Source of the DNA: an uncultured Methanosarcinaceae archaeon
GTDB taxonomy: Archaea; Halobacteriota; Methanosarcinia; Methanosarcinales; Methanosarcinaceae
Reading direction: 5' to 3'
Assembly: GCA_963733675.1 (NCBI GenBank)
Contig: CAVTET010000007.1
Location: 49,487-113,486, forward strand
Length of the DNA stretch: 64,000 bases
Shown piece after piece: positions 1-64,000 of the stretch. The notes under the pieces were generated by a model. It saw only the letters and a list, made by a program, of their open reading frames with translations. It was not told the DNA's origin and ran no database searches. The stretch's first letter is position 1, and the number at the start of each line of letters is the position of its first letter. Both the position numbers and the translations under genes were made by a program.

Positions 1-1
1 C

Positions 2-76
2 AAGTTTGAAATCATTGCCACCAACATGTCAAAGGAAGAAGAAGAAAAGATGCGTGCAACCTTTGCAGAAGAATAA
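2..76 (+). CDS. 3' end of a gene running in from the left edge (KFEIIATNMSKEEEEKMRATFAEE*), possibly DUF1269-type
   Basis: Hand translation, open from base 2 to TAA at 74-76. Family call rests only on resemblance of the C-terminus. Confidence 0.4.
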   Translation, partial: KFEIIATNMSKEEEEKMRATFAEE

Positions 77-301
77 AGTTCGCCAAAAAATTCAGTTTTA
101 CCAGGGAGTAAACTCTCTGGGAACTACTTTTGAAAATATACATTCTATGCACATCGTTTCACATAATTGCATTAAATGAGCTAAATTACTAATCGTGTGC
201 GAGAGTAGCACAATTAGTCGAACTACATCAGATTTAGAATCTAATTTTGTAGGAGTTCTGTGTTCAAATAGTACCTCTCGCACCAAGTAGGAGTTGAGAT
301 T

Positions 302-451
302 ATGGAAGAAACAATCTGGTATCCTTCAGAATGGAAATGTAAATGCCCACACTGTGAAGCAACTAACACATGTTCTGTGCCTCAGAAAGATCTTGTGTGC
401 ACAGAATGTGGAAAAGCATTTGCAGTTTCTGTAGCGCATACAGAAGAGTAA
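302..451 (+). CDS. Small zinc-ribbon protein, 49 aa (CPHC...CTEC)
   Basis: Hand translation MEETIWYPSEWKCKCPHCEATNTCSVPQKDLVCTECGKAFAVSVAHTEE; AGGAG RBS upstream; below the ORF-track cutoff. Confidence 0.7.
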   Translation: MEETIWYPSEWKCKCPHCEATNTCSVPQKDLVCTECGKAFAVSVAHTEE

Positions 452-636
452 TTAAGCCATATATCAGAGAAATCTAATTTGCTAGCAATAGGGCTTACAC
501 AGTTGAACTGAAAAATCTATAGCATTAAACCACATTGTTTATTGTACTTAATTTTACATCTCAAATGTGTAGGGCCAAATAAGTATATTTCAACGACATG
601 AAATTCCACTGCAAAAATGAAAATCTCATAATTTAT

Positions 637-695
637 GGTTGTGGTGCAAAAATAATATTTCTGCGGTTTGATACTATAATTTTTGCAACGGAACC
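637..695. mobile_element. 59-bp chimeric mini-MITE with IS6-type ends
   Basis: Left end GGTTGTGGTGCAAAAATAATATTT matches MITE family B; right end TTTTGCAACGGAACC matches the IS6 terminal repeat. Confidence 0.6.
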
Positions 696-733
696 ATCAA
701 TCCTTCATAGAATTGCTGCTGAATTTGAATTGT

Positions 734-1003
734 TTAATCTTTTTCCCAGAATTCCTCAGCTTCTCTTTCCATCTTTTCCAGCCTGTCATAGTAATCCGGA
801 AATTCATTCAGGTGCGCCAGAGCAATTTTTCCAATCATTAGAGGATCATCGTTTGTAACATTCGTTAAACTGTCCCTGGTGCCATGTTCAAGTTCCACGT
901 CCATGCCACACCTGAACTGGTCAACATCGAATTTATCCCATTTCAGTCCCAGTTTTTCTCCAATTGCTTTTGCTTCTTCAGCCGTAAATACCAAAATTAT
1001 CAA
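734..1003 (-). CDS. DUF5661-family protein
   Basis: Motifs QFRxGMxVELEHG, TNDDP, KIALAHLNEFPDYYxRL. Confidence 0.8.
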   Translation of the reverse strand: MIILVFTAEEAKAIGEKLGLKWDKFDVDQFRCGMDVELEHGTRDSLTNVTNDDPLMIGKIALAHLNEFPDYYDRLEKMEREAEEFWEKD

Positions 1004-1149
1004 CTCAAATAACTAATAATACTTATTTTATAGATAAGGATACTCGCGCTAAAAATGAGTTGTATATATGGTCCAGTTGCAAAAATATTATTTATGCAAT
1101 AACAGTATTAGTTGCTGTGTCTATAACTAAAACAATGTTATAAACAAAG

Positions 1150-1600
1150 TCAGCCACATATACTTTTTTTCCGTCTGCAGTTGCTGCAAATGCCAAATAT
1201 GTTAAAATTCCATCCTCCAGCAGAAAAATCTACTTCATTTGATATCCGATCCACAATTTTAGAAATAAGGGGATATGTGCAGTCATTGATGCTTTTGCAC
1301 TGGAGGCAAACCAAATGCGTGTGTGGCTTCATATTGGGATCAAATCTGGCCTGATCTTTATCTAAATTCAATTTCTGGATCAAACCTGCCTCTTTCAAAA
1401 TTTAGAACAGTTTTATAAATTGTTGCAAGACTGACTGTTGGATAAACCTTCTTTACTTCACTATAAATTCCCTGAGCCGTTGGGTGGGCATGAGTGTGGA
1501 GAACAAATTGACCGATCACTATTATCTGGGGCGTGGCCTTGTATCCTTTTTCGTGGAGAGCTTTGATTATGGATGAGTATGAGTCCTGAAGGCTATTCAT
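1150..1600 (-). pseudogene. Fur/PerR-family regulator, frameshifted near 1400
   Basis: N-half (KATPQ, HPTA, VSLATIYKT) and C-half (RFD, HTHLVCLQC, CSNC) are in different frames; divergent from katG. Confidence 0.85.
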
Positions 1601-2037
1601 ATCCCATTATTATGTAATAATCAATATTAACTAGATATCCATGGTTATAGTAGTTGAATACTGAACTGGAATAAGTTCTTCAAGGATAGTAAAATATTAG
1701 TAATGATTAAAGGAGGAAATATAGATAAAATAGGAGTCATAAGATCTAAAGTAACAAACTTCCAGGATTGGAAAGTAAAATTCGACAAGAGGATGAAGAT
1801 TTGAAAAAATAGCGAATGGGCTTTACATGAGCTGTATTATGATGAAGCCTATTAAGAGGCTTATGTCGTTCATATCTTAAAAGATGACAAATTGGACATG
1901 GCAAAACAGCATTTAAGAATTTCAAGCACGTGGGAAGCGAACCGAAATTAGGTCTTCTAGCAATCGGAACTCAATTCTTCCAAGAGGAGACAAGATTGAA
2001 GAGATTGCATACCAGAGATTTATTCTTGAATTTTTAG

Positions 2038-4251
<2,214 letters not shown>

Positions 4252-4583
4252 TCGTAGTATAAACGTCTTCAAGGGCTTGAAGATCTTCAAAACAAACGAC
4301 TGTGCTCAGGCTGAAGAAAGGTATCGGTCGCTTGATAAGACAGGATAGGAACATATGATTGGCAACCTTGTGGCCGACCTGAGCCATGTCACCATTTTAG
4401 CTATTCAAAGATGTGCAATCGAAAACTTGCGGTAGGCTGATGAGACTTTGGCAACATATGCAGCAAAAGGGTTGAGCCTTTAGATGTTGAGTGGGGCCTG
4501 ATAGACTTTACTGATCTATGAAGAGACACAGATCATTCAAGTTCCTCTCGATTTATAAGTTTTGAATTAGAACTAGTGAGAGA

Positions 4584-4858
4584 ATGAAGAGCTTAAAGGG
4601 AACTAAGACCTAGAAGAATGTATTGCTGTCCTTCGCCGTAGAATCTCAGGCCAGGAATAGATAAAACTATTTTGAATTTCAGGCCAAAGAAGAAAGCCAT
4701 GAGCAGATAGCAGCCAATTCCTGGACAGCAGACAATGAAAAAGAGCATGCTAAGATATTTTTCAAGCTTTTAGAAGGTGGAGAAGCGAAGATCACAGGTG
4801 CATTCCCTGCCAGAGTAATCGGGAACACCTTGGCAAATCTCAAAGCTGCTGGTGCCAT
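4584..4858 (+). pseudogene. rbr: Rubrerythrin remnant (internal stops, 3'-truncated)
   Basis: Hand translation MKSLKGTKT*KNVLLSFAVESQARNR*NYFEFQAKEE...ADNEKEHAKIFFKLLEGG...FPARVIGNTLANLKAA matches the rubrerythrin N-terminus. Confidence 0.85.
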
Positions 4859-4986
4859 GTTTTTACACTTCATTTTATTCCTCAAAGTAATAACACCCCC
4901 CACTCCCCAATATCAAAAAACCGATGCCTATTTACTTTTTTAACTTCTTTCTCTTTAACTAAGCTTTAAATGTGTACAGCCTATTT

Positions 4987-5017
4987 ATACATAGGTTTTG
5001 TATCAAAATCTCTTTAT
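4987..5017. repeat. 31-bp quasi-palindromic core site (left of ori-cdc6 module)
   Basis: ATACATAGGTTTT-GTATC-AAAATCTCTTTAT. Confidence 0.6.
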
Positions 5018-5369
5018 TTCCTAAATTTCACAAGAAATAAAAAATATTGATTTAATTCTCATGGAACCCTTGGGACTCATAGAGCATAAACATATGAAGC
5101 GTTTTGTAGCTTACATCATAACTCAGACTAGCAAACATAAAAGCAAATTGAACTGAAAAAAACAGGATTATGAAACAACTTAGCGGATTGTTACAGATCC
5201 TAAATTTAAATTAAATACTAATAATTTGACGTTAAAATACTTATCTGTATATATTATAAAATTTAACCGTTACTTTTTTTAAGTAGAAATAGTTTGAAAA
5301 ATCAAATCCAAAATTAAATGTCAAAAAACAAATTTTCGATATTAATAGATCCACTATAGACTGAAGTGG

Positions 5370-5553
5370 CACCCCCTCTATTGACATTTAAACATATAAT
5401 TTTGTGCTGAAAAAAATCCAAATGGAAAGTTTTGATTTATAAAAAGTAAGAAGTCTCGTGTCATGTTTATGATTTACATATATAAATAATTTATTATTTT
5501 ATCTAACATAATTGATTTTTTACCTTCAATATTTTAATGTCAATTGGGGGGTG
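5370..5553. promoter_or_regulatory. Putative replication origin 1: inverted G-string boxes flanking an AT-rich spacer
   Basis: CACCCCCTCTATTGACATTTAAA (5370-5392) and TTTTAATGTCAATTGGGGGGTG (5532-5553), directly upstream of cdc6. Partial TTAAATGTCAA copies near 5315 and 5588, and an inverted one near 5698. Confidence 0.7.
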
Positions 5554-5707
5554 TATGCCAGCATTTCACTACTTAGCCGATATGGAATTAAATGTCAATC
5601 TGGCAAAAAATAGCTTTAATTTCTTAACATTTGGATTAAACGTCATAAATGTCTATAGTTGTCTCACAAAAATAGACATAATCTTACATACCTCAAATGA
5701 CATTTAA

Positions 5708-6967
5708 TTGATCATGCAATCTGAAGACATAGTGACAGATCTTGATGATTTCTTTGGAGAAAACAATAATACAATAGTAAAAGATGCTCAAGCATTATCT
5801 TTAGATTACGTTCCTGAACAAATAGTTGGGCGGAGAGCCGAGATAACAGAACTTGTAAAAATCTTTAAACCAATAGAGTTTAAAGGATATCCTTCTAATG
5901 CGACAATATTTGGTAATTCTGGATATGGAAAGACTGTAGTTGCCAAGTTTGTTCTCCAAAAGCTTATGGAGCGTGTAGAGAAGAAAAAATTATTGAATCA
6001 CACACTAAAATGGGTCTATATTCAGTGCAAAAAACATAAAACGGAGATAAAAGTCCTGTTTGAAACAATAACTCAATTAGATTCTAAAACAAAAGTGCCT
6101 AAAACTGGCTTGTCTCCAGGTGAATATTACGATGCTTTATGGGATCTAATCAAAGAGCAGAATATCTCTCTTATTGTAGTTCTCGATGAAATTGATAAAT
6201 TGAAAAGTGGTGATCTTTTATATAATTTAAGTCGTGCTGGTGAATCTCATCAACTTCCAGAACGTCATTTTCTAACTACGATAGGCATTTCAAACGATTT
6301 TGAATTTGGTAAGTATCTTGACACTAGAACAAAATCATCAATGAATTTCAAAGATGTGGTTTTCTCGGCATATAATGCAGAACAGATAAAAATGATTCTT
6401 TTTGACCGTGTTAAAATTGCATTTAATCCGGGGGCAGTCTCCAACGAGACAATTGAGTTATGTGCTGCAATTTCAGCTAAGGCTCACGGAGATGCTCGCA
6501 AAGCTATCGATCTTTTAAGGGCAGCTGCTATCTATGCTGAAGAGAATGGATATGAGCAGGTACTTCCAGAACATATTGACAAGGCTTTTGAAGAACTGGA
6601 TGGAGATAGAATGATAAAATTTATTCCAAAACTTGCTTTGCATGATAAACTTGTCCTATTATCAATTGTGAAAACAACTAACTATAATAAACAAATTACA
6701 AATGTTAGACAAGTTACTGCAATGTATAATAAACTTTGTGATGAGATTCAAGAAAAAAGGAAAGGGAGAACAACTGTTTCAACTAAGATAGGAGAATTAC
6801 TCACGATGAGCTATATTAAAGTTCTTTCTGTTAGAAAGGGACGTGGAGAAGGAGGACGAGAGGTAGAATTAAATGTTTCTTCGCGACGTGTTTTAGAAGA
6901 TGTGTTGTATGAGGATTATAACCTGGGAGACTTAAGAGATTTTAATCCAACGATGTTTTCCAATTAA
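5708..6967 (+). CDS. cdc6: Orc1/Cdc6-family replication initiator (copy 1)
   Basis: LDYVP..GR..EI, Walker A GNSGYGKT, Walker B LDEIDKL, GDARKAIDLLR, C-terminal winged helix with GRG wing. Probable start ATG 5714. Confidence 0.95.
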   Translation: MIMQSEDIVTDLDDFFGENNNTIVKDAQALSLDYVPEQIVGRRAEITELVKIFKPIEFKGYPSNATIFGNSGYGKTVVAKFVLQKLMERVEKKKLLNHTLKWVYIQCKKHKTEIKVLFETITQLDSKTKVPKTGLSPGEYYDALWDLIKEQNISLIVVLDEIDKLKSGDLLYNLSRAGESHQLPERHFLTTIGISNDFEFGKYLDTRTKSSMNFKDVVFSAYNAEQIKMILFDRVKIAFNPGAVSNETIELCAAISAKAHGDARKAIDLLRAAAIYAEENGYEQVLPEHIDKAFEELDGDRMIKFIPKLALHDKLVLLSIVKTTNYNKQITNVRQVTAMYNKLCDEIQEKRKGRTTVSTKIGELLTMSYIKVLSVRKGRGEGGREVELNVSSRRVLEDVLYEDYNLGDLRDFNPTMFSN

Positions 6968-6986
6968 TTCTTTTTGTAATCCATAA

Positions 6987-7017
6987 ACGCACATGTTTTA
7001 AAGTGAAACATCTATAT
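6987..7017. repeat. Degenerate core site (right of cdc6)
   Basis: ACGCACATGTTTT-AAAGT-GAAACATCTATAT; left arm nearly identical to the 8454 site. Confidence 0.45.
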
Positions 7018-7215
7018 TTTTTAATCTAGTGATAGCCTGCATACGATTCATTACTTAGTTCTAATGTCTTATGTTGATTAAGGATCCAGAAGTCCAACAT
7101 TTTTTTAGAATGTATATCTTAGACTATTTAGTTAGTATAATAAATACATATAAAAAATACTAAAAATATATATTCTTTGGTGTTCATTTAATATCTTAGG
7201 ACCCATAAATGCACT

Positions 7216-7321
7216 ATGGCATAGATCTCAAAATAAAATGTCTTAGCGTGATTATGTGTCTAAAATGAAAAAGCATCAAGTAGCTCTTCGATGTATAGTG
7301 TATCTTACCCACAACTTATAA
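7216..7321 (-). repeat. ~105-bp non-coding repeat, copy 1 (candidate small RNA gene)
   Basis: Near-identical to 42119-42225. The minus strand reads TTATAAG box, about 65 nt, then a T-rich tract. Confidence 0.6.
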
Positions 7322-7507
7322 AACTATTTTTTATCTATCTTTGAATATACGATATCAGTGGGATGCATGGTGTCTCAAGGATCATAGATGACAGTAAGCT
7401 TTTCTGGTAAATAATTATTTTTTCTGGTAAATAATTATTATTTCTAAAATATTATATCTAATTTTAATAGGTCCTAGCCTTTTAACTTCCATAGACTCAA
7501 AACAGAA

Positions 7508-7778
7508 ATAGGGCAATATCGATTAGTACAAAGAATATCGTTATTGCCCTGGAGATTCGGCGCCCAATTACTTAAAATTATCCATGGAGTTAACATGTAT
7601 CAACATGAAATTAACAACAATAAATTATTGTTTGTGCAGTTGGTGGGATGATCGATCCGATACTTTTAAGCTCATTTTCCCTAACAGTTTAACTTGTTCT
7701 GTTAATAGACTGAGTACTGCTCAATGGTATTGTGTTACATTGATCAAAAGCACATGTTTTACATTAAAACCTATGCAT
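7508..7778. repeat. ~270-bp non-coding repeat, copy 1, ending in core site 7748-7778
   Basis: Aligns with 14167-14439 and, inverted, with 29823-30022. Starts with a GGGCAATA...TATTGCCC hairpin and ends AAGCACATGTTTT-ACATT-AAAACCTATGCAT. Confidence 0.8.
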
Positions 7779-7788
7779 ATTGTCAACA

Positions 7789-8231
7789 TCACCCATAAAT
7801 GTTAGTTTTTATTTGAAGATCTCTGTTGTTATTTATATTGTATATGTTTTTGATATTCTGTTCTACAACATTACGGCATGGTGAACAACATGGGCATTCA
7901 CAGCAAGACTTGGAGGGCGTTATTGTTGCACTAGTATTGGGTGAAAATACTGGTTTGTAATTGTATGAACCTGTTGCATTCGCTAAATTGGTCACTGAAC
8001 CATTATTAAAATCCGACTGTTTTATTGTGTAGGTAGCTGTTCCTGTAACACTGCTACCAGGTACAAGATCAGCGCTGGTTATATTGAATGTTCCAGTTAT
8101 GTTGTCTGCAACAGTAATAGGTGCGGTGATATTCACATTTCCTGTGTTTGTTACATTATAAGTGTATTCGATAACCTGCCAGACAGCATTATAAGTTGAT
8201 GGATATGCTGATTTTACTATTGTCAGAGCTG
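7789..8231 (-). pseudogene. DUF11/DUF7507-type Ig-like surface-protein fragment
   Basis: ALTIVKSA, YTYNVTNTGNV, L.PG.SVTGTATYTIKQSD..GSVTNLA; frameshift near 8180; no signal peptide. Confidence 0.7.
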
Positions 8232-8453
8232 CAGCATGGATGATTTTCTGTAAAATCGTAAATCTCTATATTTGGAGTATTTTTTTTCTTCTCGTTTATT
8301 ATGTTTTGATTTTAAATATGGCTTCTGCTATCCTTAAAATATTTCATTTATTTTTAATATCATCACTAACTAGCATTGATATTAATAAAATCTATGCATT
8401 TTCCGTTAAATAAGTGTAAAAAATGCTCTAGAATGTTGACTGAAACTGGAAAA

Positions 8454-8484
8454 ACGCACAGGTTTTGATACAAAAACTGTGCAT
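8454..8484. repeat. Core site (left of fluoride module)
   Basis: ACGCACAGGTTTT-GATAC-AAAAACTGTGCAT; a half site AAAATCTATGCAT lies at 8387-8399. Confidence 0.75.
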
Positions 8485-8590
8485 CAGTTAAAATTAAAAA
8501 GAATACGATAAACCCCTAAATATTATGACAATATTTAAAACTATTACGAAGCAGTTAATATATAAATAGAAATAAGTAGACAGTGTTGAT

Positions 8591-9133
8591 ATGGCTGAAC
8601 GGCAAGTAGAAAGTGTGGTTATCGAAATCCCAAAAGGAAGTCGGAACAAATACGAGTATGATAAAAAACAGAAAGTCATTAAATTTAACAGAATGCTTTA
8701 TTCTTCAATGGTATATCCCTGTGATTATGGGTTTTTTCCCGATACTATAGCACTTGATGGTGATCCCTTAGATGCCCTTGTTTTAACATGGGAACCTACA
8801 TTTCCAGGATGTGTAATAGATGTATACCCTATCGCATTGTTTGATATGGAAGATGATAAGGGAATAGATGAAAAGATACTCTGTGTTCCAAAGAGTGATC
8901 CATTGTGGAATTATATAGAAACAATTGAACAGGTTCCTCCTCACCTATTAAAGGAAATCACTCACTTTTTTGAAACTTATAAGAATTTAGAGAACAAACA
9001 CGTGATAATTATTGGTTGGGAAGGTCTCAAAACAGCAGCCAATATACTCCAAGAAGCTAAATCTCGATATATTGAACAAAATGAAATTGCGGATGGTCAC
9101 CTTACCCTTAACAAGCTGTCTGACAATTACTAG
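8591..9133 (+). CDS. ppa: Family I inorganic pyrophosphatase
   Basis: IEIPKGSRNKYEYD, YPCDYGF, DGDPLD, DEKIL, HFFETYKNLE. Confidence 0.95.
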   Translation: MAERQVESVVIEIPKGSRNKYEYDKKQKVIKFNRMLYSSMVYPCDYGFFPDTIALDGDPLDALVLTWEPTFPGCVIDVYPIALFDMEDDKGIDEKILCVPKSDPLWNYIETIEQVPPHLLKEITHFFETYKNLENKHVIIIGWEGLKTAANILQEAKSRYIEQNEIADGHLTLNKLSDNY

Positions 9134-9333
9134 CAATAATAAATATTAATCATCTATCAATTAGCTCGTTTTTATTAGTAAATCCATATTTCCATAAAGC
9201 ATCAATGAAATGCGGAACAAAAAAACCGAAAAATGACTATACTTTTATTTTTGAAACAAAACCAACTAAATAATAGAGGACTATCCATGCTTGCATAAAT
9301 TATTTATTTAATATTGGTAAACTTCTCCCTGAA

Positions 9334-9391
9334 AGATGATGAAGTCCACCTAGATCTTTAAATCTAAACCGCTTATGCTAATGACTTCTAC
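9334..9391 (+). ncRNA. Fluoride riboswitch (crcB motif)
   Basis: AGATGATGAAGTCCACCT...AAACCGC-TTAT-GCTAATGACTTCTAC with a GAAGTC/GACTTC pseudoknot pair, immediately 5' of crcB. One mismatch in P1. Confidence 0.85.
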
Positions 9392-9412
9392 ACAATCATC
9401 GAGGCTTTTGAC

Positions 9413-9811
9413 TTGTACATACTTCTATTAGTAGGCATAGGCGGTTTCATAGGCTCTATCTTGAGATATACTTTAAGTGGATGGGTACAGAGTAATCTTG
9501 TTAATTTCCCGGTTGGTACTTTGGCTGTAAATGTTAGTGGCAGCTTCCTTTTGGGGTTAATAATGTACCTTTCTGAGTATCAAGAACTCTTTGGCGAAGA
9601 AACCAGGATATTTCTGACAATTGGATTAATCGGTGGCTATACAACATTATCAACATTTAGTTATGAGTCATTCAGATTATTAGACGATTCAAAACTAACA
9701 CTAATGGCAATAAATTTGATGGCCACAGTATTATTTTCCATGTTTGCAGTGTATTTAGGGAAAATTGTGGCTTTGAACTTTTACACGTATCTGCTAAGGG
9801 GAATTAGATGA
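9413..9811 (+). CDS. crcB: Fluoride channel Fluc/CrcB
   Basis: GGFIGSILRY, FPVGTLAVNVSGSFLLG, GLIGGYTTLSTFSYE; TTG start. Confidence 0.95.
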   Translation: MYILLLVGIGGFIGSILRYTLSGWVQSNLVNFPVGTLAVNVSGSFLLGLIMYLSEYQELFGEETRIFLTIGLIGGYTTLSTFSYESFRLLDDSKLTLMAINLMATVLFSMFAVYLGKIVALNFYTYLLRGIR

Positions 9812-10194
9812 AAAAAGAATCTCAGGCTATATTATTGAGAATATTCATTGGAGAGTCTGATAGGTATAACGGCAAATCGATGTATATACATATACTTGAG
9901 ATGCTCAAAAATGAAGGAATCGCAGGGGCAACTGTCTTTAGAGGCATTGCTGGTTTTGGAAAACACAGCCGTTTTCATACAACATTTATATTGCAGTTAT
10001 CCACTGACCTGCCAATACTTATCGAAATAGCTGATCTCGAAGAAAAAATTGATAAGATCAAACCAAAATTGGACGAAATAATTACCCAAGGGTTGATCAC
10101 AGAAAAAAAATTAAAATTGTATTTTATGACTACAACAAAGAGAAATGAAATCTTCGTTACAATATCCTTACGCAGTGAACTGGGAAATCAATAA
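9808..10194 (+). CDS. DUF190 (PII-like) protein; C-terminus frameshifted in an A-run near 10103-10110
   Basis: LLRIFIGESD, GIAGATVFRGIAGFG, LSTDLP. The native-looking end IKIVFYDYNKEK* (TGA 10146-10148) is in a shifted frame. Confidence 0.85.
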   Translation: MKKESQAILLRIFIGESDRYNGKSMYIHILEMLKNEGIAGATVFRGIAGFGKHSRFHTTFILQLSTDLPILIEIADLEEKIDKIKPKLDEIITQGLITEKKLKLYFMTTTKRNEIFVTISLRSELGNQ

Positions 10195-10419
10195 CATCAA
10201 ACCTTCAATTGTCTAAGAAATGATTTTAACCACACTATCTAAAGTACTTGATTTTATACTTCACGTGCTTAAATTATAATGAAATTGGCGATTAGACCCG
10301 AAGGAACCTTTGCTGATGTCAGTGTATTAAAATGTATACAGTATATCTAAAGTTCTGTAAATTCCGATAGATATTATCCCCTTTCTTTACAACAAAAAGA
10401 AGATTTATCGTTTTTATTG

Positions 10420-10450
10420 ATGTGGAAGTTTTCATACAAAACCTATCATC
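10420..10450. repeat. Core site (right of fluoride module) with conserved arm 10335-10419
   Basis: ATGTGGAAGTTTT-CATAC-AAAACCTATCATC; arm shared with the 17075, 40006 and 52420 sites. Confidence 0.7.
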
Positions 10451-10555
10451 TCGGGATTAAGGGAATTCAAACCTTTGGACCAAAGCTATACTGCTGTTCA
10501 ATAATTTTATCATGAAATCAAAGCACTTATAGCACTCATGACAGGCTATGAATTT

Positions 10556-10742
10556 TCACTGTCCCTTCGTTGCTCTGTCTCCTGCCTTATCCGCTTCTTT
10601 CTGACAAACATAAGCTCCGCTCTTGGTGTTCCCGTACCAATGTTGACCTTTGTAATGATAGATGCCTGTCGGAAGATTAAGCCACACAACAGTATCTGTT
10701 GGACAATGCCGTTTTTGTCTGCTTGAATGTTGGGTTTTTCAT
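10556..10742 (-). pseudogene. Internally deleted paralog of the 39588-39899 secreted protein
   Basis: HCPTDTVVWLNLPTGIYHYKGQHWYGNTKSGAYVCQKEADKAGDRATKGQ* is retained, but the signal peptide is deleted and the domain is out of frame with ATG 10742. Confidence 0.85.
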
Positions 10743-11047
10743 TTATTTAGACTCCAAAATTTTCTTATACATACAGTTAGAAATATATTTGATAATTAAA
10801 AAATTTTGGCGTAATAAATAGTTTTAATTTGTTAGGCTGTAGTTGTAATATTTTTAACTTAGTAAGTTAAAGAGTGCTTTACTTTTAACCCTACTGCATA
10901 GTCAACTTCATGTAAAATTCACTACCCATTACCTTCATTCGCTAGAATGACCTGTTTTATTACAATAATGTATATTAGGTCTCAATAAATACAACAATTG
11001 GAAACAAATGGAAATGTTTTTTAATTATGTTTCCAAATTACCATAAT

Positions 11048-11500
11048 ATGCCGGAAACAAAGAGAAAAATTTGCGTATGGGTTTCTACTGATATGTATAA
11101 CAGTGTAGTAAAAGCAGGTTATGATAGTCCTACAGTTGCCGTAATAAAAGGTTTTGAATTATTACTAGGAGAAGCGGAATGCCGGCAAAATGCCGGCAAT
11201 TTGGAACAAGCTGCCGCACAAATTACGGCGGATAATCATAATTTAAAAAATGAAGTTCAGAGACTTACTTTAGCGCTTCAAGACACACCAGATCCTAGTG
11301 AACTTGCACAACTAAAAGCTAGGTATGAAGAGTTAAAAAAGCATAACGAAACTTTAAAAGCAGAGCTTGAGAGTACACGCCAGAGAGAGCAAGATCTTAA
11401 AAAGACGTTTGATAATTATATGGTTCAAGTTCAAACCCTAATCAATCAAAAAGCAGTTGAAGCACCGGGATCTAAGAAACCATGGTGGCGTTTTTGGTAA
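11048..11500 (+). CDS. RHH-like / coiled-coil protein ending KKPWWRFW (copy 1)
   Basis: N-terminal KICVWVSTDMY...GYDSPT, long heptad region; paralog of 38626-39105. ORF track start 11027 is also possible. Confidence 0.8.
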   Translation: MPETKRKICVWVSTDMYNSVVKAGYDSPTVAVIKGFELLLGEAECRQNAGNLEQAAAQITADNHNLKNEVQRLTLALQDTPDPSELAQLKARYEELKKHNETLKAELESTRQREQDLKKTFDNYMVQVQTLINQKAVEAPGSKKPWWRFW

Positions 11501-11583
11501 GTTCAACTACAATAATACAAACTGATAAAAATTGATAATAACTTAGTTTATATTAAAAATAAATTAAGTTAGAGTGAAAAATA

Positions 11584-11942
11584 TTAAATAGTTTGATACT
11601 TTTGATTTTCGTTACCCAAATTAAACTTTTCTAGAATTTGTGCCCTAATGCCATCTGCATAATTGATTGCTATATCAACAATCACATTCTGATTCTCTGA
11701 AACCAGATTTGTTTTCTTAGTTCCAAAAGAACTTTTGCAGCCTCAGCATTACATTTTTGAATGTATTTATAGAACTGATAATACTTTCCTGATATCTCTG
11801 TCTTCCCCTTGTTCATCCAGTCATTGAATGTCTTATAGATTATGCCGGCTGATTCAGCAGCAAGAGCATATGTCAATCCAAGAGACACACCATCGCCAAT
11901 TCATTTGGTTACATCAGACGTCATTTTGGTTGGTCTAGACAT
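11584..11942 (-). pseudogene. HTH protein resembling a phage terminase small subunit (copy 1; stop and internal deletion)
   Basis: MSRPTKMTSDVTK*IGDGVSLGLTYALAAESAG...YYQFYKYIQKCNAE; paralog of 38189 and 36707. Confidence 0.75.
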
Positions 11943-12384
11943 GGTCGCACCGTTTTTTATTTATTGTAATTAATATTAGTGAATTTTGTATTTAATATTT
12001 AGTTAGTTTTGTTCTGAATGAAGGCGGGATTGCTACCAGCTAAATCAAAATAGAGCCACTCTCAGACGCTGTGAGCCAGTTTATTGACTAAGGCAATGGG
12101 TAAAAACATTAGACTCTTCACAAAAGCCTTACTAGTAGCCCCAGAATAAGTCATTTTCCGACCAAATTAATTCCTCATGATTTAACTATCATTGCACGGT
12201 AAGTACCTTCACGATATTTTTCCATATAGTTTTATAACATTATAATAATAAAAATTATGTTAACTAAGATATTTGCTTAGATTTTTAGCTAGAATTTCAC
12301 TTCTATTCTATACTATTTAGTTATAACTAATACTATTTAATATATATGCAAAAACTATATATTGGGTCAAATATAACTGTAAGT

Positions 12385-12468
12385 ATAGGATTCTCTCAAA
12401 CCTTCAATTAAAACCTACTCATGGACTGCAGGTAGCAACACCCTGCAGTTCACAAGATCAACTTTTTT
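12385..12468 (+). ncRNA. Candidate small RNA, family S copy A
   Basis: BRE/TATA GCAAAAACTATATA at 12348-12361, hairpin GGACTGCAGG...CCTGCAGTTC, then ACAAGATCAAC and T6. Confidence 0.6.
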
Positions 12469-12717
12469 GACATTTTAGATTAGCCTGATCGCCTAAAGGG
12501 ATTAAGTAAAAGAACTTTCATTTCGGAATTTGAGCACATAATTGATCAATGTTAGCTCTTTGTGTTATATACTCTGCAAAAGTTTGCTGCTGATATTTGT
12601 GCAAAGATATTAAGTAGCACAAAAATCAGGATTACATAACTTATTAAAATTAGTTTAAGTTAGTACTATTTAGACTATATGCAAAAGAGATATAACAAAT
12701 CAAACAGAATTGTAAAG

Positions 12718-12795
12718 TATAGGTTTCCCCACCTTCTAATAGATTTTCCATTGGGCTGTAGGTATTCCCCCGCAGCTCATAATATCCACCTTTTT
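12718..12795 (+). ncRNA. Candidate small RNA, family S copy B
   Basis: Tandem paralog about 330 bp downstream: promoter-like GCAAAAGAGATATA, AGGT-TTCCCC-ACCT, GGGCTGTAGG...CCCGCAGCTC, T5. Confidence 0.55.
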
Positions 12796-12799
12796 GATA

Positions 12800-12981
12800 T
12801 TTTAGGTTAACCTGATCACCTGAGCTAATAAAAATTTCTGTTTAAGATCAATATTTTTGCTCATGTTCGCCCTATTTAACTATATTAATTTCTAGTTGAA
12901 GTAAAGGGCCATTTTTTCTTGTAAAATTTAAAGAAGAACAAGGTTCTGTCCGACTTATTACCTTACAATAAACGGATTATC
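12800..12981. repeat. Segment duplicated in inverted orientation at 18395-18580
   Basis: AAGAAGAACAAGGTTCTGTCCGACTTATTA...AAACGGATTATC matches the reverse complement abutting the IS6 end at 18393. Confidence 0.8.
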
Positions 12982-13826
12982 ATTTGTTGAATGATTTAAG
13001 CCTTTTTAAGCACAATGGGTAACCACCAGAGATAAATTAAAACAGAATGTGGAGACTGAGATTGAGTCATTTATTGATTATCGTGAAGACTCCCGGCTGT
13101 TGTAATTCTCGAGATAATGACTGCATAATGTTCTGACTCTTTAGTTTTAGTCGTGAAATAAGAATAGATGTGAAAATATCCAACTGTCCAAACATCACAA
13201 GTTTATTAAGTGAATACTGGAATAAAAATGACAACTGCTCTTCCTCAATAATTAGATATTGTATTTATTATGTAAGAGTATGAAGATCAAAATGTCAATG
13301 AAGTATTATGCTAGTATGTGAAAAAAGGGTTATCAAAAGAAAAAAGTAATTAATACTATATTTAAATAGCCTTTGTAGAAGAGTCTGTTTTTATACAGTC
13401 TGCTTTTAAGATAGATTCAGATGCCGCCGGTTTAGCCATATTTTCTGCATTGTTAGCGTTATTAACTATAGGTAATACTTTTGAATCTGATTTTGTCATA
13501 CTATATATCTTCATACAGTTTATTATATTTAATGCAGACTTATATTTAGTAATTACCTGTACAATATAGATCAATTGTAACCTATAAGTATTAATGTATT
13601 TTTTAATTTCTTTATGAAGTCTAACTACTATATTTAAAAATAAAATACCTATATCTAGCAGTTTTATTTTGACAAAACTTAATTAATCAAAACAATTTAA
13701 GTACAAAACAAAAAGCTATCTCTCTAAGATGATTTATGTACATATACATATGTATATAGAAATTGCTTCAATAAGATATAGATAGATACTCTCACTCTTA
13801 TAACAAAACTTACAAGCCCACAAAAG

Positions 13827-13975
13827 GGTTCTGTTGCAAAAATAATTTTACTGCTTTTGTAGGCTATAACTATTGCTTTTTGTATCATTATTGACCTGTT
13901 TATGGCGTGTAAATATCCTATTTGTGATGTTTTTTACTGGTTTTGTAAAATAGCCAGATTTTTTGCAACAGAACC
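13827..13975. mobile_element. MITE family A (149 bp, IS6-type TIRs)
   Basis: GGTTCTGTTGCAAAAA...TTTTTGCAACAGAACC; near-identical, inverted, to 15952-16100 and 23550-23698. Confidence 0.9.
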
Positions 13976-14166
13976 GAAAAAAGCATACATATTTAATTTT
14001 AAACAAACATGTTTATTTCCAGTCTAACTTGCTTTTTTGTCTCAAGAGGTAGTAATTAATTTTGACGAAAGAGGTCAATGAGTACTTTTTTGAAGCTCAA
14101 TATAAGTAATTTAAGCTTTGAATCCCAGAAAAGGGGGTTCAAAATATTCTATTATTTTTAAAAAAA

Positions 14167-14439
14167 TAGGGCAATATCGATTACCTTAAGAAATGTTATT
14201 ATTGCCCTGGAAATTAGGTGACCAACCATTTTAAATTATACATGGAGACTACATTTATCAACATGAAATAAACAACAATAAAAGATTGCTTGTGCAGTTA
14301 GTGAGATGATTAATCCGATATTTTAAAGCTGATTTTTCCCTAACTGTTTAACTCGTTCTGTTAATAGACGGAATACTGCTTAATGGTATTGTGTTACATT
14401 GATCAAAAGCATAGGTTTTAATGTAACAAAACTGTGCAT
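14167..14439. repeat. ~270-bp repeat, copy 2, ending in core site 14407-14439
   Basis: Homology to 7508-7778 stops at the core AAGCATAGGTTTT-AATGTAA-CAAAACTGTGCAT. Confidence 0.8.
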
Positions 14440-14835
14440 TAAAAAGAGTCAAGAAAAGGTTGTTACATTCTTTGATTATGGCTAGATATTATGTGAGATA
14501 ATCCTTGTCAGAAAGATCATGTATTTTATGATTCTTGATACCAATTTTGATATATCATTTCCAACGTGCTGGATATTTTAATTTTCATACATAAGTACAC
14601 TTGATTTATATATAAATATGCCTAAAAAACACATATTTTTGTTCAAAATATTGTGTAAGAAAATATCAACAGCTGATGAGCAAGACCAAAAACCAAAACT
14701 TTGAAACTGGAATATCTAATCTTGATTTATTTGTAAAAAGTTAATCGGAATGAAGACTTAACAAAGGAAGTTTGATATAAAGTCCCAAGTTTCCGATTTA
14801 TATCGTTATATATCTATATATTTCAAATTCCTGGT

Positions 14836-15708
14836 TCATCGAGATGTGGAGTAAGATACATCAAGATATGGAGTAAGAGACGAAAGAGTTTCTACTCTTC
14901 GCAGAAGAGCAGCGGCTCCCCTGCGAAGATACTCGGATTGAACCTCGTGTTTAAAATAAACTGCTTTCTCATTAATTTCGTTTTGTCTGGATTCATCCAT
15001 ATGTGGAATAATAATTGAGAGGGCCTGTAACGCCATATTTTTGTCTTTAAGATTGAAAGCTAACTCAATAGCTTGTTCCATAATTTCTTCTTTTCTTTGC
15101 TCATCCATAAATGGGAGAAGAAGAGAAAAAGACTCTATCCTTTGATACTCTGATATAATCCCAGATACCAGCTCAAGAGCTTTTTCGACAATAGATTCAT
15201 TTTTTGATCCGTAAAGATACGGAACAAGCGAAGAAATGATCTGGAACTTTGCATCCCCGTATTGAATGTGGGAAGAGAAATCTAAAATATGTTCAATAAG
15301 TTCTTCTTTATCATGCCCTCTAATATGACGGACAAGTGAAGAAAGAACAAGGGCTCTTTCGTTTTCATCTTGAATATTGGAGCAAGAATAAATGACATTT
15401 TCTATAAATCCTACTTTTTTTTGCCCCTCTAGTATCGGAACAAGTAGGGAAAGAGCCTGGGCCCTTAAATCTCCATATTGAATATTGCAAGCAAAGTCAA
15501 GGGCTTTTTCTATAAACTCTTCTTTTACTGATCCCTTCAGTTGAGAGACGGTTATAGCTCTCTGATCAAGTTTATTATGCGTATACTGCCCCTGTGGCTT
15601 TTCGGCACAGGTTTCTCTGAAATCCTCAAACAACTTATTGAATTCTTCAATCACTTTATCTCTATCACTTGAATTTTGTTTTATATCAATAGAACGATTT
15701 TCAACCAT
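14836..15708 (-). CDS. Helical (HEAT-like) repeat protein
   Basis: About 37-aa repeats of type EKALxxxxxIQxxxxRAxALSxLVPxL. Confidence 0.75.
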   Translation of the reverse strand: MVENRSIDIKQNSSDRDKVIEEFNKLFEDFRETCAEKPQGQYTHNKLDQRAITVSQLKGSVKEEFIEKALDFACNIQYGDLRAQALSLLVPILEGQKKVGFIENVIYSCSNIQDENERALVLSSLVRHIRGHDKEELIEHILDFSSHIQYGDAKFQIISSLVPYLYGSKNESIVEKALELVSGIISEYQRIESFSLLLPFMDEQRKEEIMEQAIELAFNLKDKNMALQALSIIIPHMDESRQNEINEKAVYFKHEVQSEYLRRGAAALLRRVETLSSLTPYLDVSYSTSR

Positions 15709-15951
15709 TAATTTTCACTTCTATATTAAATAAATCATTTCTTTTGTTTTTTCATAAATTTGGATTTTTAAACCCAAATTTTTGTACCAATATTAAAAAA
15801 TATAAATTTTGGCCTAAAATGTATCTGATTTTATTTTGACATATACAAGCTATTGTAAAACAATATATTATATCAATGTATTTGAACTGAAAATAAATTA
15901 TAATTATAAATGATGATAGATATTAATTTAGTTTCATACTATTGTATCAAA

Positions 15952-16100
15952 GGTTCTGTTGCAAAAAATCTGGCTATTTTACAAAACCAGTAAAAAACAT
16001 CACAAATAGGATATTTACACGCCATAAACAGGTCAATAATGATACAAAAAGCAATAGTTATAGCCTACAAAGGCAGTAAAATTATTTTTGCAACAGAACC
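15952..16100. mobile_element. MITE family A (149 bp)
   Basis: Same TIRs and body as 13827-13975, opposite orientation. Confidence 0.9.
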
Positions 16101-16238
16101 CTCTGCGATTTATGTGACTCACATGAAAAAAATAAAGCACTATTCTACTTGTTAATTCAAAATATTACAACAACAGCCTAACAAATTGAAAGTATTTATC
16201 ACGCTAAAATATTTTAATTATCAAATATATTTTTAAGT

Positions 16239-16443
16239 ATGTATAAGATAATTTAGATAATTGGTTTCTTAGTTCTATTACTTGGAACAGGACTGCCAAC
16301 GACTGTAAGCGCAGATCATTGGTATAGTCATTGGAGGAGTCGTCATCATCATTGGAATGGAGACCGTGTTTACCATTTATACGCGTCACACTTGGCATGA
16401 TTGGAACGGGCATAGACATTGGAGATGGCATAGACATTGCTGA
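16239..16443 (+). pseudogene. Decayed secreted His/Trp/Arg-rich peptide
   Basis: MYKII*IIGFLVLLLGTGLPTTVSA-DHWYSHWRSRHHHWNG, then after a frameshift RHTWHDWNGHRHWRWHRHC*. Upstream region matches 10760-10850 inverted. Confidence 0.6.
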
Positions 16444-16468
16444 TGGGAATGATATTTAAAAATAATAT

Positions 16469-17014
16469 TTGGTGATATTTTTGGTAAATCGAAAACTTAA
16501 AATTTTTGGAATAACTACCCTAGCTCTTTTGATACTAGTGGGCGTCGTATCTGCATCAACGGAATCCCACGCCCTTGTCACAAAAGGAATTAGTCTAGCT
16601 AACTCCAAACAATATGATGATGCTCTATCAAATTTCAATAGAGCAATTAACTTAGATCCGCAAGATGCCGAAGCATGGTATTTTAAAGGACTGGCTTTAA
16701 CTCAAGAATTTAAAATAAAAGAAGCAAACGCAGCATTTGACCAGGCACTTTTATTAAATCCGAATTATTCAAGTTACTACATCTCGAAAAGCTTGGGTTT
16801 GTATATGCAAGGTAAATATACCGACGCAGAAAATTATGTAGATAAAAGCTTGGTGCTTAATCCAAACGATTCCGTTGGTTGGGGTGTAAAAGGAATCATT
16901 GCCGAAGCTAAAGGCGATAAGGCGGTAGCAATCTTTGCTTACAATAAAGCAATAAAACTTGACCCTAACAACACACCAGCATTGGAAAGCTTACATCGAT
17001 TAGGGAATTCATGA
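16469..17014 (+). CDS. Secreted TPR-repeat protein
   Basis: Hydrophobic signal ending VVSA, about 4 TPRs (AINLDPQDAEAWYFKG). Confidence 0.9.
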   Translation: MVIFLVNRKLKIFGITTLALLILVGVVSASTESHALVTKGISLANSKQYDDALSNFNRAINLDPQDAEAWYFKGLALTQEFKIKEANAAFDQALLLNPNYSSYYISKSLGLYMQGKYTDAENYVDKSLVLNPNDSVGWGVKGIIAEAKGDKAVAIFAYNKAIKLDPNNTPALESLHRLGNS

Positions 17015-17074
17015 TTAAATGATTGAACGCTTGTATATTTTTGGTCCAAATGTTTGAATTACCTTAACCCTAAG

Positions 17075-17105
17075 ATGGTTAGGTTTCGTATGAAAACATC
17101 CACAT
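17075..17105. repeat. Core site with conserved arm
   Basis: ATGGTTAGGTTTC-GTATG-AAAACATCCACAT; 17041-17262 aligns with 39972-40190. Confidence 0.7.
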
Positions 17106-17312
17106 CATTAAAAACAATAAATTCTATTTTTTGTAGTGACAGAAAAAGGACATAGAGTCAATTAGATTTTGCAGAACTTTAGGTACAATGCTGCAGAAAA
17201 TATTTTTTGAATACAGTAATTCCATTCTAGTTAGTTAATACAGAACTAAATTTTCACGATAAAGGAAAATTATTATTTAATTATTATTAAAATTAATAGA
17301 AAGTCAATAGTT

Positions 17313-17540
17313 CTAATGACAAATATTCTGTTTCTTATTTTTACACTGACCCTCTGTACCACGGTCGCGTCCCCAATATCCATTGTCATCATATTTATCG
17401 TCTATATAACACGTGGCAAAATATCTATCTTCATCCACTATTTCATCAATGTTTGGTATAGTGAAACTTAGATAACATTTATCAGGACTGTCTGAATCAT
17501 AAGAGCCATATAAAGAAACAAGGTCTCGTATAGGAATTAA
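17313..17540 (-). pseudogene. Gene fragment 5'-truncated at the IS6 end
   Basis: 75 open codons with no start (LIPIRDLVSLYGSYDSD...GYWGRDRGTEGQCKNKKQNICH*) beginning exactly at the IS boundary. Confidence 0.55.
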
Positions 17541-18393
17541 GGCTCAGTTGCAAAAAATCCTTTCTAATGATACAATAGAATAAAAAGAAAACCAAAGATA
17601 GTAATATGCTATCTAATTCCTTTAAATGGAAGCATTATGAAGGAGAAATTATCCTATTGAATGTAAGATGGTACTTAAAATACCCATTGAGCTATAGAAA
17701 TTTAAAGGAAATGATGGTGGAAAGGGAAGTAAAAGTCGACCATACAACAATCATGAGATGGGTACATCAATATTCACCTGAAATAGAAAAGAAAATCAGA
17801 AGACATCTAAAACTAACAAACTATTCGTGGAGAGTTGATGAAACCTATATCAAAGTAAAAGGTAAATGGAAATATTTTTACCGAGCAGTTGACTCAAATG
17901 GAGAGACAATCGATTTCATGTTAAGTGCAAAACGAAACCGAAAAGCAGCAAAGAGATTCTTTAAGAAAGCTTTGAGTTCTAATCATAACCAAATTCCACA
18001 AGTAATAACAGTTGATAAGAATCCAGCTTATCCACCTGCTATAGGTAAACTGAAAAATGATAAAATACTACCTAAAAACGTAGATATTCGACAAATCAAG
18101 TATTTGAATAACATTATAGAACAAGATCATAGATCTATAAAGCGAATCGTTAATCCAATGTTAGGATTTCAGTCTTTTCTATCTGCTAATAAGACTTTAA
18201 AAGGAATTGAAGCTATGAATATGATCAAAAAAAACAAGTCAATAATCTAAATTACTCTATTCTTAATGAAATCAAATACATTAATAAATTGTGTGGTATA
18301 GTTTTATAATGTTAGTACATTTCCTTGAATATTTTGATTTTTATTTATTACTTATAGATTTACATATTTTTTTGAATTTTTTGCAACGGAACC
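17541..18393 (+). mobile_element. IS6-family element, copy 1
   Basis: TIRs GGCTCAGTTGCAAAAAAT / ATTTTTTGCAACGGAACC around a DDE transposase. Confidence 0.95.
17606..18250 (+). pseudogene. IS6 transposase with C-terminal frameshift
   Basis: WRVDETY, ITVDK, YLNNIIEQDHR; ends KKNKSII* instead of KKGQVND...GIVL as in 30590-31294. Confidence 0.85.
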
Positions 18394-18579
18394 TGATAAT
18401 CCGTTTATTGTAAGATAATAAGTCGGACAGAACCTTGTTCTTCTTTAAATCTTACAAGAAAAAATGGCCCTCCACTTTAACTAAAAATTAATATAGTTAA
18501 ACGGATAGAATAAGAGCAAAAATATAAATCTTAAATAGAAATTCTTATTCGCTAAAGCTACCAGGCCGATCTAAGATGT

Positions 18580-18665
18580 GAAAAAGTTGATCTTGTGAGC
18601 TGCAGATGAAGAAAAGCAAATGTCTGCAGCTCGATAGTAGGTATGGTTGCATGAAAGTACTGACA
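18580..18665 (-). ncRNA. Candidate small RNA, family S copy D
   Basis: Minus strand GAGCTGCAGA...TCTGCAGCTC-ACAAGATCAAC-T5; divergent from the PKD gene. Confidence 0.55.
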
Positions 18666-18712
18666 CAGTTGAATTTATTAAATAAATATTAAATGTAATA
18701 CAGTGATTATCA

Positions 18713-19684
18713 ATGAAACTGAAAACCACACTAATAATTTTACTAATATTATTAACTGTCACCCTAGCAAGCGCGGAAAATAATTTGAAACAAAGCAGAC
18801 ATCCAGATCAAAATTTGAGTGTCAGTCCTGTAAAGAACGATGTGCACAATTTAACACTATCAGAGGCGCATTCATACAATCGAAACAATGCTAATTCTCA
18901 TCAGTGGTGGTTTCCGCCTGGTCTAGTGCCAAATCCAAATGCAACAGATCCAACATTTGCTCAAGTGGTAAACTTCATTAAAGCGGACCCAACAGATAAA
19001 AAATTATACGTATCTGGCGTGTACGAGTGTGATTCCATGGCAAGAGATGTTTACAATAATGCGTCGAAGGCAGGAATAAGAGTTGGATTAGTAGATATTT
19101 GGTTACAAGGTGAAGATGATCAATATGATACTTGCTACAACACAATTGATAAAGGTCTTGTATTTATCGATTGTACAGGTGATCCTACTTCAGGATGTTC
19201 AGGATGTGGAGACTGTGACTGTATAGTAAATGTTACAAAAGGTATAATCTATCACCCACACTCATTGTACTCCCCATATTGTAGAGACTATACACAGGGT
19301 CAAATACTCGATTACAAAATTGAATGGTCATCGGTAAATTCTACTGGCACAGTACCTGTAGCACAATTTACAGCCAATAAAACCACTGGTAACGCTCCAT
19401 TAACCGTAAAATTTACTGATACAAGTACGGGATCACCAACGTCATGGCACTGGTCATTTGGGGATGGACAGTCTGCTACCACACAGAATCCAGCGCACAC
19501 TTACTCTAACGCAGGAAATTATAGTGTTGTAATGGTAGCAAGTAATAGCTATGGTCAATCACAACAAAGTTCACCAAAGACAATAACTGTAACTTCTACT
19601 GGTACAATACCAGTTGCAAAATTTAGTACTGCACCACTAACTGTCAATTTCACTGATAAAAGTACAGGCTCACCAACTTCCTAG
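18713..19684 (+). CDS. Secreted protein with transglutaminase/papain-like domain and PKD domains; second PKD cut by TAG
   Basis: Signal peptide, YECDSMA..YNNASKAGIR..GLVFID, PKD motif WHWSFGDG. Homologous frame continues past TAG (at a Trp codon) to about 19920 with more stops. Confidence 0.8.
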   Translation: MKLKTTLIILLILLTVTLASAENNLKQSRHPDQNLSVSPVKNDVHNLTLSEAHSYNRNNANSHQWWFPPGLVPNPNATDPTFAQVVNFIKADPTDKKLYVSGVYECDSMARDVYNNASKAGIRVGLVDIWLQGEDDQYDTCYNTIDKGLVFIDCTGDPTSGCSGCGDCDCIVNVTKGIIYHPHSLYSPYCRDYTQGQILDYKIEWSSVNSTGTVPVAQFTANKTTGNAPLTVKFTDTSTGSPTSWHWSFGDGQSATTQNPAHTYSNAGNYSVVMVASNSYGQSQQSSPKTITVTSTGTIPVAKFSTAPLTVNFTDKSTGSPTS

Positions 19685-20145
19685 CACTGGTCCTTTGGAG
19701 ATGGAACTAGTTCTACACAAGAGAATCCAACACATACTTATTCGAATGCAGGGAACTATAACGTTGTAATGGTAGCAATAAATAACATTGGTCAAAGTGC
19801 ATCAGCGCAAGATACAGTAATTGTAACATAGGCAGCTTCAACAATTACCTGAAGTAACCCTGCTGTTTATGGAACACCTTTGAATAGCACTCAGCGAAAT
19901 TCAAGTGTATATGTACTTGGACCGATTGGTTATAATAAAGTAAAAAAGAAATAACCAAATGTGAAATAAATAAAAATAACAATATTAAATTAGTCGATGA
20001 CCAGGTTTTACCTGGATATCCAAAATTTTTACATTTGTTTTTAGATAGGTATTAGATCAAAACTCCATAAGTCTTTAACTCTTTAGTTTTTTTACTATTT
20101 AGAATATATGCAAAAACTATATAATTACTTAATATTGTTATATTT

Positions 20146-20226
20146 TATAGGTATTCCAGTACCTGGCAATAGACTTCCCGGCAGGCTGCAGGCAGCTAAC
20201 ACCTGCAGCTACAAGATCAATTTTTT
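20146..20226 (+). ncRNA. Candidate small RNA, family S copy C
   Basis: GCAAAAACTATATA promoter, AGGTA-TTCCAG-TACCT, GGCTGCAGG...CCTGCAGCT, ACAAGATCAA and T6. Confidence 0.6.
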
Positions 20227-20702
20227 AGACATTTCAAATTAGCCTGATCATATAAGCCAATTAAATAGAATCGAAGAAGAGAGATTGTTGGGAAATTTAA
20301 GGTGTTTTTCAGTGGTATGTTACTGTTCTTCAATTGAAAGAATGATAAGCCTACTGTTGGGGTTGATATGCAGTCATTTCTTAACTGGCGTGGAAAAGGC
20401 TTCTACATACAATGATTCATGAGATCAGGACTACATAATGTTAATACTAAAAATACTGAATAGTTTAAGTTAGGAGAATATGTTCATAACAATATATAAT
20501 CAATAAAATCTATTTATAGTAGTTTTCTATCAAAATAAAAGTATTAGTATATTAAATTGTAATTTTCTTTAAAAGAGTATAGTTGATATTTTAAATCCGG
20601 CCAAACAACCGTTTTACACATTCACTTATGCCATTTGCAAGACTTGAAGCATACTTTCGACAAACTTAGAAGCTCTAGATATTCGAAAAGCAAAAAGAAA
20701 GG

Positions 20703-21005
20703 ATGAAATACCCTACAGATCCAGAGAAAGACCCTGATATTTTGACATGTAGGTGCATCTTTGAAATAATATTTCAGAACGTTTACAATGTCGCTGCTCC
20801 TTATATTGATGCGGTTTCTTGGAATGATAAAGAGCACAGACGAAACCACGACAAATTTTTAGACTTACTTGCAGGGATCACAGTTTATAATTTAAGGCAG
20901 CGAGATACCATCAATGGTATGTTAGTTTCTATCCATGACGATTATGATCGAGCTATAAAAATATATGACGGAACAGCAAAAAGTAATGTCGATAATTATT
21001 ATTAA
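20703..21005 (+). pseudogene. Fragment resembling the C-terminal part of a plasmid/virus primase-helicase ATPase
   Basis: VAAPY...RRNHDKFLDLLAGIT...QR......DDYDRA pattern; no Walker motifs. Confidence 0.45.
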
Positions 21006-21032
21006 CAAATCTTATGCTTTTTCGTTTTCCTG

Positions 21033-21064
21033 ATGCATAATTTTTGTATCTAAAATCACTGGAT
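21033..21064. repeat. Core site (left of vapBC)
   Basis: ATGCATAATTTTT-GTATCT-AAAATCACTGGAT. Confidence 0.55.
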
Positions 21065-21135
21065 TTCATAATTTTGATGACTCAAAAAAAATATCAATCG
21101 AGTGGTTTTGAGTATCTTTTTATTTACATATGTTT

Positions 21136-21528
21136 TTAATAATATGTAACTTCAAGTCCTGGCACTTTTTTGAAATGGTTATCTCTGGTAACTATTTTTT
21201 CATTGTGACATAGTGTTATGGCAGCTATGAGCTCGTCGAATGCTCCAATGGATTTTCCATTTGAGAGCAAATTTGCAGAAAGGGATGCAAATACTTCATA
21301 AACTGATTCTTCAAGCTCCAGAATCTGAAAACATTCTAGAATTTTCTTGATTTTTTCAAGATTTTGATGTGTTTTCATAGAGAGATAGGCACCTCTGTAC
21401 AACTCAAGGACATTGACTTCGGTGGTGCTGAAGGGGATGTATTCTGTTTCCATTTCAGCTAATTTTTTAAGCGCACTTTCGTTTTCTCTTAAGAGATCAA
21501 CAATAAAAGAACTATCAAGCACCGGCAT
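21136..21528 (-). CDS. vapC: VapC PIN-domain toxin
   Basis: [31 protein letters not shown]. Confidence 0.92.
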
Positions 21529-21754
21529 CAAGATCAACTTCCCTCATATTTGCCTCTCTCATATCCATAGAAGCTTTTTCGATTGCATTTGCTAGTTCAG
21601 GGTTGGATCCTATTTTTGCGAGTACTTCCGAGAGCTTTCTTTTCTTGGGGTAGTACTTAAGGATAACATCGGAGAAACTTTCTTTTTCTGAAGCTTTTAA
21701 ACATTTGAGCTTTTCATATGCTTCTTCACTTATGCTAATTGTTTTAGTTGCCAT
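21515..21754 (-). CDS. vapB: VapB antitoxin (archaeal DUF217-type)
   Basis: [17 protein letters not shown]...ESFSDVI; overlaps the vapC start. Confidence 0.9.
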
Positions 21755-21920
21755 GATATTTTCTGTGTATGTATGTGTATTTAATAGTTTCCTTAAATGA
21801 TGAAACATTGAAAATAAAATTTCGAAACATTATAACTGTAGGAATAAAAATTACAAGGGGTGACCACACTTAATGCACTGTGAAGCAAATTCCGGTTTTG
21901 TATCCAATAACATTTCATGA

Positions 21921-22178
21921 TAGTGTACTAAAAGTTCTGTAAATTCTAATTGGCTCAATATCCATTTTTCATTCACTGCAGAAAAGCAGGGTGCTGAGCC
22001 AGTGATAATATTAACAAATTTATTTCCCGATTGTTTCATTTATGCATAGGTTTTGCTATAAAACCTATGCATCTGTGAAAGCAATACAGGAGCTTTATCA
22101 ATAACATAATTGACTAGGTATCCTTCTTTTGAAACAAAAAATCGAGTTATCATTTTTTCCAGAACTTTGAGTACACTG
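21921..22178. repeat. Arm-core-arm element centred on a perfect core palindrome at 22042-22072
   Basis: TAGTGTACTAAAAGTTCTG ... ATGCATAGGTTTT-GCTAT-AAAACCTATGCAT ... CAGAACTTTGAGTACACTG. Confidence 0.75.
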
Positions 22179-22264
22179 ATTTCTTGTACTTTAATACTTG
22201 AAATGTAGGATGATATAAAAAAAGAAATAATAATTTCCTGCATATACACTAAAAAGGTGTAGAA

Positions 22265-22423
22265 ATGAAAGCTGGAGTTTTAGTTTCTCATATTTTGTTA
22301 TTAACCGTAACACTTTATTTACTTTTCACAATAGTTCCGGCAGCTGAATACAAAGTAGTTAATATAGAAGTTAATGCAGAAGATAACGAAGGAAATGCTA
22401 AAATAGGATTTAATATAGCTTGA
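22265..22423 (+). CDS. Small signal-peptide ORF, 52 aa (possibly truncated)
   Basis: AAGGTG RBS; MKAGVLVSHILLLTVTLYLLFTIVPAAEYKVVNIEVNAED... Confidence 0.45.
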   Translation: MKAGVLVSHILLLTVTLYLLFTIVPAAEYKVVNIEVNAEDNEGNAKIGFNIA

Positions 22424-22439
22424 AATGAGCTAAATAATT

Positions 22440-22470
22440 AAAAGGGGGTTATTACAGTTCCCCTTTTTTT
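22440..22470. terminator. Hairpin plus T-tract, possibly bidirectional
   Basis: AAAAGGGGG-TTATTACAGT-TCCCCTTTTTTT between convergent ORFs. Confidence 0.55.
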
Positions 22471-22667
22471 GCCTACATTACTTTATGCACTTGTGGGATT
22501 TGGTAAGTTCCATTTAATACCTTGGACCTGGTGGATACATTTTAGATTTCACATAAAAATTTTCATTTGGTGTGGATAGCCAATTTGATTCTTTTCCTGA
22601 AGGTTCATCGTGTTGGATGTAATGTCCAGGGAATTATCTGGGTTTATCATGTGGCACATTTTTATAT

Positions 22668-22946
22668 TCAGATTACATAGCTGCCGCATCCACCGTATCC
22701 GATGCCGTAACCGCAGCTGCCATACCAGGGATATCCAAAGCCATAGCCCCAGCCGCCATACCAGGGGTATCCAAAACCATAGCCACCCCAGCCACCGCCC
22801 CAGCCGCCGTGGCCCCAATGGCCGCCATGACCGCCGTGACCGCCACCGTGTGCACTAGCTGCAACTGCTGACAAAGACGTTATAAATAAAACTGCCAGTA
22901 AAATGGCAAGTACTTTTTTCATTTTATCAGATGATTGTTTCAACAT
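22668..22946 (-). CDS. Secreted Gly/Tyr/Trp/His-rich peptide
   Basis: Leader MLKQSSDKMKKVLAILLAVLFITSLSAVAASA; GGHW and GYGFGYPWYG repeats; AGGAG RBS. Confidence 0.85.
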   Translation of the reverse strand: MLKQSSDKMKKVLAILLAVLFITSLSAVAASAHGGGHGGHGGHWGHGGWGGGWGGYGFGYPWYGGWGYGFGYPWYGSCGYGIGYGGCGSYVI

Positions 22947-23549
22947 TTATTCCACTCCTTTTATTATATTTACATTATAATATTTTGAGCCTTATCTTTG
23001 AATCATTGCTCTATCGATTAATAGTGAAACCAAACTTAACTGGCCTGCTAGTAAAAAGATAAGTATCTTTGTTACTGAGCAGCAATCATTAATAATGGCT
23101 TAATTATATATTAAGATTATTAGATTAATAAAAAAATAAATATAAGGGAGTTCACGAATGAATCCACACGTTTAAAAAGCGCATTTCTGCATTAAAATGA
23201 AGAAAAATAAAACGTCAAATACCCTTCAATAAAATTCAAAAATGTAATTAACAACAGAATTTCTATAATAACCAGCCAGTACTACCCTAACTGTGACTGT
23301 GTGCTGAACCCTTACACTAACCAATGGATTGAAATGCTAATCAGTATGTATAGGCACCTATTAATAGATTCAAGTTTTAAGACCAACTCCATTTTCAAGA
23401 CAATGTTTCTAAACATCTATAAATTCCAATTGGCTCTGTATCACTTTACTTCATCAAAAAATAGAATCCAGAGCTTTGTGTCTGAATGAAGACGAACAGG
23501 CGATATTATGGGGTTTATCAAGTGGAGATGAATTAACGTCTAAACAGCT

Positions 23550-23698
23550 GGTTCTGTTGCAAAAAATCTGGCTATTTTACAAAACCAGTAAAAAACATCA
23601 CAAATAGGATATTTACACGCCATAAACAGGTCAATAATGATACAAAAAGCAATAGTTATAGCCTACAAAGGCAATAAAATTATTTTTGCAACAGAACC
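23550..23698. mobile_element. MITE family A (149 bp)
   Basis: Near-identical to 15952-16100. Confidence 0.9.
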
Positions 23699-23879
23699 AT
23701 GTTTCTTATTGTTTTAGGGATCTTTGAAATTTGATGCTAAACTCATCCCTAAAAGTACTATAGAGTAACCTTAGATCAAATTCTTGATTTTAAACGCCTG
23801 ATAAGAGTTATTATCCACACCACTTGATTGAAGCAAAAATTATTCAATATATAGTAGCGACTTTGTATCTGAAAAATAT

Positions 23880-24445
23880 TGGTGATCACAAGATAACAAC
23901 AAGCTGAAATGGCTGGAATTTGATTGTTAATGACTTGAAGTATGAACATGATGCAAATATATTTAACAGTTCACTAGGTCCTCAAACTATAGAAATTGTC
24001 GAAGGTGGTGATATTGAAATAAAAATAGTATATTTAGTAAAAGGACATATAACCCATGCTAAATTGTAATACAATGGAGCTTGAATTACAGGGATGAATG
24101 TTGCAAAAATTAACTATTATGGAAATCAAAGTGCATTATGAATTAAAAAGATTGATACTGCTGATGCTGCACATATCAACAGTATCTAATTGACTGTATG
24201 AGGATTTGTTTGTCTGTTCGACAAAACAATATTTGTTCTAGCACACTATAAACTTTTTTATTTAGTTTTTTGAAATCTGGTTCTTTTCTATACAACCCAC
24301 AAAACATATTTGCTCAGTATTCCATAACATTTTTTGGTTCTTTGATTCGTCTATTTTGGATAATACCCCACGTACCCTTTATGGATTAAATTTTGAAAAT
24401 ATGAAATCATAAGAGACTGAATCAAATATTGACTTTGCAACAAAC
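23880..24445 (+). pseudogene. Decayed DUF4352-like gene end plus downstream region, repeated at about 24990-25505 and partly at 30393-30492
   Basis: GGDIEIKIVYLVKG..HAKL*Y versus ELKSKIVFLLNGHPIRAQLQY; shared hairpin GATACTG(C/T)TGAT...ATCAACAGTATC. Confidence 0.5.
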
Positions 24446-24513
24446 AAAAAAATGTTCTGTTTACATGTTATCTAAACTCCTACATAATGATTTTTCCAAT
24501 ATAGGTCACATAC

Positions 24514-24924
24514 TTAGTCTAATTGACCGGATTTTTTCATTAATTCACGTGTATGCTTAACAAGAAAATCTGATGTCTTTGAATTTGGATCTGCTACAAT
24601 AGCTATATTATAAAACTTCAGTGAAGTATTGTAATCTCCAGCTTGCTCAGCTAACATTCCATCATGAATAATTAATCTTTGAAAGTTTTGTCCAGTTGGT
24701 TTCATTTTTGCTGCTTCGTTGTAAGATTTAATTGCAGAATTAATATCTTCTGCCTGAATGGAAAACTGTCCGTCCTGAAGTAACCGCTCAAATTTGCTTT
24801 GATCGAAATTGATATTTTTATGATTATCGTTGTTATTATTCCAAGGCCAAGCGTTGACTGCGGAACCACTGTTTACTAGCATCAGTAGTGCTACTATTCC
24901 AATCACAATTATTTTTTTATTCAT
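24514..24924 (-). CDS. Secreted protein with TPR-like repeats
   Basis: Signal peptide MNKKIIVIGIVALLMLV; AIKSYNEAAKMKP and SLKFYNIAIVADP. Confidence 0.75.
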   Translation of the reverse strand: MNKKIIVIGIVALLMLVNSGSAVNAWPWNNNNDNHKNINFDQSKFERLLQDGQFSIQAEDINSAIKSYNEAAKMKPTGQNFQRLIIHDGMLAEQAGDYNTSLKFYNIAIVADPNSKTSDFLVKHTRELMKKSGQLD

Positions 24925-25801
24925 ATAAAAAAATCTCCCTTATGAAACTGATTGATCACATTTTGGATCTAAAGGCAAATGTGATAATATAATGGACTTC
25001 AATATGATGAAGATTCAGCAACTTTTGATGCTTCGATGGGTAATCAAGATGTGGATGTTTTTAAAAGAGATGAACTCAAATCAAAAATAGTATTTCTATT
25101 AAACGGCCATCCAATCCGTGCTCAATTGCAATACAAAAGAGCCTGGGGGATGGGTCTGAGCATCGCAAAAGTTAACTATTATGGGAATAAAAGTTCATTA
25201 TGAATTGGAGAGATTGATACTGTTGATGCTGCACATATCAACAGTATCTAATTTACTTTAAAATGTTTATTAATCTGTTCTGCAAAAACAATATTTGTTT
25301 TAAACATTATAAACTTTTTCATTTAGTTTTTTGAACTCTCAATTTTGTTCTATACAACCCACAAAACACATTTGCTCAACATTAAACAGCATATTTTGGG
25401 TTATTCAGTTCGTCTGTTTTTGATATCATATGGATCATTTGTGGATAAAATCCTGGGATATATAGTCAGAAGAGACTAAATCACGTATTGACTCTGCAAT
25501 AAACAACATAGAATATCATGTATTTATATAAAAGCTAAATTTTATTGGATTATATGAACAAAATTGTACTCAAAATGTAGAATATCCCCAGCAGTTGTAA
25601 ATAACGAACAAAAAAAAGATGAAAAAAATATTTTCTTACTATCACCTGGAAAAAGTCTGTCTTCTGGTGAAATTCAGGAAAAAATGTGCCAATAGATAGC
25701 GAAAAATAGAATACAAGCGGATTGTCTTTTGGTGTCTTCTGACGCAATTGTAAACACTGATGAACAAAAATCTGATGATAATCCCGGTTTAGCTTCGTTA
25801 C

Positions 25802-26251
25802 TTAGAAAAGCATTAAACAGACTTGCGCATCTCCTACAGCGGGCTGGACAGCCGTAGGGACTTCGCCTATTACTGGTACTGCAGGTTGGACTTCTATTGG
25901 TACGGGTATATAGGTCCAGTCCCACACTAGAGTAGCAGGATTATATATCCATTCATAATCTGGATAGTAAATTCCATTGTAGTAGTGGTGGTGGTGATGT
26001 TCGTGGTCATGCCATCTATGGAAGTCACGGTCATGCCTGTCGTGGTCATGCCTGTCGTGGTCATGCCTGTCGTAGAAGTTGTTTTTCCCAGGTTGCTGTC
26101 CACTTGGGTGATATCCTCCTTGGTTTCCACTTGGGTGGTGTTGTATATCGTATGCGGCGCTTACTGCAGTAGCTGTCATTGAAATTATTACAAAAAACAC
26201 TACCAAAAGAGCGAGTTTATCTTTTATCCTATTAAATACTTTTTTTCGCAT
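25802..26251 (-). CDS. Secreted His/Asp-rich low-complexity protein
   Basis: Leader ending TATAVSA; (DRHDH)n encoded by a 15-bp tandem repeat; HHHHH; WIYNPATLVWDW; Pro/Val-rich tail. Confidence 0.8.
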   Translation of the reverse strand: MRKKVFNRIKDKLALLVVFFVIISMTATAVSAAYDIQHHPSGNQGGYHPSGQQPGKNNFYDRHDHDRHDHDRHDRDFHRWHDHEHHHHHYYNGIYYPDYEWIYNPATLVWDWTYIPVPIEVQPAVPVIGEVPTAVQPAVGDAQVCLMLF

Positions 26252-26410
26252 CTAATTTTGCATTTACTAGGCATGTAATCGATAGAAACTTGGATATTCC
26301 TATATATAATGGAATGATCCAGTTAGTAAAAACATAGGTAGAAAACAAGAACTTTCAGGTGGGATTTTAACGAAAAAAAATGCTATAAGGCGATATATAT
26401 AAAATATAAT

Positions 26411-26653
26411 TTACATCACTTCAAACCTAGTCAATGACTTTTCAGCAATAGCTACATATTCTGCAAATGATTCTGATTCCGGAATCGGTAAATTATCATC
26501 CAACAATCTCTGAACGTGCATTTCGATAGCTTCATAGATATTCTTCTCCGCTTCGGCCCTGGTTGAGCCAGTAGCTATACAACCTGGCAAGTCAGGAGAA
26601 TATGCTGAATAGTTATTGCTTGCTTTTTCTATTACAACAAGGAACCGGTACAT
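26411..26653 (-). CDS. hicB: HicB antitoxin (short form)
   Basis: YRFLVVIEK...YSAYSPDLPGCIATGST..EA..NIYEAIEMH. Confidence 0.92.
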   Translation of the reverse strand: MYRFLVVIEKASNNYSAYSPDLPGCIATGSTRAEAEKNIYEAIEMHVQRLLDDNLPIPESESFAEYVAIAEKSLTRFEVM

Positions 26654-26655
26654 TT

Positions 26656-26850
26656 TTAACCCTCCATTTTCAATCGCGCTTGCTTTACTATGCTATTTAA
26701 CGTACCCGGAGCAAGGTCATCTCCGCTATGACCCGCAATCGTTACTCGGCCTGATTTAATCGGGTGTTTATATTGCCGTCGGCTTCCTTTTGTGGCAACC
26801 AGATGCCAACCATCGGCTTCAAGTAGCTTGATAACCTCACGCACTTTCAT
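26656..26850 (-). CDS. hicA: HicA toxin, conserved His replaced by Arg
   Basis: MKVREVIKLLEADGW...KGSRRQYKHP..GRVTIAGH...GTLNSI. Confidence 0.88.
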   Translation of the reverse strand: MKVREVIKLLEADGWHLVATKGSRRQYKHPIKSGRVTIAGHSGDDLAPGTLNSIVKQARLKMEG

Positions 26851-27183
26851 TTTAATCTGTCTAATTCTATGCCATTTGAATTTTATATAGATTCTGGAAG
26901 TCGGATGATTAAAGTTTAAGGGTTCCTTATGTTGACTGACCAAAAGCCTATCCGAAAGATAAATAATTGTTATATCTAGGTAAGTTGGCTAATCATAAGA
27001 AGTAAAACCATACACAACTAAGAGATCCCTGAGAAACTCTGAATGAAGGAATACTTAGAAAAAAATGATTGAAAAATAATGAAGGGGATACTATATCTCC
27101 TGCAACATGACCGTTAATAGAAAAGCCATCCAAGATTTTATGGAACTTCATAGATGGAGCATTAAATCTCTGGCTTAATCTAA

Positions 27184-27765
27184 TTAACTCCTTGTCGCTA
27201 ACATCAGATAAGCTTTAATGCTGCTTGGCCCAACTCCAGAATCTAAAGCCGAGTCTTGTATATATATAATATTAAAAAGTGGCGTGAAAGTACGTTCTAT
27301 CTCAGCTTTTGAAATCCGCCTGGGCCCGTAGTCACCGGGCTCTTTATCGGAGAAACTCAGCATGAAATATTTGCCGTCTGGTTTTAGCACTCTATGTATC
27401 TACCTTGCAAAAACTGGCCTTTCCTCATCCATCATCACATGAAACAAACCCGAATCAATAACGATATCGAATTCAGCCTCTGTGAAAAGTTGGTCCATCT
27501 GTAACACATTTCCAACTACAAAATTTACCTTAACATGGTGCTTTATAGCTTTTGCATCTGTGATAGCATCTTCAACAATGTCTATACCTGTAACATTACA
27601 TCCATTTATGGCTAACATTATTGCACTATCATCCCGGCCACATCCAATATCCAGAGCTCTACCATGCGTAATTTCTCCATCCTTTATAAGAGCTTCGAAA
27701 ACTGACTGGGGGTGACCGATATCCCAGGTGGTGTACCCTTGTATGCTTCATTTCAGTCCAAGCTA
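27184..27765 (-). pseudogene. Class I SAM-dependent methyltransferase remnant
   Basis: PPWDIG (frameshifted), LDIGCG, DSGLFH, LKPDG; internal TAG at 27400-27402 and TGA near the start. Confidence 0.85.
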
Positions 27766-27939
27766 ATCTTCTCACGACCAAAAATTCAGTTACTATTTTG
27801 ATTAAAGATAAATATTTTAATAATTGATTATTGTATGCTTTTAGTTTTTTCTGAATAAAATTATTTGGTTAACTATAGCACAGTTTTCTTCAGATAAAAT
27901 ATTTTATATCATTTTCTGTGTTTTTAATTCGTTGCAGAA

Positions 27940-28128
27940 CAGTATACTGAAAGTTCCATGAAAACTACTGCTTTTCACTTTTCCCCATTATAAAATGAGA
28001 TTTCGCGGTTACGTAGATACATATATTTTGCTATAAAATCTGTGTATAATTAACACAATACAATACTATTTTTGTTTTGGAGAAAAATAGATACAAGATC
28101 CTTTGGAATTTACAGAACTTTTGTACAC
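27940..28128. repeat. Arm-core-arm element centred on core 28017-28047
   Basis: CAGTATACTGAAAGTTCC ... ATACATATATTTT-GCTAT-AAAATCTGTGTAT ... CAGAACTTTTGTACACTG. Confidence 0.7.
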
Positions 28129-28192
28129 TGCCAACAAACTATAAAGTTATTGAAGAATATACAATTCAATCACTGAAATAGGTGTTGCAAGA

Positions 28193-28921
28193 ATGAATAA
28201 GCTGATAGTTTTGACGATCGAGCAGATTCACAATGATAATATAAAAGTATACCATCCTGTCATTTTAAAAAGTGATACCGAAATGGTCTTGGTAGACTGT
28301 GGTACACCAGGTTCTGTGTCTAAAATCAAAGAAAATGCTCTGACACAAGGTGTGAATATAGACAATCTAACAAAAGTAGTTCTCACACACCAGGATTTAG
28401 ACCACGTCGGTTCTTTAGCAGAATTGAAGCGTAAATATCATGGTATACAGGTTCTTGCTGATATTAAAGAAAGACCATATATTAATGGCGAAAAAGAATT
28501 TGTAAAATTACAAAAACAACGTGAAACATATGATAGTCTCCCTGAAAGCCAAAAAGAAATAATAAGGGTTCTACAACAATCATATAGTAGCTACGAACCT
28601 GTTGATATCGATGGAATTCTTCATGATCATGATATCTTTTCATGGTGTGGTGATGTTGAAATTGTTTCAACTCCAGGGCATACAGGTGGTCATATCTGCT
28701 TGTATTTATATGAGTTCAAAACATTGATTGCGGGAGATGCTTTGTTTATTCAAGATGATGAACTTGTGATCTCGCTGCCAATGTATACTCTAGATTTTGA
28801 GCAAGCAAAACAATCTATAAGAAAACTTATTGACTATGATATCGAAGAAATAATTTGTTACCATGGTGGTATATACAAAGGTAATATTAAAGCAGCTCTT
28901 AATAGAATATTGATGACCTAA
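28193..28921 (+). CDS. Metallo-beta-lactamase-fold hydrolase
   Basis: LVDCG, THQDLDHVG, TPGHTGGH, AGDA, CYHGG. Confidence 0.92.
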   Translation: MNKLIVLTIEQIHNDNIKVYHPVILKSDTEMVLVDCGTPGSVSKIKENALTQGVNIDNLTKVVLTHQDLDHVGSLAELKRKYHGIQVLADIKERPYINGEKEFVKLQKQRETYDSLPESQKEIIRVLQQSYSSYEPVDIDGILHDHDIFSWCGDVEIVSTPGHTGGHICLYLYEFKTLIAGDALFIQDDELVISLPMYTLDFEQAKQSIRKLIDYDIEEIICYHGGIYKGNIKAALNRILMT

Positions 28922-29064
28922 AAATTGTTAAAAAAGTAATGTCAAAAGTATGATATATATGTATACATATATATATTTAAAGCTGGTGAAATATTAAAAA
29001 ATATTTGATTCAGCCTTAAAATATCAATTTAAAAAAATATAATAACTTAAAGGAGACATATCAC

Positions 29065-29292
29065 ATGCACGATTTAGCAGGAAAAGGCCCAATAATACAG
29101 ACTTTGATGACTCAGACCTGGGAAATTCTTACTGAAGAACAGAAAAAGAAAGTTACATTAATGAGAATGGAAAAAATAATCAAAATTTTAGAAATGAAAA
29201 TATCTGGTATGGAAAAAATGATCGAAATTAAAAAAGAGGCTATAGCTGATGTTCGAAAAGTTCAGGAAATGATCAAAGGAGGTAAATGCTAA
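29065..29292 (+). CDS. Small coiled-coil hypothetical protein
   Basis: GGAG RBS, 75 aa, WEILTEEQKKK. Confidence 0.7.
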   Translation: MHDLAGKGPIIQTLMTQTWEILTEEQKKKVTLMRMEKIIKILEMKISGMEKMIEIKKEAIADVRKVQEMIKGGKC

Positions 29293-29822
29293 ATAAAGAA
29301 ATAATTTCAAAATTTAGGTTCTGTAGAAATATCTGAAATAACAATTTCCATGACTATTCAACTAAGGCAGGATTCATAATTTTCTCTACATTTTATTCAA
29401 TACACTTTTATTTTTTGTTTACTGTTTTATTATATTTATAATAGCATGAATAGATCTTTTTTTGGTAAATCATTCCTATTTAATATGCAATCCTTAAATG
29501 CAACGTTTTTATATGAAAACTTCTGCATCAGTAAATATGATAACTTCATCCTAGTTAGTTGATACAGAACTAAATTTTCATGATAAGAGAAAGGAATAAT
29601 GTCTTTAAAATCAGAATTGGGACAACTTTGCAAGAATATGTACAGTATAAAGGAACTCCTAGAAAATCTGGAGCTTCTGGGACACTTGGAACTAATTAGC
29701 CCAAACAACCATCATAAATAGAAACATAAGGAAATAATACATATATAGTTCTGGCAGTGCACCAAAGGTTCTGTAAAGTGTAGTTGATTCTGTATCTTTT
29801 TCTTCCCAATGAAAAACAGAAA

Positions 29823-30022
29823 TTGCTCAGTCGGTTAGCAGAATGAGTTAGGGAGTTCAAAAAATAAGCTTAAAAGTATCAGATTGATCATCTCACTAAC
29901 TACTAATATTTATTTGTTGTTAATTCCATGTTGATATGTTCTCTCCACGCATCATCAAACAGAATTAGTGACCTAATTTTTGGGCTAATTATGATATATC
30001 TTTAGATTGTCGTTATTGCCTT
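29823..30022. repeat. ~270-bp repeat, copy 3 (inverted, degenerate), fused to an arm sequence at 29753-29820
   Basis: AGCTTAAAAGTATCAGATTGATCATCTCACTAACT is the reverse complement of the 7637-7672 segment. Confidence 0.7.
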
Positions 30023-30312
30023 TTCTTCTTTTTGTTACATTTAATCTCAAATTAGTAGAAAACTAAATAAAAACATAAAAAGTTTTATACCATGTAAACT
30101 TAATGAATTTATTATAAAAGTTTACACCATAAGTAGCAATAAAATGTATTTAAGAAAAAAATGGAGTAATAAAAGTATTAAAAAAGTATAGCAAAATTTA
30201 ATAAATTCGTTAGCTATCGATTTTAATTAGATAGTAGTGTATCGAAAGGTCCGTAAAAATTACTGTTCACCTTCTTTTTTTCATTGCAAAATAAGATTTC
30301 TTGGTTACATTG

Positions 30313-30343
30313 ATGCATAGCTTTTATAGCAAAATCACGGCAT
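30313..30343. repeat. Core site
   Basis: ATGCATAGCTTTT-ATAGC-AAAATCACGGCAT. Confidence 0.7.
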
Positions 30344-30504
30344 TCAAATACCAGTTTTATAAGTTTACTTGTTGACTCTTGGCTTTTTTTGCGGTGGAAA
30401 TATTGAAATAAAATAGTATATCTAGTAAAAGGTTATCCAACCCATGGCGCTGCAAAAATTAACCATTATGGAAATAAAGTGCATTATGAATTGTTTGAGA
30501 TAAT

Positions 30505-31359
30505 GGTTCCGTTGCAAAAAAATCCAAAAAATATGTAAATCTATAAGTAATTAATAAAAATCAAAATATTCAAGGAAAATGTACTAACATTATAAAACTA
30601 TACCAAACAATTGATTAATGTATTTGACTTCATTAAGAACAGAGTAATTTAGATCATTTACTTGTCCTTTTTTGATCATATTCATAGCTTCAATTCCTTT
30701 TAAAGTCTTATTAGCAGATCGAAAAGACTGAAATCCTAACATTGGATTAACGATTCGTTTTATAGATCTATGATCTTGTTCTATAATGTTATTCAAATAC
30801 CTGGTTTGTCGAATACCTATGTTTTTAGGTAGTATTTTATCATTTTTCAGTTTACCTATAGCAGGTGGATAAGCTGGATTCTTATCAACGGTTATTACCT
30901 TTGGAATTTGATTATGATACGAACTTAAAGCTTTCTTAAAGAATCTCTTCGCAGCTTTTCGGTTTCGTTTTGCACTTAACATGAAATCGATTGTCTCTCC
31001 ATTTGAGTCAACTGCTCGGTAAAAATATTTCCATTTACCTTTTACTTTGATATAGGTTTCATCAACTCTCCACGAATAGTTTGTTAGCTTTAAATGTCTT
31101 CTGATTTTCTTTTCTATTTCAGGTGAATATTGATGTACCCATCTCATGATTGTTGTATGGTCGACTTTTACTTCCCTTTCCACCATCATTTCCTTTAAAT
31201 TTCTATAGCTCAATGGGTATTTTAAGTACCATCTTACATTCAATAGGATAATTTCTCCTTCATAATGCTTCCATTTAAAGGAATTAAATAGCATATTACT
31301 ATCTTTGATTCCCTTTTTATTCTATTGTATCATTAGAAAGGATTTTTTGCAACGGAACC
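30505..31359 (-). mobile_element. IS6-family element, copy 2
   Basis: TIRs GGTTCCGTTGCAAAAAA at both ends. Confidence 0.95.
30590..31294 (-). CDS. IS6-family DDE transposase (intact, 234 aa)
   Basis: FKWKHY, WRVDETY, YLNNIIEQDHR. Confidence 0.95.
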   Translation of the reverse strand: MLFNSFKWKHYEGEIILLNVRWYLKYPLSYRNLKEMMVEREVKVDHTTIMRWVHQYSPEIEKKIRRHLKLTNYSWRVDETYIKVKGKWKYFYRAVDSNGETIDFMLSAKRNRKAAKRFFKKALSSYHNQIPKVITVDKNPAYPPAIGKLKNDKILPKNIGIRQTRYLNNIIEQDHRSIKRIVNPMLGFQSFRSANKTLKGIEAMNMIKKGQVNDLNYSVLNEVKYINQLFGIVL

Positions 31360-31437
31360 CTAAAAACTTATAAATACATCATTTCCTGTTATATCATCGT
31401 TTGATATATCAGCTTTCAAGATGTTGAGGCTCGAGCT

Positions 31438-31887
31438 ATGGAAAACAAAATGTGTACAGAAGTCAGACGAGTTTTTCTCAAGTACATCGTTCTGATGATT
31501 ATTAAAGATAAGCCTACCCATGGCTATGATATAATCAAGACCATCAAGCTCCGCTCAAAAGGATGCTGGATCCCAAGTACAGGTTCGATTTATCCAATAC
31601 TGGAGAGTCTAGAGTCAAATGGCTTAATCCAGAGCAAAGAGATAGAGGAGCGCCGCAAAAAGGTGTATTCAATCACCGATAAGGGAATAGTGGCGCTGGA
31701 TCACATGACACAGAAGAGATTGGAGCTCTTGGATGAAATGTCCCAGATCATCAATATTATGACTGAAGGTAATGGCAGTAGTGATATTGGTGATGAGGTC
31801 AGTAATATCAGTAGTTTGGATCGGCAGCCTGAAAAAACACACAATGGCAATTCTCAGACTCTACAAACAGTTGATAATGGAAGGTAA
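31438..31887 (+). CDS. PadR-family transcriptional regulator
   Basis: [29 protein letters not shown]. Confidence 0.92.
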
Positions 31888-33703
31888 CAGGTTGAGCGAA
31901 GACAATAATATGACAGACAAAGTGATCGCTGGCAAATTAGGAAAGGGCGTTGAATACAAGTGGATTGCACTATTCAATGTGACCTTAGCGACTCTGATGG
32001 GGTCTACCGACAACAGCATTGTTCTGATTGCGCTGCCTACGATATTCAAGGGCATACAGATTAACCCTATGGCCCCTGATGTATTCCAGTATCTGCTGTG
32101 GATCCTGATGGGCTATGGTCTGGTAACTGCAACACTGCTCCTCAGTTTCGGGAGACTTGCAGACATGTACGGTCGGGTGAAACTCTTTAGGTTGGGTTTC
32201 CTGATATTTGCCATTGGATCAACCCTACTTTACCTTACTCCCAGCACCGGTAACGCGGGTGCACTGGAGCTAATTATTTTCCGGTTCATACAGGCCGTGG
32301 GTAGTGCATTCACTATGTCAAACGGTGCAGCCATTATAACAGATGCATTTCCGGCTAGTGAGAGGGGGAAGGCTTTAGGCATAAATATGGTTGCCTTCAT
32401 GTCCGGCCAGTTCATTGGTTTATTGCTGGGTGGAGTACTAGCTGTATACAACTGGCGCTATGTGTTTTTAGTCAGTGTCCCCTTTGCTATATTTGGGACA
32501 CTATGGTCTTACTGGAAGATGAAGGAGGTTTCTTTCCGTGCACCAAAAACAAGCATCGATTTCTTAGGCAATTTAGTCTTCATCGGTGGGCTAACTTCTC
32601 TGCTTGTCGGTGTAACCTATGGCCTGATGCCGTACAAACATGATAGCATCACCGATGCTATGGGCTGGGGAAACCCTTGGGTAATTAGAGCAATCATTGT
32701 CGGCATACTGCTGTTGATCATTTTCCCATTTGTAGAGAGCAAAGTAAAGAACCCTATGTTCCGGTTGGAATTCTTCAAGATCCGAGCTTTCGCCTATGCG
32801 AATCTCGCCAGCTTTGCAGCAGCTATTTCGCGAGGAGGCGTCATGTTTATGCTTATCATGTTGTTGCAGGGTATCTGGCTGCCACTTCATGGTTATCGCT
32901 TCGAAGATACACCTTTTTGGGCAGGTATCTACATGCTTCCCATGACCTTTGGCTTTGTAGTTATGGGACCGATCTCTGGGATACTTTCGGACAAGTATGG
33001 GCCCCGATGGATCGCTACCTGTGGGATGACCCTCGTGACCCTGGTCTTCATTTGCCTCTCAATGCTTCCCTATAATTTCGATTATTGGGAGCTTGGCATC
33101 CTGATTTTCCTAATGGGTGCTGGTAATGGCATGTTTAGCTCTCCTAATAGCTCATCAGTCATGAATTCAGTACCCCCGCAAGATCGGGGTGTAGCATCGG
33201 GTACGATGTTTACATTGACAAGTTCGGCCAATACGGTGAGCATGGCTGTGTTTTTTACCATCGTTATCGTAGGTATCAAGGGAGCTTTTCCAGGAGCGAT
33301 ACACGACTATTTCGCTAGCCTTGGATCCTTACAGATTAACCCCACTGTTCAACAACTCGCAGATCGGCTAGCCAGCATGTCACCGACCAATGCGCTGTTT
33401 TCTGCTTTCTTAGGATATAACCCGATGGGCTCTATCTTGAGCTCCATGGATCCACATATTGTCAGCGCGATACCACAACAGATCGTGACCACCCTGACAA
33501 GCAGATACTGGTTCCCACGAACATTACAGCAGGCTTTTATGCCGGCGCTGCAGTTTGCGTTTAGAATCGGGGCTGTACTCTCAGGCACAGCTGCGGTATT
33601 GTCTGCAATGAGGGGCCAACGATACGTGCATGAAACAGATTTTATGGGTAAAGATACTAGTAAAAGTGGTCTTGAAGGAGAAGGAAAGAAGGAGCAGACT
33701 TGA
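31877..33703 (+). CDS. MFS drug:H+ antiporter (DHA2-like)
   Basis: [39 protein letters not shown]. Start uncertain (31772, 31877 or 31910). Confidence 0.92.
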
Positions 33704-33843
33704 TAATTGATATTCTAGACAATATCAATTGGAGAGTACTGATTGGCAGCGTTGCAATAAATCAGCTTCAATGCAGACTGTCACTTTTATCAAGTATTAA
33801 CATTTTGATTTTGAGAAAGTGCAATAACAAAGGAGATAATTAG

Positions 33844-34767
33844 ATGAAAGAAAACCAGGCTAGCTTTACTGCAATGTCGGTAGCCTATATGCGTGCTTAC
33901 CATTCCATATATGATGCTCCAAAAATCTTTGATGATTTTTTGGCCTATGATTTGATACCCGAGGAAAAACGAGAACTAATTGAAAAACATTTAATTGAAC
34001 AATATGTAACCTGGGATCAACAATTAAAAGATACTGAAAATTCTACATCGCTCCACGATAGGATTACTACCTCAGAGTCCTTAATGCAAGCAATTAATAA
34101 TGTTATCAGTCGTGCTCGATATACGGAAGATACCTTGGAGGAAGCTTTCAGGCAAGGAGTGAAGCAGTACGTAATTCTTGGGGCAGGAATGGATACATTT
34201 GCGTTTCGGAGACCCGAAATGTTGGAAGAGTTGGAAGTATTTGAGGTTGATCACCCTTCCACTCAAAAATTTAAGCTACATCGACTTGCTGAGTTGGGAT
34301 GGAAACATCCAGCAAAATTACACTTCGTTCCTATAGATTTCACGAAGGAAAGTTTAGTAACAGCACTCATGCGCTCATCATCTTATGACCCCAAAATTAA
34401 AACTTTCTTCAGCTGGTTCGGTGTCACCCCGTACTTACCCCAAAAAGATGTGTTGGCGACACTACGTTTCATCGCTGATGTTGCACCTGTTGGGAGCTCT
34501 TTAGTTTTTGATTATATAGATACTGATGCATTTATTCCCGAAAAATTGTCTCCGCAAATGCGAGAGCTGTTAGAGTATTTGAGTAAAATTGGTGAACCAC
34601 TGGAAAGCAATGGCTTCAATCCGTTAAACTTGGCCGAAGAGCTCGCAAGTTTAGGATTTCGGTTATATGAGGACCTAAGCCCAACAGACATCGAAGGACG
34701 TTACTTGCAAGGACGTACGTATGGACATTATGAGCATGGACATTTTGCATGTGCAGTTGTCGAATAA
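33844..34767 (+). CDS. SAM-dependent methyltransferase (LCM/TIGR00027-type)
   Basis: SFTAMSVAYMRA, RARYTED, QYVILGAGMDT, VFEVDHP. Confidence 0.9.
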   Translation: MKENQASFTAMSVAYMRAYHSIYDAPKIFDDFLAYDLIPEEKRELIEKHLIEQYVTWDQQLKDTENSTSLHDRITTSESLMQAINNVISRARYTEDTLEEAFRQGVKQYVILGAGMDTFAFRRPEMLEELEVFEVDHPSTQKFKLHRLAELGWKHPAKLHFVPIDFTKESLVTALMRSSSYDPKIKTFFSWFGVTPYLPQKDVLATLRFIADVAPVGSSLVFDYIDTDAFIPEKLSPQMRELLEYLSKIGEPLESNGFNPLNLAEELASLGFRLYEDLSPTDIEGRYLQGRTYGHYEHGHFACAVVE

Positions 34768-34849
34768 CCAGGTACTTTAATACATTTACCTGCCCAATAA
34801 AGGGGCAGTTTGTCATTAATTTGCCACTAAACTTTTTGATGCACATCTT

Positions 34850-35075
34850 GGTTCCGTTGCAAAAAAATCCAAAGAATATGTAAATCTATAAGTAATTAAT
34901 AAAAATCAAAATATTCAAGGAAAATGTACTAACATTATAAAACTATACCAAACAATTGATTAATGTATTTGACTTCATTAAGAACAAAGTAATGTAAATT
35001 ATTGACTTGTCTTTTTTAATCATATTCATTACTCATAGATTTAAATGCTTATTTTGAAATTTTTGCAACGGAACC
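34850..35075. mobile_element. IS6-derived mini-element built from two right ends
   Basis: 34850 to about 35028 copies 30505-30685; 35029-35075 resembles 18350-18393; IS6 TIRs at both ends. Confidence 0.8.
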
Positions 35076-35439
35076 TTTATTGGCATGTAATCAGCTGAAA
35101 CTTCTACATTTCTATGAGCTATAGGATGATCTCGTTCTCAAAAGCATAAGCAAGATGCATCAAAAAAAATAACCAATCAACTACGACTGATATTGTTCAT
35201 TCATGTGAATCGCTTCATATTAAGAGAAAACCACATGTCTATGTATGTAGAGTAGGATGAAACACTTCATATGGATCTTCTCTCCGGAAAGCAATTCGGC
35301 TATCACAAACATCAGTAAGTCGATTAATTTTGAGACTTATAAGCTTTCGATAGGCTTGTCGCTCTATCATCATGTTCTCTGAAGGACTTAATATTTGGAA
35401 CAGCTTGTTCCATCTCAGAGTTTCCGGCTTCAACATTTC

Positions 35440-35936
35440 CTTTTAAATTAAATAAATTCGATGAAGCGCTAAAAGCATTTGACAAGTCAATTAAAATTGA
35501 CCCGCAGTACTCATATGCTTGGGATGGCAAAGGACTTGCTCTTAATCATTTAAACAAACATGAAGATGCAATAAAAGATTATGACAAAGCAATTGAAATT
35601 AACCCTCAGCACTTAGATGCTTGGTACAATAAAGGAAATGCTCTATCTAAACAAAATAAATACGATGAAGCATTAAAATCATTTGACAAAGCAATTGAAA
35701 TTAATCCGCAAGATTCAATGGCTTGGTACAATAAAGGAGTTGCTATAGGTAAATTGAATAAATCTGATGAAGCACTAATAGCCTATGACAAAGCAATTGA
35801 AATTAACCCGCAGAATTCAGATGCTTGGTACAATAAAGCAGTAATTTTAAATAAATTAAGTAAATCAGCTGAAGCAATAAATGCATATGAGAAAGCAATT
35901 GAAATTAATCCGCAACTCAGAAATTTGGCACAATAA
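35440..35936 (+). pseudogene. 5'-truncated TPR-repeat gene
   Basis: Repeats AxDKAIEINPQ..AWYNKG extend upstream of ORF 35718 with no start; frameshift at the 3' end. Confidence 0.75.
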
Positions 35937-36706
35937 AAGTACTTCATTTAAATGGATTAAATAAATCCGTTTTTGTAGGTAATGTACCTAAAAATCTGTA
36001 AATTCTGATTGACTCTGTATCAATTTACTTAATCACAAAAACACGATGTAGAGTCAATAGCTTCACTGATCAAGATTCTGTTTTTATTTTGATAGCTTAA
36101 AATAAATCTCGACATGAGATTTTCGTTCTAATCATCTTGTAGATAATATTAGCCAAAATCTTAAATCTATGACAATTATCTTAGAACAATTATCTTAGAA
36201 CAATTCAATTTCAATACCTTAAACAATGGCTTTCTGTGTAATATAATTAAATAAATAGTTATAGATACTTAAATTATATACTTTTAAAGCAATAAATGTC
36301 TATAGAAAATATCCGGAAGACACTTACTGTGCTATGTTAACAAAATCATGAGGGTAAATTGTAGATATTCAACTAACAAGTTGTTACATAATTTGTTATG
36401 AATTCTATATGTCTTATTCTAAAAGAATGAGATAGAGATTAAAATCTCCCTTAATCATTTAATGTTTTAGTATAATTTCCATGATTATGAAATCCAAATT
36501 CATATAATTGGCTTAAGTGGCGCAACTAATATTGAAAGTTCAATGATTATTATCATTACTTTTGTAAAAAATGTCTTAAAACGGCTGAGAACGGTCCATT
36601 ATTGATCTGGCATGTATAAACCCCGTCGTTGTATCAAAGGGAACTAAGAAAATATAAATGCAACATTAATTGGTAGTTATTTTAAAGAGTAAAAACGGTG
36701 TTACAA

Positions 36707-36980
36707 ATGGCCAGACCTACAAAATTAACGGATGTAGTACAACAAGAGATCGGTGATGGCGTGTCCCCTGGATTGACGTACTCTCTCGCTGCTTCGTCAG
36801 CAGGTGTGACTTACCAGACGTTCAATCAATGGATGAAATTGGGAAGAGATTCGACTTCAAGAAGGCACTTTGAATTTTATAAACATATCAAACAACGGAA
36901 TGCTGAAGGAGCTCTAAGAATATTACAGAAACTGAACGATGCTGCTAGAGCTGGAAATTGACAGGTTTGCTTGTGGATTA
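36707..36980 (+). pseudogene. Terminase-small-subunit-like HTH protein, copy 2 (truncated)
   Basis: MARPTKLT...AGN*QVCLWI, against GNCQVCMWIL in 38189. Confidence 0.75.
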
Positions 36981-37238
36981 TATAATAACAATGTTATATT
37001 ATCAAGCATAACGTTTAATTGTAATATCTATATATGAATACTTATACTATATAATTAGAAGAGAACATTAGATTAAAAATACAATTATACGTTTTATAAT
37101 ATTTAAGTGAACAAAAAAATCTTCAAACCTTGTCTTATTAAATAGAAAATTTATGGGAAAATTGTTTGGCTTATTTGGCTTCCCTATTGCATGAATACCT
37201 GCTCTAAAAACTATAGTAATTATTTTAAATAATGCGAT

Positions 37239-37364
37239 TTAAGACCATTTCATCAAGAGAAACAGAGCAAATATTCCTACAAAGATACCCACAAATACAA
37301 CGCCAATCGTGACTTTAACTATAAAATCTACTGATTGCTTCATCTTAATTTTGTCATCAAGCAT
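37239..37364 (-). CDS. Small single-TM protein, 41 aa
   Basis: MLDDKIKMKQSVDFIVKVTIGVVFVGIFVGIFALFLLMKWS; purine-rich stretch upstream. Confidence 0.45.
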   Translation of the reverse strand: MLDDKIKMKQSVDFIVKVTIGVVFVGIFVGIFALFLLMKWS

Positions 37365-37425
37365 GTAAATAATAACCACTTCCTGGTCAAAAGTCATCAA
37401 CTACTTCGTTTTTTATTAATTTAAA

Positions 37426-37530
37426 TGATCAGGCTGATCTTAGGAGCTGCAGGCGAAGAGAGATACCTAGAACTCAATCGAATATTTAATTGAAAAGACG
37501 GAGAAATATATTAACTAGGATTGTATTCAT
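37426..37530 (-). ncRNA. Degenerate family S copy E (terminator deleted)
   Basis: GAGTTCTAGG...CCTGCAGCTC then AAGATCAGCCTGATC; the T-tract segment is missing. Confidence 0.4.
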
Positions 37531-38188
37531 TTTATTATATACGTTTGTGGATATAAGTTACTAACTTAAAATAATCAGTATTAACATTACATGTCTTAAT
37601 TTTCAGGAATTATAATAGATAGGAACCTTCTCCCGACAATCAATAAATGACTTCATATCCGCCCCTACAACAGGCTTATAATTTATTTCAGATGATATAA
37701 ATTGAATCTCTTATAGAAAGTGCTTTAGATCGCTCTACAGTTTTTGAATTTTGGTGCTATGTTTATCACAAATCACACGTTCGCCAGAATCTCTCCTATT
37801 TCGTTATTATATAATATATTTCACTACCAATATACCAAATCAGATCTAGAAAGTTAAGTATTTAGCTCAATAATTTAATATATATTATTTTAATGTAATT
37901 AATATATATGGGAAATATCGTGAAGCTACCCCATGTTCTTAGGCTTAGATTCATGAAGATTCCATTTTTGTCCAAAAAATGACTTATTCTGGGCTTACAA
38001 GAGAGACTTTTATTAAGAGTCCCTTGGGGAATACATTATCCAAGTAAAAAGATGGCCCAGAGCGTCTGAGAATAGCTAATATTTGATTAACCCAGCCTAA
38101 AGCTCGTCTCCATGCAAAACAAAACTAACTAAATATTAAATACATGATTCACTAATATTAATTCTAAGAAATAAAAAACGGTGTTATC

Positions 38189-38619
38189 GTGCCACGTCCT
38201 ATAAAACTCACGCCTAAAATTCAAAAGCTGATCGGTGATGGTGTATCTCTTGGATTAACTTATGCTCTTGCAGCTTCTGCTGCCGGTGTAACGTACCAGA
38301 GTTTAAATTCCTGGATTAAACGGGGACAGAAAGATCAATCTGGAGAGTATTATCAGTTCTATAAATATATTCAAAAATGTAATGCGGACGGTGCTAAAAA
38401 ACTTCTTGAACGCCTTAATGATCTTGCGGAAGCAGGAAACTGTCAGGTTTGCATGTGGATTCTGGAGCGAAGGTTTCCTGAAGACTTTGGACGAAGGATA
38501 TACAAAAAACAAATGTTGTATCTGAAAATCAAAACGCAAATGTTGAGATAGTAATTACGGACACAGATGTAATTAGAAATAAAATTCTAGATAAGTTATC
38601 GATAGTTGGAAAATTGTAG
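38189..38619 (+). pseudogene. Terminase-small-subunit-like HTH protein, copy 3 (frameshift in A-run near 38505)
   Basis: PRPIKLTP...WILERRFPEDFGRR; C-terminus TNVVSEN...IRNKILDKL* in a shifted frame matches the copy 1 tail. Confidence 0.75.
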
Positions 38620-38625
38620 TCTGAC

Positions 38626-39105
38626 TCACCAAAAACGCCACCATGGACTCTTTTTTTCAATCTCTTCAGGCAATAACTTTGTGTTCAACCTGCTGTTCTC
38701 TTGGATTAAACTCTGAATATGAACTGCCTGTTTATGCATATTCTCATTTTGATCCTTGATTTGTTCATCTTTAGTATGTAACTGGTCATCTTTGACTTGC
38801 AGTTGGTCATGAAATGTTTGGATCTGAGTTTTAAGATCATCTATTCTATTTTGTTGATGCATATCGTTTACTTTCATCTGTTCTTGTAACTCTCTTATCC
38901 TTGTATCTTTTTCTTCCACCCTTACTTTTAATTCCCCAATGTCTATTGAAGCGGGAGTTTCTTGGGAGTCTGTAGTCAATAATTGAAGCGCTTTTAACAC
39001 GGTCTCTGTAGGACTTGAGTATCCCATTGATACCACTTTATCCCATACTTTTAATGGAACCCACACTTGTATTTTCTTATAGTCACTTCTATCTTCAGCT
39101 GTCAT
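38626..39105 (-). CDS. RHH-like / coiled-coil protein ending KSPWWRFW (copy 2)
   Basis: KIQVWVPLKVW...GYSSPT, coiled coil; convergent with the HTH gene. Confidence 0.85.
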   Translation of the reverse strand: MTAEDRSDYKKIQVWVPLKVWDKVVSMGYSSPTETVLKALQLLTTDSQETPASIDIGELKVRVEEKDTRIRELQEQMKVNDMHQQNRIDDLKTQIQTFHDQLQVKDDQLHTKDEQIKDQNENMHKQAVHIQSLIQENSRLNTKLLPEEIEKKSPWWRFW

Positions 39106-39348
39106 GGGAGTAATATTACTCCCGAAAAGTTATAACCATTTCCATACTCTCAACAATTATTTATGTGCTAATGACAATTGTTTTCCATACTCCCAAAGCC
39201 CATTACAATACTCCCAATATTTATTTTTTACACTCCCATTAAATGTTACTATGCTGGTAAAAACTGACCTAATAACTACTATTACATATAATCCCAATAG
39301 CTAGTTATATATTCCCAATAAGCAACTAAATACTCCCAATTGGGAGTA
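39106..39348. promoter_or_regulatory. Phased TACTCCCAA repeat array with two perfect 18-bp palindromes
   Basis: GGGAGTAATATTACTCCC (39106), TACTCCCAATTGGGAGTA (39331); direct copies at 39145, 39188, 39209, 39231, 39289, 39310. Confidence 0.75.
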
Positions 39349-39587
39349 AGCAGAATAAAAAGTTAGCAAATGCCGTACAAAATTCTAAACTCCGAATTTC
39401 TCCACAAAAAATCAGAATAACTATTTAATCATAGTAAATATAAATTTATAATTTGATATATATATTTTTCTTTTTAATGTAAATTACAAATCTATATACC
39501 CTATTTAGTAATAACAATTTGATGTACTAAAAAATGGCGTTCATTGAACTAATTATAAAATTGAACAAAAATTCGGAGTCTAAACAA

Positions 39588-39899
39588 ATGGGAAGACAAA
39601 CATGTAACCAAACAAAAAAAATACTGAGCATTTTACTAGTTGTTCTTTTTGTAGTAACAGTAACAGCTCCGGCAATAAGTGCGGATAAACCCAATCACAG
39701 CAGCAGCGGACTGCAAACATTCAGCACCGAGCAATCAGCCAAACAGCATTGTCCAACAGATACTGTTATGTGGCTTAATCTTCCAACAGTTATTTATCAT
39801 TACACAGGTCAACATTGGTATGGAAACACTAAGAGCGGCGCGTATTTTTGTCAGAAAGAAGCAGATAAGGTAGGAGACCGAGCTACGCGGGGAATGTGA
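39588..39899 (+). CDS. Small secreted protein with an Ada-metal-binding-like domain
   Basis: GGAG RBS; leader KKILSILLVVLFVVTVTAPAISA; CPTDTVMWLN...IYH...WYGNTKSGAYFC. Confidence 0.75.
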   Translation: MGRQTCNQTKKILSILLVVLFVVTVTAPAISADKPNHSSSGLQTFSTEQSAKQHCPTDTVMWLNLPTVIYHYTGQHWYGNTKSGAYFCQKEADKVGDRATRGM

Positions 39900-40005
39900 A
39901 AATTCATAACCTTTCATAGATACTATGAGAATTTGGATCCCATGATAAAATGATTAAGCTACGGTACAGTTTTGGTTCAAATGTTTTAATTATCTCGACC
40001 CTAAG

Positions 40006-40036
40006 ATGCATATGTTTCATATGAAAACATCCACAT
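40006..40036. repeat. Core site with conserved arm
   Basis: ATGCATATGTTTC-ATATG-AAAACATCCACAT. Confidence 0.7.
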
Positions 40037-40206
40037 CATTAAAAACGATAAATTCTATTTTTTGTAGTGACAGAAAAAGAATATGGGGTCAATCAGATTT
40101 TGTAAACTTTAGGTGTACTGCCACAGAAAATGTCTTTCAAATATGGAATTTAATCCTAGTTAGTTGATACAGAACTAAATGTTCGTGAAAAAGGAAATAG
40201 ACTATG

Positions 40207-40347
40207 GGTTCTGGTGCAAAAAATCTGGCTTTATTGCAAAATCAATGTAAACATTTACAATTAGGGAATCTCATTACAGATAAAATAGCACATAACGGAA
40301 ATAATTATAGTATCAAACTGCGGAAATATCATTTGTGCACCACAATC
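40207..40347. mobile_element. MITE family B
   Basis: GGTTCTGGTGCAAAAAATCTGGC...TGCACCACAATC; homologous to 46867-47024 and 44301-44451. Confidence 0.7.
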
Positions 40348-40768
40348 GAAAAAAGAATCATAAACATATATTCTAAAATATATTTAATAATATATAGTGA
40401 TTAATCTTTCCCTATAATTTATAATACTTTAAAAGTAAGTATCAAATAGTCCAATAAAAAAACACCTTTAATTATAGATGCTCGTACAATATTTTTAATA
40501 GTTGTATTCATTTTTAACAGCTCGCGTTTAAGAACTAATCGACCATGCTATATTTCTGCGGTGCACTACCACTGAAAGGTGATTATAAAGAATTTAGTGT
40601 CTATTTGGACATCAGGAAAACGTACCATAATAAAGAATGATGCACTGAAGAGAAAAAGCACTTAATTTCATTATAACTATTGTAATATATAATTGTTTGA
40701 AGTTAATGTTGCTTTTACTTTGTTTCACTAGTGTAGACTCATAATAAAGTGAAGGAGTGAACTAAACG

Positions 40769-41053
40769 ATGGAACAGTTATCTCGTAAAATGAAAAAAAT
40801 ATGTAATATTTTGGTGGCAGTCTTATTTTTAGTATCATTGACGGTAGCAGCATCTGGCGCTCAACCAGATCACAAACACAAACATTTGGAACACACTCAT
40901 TTGGGTGGAAATTCAACCCATAATGATCATGACGATAATAACAACCATGATGATAATAACGATCATAATAATGATCATAATAACCATCAACATGATGATG
41001 ATGACTGTTGGGCGTGGAGTCCCACCAAAGAACAATGGGTATATATCTGTTAA
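40769..41053 (+). CDS. Secreted His/Asp/Asn-rich peptide with C-terminal CWAW...WVYIC
   Basis: GGAGTGA RBS and shared leader family. Confidence 0.85.
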   Translation: MEQLSRKMKKICNILVAVLFLVSLTVAASGAQPDHKHKHLEHTHLGGNSTHNDHDDNNNHDDNNDHNNDHNNHQHDDDDCWAWSPTKEQWVYIC

Positions 41054-41283
41054 TGGCAATGCTGACAGAAACTACATAAATTAAAAATGTAACTAAAATG
41101 AATATATGTGTCTGACTGCGTATGTAATCTGACAGCACATTGTATCAAAAAATTAAGCTGGAAACTGCGTTAAAATAAAATAATAAAGGATAAAATCCAT
41201 CAATCGTACATTTTTAATTCAACTGTGCAAGTCCTAACCAAATTAAAATTATTTTCAAACTTAATAAAAAAGGAGTGAATTAA

Positions 41284-41505
41284 ATGTTGAAACAACAATG
41301 TAGTAAAGTAAAAACAGTACTGACCATTATGCTGGTAATCTTCTTTTTAGTATCATTGACTGCTGCAGCATCGAGCGCTGAATCAGATCACAAACATGAC
41401 CATTTGGACCAAGATCAATTGGACCACGACCATCATCATCACGATAATAATGATGAATGTTTGGTGTGGAACTCTACCAAGCACGATTGGGTATGGATTT
41501 GTTGA
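41284..41505 (+). CDS. Secreted His/Asp-rich peptide with C-terminal CLVW...WVWIC
   Basis: GGAGTGA RBS; tandem paralog of 40769. Confidence 0.85.
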   Translation: MLKQQCSKVKTVLTIMLVIFFLVSLTAAASSAESDHKHDHLDQDQLDHDHHHHDNNDECLVWNSTKHDWVWIC

Positions 41506-41746
41506 CGATAATAATAACAAAAAATACCAAAAAATGAGAACTCTAAATAGTAGCTCTACTAGGATATGAATTGATAGTAATTTCTGCATGTATTTTGGAA
41601 TAAATTCCTATTTAATAATTTTTTAATAGTTGTTGTCTTATAGAACTTCCGGTACAGTACTCAAGTCAATAGTATACATAACTTTTTTGTAAACTCTGCT
41701 CTATACCTTTGTTTCCACCACAAAAACAGTATTTATTGTTTCATTT

Positions 41747-41777
41747 ATGCATAGTTTTAGTGATTAAATCTCTGGAT
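41747..41777. repeat. Core site with degenerate arm (41670-41746)
   Basis: ATGCATAGTTTTA-GTGAT-TAAATCTCTGGAT; left flank ATTGTTTCATTT as at 22030. Confidence 0.6.
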
Positions 41778-41825
41778 TTCCTAAATGCCATCAATAGTAA
41801 GAAAACCTTATTGATCTTTGACTCA

Positions 41826-41899
41826 TGGAGCTTTTGGAACTCTTGGAGCTTATGGAACTCATAGAACATCTGGATCTCTTGGAACACTTGGAACTAATT
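41826..41899. repeat. Degenerate 9-bp tandem repeat (TGGAACTCT-like, about 8 units)
   Basis: A shorter copy with the same downstream flank lies at 29651-29740. Confidence 0.7.
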
Positions 41900-42118
41900 A
41901 ACCAGAACCACAATTCTAAATAGAAATATTAGAAAAGAATGATAATAAAATACTCTAAACAAAATTAAAAACATGAATATATTAAATCAGGGACTCAATT
42001 TATCAACACCACAGTTTAACTCAATGCTTTTCTAACAAATTTCCCCATCTTGTTATTCTTACTAGAAAAAAATGTCTTAATAGGTTTTGCCATACTCCCT
42101 ATATTTTTATATTTGGTT

Positions 42119-42225
42119 ATGGCGTAGATCCCAAAATAAAATGTCTTAGCGTGATTATGTGTCTGAAAGTGAAAAAATGTCAAGGAATTCTTCGATGTAT
42201 ATTGTATCTTACCCACAACTTATAA
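42119..42225 (-). repeat. ~105-bp non-coding repeat, copy 2
   Basis: Matches 7216-7321. Confidence 0.6.
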
Positions 42226-42526
42226 GATTTATTTTTTGATACATTATTGATGCTCATCAGGCTCAGTTATTCACTACTATTGTCTGATCATGGATCAAGA
42301 TTTCATTTCTTTCTGATACCCTGCAAGATCAGGATCTTAAAGTTTAATAATGATAGCAATCTTTTAAATATTAACATGTCTCAAAATTAAATCAACTTTT
42401 ACAATTGTATAATGTGTAAACTTGATTTTAAATGCAGATCGGAAATTATTCCAAAATGCATACAGGGATTGCTACCAACTCGCATTTTAGTAAAGTTACT
42501 CCATATACTTTATTGGAGAAAATAAA

Positions 42527-43228
42527 ATGAAACTTTTACTGATTGCTGACATTCACGCAAATTATGAAGCTCTCCAGACTGTTCTTGAAGTCCCTCACGA
42601 TAGTGCTATCTGCCTTGGAGACATCGTAGATTACGGGCCGGATCCTGACAAATGTATTGATCTCTTGCGAGAAAAAGCAATCCCAACAATAAGGGGAAAC
42701 CATGATAATGCTGCTGCTTTTAGGGTAGACTGTCAATGTGGATACAAGTATAAGCATCTATCAATTGCGACCAGGGAATACACATGGAAAATTCTTGACA
42801 AATTTAGAATAGAATATTTGCAAAAACTCCCTCTCCTGATTGAAGAGCTAATCGATGGTAAAAGGTTTTATCTGACCCATGGAAGTCCTAGGTCTATGTT
42901 TGAATATATTAAACCAGACACTCCGGATGAAGTAATTAGGGATATGGTAGATAAAGCAATGGAGACTATGGATGCAGATTTCCTGGCAATTGGACATTCA
43001 CATATTCCTATGGATAAAAAGCTAGGAAATCTTACAATTATAAACCCTGGTTCAGTAGGACAACCAAGAGACGGGAATCCCAGAGCAAGTTGCGTATTGT
43101 TTGATACAGAATACGACAAAGCCGAATTTCTTCGACTTGATTACAATATCGATGCTGTCTGCACAAAAATTAAAGACAGAATGCCTCATGCAGATGAACT
43201 GATAGATATCCTCAGGCATGGGTATTAA
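42527..43228 (+). CDS. Calcineurin-like metallophosphoesterase
   Basis: DIHAN, GDIVDYG, GNHD, HGSP, GHSH, NPGSVGQPRDG. Confidence 0.93.
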   Translation: MKLLLIADIHANYEALQTVLEVPHDSAICLGDIVDYGPDPDKCIDLLREKAIPTIRGNHDNAAAFRVDCQCGYKYKHLSIATREYTWKILDKFRIEYLQKLPLLIEELIDGKRFYLTHGSPRSMFEYIKPDTPDEVIRDMVDKAMETMDADFLAIGHSHIPMDKKLGNLTIINPGSVGQPRDGNPRASCVLFDTEYDKAEFLRLDYNIDAVCTKIKDRMPHADELIDILRHGY

Positions 43229-43260
43229 TAGTAAATAAATAGGTGTTAACTTCTTTTAGT

Positions 43261-43419
43261 TCATCGCAATTCCATCGGCACTCCGCAGCATTGTATATCG
43301 CCATTACAGCATACGTCTGTAGAGCAGCAATTCTCTACGCATGCATTTGCTACTTCAAGTTCAAACCCGCATACTTCACAAAAAAGACGCTGATCTTGCA
43401 TTAGCTCACTGCAATTCAT
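43261..43419 (-). CDS. Desulforedoxin-like Cys-rich microprotein, 52 aa
   Basis: MNCSELMQDQRLFCEVCGFELEVANACVENCCSTDVCCNGDIQCCGVPMELR; GAGGTGA RBS. Confidence 0.8.
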   Translation of the reverse strand: MNCSELMQDQRLFCEVCGFELEVANACVENCCSTDVCCNGDIQCCGVPMELR

Positions 43420-43531
43420 CTTATGTCACCTCAGAGTGTTTTATATAAAATTAGGTAATTTATATTTAAATATTTTTCGAAACAATAATTCTTTGTTGCC
43501 TAAGTTATCTCATAATGATCCCTACGTATTT

Positions 43532-44143
43532 TCAATCCAAACGTGCAATTCTTACAAGAAACTGAATCGGAACATTATAAATTGTATCTGCACCCTTTTT
43601 GTCGACCAGCGCCACTACAACTCTTGGTTTTGCATCCATTTCTCTAAGCTGCTCAATCACTTCCACAATAGTTGAACCGGTGGTAATAACATCATCTACA
43701 ATAACGCAGTTTTTACCGGCAACGGATCCAAAATTTCTGCTTATGGTTCCTCTATGACATACCTTGACGATATCATGACCTTTACAATGATAAATCGCTA
43801 AATCTGCACCCAGTTCATATGCCACCATGCTTGCTAGGGGAATACCATTGGCAGCAACACCAACAACAACGTCGACTTCAGTATTTATTTTTTCCAAGGT
43901 CTCAAGCACCATGTCGCAGAGCACAAGTGAGATGTTGTGGAGACGTTTAGCACTTTTTCCTATATTGCTCCAGTTTACGGAAATATCTTTCGGAGCTAGG
44001 GATAATACTTCTTTTTTTGAACGGTTTAAAAGCCAGGTAACAGTTTCTCTTGAAACGTTGAGTTCATCTGCGATCTGACCGGTAATAAGCCCGTTACTTT
44101 GCAGTTCTACAGCTTTCTGTATTAAATCTTCTATATCCTTTAT
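43532..44143 (-). CDS. HTH plus PRTase-fold regulator (PyrE-like/GfcR type); start codon reads ATA
   Basis: Frame is open upstream of the listed ORF: [35 protein letters not shown]; PRPP motif [12 protein letters not shown]. Confidence 0.8.
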
Positions 44144-44300
44144 GATTACATACCCACCTGAAATTTTTATCTGGCTTTATTTCCGGGGCTTCCAAATCAA
44201 TGACAGTATTATAATATCAAGCGTTATATCGCTTTCTTCTCCTAAGATTGAATTTTTTCTTTAGCATTTGCTACTGCTGCTGCTATTGATAATAAAAAAC

Positions 44301-44451
44301 AGTTTTGGTGTAAAAAATAATATTTACGTAATTTGATACTATAATTCTTACCTTTGTTTACTAATTTTCCAGGAAATGAGATTGATTAACTTCCTAATTG
44401 TGAATGCCTATATTGATTTTGTAACAAAGCCAGATTTTCACATTACAATCC
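44301..44451. mobile_element. MITE family B (degenerate, inverted)
   Basis: Reverse complement aligns with 46867-47024. Confidence 0.6.
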
Positions 44452-44675
44452 CAAATGAAGTTAATTCCCACGGAAAAAAGGTTCGAAGCTACCCCAGAGA
44501 AATGTAGTAGTTTTCTAAAAGTACTTTATTTTGCCTGTAATCGTCTAAAGTATACCGTTAACCGTAACGTTTAATTTGCTTGATTCTGAACCTCAAGTGC
44601 ATAGATCCTAAGTTTGGATAGCTTAAAGTATCAAGTTATTGTCTTCTACTTCAACAGAATAAATCTTATGAAGAG

Positions 44676-45935
44676 ATGAAAGATTTAATGAAGACCACAC
44701 AGATTGATTATGCCCGTGATGGGATACTTACTCATGAAATGAAACAAATCATGGAAACCGAAAATATTGATGAAAATATACTGCTTTCGAGAGTAGCTGA
44801 AGGAAGCCTAGTTATAATGACAAGGAAAAGTTACTCTCCCATAGCTATAGGTAAAAGCAGCAGCACTAAGGTAAATGTTAACCTTGGTACATCTGCTGCA
44901 AAAATTGACCCTGATGCTGAGATAGAAAAGGTAAAGGTTGCAGAGAAGTATGGAGCAGATACAATCACTGATCTTTCCATGGGTGGAGAGATTAAGTCAA
45001 TCCGTGCAAGTATATTAAAAAATTGTAGTCTACCTATTACCACGGTGCCAATTTATCAGGCCATTGTGGAGTGTGGTATGAAAGATATTACTGAAGATGA
45101 TCTTTTATCGTATCTAAGGGCTCATGTAGATGCAGGTATGAGTTCTGTGGTGCTGCATTGTGTGGATAAGACGACCCTAGAAAAACTGAAGGGGGGGGGT
45201 AGGATAATGGGTATGGTTTCGAAGGGTGGTTCTCTTACAAGTGTTTATATGCTTACAAATGGTTGTGAAAATCCATTCATAAAGAACTTTGAAGAGATTA
45301 TCGAGATACTTAGAAAAAAGGATGTTGTTCTTTCCCTAGGAAATACTATGCGAAGTGGATGCGTTCATGATTTTAGGGACAGTGCCCAGATGATGGAAAT
45401 TGAGACAAATGTCAGGCTTGCAAATCGAGCTAACGAAGAAGGTGTTCAGGTCATAATAGAAGGCATGGGTGGGCATATACAGGCAGCGGATATTCCTACT
45501 CAAGTTGAGCTGTATAAATCAAGATCAAGTTCCCCTCTCTTCGTTGCAGGTCCCCTACCCACAGACATCGCCCTTGGATATGATCATATCGCAGGAGCAA
45601 TAGGGGCTAGTATTGCAAGCGGTGCAGGAGCAGATTATTTGTGTTATATTACACCTGCAGAGCACCTTTCTCTGCCGAGTTCTCAGCAAGTAAGAGAAGG
45701 TTTAATTGCTTTTAAGATAGCTGCCCATATAGGTGATTCTGTGAAGTATGGAGTTAATTGCAGGGATCTGCTGCTTGCAAAGAAACGTGCACAAATTGAC
45801 TGGAAAGGTCAAATAGATCTTGCACTTGACCCTGACAAACCTAAGGAGATGTGTCCCACAATTGGTCCATGTTCGATGTGTGGTGAATATTGTGCCATAA
45901 AAATTATGGGAGATTATAGTCAACGTACTGGATAA
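44676..45935 (+). CDS. thiC: ThiC-family radical SAM protein (short archaeal type)
   Basis: TKVNVNLGTS, GADTITDLSMGG, TVPIYQ, YDHIAGAIG, LCYITPAEHL, CSMCGEYC. Divergent paralog, function not assured. Confidence 0.85.
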   Translation: MKDLMKTTQIDYARDGILTHEMKQIMETENIDENILLSRVAEGSLVIMTRKSYSPIAIGKSSSTKVNVNLGTSAAKIDPDAEIEKVKVAEKYGADTITDLSMGGEIKSIRASILKNCSLPITTVPIYQAIVECGMKDITEDDLLSYLRAHVDAGMSSVVLHCVDKTTLEKLKGGGRIMGMVSKGGSLTSVYMLTNGCENPFIKNFEEIIEILRKKDVVLSLGNTMRSGCVHDFRDSAQMMEIETNVRLANRANEEGVQVIIEGMGGHIQAADIPTQVELYKSRSSSPLFVAGPLPTDIALGYDHIAGAIGASIASGAGADYLCYITPAEHLSLPSSQQVREGLIAFKIAAHIGDSVKYGVNCRDLLLAKKRAQIDWKGQIDLALDPDKPKEMCPTIGPCSMCGEYCAIKIMGDYSQRTG

Positions 45936-46286
45936 GAGCCTATTCAAAACTAGAAAAATGAATTAACTAATCAAATATGAATTGCATGCTCAGTAAATAC
46001 TAAAAAATAATTATATGATATATAAATATATTTGGCATGTATTAATACTGGTTAAATATAGAATTGATTAATTAGTTTATGAAGTCTGGTTAATTTGTCA
46101 GAAATTGGATAATGTGTCTGAAATGATAGAAATATAAAAGCCAACGCCAGGACTTATATTATCACCTGTCACAACGTCGTTACTTGCGCTACTTTTACCA
46201 TTGTTGTGGATTGCACTAACCTTTGTTGCTACCAACGAAGCTGCAATGACAGCCACTGACAAAAGATCTGTTTTAGAGTTTTATTT

Positions 46287-46317
46287 ATACATAGTTTTTG
46301 TAGCAAAATCTATGCAT
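46287..46317. repeat. Core site (second degenerate copy at about 46371)
   Basis: ATACATAGTTTTT-GTAGC-AAAATCTATGCAT. Confidence 0.75.
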
Positions 46318-46658
46318 TTTCTTATTTTTAAGCCAAAATTATAGGACATTTTTACCTGATTGTGCAGAAAAAGCATAGTTTTTATTAAAATACATGTTCG
46401 TTTAGAAAATAAAAAATGCTTTTTTCGCTTTTCGCCGAGTCAATAAATCCATACAAAGTGAGTTCGAAGTCTAGAAAAGAGTACAGTTTTCATCTAAAGA
46501 GCAGCGCTATCGTTTCGTGCAGCCCTATATAGACCTAGACTATACAATAGACACAATTTTAAAAACGAAAATCCTACAGAGCAGAAAATATCTTCCTAAC
46601 AGAGTAATGTTTATTTGAATTCAAAGCCTGTCAAATATATATGAATAATCATTAAAGG

Positions 46659-46775
46659 AATGATTTTCGGAGAACTAACTTTACAAAAGCTGACATTCAA
46701 GGAGCTGATTTTCGTGAAGCAGATCTTATAAAAGTTAAATTTGAAGGAGTTAACCTTCAGCGAACGTATATTAAC
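46659..46775 (+). pseudogene. Pentapeptide-repeat fragment
   Basis: NDFRRTNFTKADIQGADFREADLIKVKFEGVNLQ. Confidence 0.6.
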
Positions 46776-46866
46776 CCTGCAGTTCCCCTAGGACCATATC
46801 CTACAGGCACAGTGGCTACAACCCGGTTATTAAACTCACCACTATAAGCGTAAATTAAAGAGACAT

Positions 46867-47024
46867 GGTTATGGTGCAAAAAATCTGGCTTTGTTGCAAA
46901 ATCAATGAAAAACTTCGCAATTAGGAAATTTAATCAATTTAATCAATATTACTAATGGAAAAATGATATACAAAGGTAAGATTTTTAGTATCAAACTGCG
47001 GAAATATTATTTTTGCGCTAGACC
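46867..47024. mobile_element. MITE family B
   Basis: GGTTATGGTGCAAAAAATCTGGC...ATTATTTTTGCGCTAGACC. Confidence 0.7.
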
Positions 47025-47351
47025 CGACGATTTTATTCTACCGCATGTTTATGAGCCCTGTATACTTTTCCTCCCACCTTTCCAGCCCGAAAATATGCTT
47101 GACCCGAAAACCCCTAAGACTTTCGAAGACTTTGCAACGACTAATACTTACGAAGAATTCAGATACTTGCAAAACAGGAAATGTGAAAAGCACTTCTTTG
47201 AAGCCGTTTGAAAACTAATCAGTTAAATGCCATCGAGAGCTTAAACGAGTTCTGATAAACCTTCAGCACATGCAGAAAGCATGGAACTTTCATTTTTTTT
47301 GTTGATCGGTTACGAATAGTATATAAATAACTAGATAAAATCACAAATTTA

Positions 47352-47714
47352 TCAAAGTCTACCTGAATCAGCAGGACAATTTCTGAATTGTGCAAATTCT
47401 GAATCCTGATAAATTACTTTTTCCCAATCTTCAATGGTATAAGATCCTAAATTCAACTTTGTAATTTTGATTGCATTTTTTAATTCTATAAACCCCGCTA
47501 AATCAATCAACTTAAGAGCCTCAAGTATTCTCCCTCTATATACTTGCTCGATGCCACATTCTTCGCACAACTTTAGGTAATTATCATATACATCAGTTAT
47601 ATAAATTATTTTTTTCTTTTTCTGATATTTTGCAATTTTCAGAACAGATAAAAGTACTACTCGTTGATGAAATGGTAAATATGAGTTTACTGCTTCATAT
47701 GGATTAAATGGCAC
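47352..47714 (-). CDS. Stand-alone Cdc6 C-terminal winged-helix protein
   Basis: LPFHQRVVLLSV...DVYDNYLKLCE...LDLAGFI-like segment mirrors LPLHHKIVLLSV...YETLC...LDMQGYI of the upstream Cdc6; start overlaps the cdc6 stop. Confidence 0.8.
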   Translation of the reverse strand: MPFNPYEAVNSYLPFHQRVVLLSVLKIAKYQKKKKIIYITDVYDNYLKLCEECGIEQVYRGRILEALKLIDLAGFIELKNAIKITKLNLGSYTIEDWEKVIYQDSEFAQFRNCPADSGRL

Positions 47715-48951
47715 TTATTTCCCCCACTAGTGGAAAATATTCTTTTAATCCTTCTAATTGGTAATCACTATATAACGCTTTTTTTGTTGGCTGAATGCAT
47801 TCATGAGGAATAGAAATTATTCGAGTTTTTCCGCAATTATTTACTGCCACAGATTGAATATATCCCTGCATATCTAATGAACTGATCCACCCTGAAACTG
47901 TTGGTCTTGAAGATGGTTTCTCTGCAATTATCTTACATAATGTTTCATACATACTCGTTACATCTCCCGTATTCAATGGTTTTTTATTATTCATAAGTTT
48001 AATAACACTTAATAACACTATTTTGTGATGCAAGGGCAATGTAACAACCGAACTAATAATATCATCATTCTGTACTTTCTCATCAGCTTTCTTAATATGC
48101 AAAACAGTTATCTTCTCCGATACTTCTCCTTCCGCCATTTTTGCTGCTGTATGCAGTACATTAAGAGCTTTTCGAATATCTCCTCCAGTCTTTGCAGAAT
48201 TTTTGGCACATTCGATGATCGTTTCTTCATCTATTGAACTTGGAGTGAAAGCAAGATCAATTCTATCATTCAAAATATGATAAATATCATTAGTATTGTA
48301 TGATGGGAACCTGAACTTTTCAAATCCAACAGACGAAAGAACACGGGGATCCAATTTTTCCTCAAATTTGAGACTATTTGAGAGGCCTATGATCCTTATG
48401 AATTGCCTTCCAGTAAATTTACCATTTGAAATAGCTCTACTAAATGAATAGAGTATATCATCAGATTTCAGAAAATCTATTTCATCAAGAATAACAATTA
48501 AAGCTGTATTTTTCTCATTTATTAAAAAATATAATATCTCATAATAATAATCCATTGAATATCCAGATCTTTTAACTTTAGTTTTGGGATCAAGATATTC
48601 AATAAGCTTGAATAAAACTGCATTTGTGGTATATACTTCTTTACAAGAGATGCAGATCCAATCTACATTTAGATCTATTGGATCATGTTCTAACTTATCC
48701 ATTAGTGCCCTTAAAACATATTTAGAAGTTGCCGTCTTTCCACACCCAGGAGAACCAAAAATAAGAGCATTATTAGGTGCACCACGAAGGAATAAAGGTT
48801 TCATTAGATATGCTAATTCCTGAATCTGAATATCCCTTCCTATTAATACTGAAGGCAAATAATCATCGGGAGACAATACATCTGCTCTTATGATAATTCC
48901 TTTCTTTCCTACATAATCAAAAATATTTGTGTTACTAATATTATATACCAC
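47704..48951 (-). CDS. cdc6: Orc1/Cdc6-family initiator (copy 2)
   Basis: YLP..LIGRD, GSPGCGKT, LDEIDFL, RVLSS, GDIRKAL, winged helix. Confidence 0.95.
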   Translation of the reverse strand: MVYNISNTNIFDYVGKKGIIIRADVLSPDDYLPSVLIGRDIQIQELAYLMKPLFLRGAPNNALIFGSPGCGKTATSKYVLRALMDKLEHDPIDLNVDWICISCKEVYTTNAVLFKLIEYLDPKTKVKRSGYSMDYYYEILYFLINEKNTALIVILDEIDFLKSDDILYSFSRAISNGKFTGRQFIRIIGLSNSLKFEEKLDPRVLSSVGFEKFRFPSYNTNDIYHILNDRIDLAFTPSSIDEETIIECAKNSAKTGGDIRKALNVLHTAAKMAEGEVSEKITVLHIKKADEKVQNDDIISSVVTLPLHHKIVLLSVIKLMNNKKPLNTGDVTSMYETLCKIIAEKPSSRPTVSGWISSLDMQGYIQSVAVNNCGKTRIISIPHECIQPTKKALYSDYQLEGLKEYFPLVGEISAI

Positions 48952-49163
48952 CTTTTACATGATTGACCTCACTAAACATGACACACTGTACTAGACATGA
49001 CGTATTTATACTTTAGGATTTACATAGTTGAACCGAAAAAAACAAAAACATTAAACCTTCAACAGTCTAAAATATGACTTAAACAATAGTATTATTTTTG
49101 TACTTGATTTATTATCCCAAGCTCATGAGTCCTATATCTTATTAATCCAAAAACTTTAGTAGT

Positions 49164-49436
49164 CCCCCCCCTCTTCCGACATGACTGACATGAATATATG
49201 AATCCTAAAAACAGTGGTAGTTCTCTATTAATTTGTTGATCTTATTTTCAAAATGTATTTTTGCACCTGTAGTATAGAACAATAATAGCGCTGGAAACCT
49301 AATTAGCAAAATAAAAATAGTTAACTATATAAGATATTAATAATAGACTTATAACATGGCTTTTTTTTAATTACAAGACATCGACTTGATTTTTAGGGTA
49401 AGGATTTCATGTCAGTCATGTCGGAAGAGGAGGGGG
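49164..49436. promoter_or_regulatory. Putative replication origin 2: ~31-bp inverted repeats with G-strings
   Basis: CCCCCCCCTCTTCCGACATGACTGACATGAA and TTCATGTCAGTCATGTCGGAAGAGGAGGGGG around an AT-rich spacer; three ACATGA half-sites at 48957-49000. Confidence 0.75.
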
Positions 49437-49452
49437 TGAGTATATTAATTTT

Positions 49453-49564
49453 GGTTCTGTTGCAAAAAATCAGGATATTTATATGCCATAAATAGGTCAA
49501 TAATGATACAAAAAGCAATAATTATAGCCTAAAAAGGCAGTAAAATTATTTTTGCAACAGAACC
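49453..49564. mobile_element. MITE family A, internally deleted (112 bp)
   Basis: Same TIRs and partial body. Confidence 0.85.
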
Positions 49565-49585
49565 TGCTATATTATTTCACATCCG

Positions 49586-50665
49586 TTATTTCTCTGGAAT
49601 GGATTCATACAGTTTTCTTCTTTCCAGAGGCATGGATTTGAGATACTCTTTTGCTTCTTCCGGAGATACAACTTTACGGGTTCCATCAGCTTCCTGTATG
49701 ACCACACCGCTTTCTATGAGCATCTTGTATCTTGCTTTTCGAACTTCTTTGTCAGGATGACAGACGAAATGGCAGTTGGAACAGGTGTATTCCATCCGGG
49801 ATCCTGGAATCAAACATATATAAAATCCACCTTTGAACTTCGGTCTGCCGAGATACGCTTGTGTAGCAGCGGGTATTGCAGCGATGAAATCTTCATCTTT
49901 TCTGGGGATTTTAAAGCGCGCTGGAGACCATGTAGACCATTTTCCGGTGGCATTCAAACCTGTAAGACCGCCGCAGACAAGGAAACAGCGGCTATTACTT
50001 CTTCGCTTTCCGTAACTAAACTCCTTTCCACCAAGGGTTACAGTAACTTTCTCAATTGGATCCACATAACCAGATGAACATACTGAAAGGCAGAGCCTGC
50101 ATTCGTCACAATAGTTCTCTTCTTCTGGCAAGGGGTCTGTTGGGATAAGTTCTGCGTCTGTAACGACTGAGGCCAGAACAATAGCGGATCCATATTCCTT
50201 TGTAATAATGTTCCCTGAATATCCAAAATGCCCGATCCCGGAGCGTACCGCCAGATACCTATGAGAAATGGGGGGGTGCATATCTAGAAGCCAATTTTCT
50301 GTATCCCTTCGGTAAACGAAATTTGCAGACTGTGGGACAGCTTTGTATCCAGATTGTTTCAAGAAATCTGCCATCTCAAGTGCTATTCCATTTGCAAGGG
50401 TAGTAGTTCGTACCTTATTAGTTTCAAGGGATTCATGATCCATTTTTCTGAAATAAGGTTCGATAAGGTCCTGATTAAAAGCCAGGGCAAAACAGACAGC
50501 AGATTTTGCTTCTGGAAGTACATAGGTCAGGTCGGCAGAAGGAGGACCGCCTAAAAGGGTTTCGGTCGTTGCAATGCCTACTTTGAAGGCTCCAAGGGTC
50601 AGAGCCATCTCTTTTAAAGTTTCAGTCAATTCTATTATTTTAGATTTATCTGTTAACTCTTCCAC
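49586..50665 (-). CDS. Epoxyqueuosine-reductase/reductive-dehalogenase-like Fe-S protein
   Basis: ISHRYLAVRSGIGHFGYSG, LASVVTDAEL, CDECRLCLSVC, CGG...CSNCHFVC. Confidence 0.85.
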   Translation of the reverse strand: MEELTDKSKIIELTETLKEMALTLGAFKVGIATTETLLGGPPSADLTYVLPEAKSAVCFALAFNQDLIEPYFRKMDHESLETNKVRTTTLANGIALEMADFLKQSGYKAVPQSANFVYRRDTENWLLDMHPPISHRYLAVRSGIGHFGYSGNIITKEYGSAIVLASVVTDAELIPTDPLPEEENYCDECRLCLSVCSSGYVDPIEKVTVTLGGKEFSYGKRRSNSRCFLVCGGLTGLNATGKWSTWSPARFKIPRKDEDFIAAIPAATQAYLGRPKFKGGFYICLIPGSRMEYTCSNCHFVCHPDKEVRKARYKMLIESGVVIQEADGTRKVVSPEEAKEYLKSMPLERRKLYESIPEK

Positions 50666-51005
50666 TTTTGATTCCCCAGTTAAATTATAAGAGCATATTA
50701 GATTTAGAATAATTTATAGGCTATAATTGAGATATCTTTAATTTATATTGAAATATACTCTTTTTCTAGAGTTATATTTCAATAACTTTATAGACCGTTT
50801 TGTGCATGATTATTCCTAATCTAAAACTAAGAAAGTGAATTATTCCACTAATCTACAAACTTAATTTCGCGGATAAATATTCTATATTCATTTTAGTGTA
50901 ATTTTAATACTATTGGTTAGAATGCTTAGAAAAAACATGAGACTAATAAGTAAGAAAAAGTCTCAAAAATCGTATATAAAGCCAAATATGGAGGATTTCC
51001 TATAT

Positions 51006-51131
51006 TTATTTATCTTGCATTTTCTTTTCATCTGCAAGAGTAACTTTTTTCCCACAAATGTCACATTTCCCTTCTTCAGTGATACAAGGCTGTTTTGGAG
51101 CTTCTCCACCACAAATTCCACACTTTACCAT
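51006..51131 (-). CDS. Small zinc-finger protein, 41 aa
   Basis: MVKCGICGGEAPKQPCITEEGKCDICGKKVTLADEKKMQDK; GGAGGTGA RBS. Confidence 0.8.
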   Translation of the reverse strand: MVKCGICGGEAPKQPCITEEGKCDICGKKVTLADEKKMQDK

Positions 51132-51331
51132 ATCATTTCACCTCCTTTTTTGATTTCTGTATTTCTAACCCATTAAATTATTGAGGGTAAATTATATATA
51201 GTTATCTGTAATTATAATATACTATGTATATTTCTGCACCTTTAAGAAATATATGTCTGAAAAATTAGGAAGTTATGGTAGAAATTTTAAAAATTAAGCA
51301 AATGGATCTAAGAGAATGAGAGAAGTTATCA

Positions 51332-52168
51332 ATGATACTGGACACTAATTCTAAGAGCACTAAAAAATCTGATGATTTAGAAATTACTGAAATAAAGAGT
51401 ATAAAAGGAAAACTTTTTGAAATCCATAATGATATCATAAAATTGATGGAATCTTCCAATAGACTTCGTTCTGAAGCTGTTCTAGAAAATTGTAGGCAGG
51501 AATATTTACATTCTTTTCTTAATTATCTGTTTGACGATATCGAGACTGGACTTAACAGAAACATGGTAAAAAAATGTCCTGAAAAGGAAACTTGCACTTC
51601 TGCTTTTACAGCTTTCCTACAGAATAATGCAAGACTTATAAAAACTAACAAAATTGATGAAGCACTTATATTGGACAACAGCAAAAAGCTAAATGAATTG
51701 AAATGCGGAGCTCCTTATAATATATGCGAGCAGTGCTTTTCTGAAGTTTCGAGCTTATTTATAAAGCAAATCAACTTTATGCGTTCTATGAAAATTTATG
51801 AAAATAACACGGAACAGAAGCCAGATATTTCAGCTCTCGAAACAGGTGCGGTTTTGAGTGAAATTCTAGTACCTATCTCAAATAAACAGCGGCTAGATAT
51901 TTTAAAGGCAGTTGCTTTCGAACCAAGAAGTTTCTCTGCTCTGTCCAAACTTACGACTCTTATAGCAGGACACTTACACTTTCATCTCCAGAAACTCTTA
52001 GACTGCAACCTGATCCTGCAGCAACATGAAAGAGGTGATTATATGATTACTGAAAAAGGGTTCAAAATCCTGAAAAGTCTGAATGAAATGTATTCTTCAC
52101 TCCAATACGTCCCACCACAGGGCTCCACAGAAAACACTCTCCAGAGGTCAGAAGAACACCAGATTTGA
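51332..52168 (+). CDS. ArsR-type winged-helix regulator with Cys-rich N-domain (Methanosarcina Msr-like)
   Basis: PISNKQRLDIL, SFSALSKLT, GHLHFHLQKL, RGDYMITEKG. Confidence 0.85.
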   Translation: MILDTNSKSTKKSDDLEITEIKSIKGKLFEIHNDIIKLMESSNRLRSEAVLENCRQEYLHSFLNYLFDDIETGLNRNMVKKCPEKETCTSAFTAFLQNNARLIKTNKIDEALILDNSKKLNELKCGAPYNICEQCFSEVSSLFIKQINFMRSMKIYENNTEQKPDISALETGAVLSEILVPISNKQRLDILKAVAFEPRSFSALSKLTTLIAGHLHFHLQKLLDCNLILQQHERGDYMITEKGFKILKSLNEMYSSLQYVPPQGSTENTLQRSEEHQI

Positions 52169-52419
52169 CTTTATGAATATTATTGACTTTATGAATATTA
52201 ACTACATTTGACCCTAGCAAACTCTTACTCTCTTGATTGTTGAGGTCCTAAAAATTATAGAACTTAAAGGCTAGACAAAATTGCGCATAACCATTAACTC
52301 TTCATCCACTGTATTTTATAGAACTGATAGTGCACTACAGTATCATAAAGTTCTGCAAAATCTGATTAACTCTGTGTTCTTTTTCTGTCACTACAAAATA
52401 TGAATTTATCGTTTTGCTT

Positions 52420-52450
52420 ATGCGGAAGTTTTCATACAAAAACCACGTAT
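52420..52450. repeat. Core site; conserved arm 52335-52419 on the left only
   Basis: ATGCGGAAGTTTT-CATAC-AAAAACCACGTAT; homology to 10335-10483 ends at the core. Confidence 0.7.
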
Positions 52451-52709
52451 GAATCCTGATCAAAATTTAGTAAAACAATAACTGTACATTATTAAATAAA
52501 ACAGAGAAACAAAACGTCTATAAGTATCGTGAATTTTCTGTAAATATAATATAATTTAACACTTATTTAGATTTAATACGTATTTTAAATTTTTTTGGTC
52601 CATTAAAAAACTTTTTTAATAGGTTCTTAACAAAACACATAAAGTTACTTTAAACATTAATTTTTCGACTTCTAAGATAAGATAACAATAGTAAAAAAGG
52701 AGTAGTTAG

Positions 52710-53634
52710 ATGAAAGATAACCAAGTTAGCTTTACTGCACTGTCGGTAGCCTACATGCGTGCCTATCATACCATGCACGATACTCAAAAAATCTCTGATG
52801 ACTTTTTGGCTTATGATTTAATACCCAAGGAAAAAAGAGAACTAATTGAACAACATTTAATTGAAGATTATTTGAATTTGGATACAGAATTAAATGGTTC
52901 TAAGCATACTACATCTCTTTTTAGACAATATTGCGACGTCGACGCGCTTTCTGCAAGCAATTAATAGTGTTACAAGCCGTGCAAGATATACGGAAGATAC
53001 CCTTGAGAAAATTGTCAGGCAGGGAGTAAAACAGTATGTGATCCTTGGAGCAGGGATTGATACATTTACATATCGGCGACCAGATTTGATGAAATATTTG
53101 GATGTATTTGAAATTGATCACCCAGCCACACGAGAATTTAAGCTTAATAGACTTACCGAGTTGGGCTGGGAGCATCCTACAAAATTACACTTTATTCCAG
53201 TAGATTTCACGAAGGAAACCATTGTGGCAGCACTAACTCTATCATCGTCTTATGACCCAAATGTTAAAAGCTTCTTTAGCTGGTTCGGTGTCACCCAGTA
53301 CTTGACCCAAAAAGAAGTGTTTGCAACACTACGTTCTATCAGGGAAATTGCTGCTGCAGGCAGTATTATCAGCTTTGATTATATCGACGCCGATAAATTT
53401 ATCCTTGAGAAATCTTCTCCACAAATGCAAAAAACATTAGAGTTTTTGCAAAATATAGATGAACAATTCAGAATGGAAGGTTTTTATTCGTTAAAATTGG
53501 CTGAAAATATCAACACTTTAGGACCCCGTCTCCATGAAAATTTGAATCCACAAGACATCAAAAAATGTTACTTGCAAGGACGCTCAGATGGATGTTTTGA
53601 ATATGTTTGCTTTGCCTGTGCAGTTGTCGAATAA
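52710..53634 (+). pseudogene. Frameshifted paralog of the 33844 methyltransferase
   Basis: Two overlapping ORFs match the N- and C-parts of 33844-34767; shift near the T-run at about 52920. Confidence 0.85.
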
Positions 53635-53769
53635 TTAGGCACATAATATGGTTCTATGCTTCCTTGGTCAATATTTTTAATAAAACATTTAAAAGGCGTA
53701 TGATTCTTATATTTGTACTGTTATCACATCTTAAGCTTATATTGCCAAATTAGTAGGTTCTATGTCAAC

Positions 53770-55023
53770 ATGAGCTATGCTACTTTTTCTCATATTTTAC
53801 ATGATCCTTCAATACTCACTCTTTTGGGAGTTTTTGCACTTACTGCTTTCAGACAAGTTGGCTCCTTGAGATTACAAATTTGGCAGATCATGACCATGGG
53901 CGCCGTTTTGGCATTATTGGTAGGACAGATTTCGCCTGAGTTAGCTTTAAGAGCAATTAATATCGATATAATTAGCTTTCTTTTCGGGGCTTTTTGTATA
54001 GGAGAAGCGCTAAATATGAGTGGGTATCTTGCTAGGATCGGTAGCAAGATAGGATCCAGGGTAAAGAATACGGATCAACTCGTCTTACTTGTTCTTTTTT
54101 CGACAGGAACTCTTTCTACAATTTTTATGAATTATACTCTGGCTGTTATTTGCACTCCACTCGTTCTGCAGTTTTCTCGGAAATATGGTATCTCGCCTAA
54201 GCTCATGCTATTTGCCCTAGCTTTTTGAATAACTACTGGAAGTGTTATAAGTCCCATTGGAAACCCACAAAATCTTCTTATTGCAATTGATGGAAATCTT
54301 AATACTCCTTTTGTAACTTTTTTACGCTGGCTTGCTCTTCCAACTCTTATTTGTTTTATCATTGCTTATGCCGTACTTAAACTTTTTTTCAAAGAGGAAT
54401 TTGGAAAATCGATCAAAATTTATTTTGAAGAGTTTATTATAGATCATGAGCTTGCTAAGGTTTCAAAAATAGCTATTCTACTTATGCTAACTCTTCTAGC
54501 CTGTAAAATTTTTCTAATGGAGTTTTTGACTACTTGGAGTTTTAATCTGAGCTGGATTGCTCTTATCTCAGCATCTCCCTTGCTGTTTAGTAGAAAACGC
54601 ATTGAGATCTTAAGGAATATTGATTGGACTACTCTGATCTTCTTCGTTTCAATGTTCGTTCTGATGAAAAGCGTATGGATTTCTGGAACATTTCAAGGTT
54701 TACTTGACAAACTATCTTATAATTTAGGTTCGATGCCAGTAATTCTTGCAGTCAGTATTGGATTCAGCCAATTTATTTCTAATGTTCCTTTTGTTGCGCT
54801 TTACTTACCTGCAATGGGTAATGCTGTTTCTCAAGAACAACTGATGGCACTTGCAGCAGGAAGTACGATAGCGGGTAATTTATTAATCTTTGGAGCTGCA
54901 AGTAATGTTATAATTATCCAGAATGCAGAAAAAGAAGGCTAAACCCTTTCATTTATCGAATTCTTAAAAGTTGGATTTTTAATAACATTTTTGGATGCAA
55001 TTATCTATTATATTTTCCTTTAA
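53770..55023 (+). pseudogene. ArsB/NhaD/SLC13-type anion permease with two in-frame stops
   Basis: SPIGNPQN, IDWTTLIFF, ISNVP, STIAGNL..GAASNVII in one frame; TGA 54226 and TAA 54940. Confidence 0.88.
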
Positions 55024-55076
55024 CTCTTAAGAGCTGCACTCAAATTTATTTTAGATATTGTCTAAAAATAGAGAAA

Positions 55077-55107
55077 ATACATATGTTTTGATACAAAAAC
55101 TGTGCGT
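55077..55107. repeat. Core site
   Basis: ATACATATGTTTT-GATAC-AAAAACTGTGCGT. Confidence 0.75.
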
Positions 55108-55309
55108 GTATTAATTACAGTTTTCATAGTAAATTCACCATTTTATCCGATGAGGAAAATGCATTTATAGTGAAGTATCAGAATTTCTTCACTGGTCTTA
55201 AACTTAGAGATGAAGAACGGAGAAATGAGTGAATAGTTACAATTAGGCAAAAACCTGCAAGTTTAAAGCTGATGAGTGTCAGCAAACAAAATCGGAGGGA
55301 CAGAACTTG

Positions 55310-55486
55310 ATGCAATCATTTATAGTAGAACATTACCTCAACAAGAAAGTAGATGTTTACTGTGGCGGACCAGATGTTTTCAGGGGAATCATTGAAGCTT
55401 GTGCCGATAATGTTCTTACTCTCAATGACGACGGAAAATTTACCCATGTAGCCATCGATAAAATAATCGCCTTATGGGCTCAATGA
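55310..55486 (+). CDS. Small Sm-like-fold protein (MM0924-like), 58 aa
   Basis: GGAGG RBS; MQSFIVEHYLNKKVDVYCGGPDVFRGIIEACADNVLTL...HVAIDKIIALWAQ. Confidence 0.75.
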   Translation: MQSFIVEHYLNKKVDVYCGGPDVFRGIIEACADNVLTLNDDGKFTHVAIDKIIALWAQ

Positions 55487-55653
55487 GAGCACAAATTATG
55501 AGGATTCCGATGAACATCTCATTTTCATAAGTAGTTTATATACAATTTAGAAACATATGACAAAACATAGAGGTTTATTGAAATCCTCTATAGTAGATGA
55601 AATGTACATTATGTTGGCTAAATAATCACCAATCTCAACCAAGATTTTACTGC

Positions 55654-57633
55654 TTACATGAATAGGCTTAGTATCCTGAATGCGATACCACCTATCATGA
55701 TCGCTGTGCCGATTTCCGCTATCGTTACAGCAGTTGCTTTTTTCCACCCGAACTCCGATGCCAAGGCCAATATATTGGCTAGGCATGGGACGTAAATCAT
55801 GCTGACCAGCGCCAAGACTATTAATTGTACTGGAGTCATGATCGAGCCAAAGTTTGTGGTATGAAAAATTACAGCCAGCGTTAATAGAGTCATTTCTTTC
55901 CTAACGATTCCGAATATCAACAATATACCAGATACTGCTGGTAATCCAAGCCACCAGACCGTTAGCGGCATTAGCGCATTATTAATCGGAGTTAGTACTC
56001 CCAATGCATATAATGCTTGCACTGCTGCGCTGCCTATGATGTAAGCCGGGAATACGATCATGATCAATGATTTGGTGCGTGCCCACGTCTGTTTGAGTAT
56101 AACGTTAAGAGAGGGTACGTGATAATCTGCCATCTCTATAATAAGACCAACGGATTCTCCAGGCATTACCTTGAACGCTATGCGACCTACCACGATAATG
56201 AGTAGTATATCAAATACATATAGCGCCATACCCCACCAAATACTTACGAATGTAGCTACCAGTCCTAGAATAACGATAGTCCTTGCCGTGCAGGGTATTA
56301 GTGTAACCAGGTAAGCTAATAGTGTTTTTTGCTTTGGAGTTTCCATTATCCTACAGGAGTAAACTGCTGGCACATTGCACCCATACCCTAGGATGAGTGG
56401 AATGACTGCCTTGCCATGCAACCCGAGTTTGTGCATACCGCGATCGAGCATGAATGATATTCTAGTCAAGTATCCAGAATCCTCAATAAATGCAAGTATT
56501 AGGTAAAATGGTAACACATACGGGATTATGAGAGTTACTCCGGCTACAAATCCGGTGAAAGCTCCATTCCATATGATACTTTCTATGGGACCTGTCACGA
56601 CTGGTTCATACTGCTCTATCGCAGTTAAAAAATTTTGTATAAAATCCGAAATACGGGCACCTATGAGAAACGTCCAGACCAACAGCCCTCCAATGACCAT
56701 GATAGCAGTCACATATCCCAATACTGGGTGCAGGGCGATATTATCCAAAGCTTCTGTCAACGTTCTTTTTTTCACGCCTGGCATGACATCCCTGAAGACC
56801 TCATGAGCAATCATGTCAGCTACATGATATCGCTCACCTGTGATCACTATTCCAGATGGCTCACCATGTATCTCCTCAATCTCTTTAGCCAGTGAATCAG
56901 CTAGTATGAGAACATTCTCGGCCTTCTCAAAAAGGCTGCGAATCTCATCGTCTTTCTCGATCAGTTTGATAGCCGTCCACCGTGAAGGATATCCAGTTTT
57001 TACATCCCCCAGGGCTGCTATAAGCTTCTCTAAGCGCTGCTCTATTTCTTGACCATATTTTATTTTGTTCGGAAGTTTTTTATTTTCGATTGCATCTATT
57101 ATTTTTTCTGTCAGGTTGTCGATTCCGATTCCTTTGATTGCTACAGTGGTGACTACAGACACTCCCAGGACTCCCTCAAGTTTTTTAGCATCGATGGATA
57201 ATCCTTTCTTTTCCATGAGATCCACTTGGTTGAGTGCTATGATCATCGGCACGCCTAATTCTATCAGTTGTAGTGTGAAAAACAAATTTCTTTCCAGTGC
57301 CGATGCGTCTATGACATTTACGACTATGTCCGGCTTTTCAAGAGCGATGAAATCTCTAGATACTATTTCTTCCATTGAGTATGTGGAGAACGAGTATATC
57401 CCTGGAAGGTCAATTATCTTGATCCTCATACCTTTATAATGCAATAATCCCTCGGCACGCTCTACCGTCTTCCCCGGCCAGTTGCCGATGATCTGATCCA
57501 CGCCGGTTAATTGATTGAATATGGCACTCTTACCCACGTTAGAGTTCCCTGCAAGAGCAACCACCCTTTTGAAATCTTTCATCTTTTTAGTTGCGGAGTC
57601 GCACTGCCCACAATTTTTACATTCTGCCATCAA
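55654..57633 (-). CDS. feoB: Ferrous iron transporter B
   Basis: GNSNVGKS, GNWPGKTVE, DLPGIYS, EDSGYL, GYGCNVPA, PCTAR. Confidence 0.96.
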   Translation of the reverse strand: MMAECKNCGQCDSATKKMKDFKRVVALAGNSNVGKSAIFNQLTGVDQIIGNWPGKTVERAEGLLHYKGMRIKIIDLPGIYSFSTYSMEEIVSRDFIALEKPDIVVNVIDASALERNLFFTLQLIELGVPMIIALNQVDLMEKKGLSIDAKKLEGVLGVSVVTTVAIKGIGIDNLTEKIIDAIENKKLPNKIKYGQEIEQRLEKLIAALGDVKTGYPSRWTAIKLIEKDDEIRSLFEKAENVLILADSLAKEIEEIHGEPSGIVITGERYHVADMIAHEVFRDVMPGVKKRTLTEALDNIALHPVLGYVTAIMVIGGLLVWTFLIGARISDFIQNFLTAIEQYEPVVTGPIESIIWNGAFTGFVAGVTLIIPYVLPFYLILAFIEDSGYLTRISFMLDRGMHKLGLHGKAVIPLILGYGCNVPAVYSCRIMETPKQKTLLAYLVTLIPCTARTIVILGLVATFVSIWWGMALYVFDILLIIVVGRIAFKVMPGESVGLIIEMADYHVPSLNVILKQTWARTKSLIMIVFPAYIIGSAAVQALYALGVLTPINNALMPLTVWWLGLPAVSGILLIFGIVRKEMTLLTLAVIFHTTNFGSIMTPVQLIVLALVSMIYVPCLANILALASEFGWKKATAVTIAEIGTAIMIGGIAFRILSLFM

Positions 57634-57642
57634 TACTCCGTT

Positions 57643-58347
57643 TTATCTTGACACGTTTACAAAAATATTATCTGCTATTTCCCTTGCTATCGCTAGATTC
57701 GTCCTTCTGATGCATATTTCTATGGGGCCATTCATTGGTGCTTTTCGCAGTAGTTCGACTTTTGTATTCAACGTTAATCCAAGGTCAGATAACCGCTGTA
57801 CGATTTTCTTATCTCCCCTGAGGAATTTGATGAAGCCCTTTTCACAAGGTTCAAGGTCAGTTATCGGAACAATGCTCCCATCATTTGTTCTACGCTTCCG
57901 TGAACTAGTAGCTCCGTTGCAATCATCACACGTACCTAAAAACATGGTACAGGAACTAATATGGCTTCCATGTGGGCACCTAGCAGGAGCGTTAAGAATC
58001 TTACATAACGCGTTTTCCGTCTCGTCAGAAATATCGTGCTCCATCTTACATGCTTCAGCATGAGCCTTTTTTTTATCTATATGGAGAGTATCAGTGAGAA
58101 ATACTTCTAGAAGCCTATGTTTACGTTTAATTTTAATAGCTATTATCAACCCTTCCTTTGTTAGAGTAGCTCCTTTATAAGGCGCATAGACGACAAGACC
58201 CTTTTCCGCCATATGCTGAATCGCTTCTGTAACACTTGCTGGCGATTTTTTAAGGCATTTTGCGATCTCAGTAGTCCTTGCGGCTCTGTTTTTGCCCGCT
58301 ATATCATAAATCGTTTTAAGATATTCTTCCACTTGTTCTGATGGCAT
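57643..58347 (-). CDS. DtxR/MntR-family metalloregulator fused to FeoA
   Basis: EEYLKTIY, RKHRLLEVFL, EACKMEH, CPHG, RLSDLGL..APMNGP. Confidence 0.92.
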   Translation of the reverse strand: MPSEQVEEYLKTIYDIAGKNRAARTTEIAKCLKKSPASVTEAIQHMAEKGLVVYAPYKGATLTKEGLIIAIKIKRKHRLLEVFLTDTLHIDKKKAHAEACKMEHDISDETENALCKILNAPARCPHGSHISSCTMFLGTCDDCNGATSSRKRRTNDGSIVPITDLEPCEKGFIKFLRGDKKIVQRLSDLGLTLNTKVELLRKAPMNGPIEICIRRTNLAIAREIADNIFVNVSR

Positions 58348-59225
58348 CGAATCACTACCACGGTTAAAAACAATCTGCATATATATATATTTTGGCTAAC
58401 CTAAATTATCAGACATGAACTTTTTAGCTGATCAAGCTTTATGTTTTCATATTTGTCAGAAAGAGTCAAAGGTTACAGAAAGCGATTTTCAATATAAACC
58501 ATAAAAAGAAAAGACTCGAGTTCTCTCCAAAATTTCTAAAACTCTGGAATCCGGTATGAAAACATGGAACCAGAGGGAAGGGAGTCACTGAAATACCGCT
58601 ACATTTCGATCATGAGAACAATATTGTCCTGAAGAAAATTAATTTTAATAAAAATCGAAAATATTCTTCAAGTGGATATAGATTCGTCAACAAAAGGGGA
58701 TTTAATGGAAATCATATCGTAAGAACACTTCGATGTTGAGTATTTAAACTTCCTGCAGATGCAACAAAAAACAGCGAAGAATCTTATATTTCCAATTTTG
58801 ATAATACCATCTTTGAGAAGGTGATAATATTGGAAGTGAAAATTAGAACCTGTGGAGTGAGACAACTAAACTAGTGGATAGTATTGGAGATCAGCCACTC
58901 CACAACTTAACTCAATTTAACTTGGCTTTATCACATTTCCTGTTAACAGTATTGATTATCATAATAACTTAATTTATCTTTTCATACTAGAAAAATATGA
59001 GAATAATGGAAAATGTTGTGCTGTTGATATATTGTATAATCAACTTATGAGAATTTATAAACTTATGTGGATTTAGATGATTATTTTACTTTAACAAGTC
59101 ATTTTAATATCATTTATAAACATATAATGAAATTTAGGAGTTACAGAAAATTTTCTTATATTTTGACTGCATTATTTATATGTAACAGTTAAAGAAGACT
59201 AATAGTTGATGGTAAAAGATAACTA

Positions 59226-61067
59226 ATGATTAATACTAGCGCAAGCAAATTTTTGGATAGACTAATCAATAATTATGCGTTTCATATTATATGTGTATTT
59301 TTTGTAATACTGGTAATTGTAAAAATTCTATTATCATCTCGTTTTTGTGGTCCATTTATTTTTCCAGATGAAACTTTGTACAATAGCATTGCCCAAAGTA
59401 TTGTACACGGTAAGTTATATGGAAAGTTAGGTTCGTTTTCTCCAGGATATCCATTTTTATTGTCATTAGCATATAATATTTCCAATAACCAAAATATTAT
59501 TTATCACATAATGCTAGTGATAAGCGCTTTCATATCTAGCACCATCATTTTTCCTTCATTTTTTATTATGGAAAAATACTGTTCAAAGGCAGTATCAGTC
59601 CTGGGTTCAATTACCGTGTCAACGTTACCATCTTTAAATTTTTATAGCTTTACACTAATGACTGAGACATTATTTATGCCCTTATTTTTATTTTCCATAT
59701 GGTTCATCCTTAAAAGCTATGAAACTAACAATAAAAAATGGGAATTATTAGCTTCATTGTCAACTGTATATTTATATATCACTAGATCGACTGGATTGGC
59801 AATGCTAATAGCATTTGTATTGACATTTATATATTATATCATTTCAAATTTAAATAAAGATCGAGTGCTTGTTTTAATTAAAAAAAAGTTCATTTTAATG
59901 GCTAGTGTCATTATATTTTTATTATGTTGGCTTACCTATTCAACATATTTCGTGGACATAAATCAACCCTTTAGTGATAAATTAACGAAAACTTATGATT
60001 TTGGATCAGCTCATAATATCAAAGGGGTGGTAGGGCACGGAACAGACATTTTTGCAAGTATTAAAAATATGTTGATATTTACTAAGTTCTTTGCAAATTT
60101 AATAAGTTACCTGTCAGTTGGCTCCTCTTTTCTATTATTCATAATTATTTATTATTTTATTTTGTTACTCATCAATAAAAAACCATTGAAAAATCATACA
60201 TTATCAATGCCAATTTTCTATGCTTCCATCAGTTCCTTATTATTGATAATCGCTACTATCAGCTTTCTGTTTAAGGATAAAAATACAAACCTGATACTTG
60301 GAAGATATATTGATCCAATCATACCAATAATAATGATCCTCGGAATTATATGTATAAGCAATTTTGATCAAAAAATAATTAACAAGAGGACTATTATTTA
60401 TTTTATAGTTAGCTGCACTCCTCTTATACTTGTTATACCATATATTTTCGCCTGGGATAATATCATTATCAATGTATTCAATGACCTACCAAATAATCCA
60501 ACACTATATATATACAATGTATTTTATGGGTATCCTACGTTTAATGCATTCGCAAGATTCTATGAACCGAGTTCTACATTTCTAACGCGAGCAATCTCAT
60601 CATCTTTACATCCATCATTGGTTATGTATATCTATTTTTCGGTGACTGTAGCGTTAATAACACTATCAATGAAAAAAAAGCATTATATAAGTCTATTATT
60701 GATCTTTATTATCACTTCATCCCTGATTTTTTCTACCACATTATACCGCGTTTCAGTAGCAAAATCAAATGAGGAAATGAATAATAGTATAGCAAAATTT
60801 TTAACAAATAACACCAATAACAGGACTACCTATCTCATCGACCAAGCTACTGCTCCTGCAAATGTAAACATCGAAAAGTACGTGTATGGATTTTGGAATA
60901 AAGGAAATATTCGTTATGTCAATGCTAGAAAGACTTCTCTAAAATCTATGGAATTAAATAAAACAACATATCTGATATCGACAAAATCTTTGCCATATAA
61001 TGAAATAGCTAAAGATGGTAATTTCACTCTTTATCTAATAAAGAATGCCTCTCCATTAATTAGTTGA
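59226..61067 (+). CDS. Polytopic membrane glycosyltransferase (GT-C/PMT-like)
   Basis: DE motif after TM1 (FPDETLY), PGYPFL, MTETL, GRYIDP, many TM segments. Confidence 0.75.
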   Translation: MINTSASKFLDRLINNYAFHIICVFFVILVIVKILLSSRFCGPFIFPDETLYNSIAQSIVHGKLYGKLGSFSPGYPFLLSLAYNISNNQNIIYHIMLVISAFISSTIIFPSFFIMEKYCSKAVSVLGSITVSTLPSLNFYSFTLMTETLFMPLFLFSIWFILKSYETNNKKWELLASLSTVYLYITRSTGLAMLIAFVLTFIYYIISNLNKDRVLVLIKKKFILMASVIIFLLCWLTYSTYFVDINQPFSDKLTKTYDFGSAHNIKGVVGHGTDIFASIKNMLIFTKFFANLISYLSVGSSFLLFIIIYYFILLLINKKPLKNHTLSMPIFYASISSLLLIIATISFLFKDKNTNLILGRYIDPIIPIIMILGIICISNFDQKIINKRTIIYFIVSCTPLILVIPYIFAWDNIIINVFNDLPNNPTLYIYNVFYGYPTFNAFARFYEPSSTFLTRAISSSLHPSLVMYIYFSVTVALITLSMKKKHYISLLLIFIITSSLIFSTTLYRVSVAKSNEEMNNSIAKFLTNNTNNRTTYLIDQATAPANVNIEKYVYGFWNKGNIRYVNARKTSLKSMELNKTTYLISTKSLPYNEIAKDGNFTLYLIKNASPLIS

Positions 61068-62082
61068 TATCTTAAGAGTTATATAAATTAAAAGCTCTTT
61101 TAAAAAATAGTCAAGTAAAGTCCAACGGGTCTACAAATGTCGAATTTATTGATATAAGCAATTTCAGAGATTATTTTACCCATTTTGGAGATGGATCTAC
61201 ATATGGAGTACATCTTTCTCTAAACCTTTATATTAAGCGGTGAAATAACGGTGTACTCCAAATTGGTTTAAATTATCACTTTTTTTTCAACACCGCTTCT
61301 TCATTTTATTCTCATTTCTATTGTAGTATTCCCGTGGCTCAGTAAATATGGATCAAAAGGCAATTTATTGAATTGAGTCTATCCTAGATTCAAGCCATCT
61401 GTTGTGAATAAGGTACTATAAATTTATGAGTACCTTTGGAGTCAGTTGTTGACTGTGAATATTCAATTGTCCCATTCTGATCTATAAAGATTGTCGTGCT
61501 TATTTTTAGGATCTTATTCTGGGAGGCAGTTCTTGTTACTTTTACAATTTTAACATATTTACAAATATTAACATAGCTTACATATACTTAGAAAATATTT
61601 TTCTCAAAGAATAAATTGTAAAATTGTTTATAGATAATTTTCTAATTTTTGTCTACCTATGTTTCATAAACCACAGTATACAGTTTCAAGTAATTTTCAT
61701 CAAAGATGTGTACCTTTGGCTGCTTTTTTCAGTAAATCTAAAAATTAAATCAAGATTAATAAATTATTACAGTGATCAATTAGGATTAACAAATTTTTTA
61801 ATCTAACATATTCAGATTTAAGATAATTAATGATTTCATGCTATTGATTTTTTAGTTTAACAATCTAAGTTCAATTAAATTTATATTAGTAACAAAGGAG
61901 TATATTTTCAGCGATGTATATCTATATTAAACCATACTTAACTATAAATAATCCAATATGCATATTATTATACCGTACTTCAATATTCAACTACCTGTTT
62001 TAAATTAAAAATCCCTTCTTTCTAGAATTGTGCCTATCATTCAGCAAAACTATCAAAATAATACTTAAAAGATGGAAATATT

Positions 62083-64000
62083 ATGGAAATGAGATATAAA
62101 AATACTCTTATGTTAATTAGTATGATTTTATTGTCAACGACTGCACTTGCAGCAACTCAGACTGTAAAATCTGCCGCACAGCCATATCACATTGACCCCC
62201 ACCATAATTTGTGGATCAAAGTTAACATGAATGGCAGCGCACAACATTTTAAGGTGTACAATAAGCCGGGATACTCACCCAACGGGGAAGCAGTTATGTG
62301 GGCATACGATAACTTTAGCTCAGGCAGCTTAAATACATCAAAATGGACAGTTTACAAAGAAGGAAGCAATAATGCAACAATAGACGTACAAAATGGACAT
62401 CTAGTGTTGTCAGGCTCGGGTAATACATCTTCTGCGAATGTTGTGCTGAATAAACAATTCACTAACGGCATTGAACTGGCGGTCAATGAAACATTGGCAG
62501 GGGGTACCCATAACTTAGGCACATTCTCTGATGTTTCTTTTGGTTCTGGTGCACCAGTAGGTGGGATTAGGGGAACAGATTGGTGGCATACACATTTCAA
62601 AGCTGGTGGTGGCTCATTCCAAAGTCAAGGAATAGACAAAGCAATGATTTGGGTAAACTCAAACAGTTCGGATATTAATGTGCCAATCCCTGGGATCAGA
62701 CTAAATGATTACGTCCAAGAGAATATTTCACATACAGTGGCATACAGTTATGATTCTTCTGGTAATGCAAACATGTACATGCTAAATGTAACTCAAAATC
62801 GTCTACCCTTATCTATACCTGATCCATATGGGTATAACCAGTTCAATCATCCATCCATCTATTTCAATAAGACTGGCGTATTTGGTCACAAATGGTGGAT
62901 GTTTATTACACCATATGCATACTCGAGAGGTGAGCTTGAAAATGCATGTTTGTACTATTCTGATGATGGACTAGTTTGGCATGTACCACCAGGAGTGAAA
63001 AATCCTATTGGAACACCAATAGAATCTGAGTATGAATCAAATGCTTATGGTCTTGATCCGTATGGTTCTGATCCATATGGTTCTGATTCACGTGGTTCTG
63101 ATCCATATGGTTCTGATTCGCATATAATATACAATCCTAATATCGGGAAATTCATGTGCTACTATGTAATAGGAGATATCGTTGGTGATGAAACCGTAGA
63201 AGATCCAAAGGTTAAGACGTACGATGGTATTACTGTTTCACCAGAAATAAATGTCAATGGTCATGGTGTATCACCAGCTGTATTGTATGATGAAGCTACG
63301 AGAACATATTACATGTGGATTGTTGATATCGATCCTACCCCGCATGTGATATACAGATACACGTCCGCTGATGGGATTCATTTTGGTAATAAGCAAGCAG
63401 TGGGTCTATCAAGTCAATATCACCCCTGGCATATTAATGTAATGAATTATCCAGGAAAATCGACAATTTATGCATTACTTACAATGTATAGTAACAACGG
63501 ATTCACCGGTGATCTACATATTGCAACTGCAAATAACTACACCGATAATTTTACAGTTCAAAACACATCACTTCTAAAACTCAAGGAATCATCATGTCCA
63601 ACACATAAGGATACTCTGTTATATCGTAGTGCAGGTATATTTAGTGATGACGGAAACATCTTGAAACTCTGGATACCTGCGCAAGATAATAATGGAGTTT
63701 GGACTGTTTTTTACACGCAAGCAACTAAGGAAAAAGGTGTCTGGAAAGTTGGGACATTCATAACTCCGCGTGCACCGCTTATGACAACCAAAAACACACA
63801 ATATCTCTACACACCAAAACAATGGATGATATCACAAGGCGATTCTCCAAAAAGCCATGGAGTCAAAAGAGAAATCAATGAAGTTTGGGGATATAAAACA
63901 GGTCACACACCAAAAGCAACCGTAAAAAATATGGGAGCATATACTCAAATTGAGGTTAAGCCAACCGATTTACAAAACGTGTTTGATTACCAGGTAATGA
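62083..64000 (+). CDS. Large secreted protein (partial): lectin-like beta-sandwich plus glycoside-hydrolase-like beta-propeller
   Basis: Hand-translated, no stop to the window end (absent from the ORF track). Signal peptide, YDNFSSGSLNTSKW, HPS..KWWMFITPY..ENACLYYSDDG.W..NP, PWH, LYRS. Confidence 0.85.
   Translation, partial: MEMRYKNTLMLISMILLSTTALAATQTVKSAAQPYHIDPHHNLWIKVNMNGSAQHFKVYNKPGYSPNGEAVMWAYDNFSSGSLNTSKWTVYKEGSNNATIDVQNGHLVLSGSGNTSSANVVLNKQFTNGIELAVNETLAGGTHNLGTFSDVSFGSGAPVGGIRGTDWWHTHFKAGGGSFQSQGIDKAMIWVNSNSSDINVPIPGIRLNDYVQENISHTVAYSYDSSGNANMYMLNVTQNRLPLSIPDPYGYNQFNHPSIYFNKTGVFGHKWWMFITPYAYSRGELENACLYYSDDGLVWHVPPGVKNPIGTPIESEYESNAYGLDPYGSDPYGSDSRGSDPYGSDSHIIYNPNIGKFMCYYVIGDIVGDETVEDPKVKTYDGITVSPEINVNGHGVSPAVLYDEATRTYYMWIVDIDPTPHVIYRYTSADGIHFGNKQAVGLSSQYHPWHINVMNYPGKSTIYALLTMYSNNGFTGDLHIATANNYTDNFTVQNTSLLKLKESSCPTHKDTLLYRSAGIFSDDGNILKLWIPAQDNNGVWTVFYTQATKEKGVWKVGTFITPRAPLMTTKNTQYLYTPKQWMISQGDSPKSHGVKREINEVWGYKTGHTPKATVKNMGAYTQIEVKPTDLQNVFDYQVM
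63046..63120 (+). repeat. 15-bp coding tandem repeat x5 (YGSDP)
   Basis: TATGGTTCTGATCCA consensus, in frame. Confidence 0.9.

Follow-up and report, generated by a model that had tools for sequence, protein, structure and literature searches.

Palindromic units dispersed in Methanosarcina genomes coincide with breaks in homology

The window analyzed here is a stretch of 64,000 nucleotides from an uncultured Methanosarcinaceae archaeon. A first-pass annotation had described about 15 quasi-palindromic intergenic sites that divide it into gene units; a re-check of open reading frames (ORFs) and Pfam domains supported this division and found the genes between the sites as described. These units comprise Cdc6 (5708-6967); a pyrophosphatase with a fluoride riboswitch (9326-9397), CrcB and DUF190; a PIN protein with VapB; an MBL hydrolase; two His-rich ORFs; and, at 52420-55077, an LCM methyltransferase with a CitMHS permease that is split into two ORFs. 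Counted by hand, 12 of the 17 window sites are located 11-400 bp downstream of an ORF. The common element is a 31-base palindromic unit with a ATRCAYAGNTTTT arm, an N5 centre and a AAAANCTRTGYAT arm. The sites are listed below; arm complementarity was scored out of 13 in the 5-nt register for the 16 sites listed previously.

4987-5017, no strand: palindromic unit; PWM 31.4; arms 10/13; doubles as the opening 31 nt of a truncated 'B' module, 4988-5087 (nhmmer match, module positions 2-105)
6987-7017, no strand: palindromic unit 20 bp past the Cdc6 (5708-6967) stop (ORF and Pfam); PWM 20.1; arms 8/13; weak RNA hairpin, -3.7 kcal/mol
7748-7778, no strand: palindromic unit; 1 mismatch to pattern; PWM 29.8; arms 10/13; 11 bp beyond the 3' end of a minus-strand DUF7507 ORF (7789-8136)
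8454-8484, no strand: palindromic unit; pattern match; PWM 37.7; arms 11/13; 107 bp upstream of the pyrophosphatase start, among the few sites at a 5' end; RNA hairpin -11.9 / -14.2 kcal/mol on its two strands
10420-10450, no strand: degenerate unit, divergent subfamily; arms 6/13; below PWM and arm-scan thresholds; 226 bp past the DUF190 stop; loop and one arm similar to flank cluster 2 by eye; folding no better than shuffles
14407-14439, no strand: palindromic unit, 7-nt loop; arm-sum score 24.2; arms 5/13 in 5-nt register
17075-17105, no strand: degenerate unit; PWM 13.4; arms 8/13; missed by arm scan; 61 bp past the stop of a TPR protein (16469-17014); folding no better than shuffles
21033-21064, no strand: palindromic unit, 6-nt loop; score 25.8; arms 6/13 in 5-nt register; located where the 3' ends of ORF 20703-21005 and the PIN gene (21136-21537; Pfam) converge
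22042-22072, no strand: perfect palindromic unit; 0 mismatches; arms 13/13; flank cluster 5; RNA hairpin -19.4 kcal/mol, z -6.3; A-type module to its left (about 21932-22041)
28017-28047, no strand: palindromic unit; MBL hydrolase starts 146 bp downstream (pattern, PWM, Pfam); arms 11/13
29498-29528, no strand: palindromic unit; PWM 25.4; arm-scan score 26.0
29652-29727, plus strand: 3' fragment of a 'B' module without palindrome (nhmmer match, module positions 90-165)
30313-30343, no strand: palindromic unit; PWM 28.2; arms 9/13; Pfam; an IS6/IS240-family insertion sequence (30500-31364; limits from repeat end-points) ends ~160 bp away
40006-40036, no strand: palindromic unit, divergent subfamily; PWM 20.9; arms 9/13; flank cluster 2; A-type module to its right (about 40037-40170)
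41747-41930, plus strand: palindromic unit (41747-41777; arms 10/13; no hairpin folding), then a full 'B' module with 9-nt periodic repeats (nhmmer 41747-41845 and 41839-41930; sequence)
46287-46317, no strand: palindromic unit 352 bp past the ThiC stop; 0 mismatches; arms 11/13; bridged by independent-run contigs covering 43616-46901
52420-52450, no strand: palindromic unit, divergent subfamily; PWM 23.2; arms 8/13; flank cluster 2; A-type module to its left (about 52310-52419); 252 bp past an HTH protein stop; bridged by contigs 51145-54642 and 50528-54801
55077-55107, no strand: palindromic unit; 1 mismatch; PWM 33.6; arms 8/13; Pfam; located where the 3' ends of the CitMHS fragment (stop 54942) and minus-strand feoB (55654-57633) converge

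An IUPAC pattern of ATRCAYAGNTTTT-N5-AAAANCTRTGYAT with at most 3 mismatches detected seven window sites (14 strand matches), at 4987, 7748, 8454, 22042, 28017, 46287 and 55077. Matches to composition-matched sequence were far fewer, with a mean of 0.01 sites and a maximum of 1 in 100 dinucleotide shuffles of the window, confirming the dispersed sites as real. Scanning for arms, with loops of 3-8 nt allowed and a threshold on the arm-sum score, recovered 14 of the 16 previously listed sites; 10420 and 17075 fell under the threshold and by eye are degenerate members of a divergent subfamily (flank cluster 2). Note that the low scores of 14407 and 21033 in the 5-nt register result from loops of 7 and 6 nt, respectively. 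One additional site, 29498, was found by both PWM and arm scan. The arms of 22042 are perfect as claimed (13/13 complementary, no mismatch), and the centres named in the annotation (GATAC, CATAC, CATAT, GCTAT, GCTAC) apply to 12 of the 16 sites.

The palindromic family is not peculiar to the window. About 200-270 copies are present in the genome (203 at a PWM score of at least 15, for which a third-order Markov control gave ~2; 272 when loops of 3-8 nt were allowed), and site density in the window is ~3-5 times that of large contigs. None of the 203 sites fell inside a gene of a crude gene set covering 50% of the genome. Sites are clustered in repeat-rich DNA, 97 of 191 neighbour distances being 5 kb or less, compared to 49 ± 5 expected from random placement in non-genic DNA. 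Where a predicted gene was within 150 bp (46 cases), it turned its 3' end toward the site in 34 and its 5' end in 12 (p=0.0016). Adjacent sites were oriented directly in 61 cases and inverted in 36. The units occur singly, doubled or with modules attached. A 168-nt 'B' module has 98 nhmmer matches in the genome, 67 of them starting at a palindrome, and flank clustering revealed several further families adjoining the sites.

Beyond this genome, the family is confined to Methanosarcina, at 0-90 copies per species. We found 1-90 copies in 33 of 41 Methanosarcina genomes, with a large expansion in one clade of the genus, whereas a reversed-pattern control gave none in all 41. Other genera of the order, represented by 12 genomes, gave no copy in the motif search. 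An exact-match search of 185,579 species genomes returned 96 stretches; among the 80 matches listed, all but 3 were titled Methanosarcina, Methanosarcinaceae, Methanosarcinales or Methanobacteriota. Judged by eye from the listed copies, the unit of low-copy species is a nearly perfect duplex palindrome. One low-copy species carries arrays in the order toxin-antitoxin (TA) pair, site, SIR2, site, MNT-HEPN, site.

In each unit a loop of 3-8 nt, most commonly 5, separates two arms of 13 nt (ATRCAYAGNTTTT and its complement). In the genome-wide arm scan only 165 of 272 sites had a 5-nt loop, a point against the proposed recombinase-driven shuffling. Loop sequence also varies strongly across the genome, the commonest among 203 sites being GCTAT/ATAGC (29), GTGAT/ATCAC (18) and GTATG/CATAC (14). 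The sites are nevertheless directional, as had been suggested: positions 9/23 are non-complementary in 167 of 203, with 36 Watson-Crick pairs compared to 61.8 expected (p=5e-5). At variable arm positions, Watson-Crick counts equalled the expectation under independence, giving no sign of arm covariation. Positions 3 and 6 of the arm are close to 50/50 purine or pyrimidine, and the others are >85% conserved. AT-rich stems have T and A tracts adjoining the loop and T4-T5 on both strands; the T5-versus-T4 asymmetry did not agree with gene direction (18 vs 16). Predicted RNA hairpins in the window ranged from -19.4 kcal/mol to no better than shuffles. Only some units fold, which means that a hairpin function is not maintained in each individual copy.

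Arms tend to move together with the DNA that adjoins them. Within flank families, identity of the adjacent arm was 0.80 and 0.78 (baselines 0.71 and 0.72) and that of the far arm 0.76 and 0.69 (baselines 0.72 and 0.71), a descriptive comparison of mutually related copies. The loop was linked to the flank on one side only (0.565 vs 0.434; other side, 0.449 vs 0.438), which hints at a defined, polar crossover and fits a dedicated recombinase better than random breakage.

We analyzed the coincidence of sites with homology breakpoints. Comparisons within the genome gave 1659 HSPs beginning at a site, 275 terminating at one and 130 running across one; at sites without a B module, the numbers are 480, 220 and 76. 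The sites of sister genomes, which are fragmented assemblies, were then compared with the present genome. A homology junction occurred at 21 of 36 sites and 45 of 260 control positions (Fisher p=5e-7), in line with the breakpoints anticipated in the first-pass annotation; one of the 21 (L038:1501) adjoins a masked run of N. Spanning matches were found at 3 of 36 sites and 92 of 260 control positions (p=9e-4), a deficit that is partly an intergenic effect because the control positions include coding DNA. In worked cases, the site and one orthologous flank were retained and the opposite flank was replaced, and sister species carry different blocks between or beside two orthologous sites. PAS-kinase paralogues of 79% identity have a common site ~25 nt past the stop, with homology ending at the site edge.

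For 38 of the 94 inter-site intervals another copy with a boundary at a site was detected, and no larger duplications containing these intervals were found. Complete site-to-site units account for only 4 of the 94, all from one family. This is a ParE-type toxin-antitoxin cassette of ~830 bp with two bounding sites, present in 4 contexts in the genome. Homology between its copies stops no more than a few bases from the outer edges of the sites, no target duplication was visible by eye, and the copies in relatives G044 and G047 also end at site edges. Two other species share, at 93.5% identity, an MNT-HEPN cassette that ends in a site and lies in unrelated flanks; in both, a site or degenerate site also lies upstream. 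A search for collinear flanks with and without a solo unit yielded no case, two apparent absences being units with a longer loop.

The absence of a recombinase from the window was confirmed, with no tyrosine recombinase among 41 proteins scanned. The genome contains 14 PF00589 matches, none on contig C7, and 3 of 13 tyrosine recombinase genes are within 2 kb of a site, not above chance (20% of random positions). Likewise, the 70 Y1_Tnp matches in the genome represent IS200/IS605-type Y1 transposase relics, of which 5 of 63 are within 1 kb of a site (8.7% of random positions); none is flanked by units.

Among known systems, the family resembles bacterial REP/BIME (including REPIN/RAYT) in being an imperfect palindrome of ~30 nt with hundreds of extragenic copies, mostly after genes, of lineage-specific sequence, forming mosaics with other repeated motifs and lying at rearrangement join points. 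It differs in being archaeal, with an AT-rich stem and T and A tracts beside the loop. REPs end in a GTAG or CGTC tag (PMC3733652). This tag is absent from the Methanosarcina unit; nor is there a RAYT-like gene flanked by units or a regular alternation of orientation within clusters. Acinetobacter plasmid pdif modules are XerC/XerD sites of 11-6-11 layout flanking resistance and toxin-antitoxin modules. As in pdif, gene modules, toxin-antitoxin pairs among them, lie between short inverted-repeat sites, a given module recurs in varied contexts with sites at its edges, and one arm is better conserved. The Methanosarcina sites, however, have a 13-(3 to 8)-13 layout, are chromosomal, number in the hundreds and do not alternate; the link to a Xer-type recombinase is only putative, and just a single module family is clear-cut. 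Integron attC sites delimit cassette arrays, and archaeal integrons have been reported as well. Shared with attC are a palindromic site on the 3' side of small genes that are often promoter-poor, cassettes including toxin-antitoxin pairs, and a putative boundary inside the site, so that part of the site would stay on each side. In contrast to attC, the 31-nt unit is far shorter, conserves sequence rather than structure (no covariation), has no adjacent integrase and forms many small dispersed clusters instead of one array. Archaeal chromosomes carry dif once, as an 11-6-11 site close to the terminus (PMC2958812). The likeness is an inverted repeat that might bind a tyrosine recombinase dimer; the hundreds of 13-5-13 sites set the family apart. 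Features that define pdif, dif and attC are not shared by the unit, with its loop variable in length and sequence, a non-alternating orientation, no nearby recombinase and no arm covariation.

Distribution, position relative to genes, coincidence with homology breakpoints and the tendency of arms to move with adjoining DNA are direct observations. Our preferred reading, tentative and given slightly less than an even chance, is that of a REP/BIME-like, Methanosarcina-specific dispersed palindromic unit acting as a recombination-prone boundary. The arms would be recognized as DNA by a protein and exchange would take place inside the palindrome; DNA on one side would be exchanged, duplicated or replaced, while the site and the opposite side remain. 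Over time, such exchange may cut repeat-rich accessory DNA into gene-sized blocks. Candidate agents are a dedicated recombinase, an HUH nuclease and host repair of a hairpin or cruciform. Strict REP features are lacking, given the missing GTAG or CGTC tag, the AT-rich stem and Y1 relics no nearer than chance.

The first-pass annotation had proposed cassettes shuffled by a recombinase. This would be a dedicated site-specific exchange, an archaeal and chromosome-borne counterpart of pdif modules or integron cassettes, in which a recombinase encoded elsewhere binds both arms, makes its cut at a constant position next to the loop, and excises gene cassettes that then insert at any resident site. 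Part of the proposal stands: the sites are real, directional, intergenic and at homology breaks; the ParE cassette lies between two complete sites in 4 contexts, with the same edges in G044 and G047; the MNT-HEPN cassette carries its 3' site into unrelated flanks in two species; sister species differ in the block at two orthologous sites; and the position 9/23 asymmetry, the one-sided loop linkage and the site-separated TA, SIR2 and MNT-HEPN arrays of a low-copy species point the same way. However, the 4 complete units among 94 intervals belong to one family, a loop of 3-8 nt is too variable in sequence for spacer-homology-dependent exchange, and 61 direct versus 36 inverted neighbours is neither pdif-like alternation nor a uniform array. 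With tyrosine recombinases near sites at chance frequency (3/13 within 2 kb vs 20%), none in the window, and no circular or empty-site forms observed, we consider this scheme unlikely.

Alternatively, the unit may be a selfish REP/MITE-like element that makes its own copies, perhaps through a single-strand hairpin processed by an HUH/Y1 transposase, with insertions tolerated only downstream of genes. Breakpoints at sites would then arise because each copy, with or without a module, would itself be an insertion. The range of 0-90 copies within one genus with a burst in one clade, the single, doubled and module-bearing units, the tolerance in loop length and the 70 Y1_Tnp matches agree with this, and absent covariation is expected of copies decaying from a palindromic master. 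Yet no collinear pair with and without a solo unit was found, Y1 genes are neither flanked by nor near units, the 50/50 choice at arm positions 3 and 6 resembles a recognition code rather than decay, and sites persist beside genes diverged to 79% identity, making this origin quite improbable. An ordinary cis-regulatory signal inherited with its gene, either a two-way terminator with RNA-stabilizing hairpin or the operator of a dimeric DNA-binding protein, is similarly doubtful. The orientation of gene 3' ends (34 vs 12 within 150 bp) and the 12 of 17 window sites 11-400 bp past stops suit a terminator; archaea use T-stretches to signal termination, and 3' UTRs of M. mazei have a median length of 85 nt (PMC7237163). 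The near-perfect duplex palindrome seen by eye in low-copy species suits a homodimer. A terminator, however, has no need of the conserved ATRCAYAG part, hairpins are not maintained, and T5/T4 asymmetry ignores gene direction (18 vs 16). Promoter distance varies, and most sites lie elsewhere than upstream of a gene. The homology breaks are explained by neither reading, and the huge copy-number difference between species is unlike a conserved regulon. Under the preferred reading of a recombination-prone boundary, a putative two-way T-tract terminator is a possible secondary role of the unit.

A 31-bp palindromic motif had been listed at 16 places in the window by the first-pass annotation. This motif is real: seven places matched at ≤3 mismatches, compared with a mean of 0.01 in shuffled sequence. 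A weight matrix was made from the strong sites and iterated over the whole genome of the uncultured Methanosarcinaceae archaeon (G000), yielding 203 sites at a score of at least 15, as against ~2 in a third-order Markov control. Separate scoring of the two arms, allowing for loops of 3-8 nt, gave 272 non-redundant sites; the loop was 5 nt long in 165 and of another length (3, 4, 6, 7 or 8 nt) in 107. Arm complementarity at the 16 window sites (named by start coordinate) ranged from 13/13 (22042) down to 5-6 of 13. The separate-arm scan recovered 14 of them, with loops of 7 nt at 14407 and 6 nt at 21033, and added a site at 29498, but 10420 and 17075 are degenerate. Gene content between the sites was as originally described. 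Note that the family is genome-wide, and site density in the window is just 3-5 times that of the large contigs.

Each arm follows the consensus A T (G/A) C A (C/T) A G N T T T T; the unit starts with ATRC and finishes with GYAT. The two R/Y positions are ~50/50, and the remaining arm positions are 83-98% conserved. On the left flank there is merely a weak T-rich preference (..ATTG). Watson-Crick pairs at the variable arm pairs occurred as expected from column frequencies (84 observed vs 82.0 expected; 71 vs 74.2), and pairing was avoided at positions 9/23 (36 vs 61.8 expected). Thus, the arms vary independently, the site is asymmetric, in line with the directionality given in the first-pass annotation, and a hairpin is not kept copy by copy. 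Consistent with this, RNA folding energies of the window units varied from -19.4 kcal/mol (22042) to the level of shuffled sequence (41747, 17075, 10420). A selected RNA or single-stranded DNA hairpin was rejected on the basis of the absent arm covariation and the variable folding. In low-copy species, the unit is nearer to a perfect duplex palindrome, as judged by eye from site listings. The T4-T5 tracts on both strands of the unit, together with its position after genes, fit a possible role as an archaeal intrinsic terminator. A known RNA family was also considered and discarded: the fluoride riboswitch was the single Rfam match in the window, which also lacks tRNAs.

None of the 203 sites lies inside a predicted gene, as determined with a home-made, conservative gene caller whose set covers half of the genome. 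The spacers that carry sites are long (median 1.6 kb vs 475 bp over all spacers). Sites are clustered, with 97 of 191 neighbour distances at ≤5 kb compared with 49 ± 5 for random non-genic placement, and form chains of up to 8 within 6-10 kb. Genes ≤150 bp from a site face it with the 3' end in 34 cases and with the 5' end in 12 (p=0.0016). Counting by hand in the window, we found 12 of 17 sites 11-400 bp downstream of an ORF stop, and three (8454, 22042, 28017) 107-234 bp upstream of a start. An operator for a transcription factor would be placed upstream of promoters; sites mostly follow stops and few precede starts, which is not an operator's position.

The motif is confined largely to one genus. 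At ≤2 mismatches it was present in 33 of 41 Methanosarcina genomes and gave zero in 8, with counts per genome of 90 (G000), 86, 48, 39, 28, 15, 12 and 12, and ≤7 in the rest; the pattern read backwards gave 0 in all 41. It was absent from all 12 genomes of other genera in the same order. Scanning one genome for each prokaryote species with exact matching returned 96 stretches. Among the 80 listed, all but 3 were titled Methanosarcina, Methanosarcinaceae, Methanosarcinales or Methanobacteriota. The exceptions (loci L108, L129 and L175) are short contigs in bins labelled Smithella, Patescibacteria and Methanobacterium, and may be mis-binned Methanosarcina DNA. One site was found close to the end of a viral contig on which a terminase and part of a family A polymerase are encoded. 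Methanosarcina species that are in culture and amenable to genetics have a few copies each, making binding, termination and recombination directly testable.

The palindromes are embedded in a repeat mosaic. A further copy elsewhere in G000 exists for 76% of the window, and close relatives match the window just as short pieces spread across many contigs. Among HSPs of at least 60 nt touching the 203 sites, 1659 start there and run one way, 275 end and 130 span the site; leaving out sites of the B module, the numbers are 480, 220 and 76. The B module is the commonest attached module, a 168-nt repeat with ~six 9-nt periodic repeats whose number varies in 9-nt steps. We obtained 98 nhmmer matches to it in G000, of which 67 begin with the palindrome. 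The module was rejected as the promoter of a downstream gene family, since most copies have no ORF of at least 40 aa within 300 nt; it may be an RNA, a peptide-coding sequence or protein-binding DNA. Several further flank families occur besides B, and one palindrome can carry different modules on its two sides, a mosaic picture familiar from bacterial BIMEs.

Several other repeats were noted in the window. The B module at 41747-41930 contains an open, Leu/Glu-rich frame of 32 codons (41825-41923). Two paralogous small ORFs at 40769-41053 and 41284-41505 each combine an N-terminus resembling a signal sequence with a stretch rich in His and Asp, with only a weak YxzE-like match in Pfam; a third such ORF follows a B module on contig C5 near 319600. 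Insertion sequences of the IS6/IS240 family, present in ~60 copies in G000, are located at 17542-18396, 30500-31364 and 34851-35910, and repeat end-points pile up at their ends. A ~106-nt repeat (10167-10272) overlaps the end of the DUF190 gene and has matches of 74-80% identity at numerous places in many genomes across the genus. The unit of fluoride riboswitch, crcB and DUF190 occurs three times in G000 at 87-91% identity, with duplication limits that do not coincide with palindromes:
Window 9194-10271, riboswitch-crcB-DUF190 copy
Contig C12, 272346-273426, riboswitch-crcB-DUF190 copy
Contig C1, 872286-873146, riboswitch-crcB-DUF190 copy

To relate the sites to differences between genomes, we compared 30 site-containing loci from three close relatives with G000, giving 36 usable sites. 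At 21 of these, in assemblies that are fragmented and with one case abutting masked N, a match ended or began ≤15 nt from the site; 3 had a match spanning both flanks and 15 were without any flank match. Among 260 control positions, located within these loci at 300-900 nt from the sites and including coding DNA, 45 had a junction and 92 were spanned (Fisher, p=5e-7 for junctions and p=9e-4 for spans). Thus, homology breaks between sister genomes coincide with the sites, a positive outcome of a check proposed in the first-pass annotation. Contigs from four DNA runs over 38500-56500 included long pieces that bridge 46287 and 52420, and had breaks at 40006 and 41747. These bridging contigs, and the fact that G000 has 15 contigs despite its ~60 IS copies, make it doubtful that the junctions are assembly artefacts. 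The joints of these contigs were not accepted as evidence of recombination, having short sides (23-58 nt) that look like other repeat copies. Insertion polymorphism of a solo unit was not found among the relatives' 36 sites; in two cases where the unit seemed to be missing, it proved to have a longer loop.

Individual loci illustrate the nature of these breaks. In the comparison of G000 with the genome of a relative, G047, a site and ~3.2 kb on its right are orthologous (92-94% identity), and the left side is occupied by a B module in G047 and by a ParE toxin-antitoxin cassette in G000. The right arm of this site is identical in the two genomes, the loop differs by 1 base and the left arm by 3. 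At C3:270344 (contig C3 of G000), orthology covers the site and its left flank, and the right neighbour is a B module in G047 vs the ParE cassette in G000. This cassette (~830 bp; antitoxin and ParE-family toxin) is framed by two complete sites in each of its four locations in G000, where the outer flanks are unrelated, and copies in two relatives, G044 and G047, stop at the same edges. A terminal-inverted-repeat transposon or MITE was rejected, since target duplication was not seen by eye at the edges of three aligned cassette copies. An MNT-HEPN pair shared by two low-copy species (G004 and G005; 93.5% identity over 830 bp) has a site ~50-80 nt after its stop, and homology ceases at the site's outer edge. 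Likewise, two PAS histidine-kinase paralogues (79% identity) both have a site ~25 nt after the stop, where their homology ends. In G005 (locus L057:2400-7100), a small gene pair, a SIR2-like gene and an MNT-HEPN pair follow one another, each with a site after it; this array looks like a defence island with one site between units.

We examined 94 intervals of 0.3-3.5 kb between neighbouring sites. A further copy that extends from one site to the next exists for only 4, all of the ParE family. For 38, a copy has one of its ends at a site. None of the 94 lies inside a larger duplication, and 67 contain internal repeats. The genes enclosed are mixed, including rhodanese, TPR and pentapeptide proteins, kinases, MntP and NifU, besides toxin-antitoxin pairs, IS elements and broken genes. 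Thus, the partition of the DNA into blocks that had been proposed is real, but wholesale shuffling of cassettes stays hypothetical.

Identity between arms was compared within and between flank families as descriptive means over related copies. The arm adjacent to the flank is more similar within a family (0.80 and 0.78) than between families (0.71 and 0.72), and identity of the far arm is not clearly raised (0.76 and 0.69 vs 0.72 and 0.71). The loop is linked to the flank on one side (0.565 vs 0.434) and not on the other (0.449 vs 0.438). This fits a boundary that would lie inside the palindrome, beside the loop, and have a polarity.

Candidate enzymes are not enriched near the sites. G000 has 70 matches to the Y1 transposase of IS200/IS605, most of them broken; 5 of 63 such places are ≤1 kb from a site compared with 8.7% of random positions, and the two best-preserved Y1 genes have no flanking units. 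The ends of IS200/IS605 elements, or a RAYT, were therefore rejected as the source of the repeats. No tyrosine recombinase was found in the window by PF00589 search, in agreement with the original reading, which placed the enzyme elsewhere. G000 has 14 PF00589 matches, and a link was rejected with 3 of 13 lying ≤2 kb from a site vs 20% of random positions. Separately, four nearly identical copies of a 380-aa tyrosine recombinase lie on or close to contig ends, two of them with an adjoining Y1 fragment. This multi-copy element interrupts the assembly and has no link to the palindromes:
Contig C3, 665110-666177, tyrosine recombinase copy
Contig C8, 95-1162, tyrosine recombinase copy
Contig C4, 1540-2034, tyrosine recombinase copy
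Contig C1, 1159892-1160386, tyrosine recombinase copy

REP-type dispersed palindromes are well studied in bacteria, and methanosarcinal genomes are notoriously rearranged and repeat-rich. The palindromic family works like bacterial REP/BIME elements but lies outside their strict definition. As in the REPIN-RAYT system, an imperfect palindrome of 20-40 nt (here 31 nt) is present in >100 extragenic copies (here 203-272) and forms mosaics with other conserved motifs (the B module and further flank families). In contrast, a single-copy Y1 (RAYT) gene flanked by repeats is lacking, as is a GTAG or CGTC end tetranucleotide, and the Methanosarcina stem is AT-rich. According to PMC3733652, GTAG or CGTC is the end tag of bacterial REP elements.

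The pdif/att-like reading of the first-pass annotation can be upheld in its observation and in part of its interpretation, but not in the site features that define pdif modules or integrons. The family shares site-bounded modules with pdif modules and integron cassettes, and the same module is indeed bounded by sites in different contexts (ParE, MNT-HEPN), with 4 of 94 intervals qualifying. Unlike the fixed 11-6-11 core of pdif/Xer sites, the Methanosarcina unit has 13-nt arms and a loop of 3-8 nt. Opposite orientations do not alternate as in pdif modules, neighbouring sites ≤5 kb apart being direct in 61 cases and inverted in 36, although orientation rests on a weak internal asymmetry and this is not a strong test. 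Identity with dif itself was rejected, since archaeal dif is a single 11-6-11 site according to PMC2958812. Integrons carry an integrase beside the array, whereas the window has no PF00589 match, and attC sites keep a folded structure over variable sequence, whereas here the sequence is conserved. It is conceivable, but in our view improbable, that a putative protein recognises the 31-bp polar palindrome and swaps DNA at the arm-loop junction, thereby building up and reshuffling toxin-antitoxin, defence and accessory islands in Methanosarcina chromosomes. If true, such cassette exchange would be an archaeal counterpart of integrons and pdif modules, without attC-type structure or dif-type core.

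No earlier description of a defined palindromic repeat family in Methanosarcina was found in the searched portion of the literature. The family is easily recognised and genus-specific and coincides with differences between sister genomes, thus offering a handle on methanosarcinal remodelling and on the movement of toxin-antitoxin and defence genes. When genomes of this group are assembled from metagenomes, the units account for many contig breaks and many 'junction' artefacts, which bears on annotation.

Two further features of gene content were observed. The window contains two full Cdc6/Orc1 genes (5708-6967 and 47704-48951) and a C-terminal fragment (47352-47714). The first has 67-68% nucleotide identity to close relatives, and may thus not be the origin-linked copy but an accessory one. 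Broken genes include a CitMHS permease in two ORFs (window 53713-54942) and a TPP enzyme in three (C1:1152032-1153475); together with the 70 mostly broken Y1 matches and a low coding fraction, they suggest ongoing gene decay.
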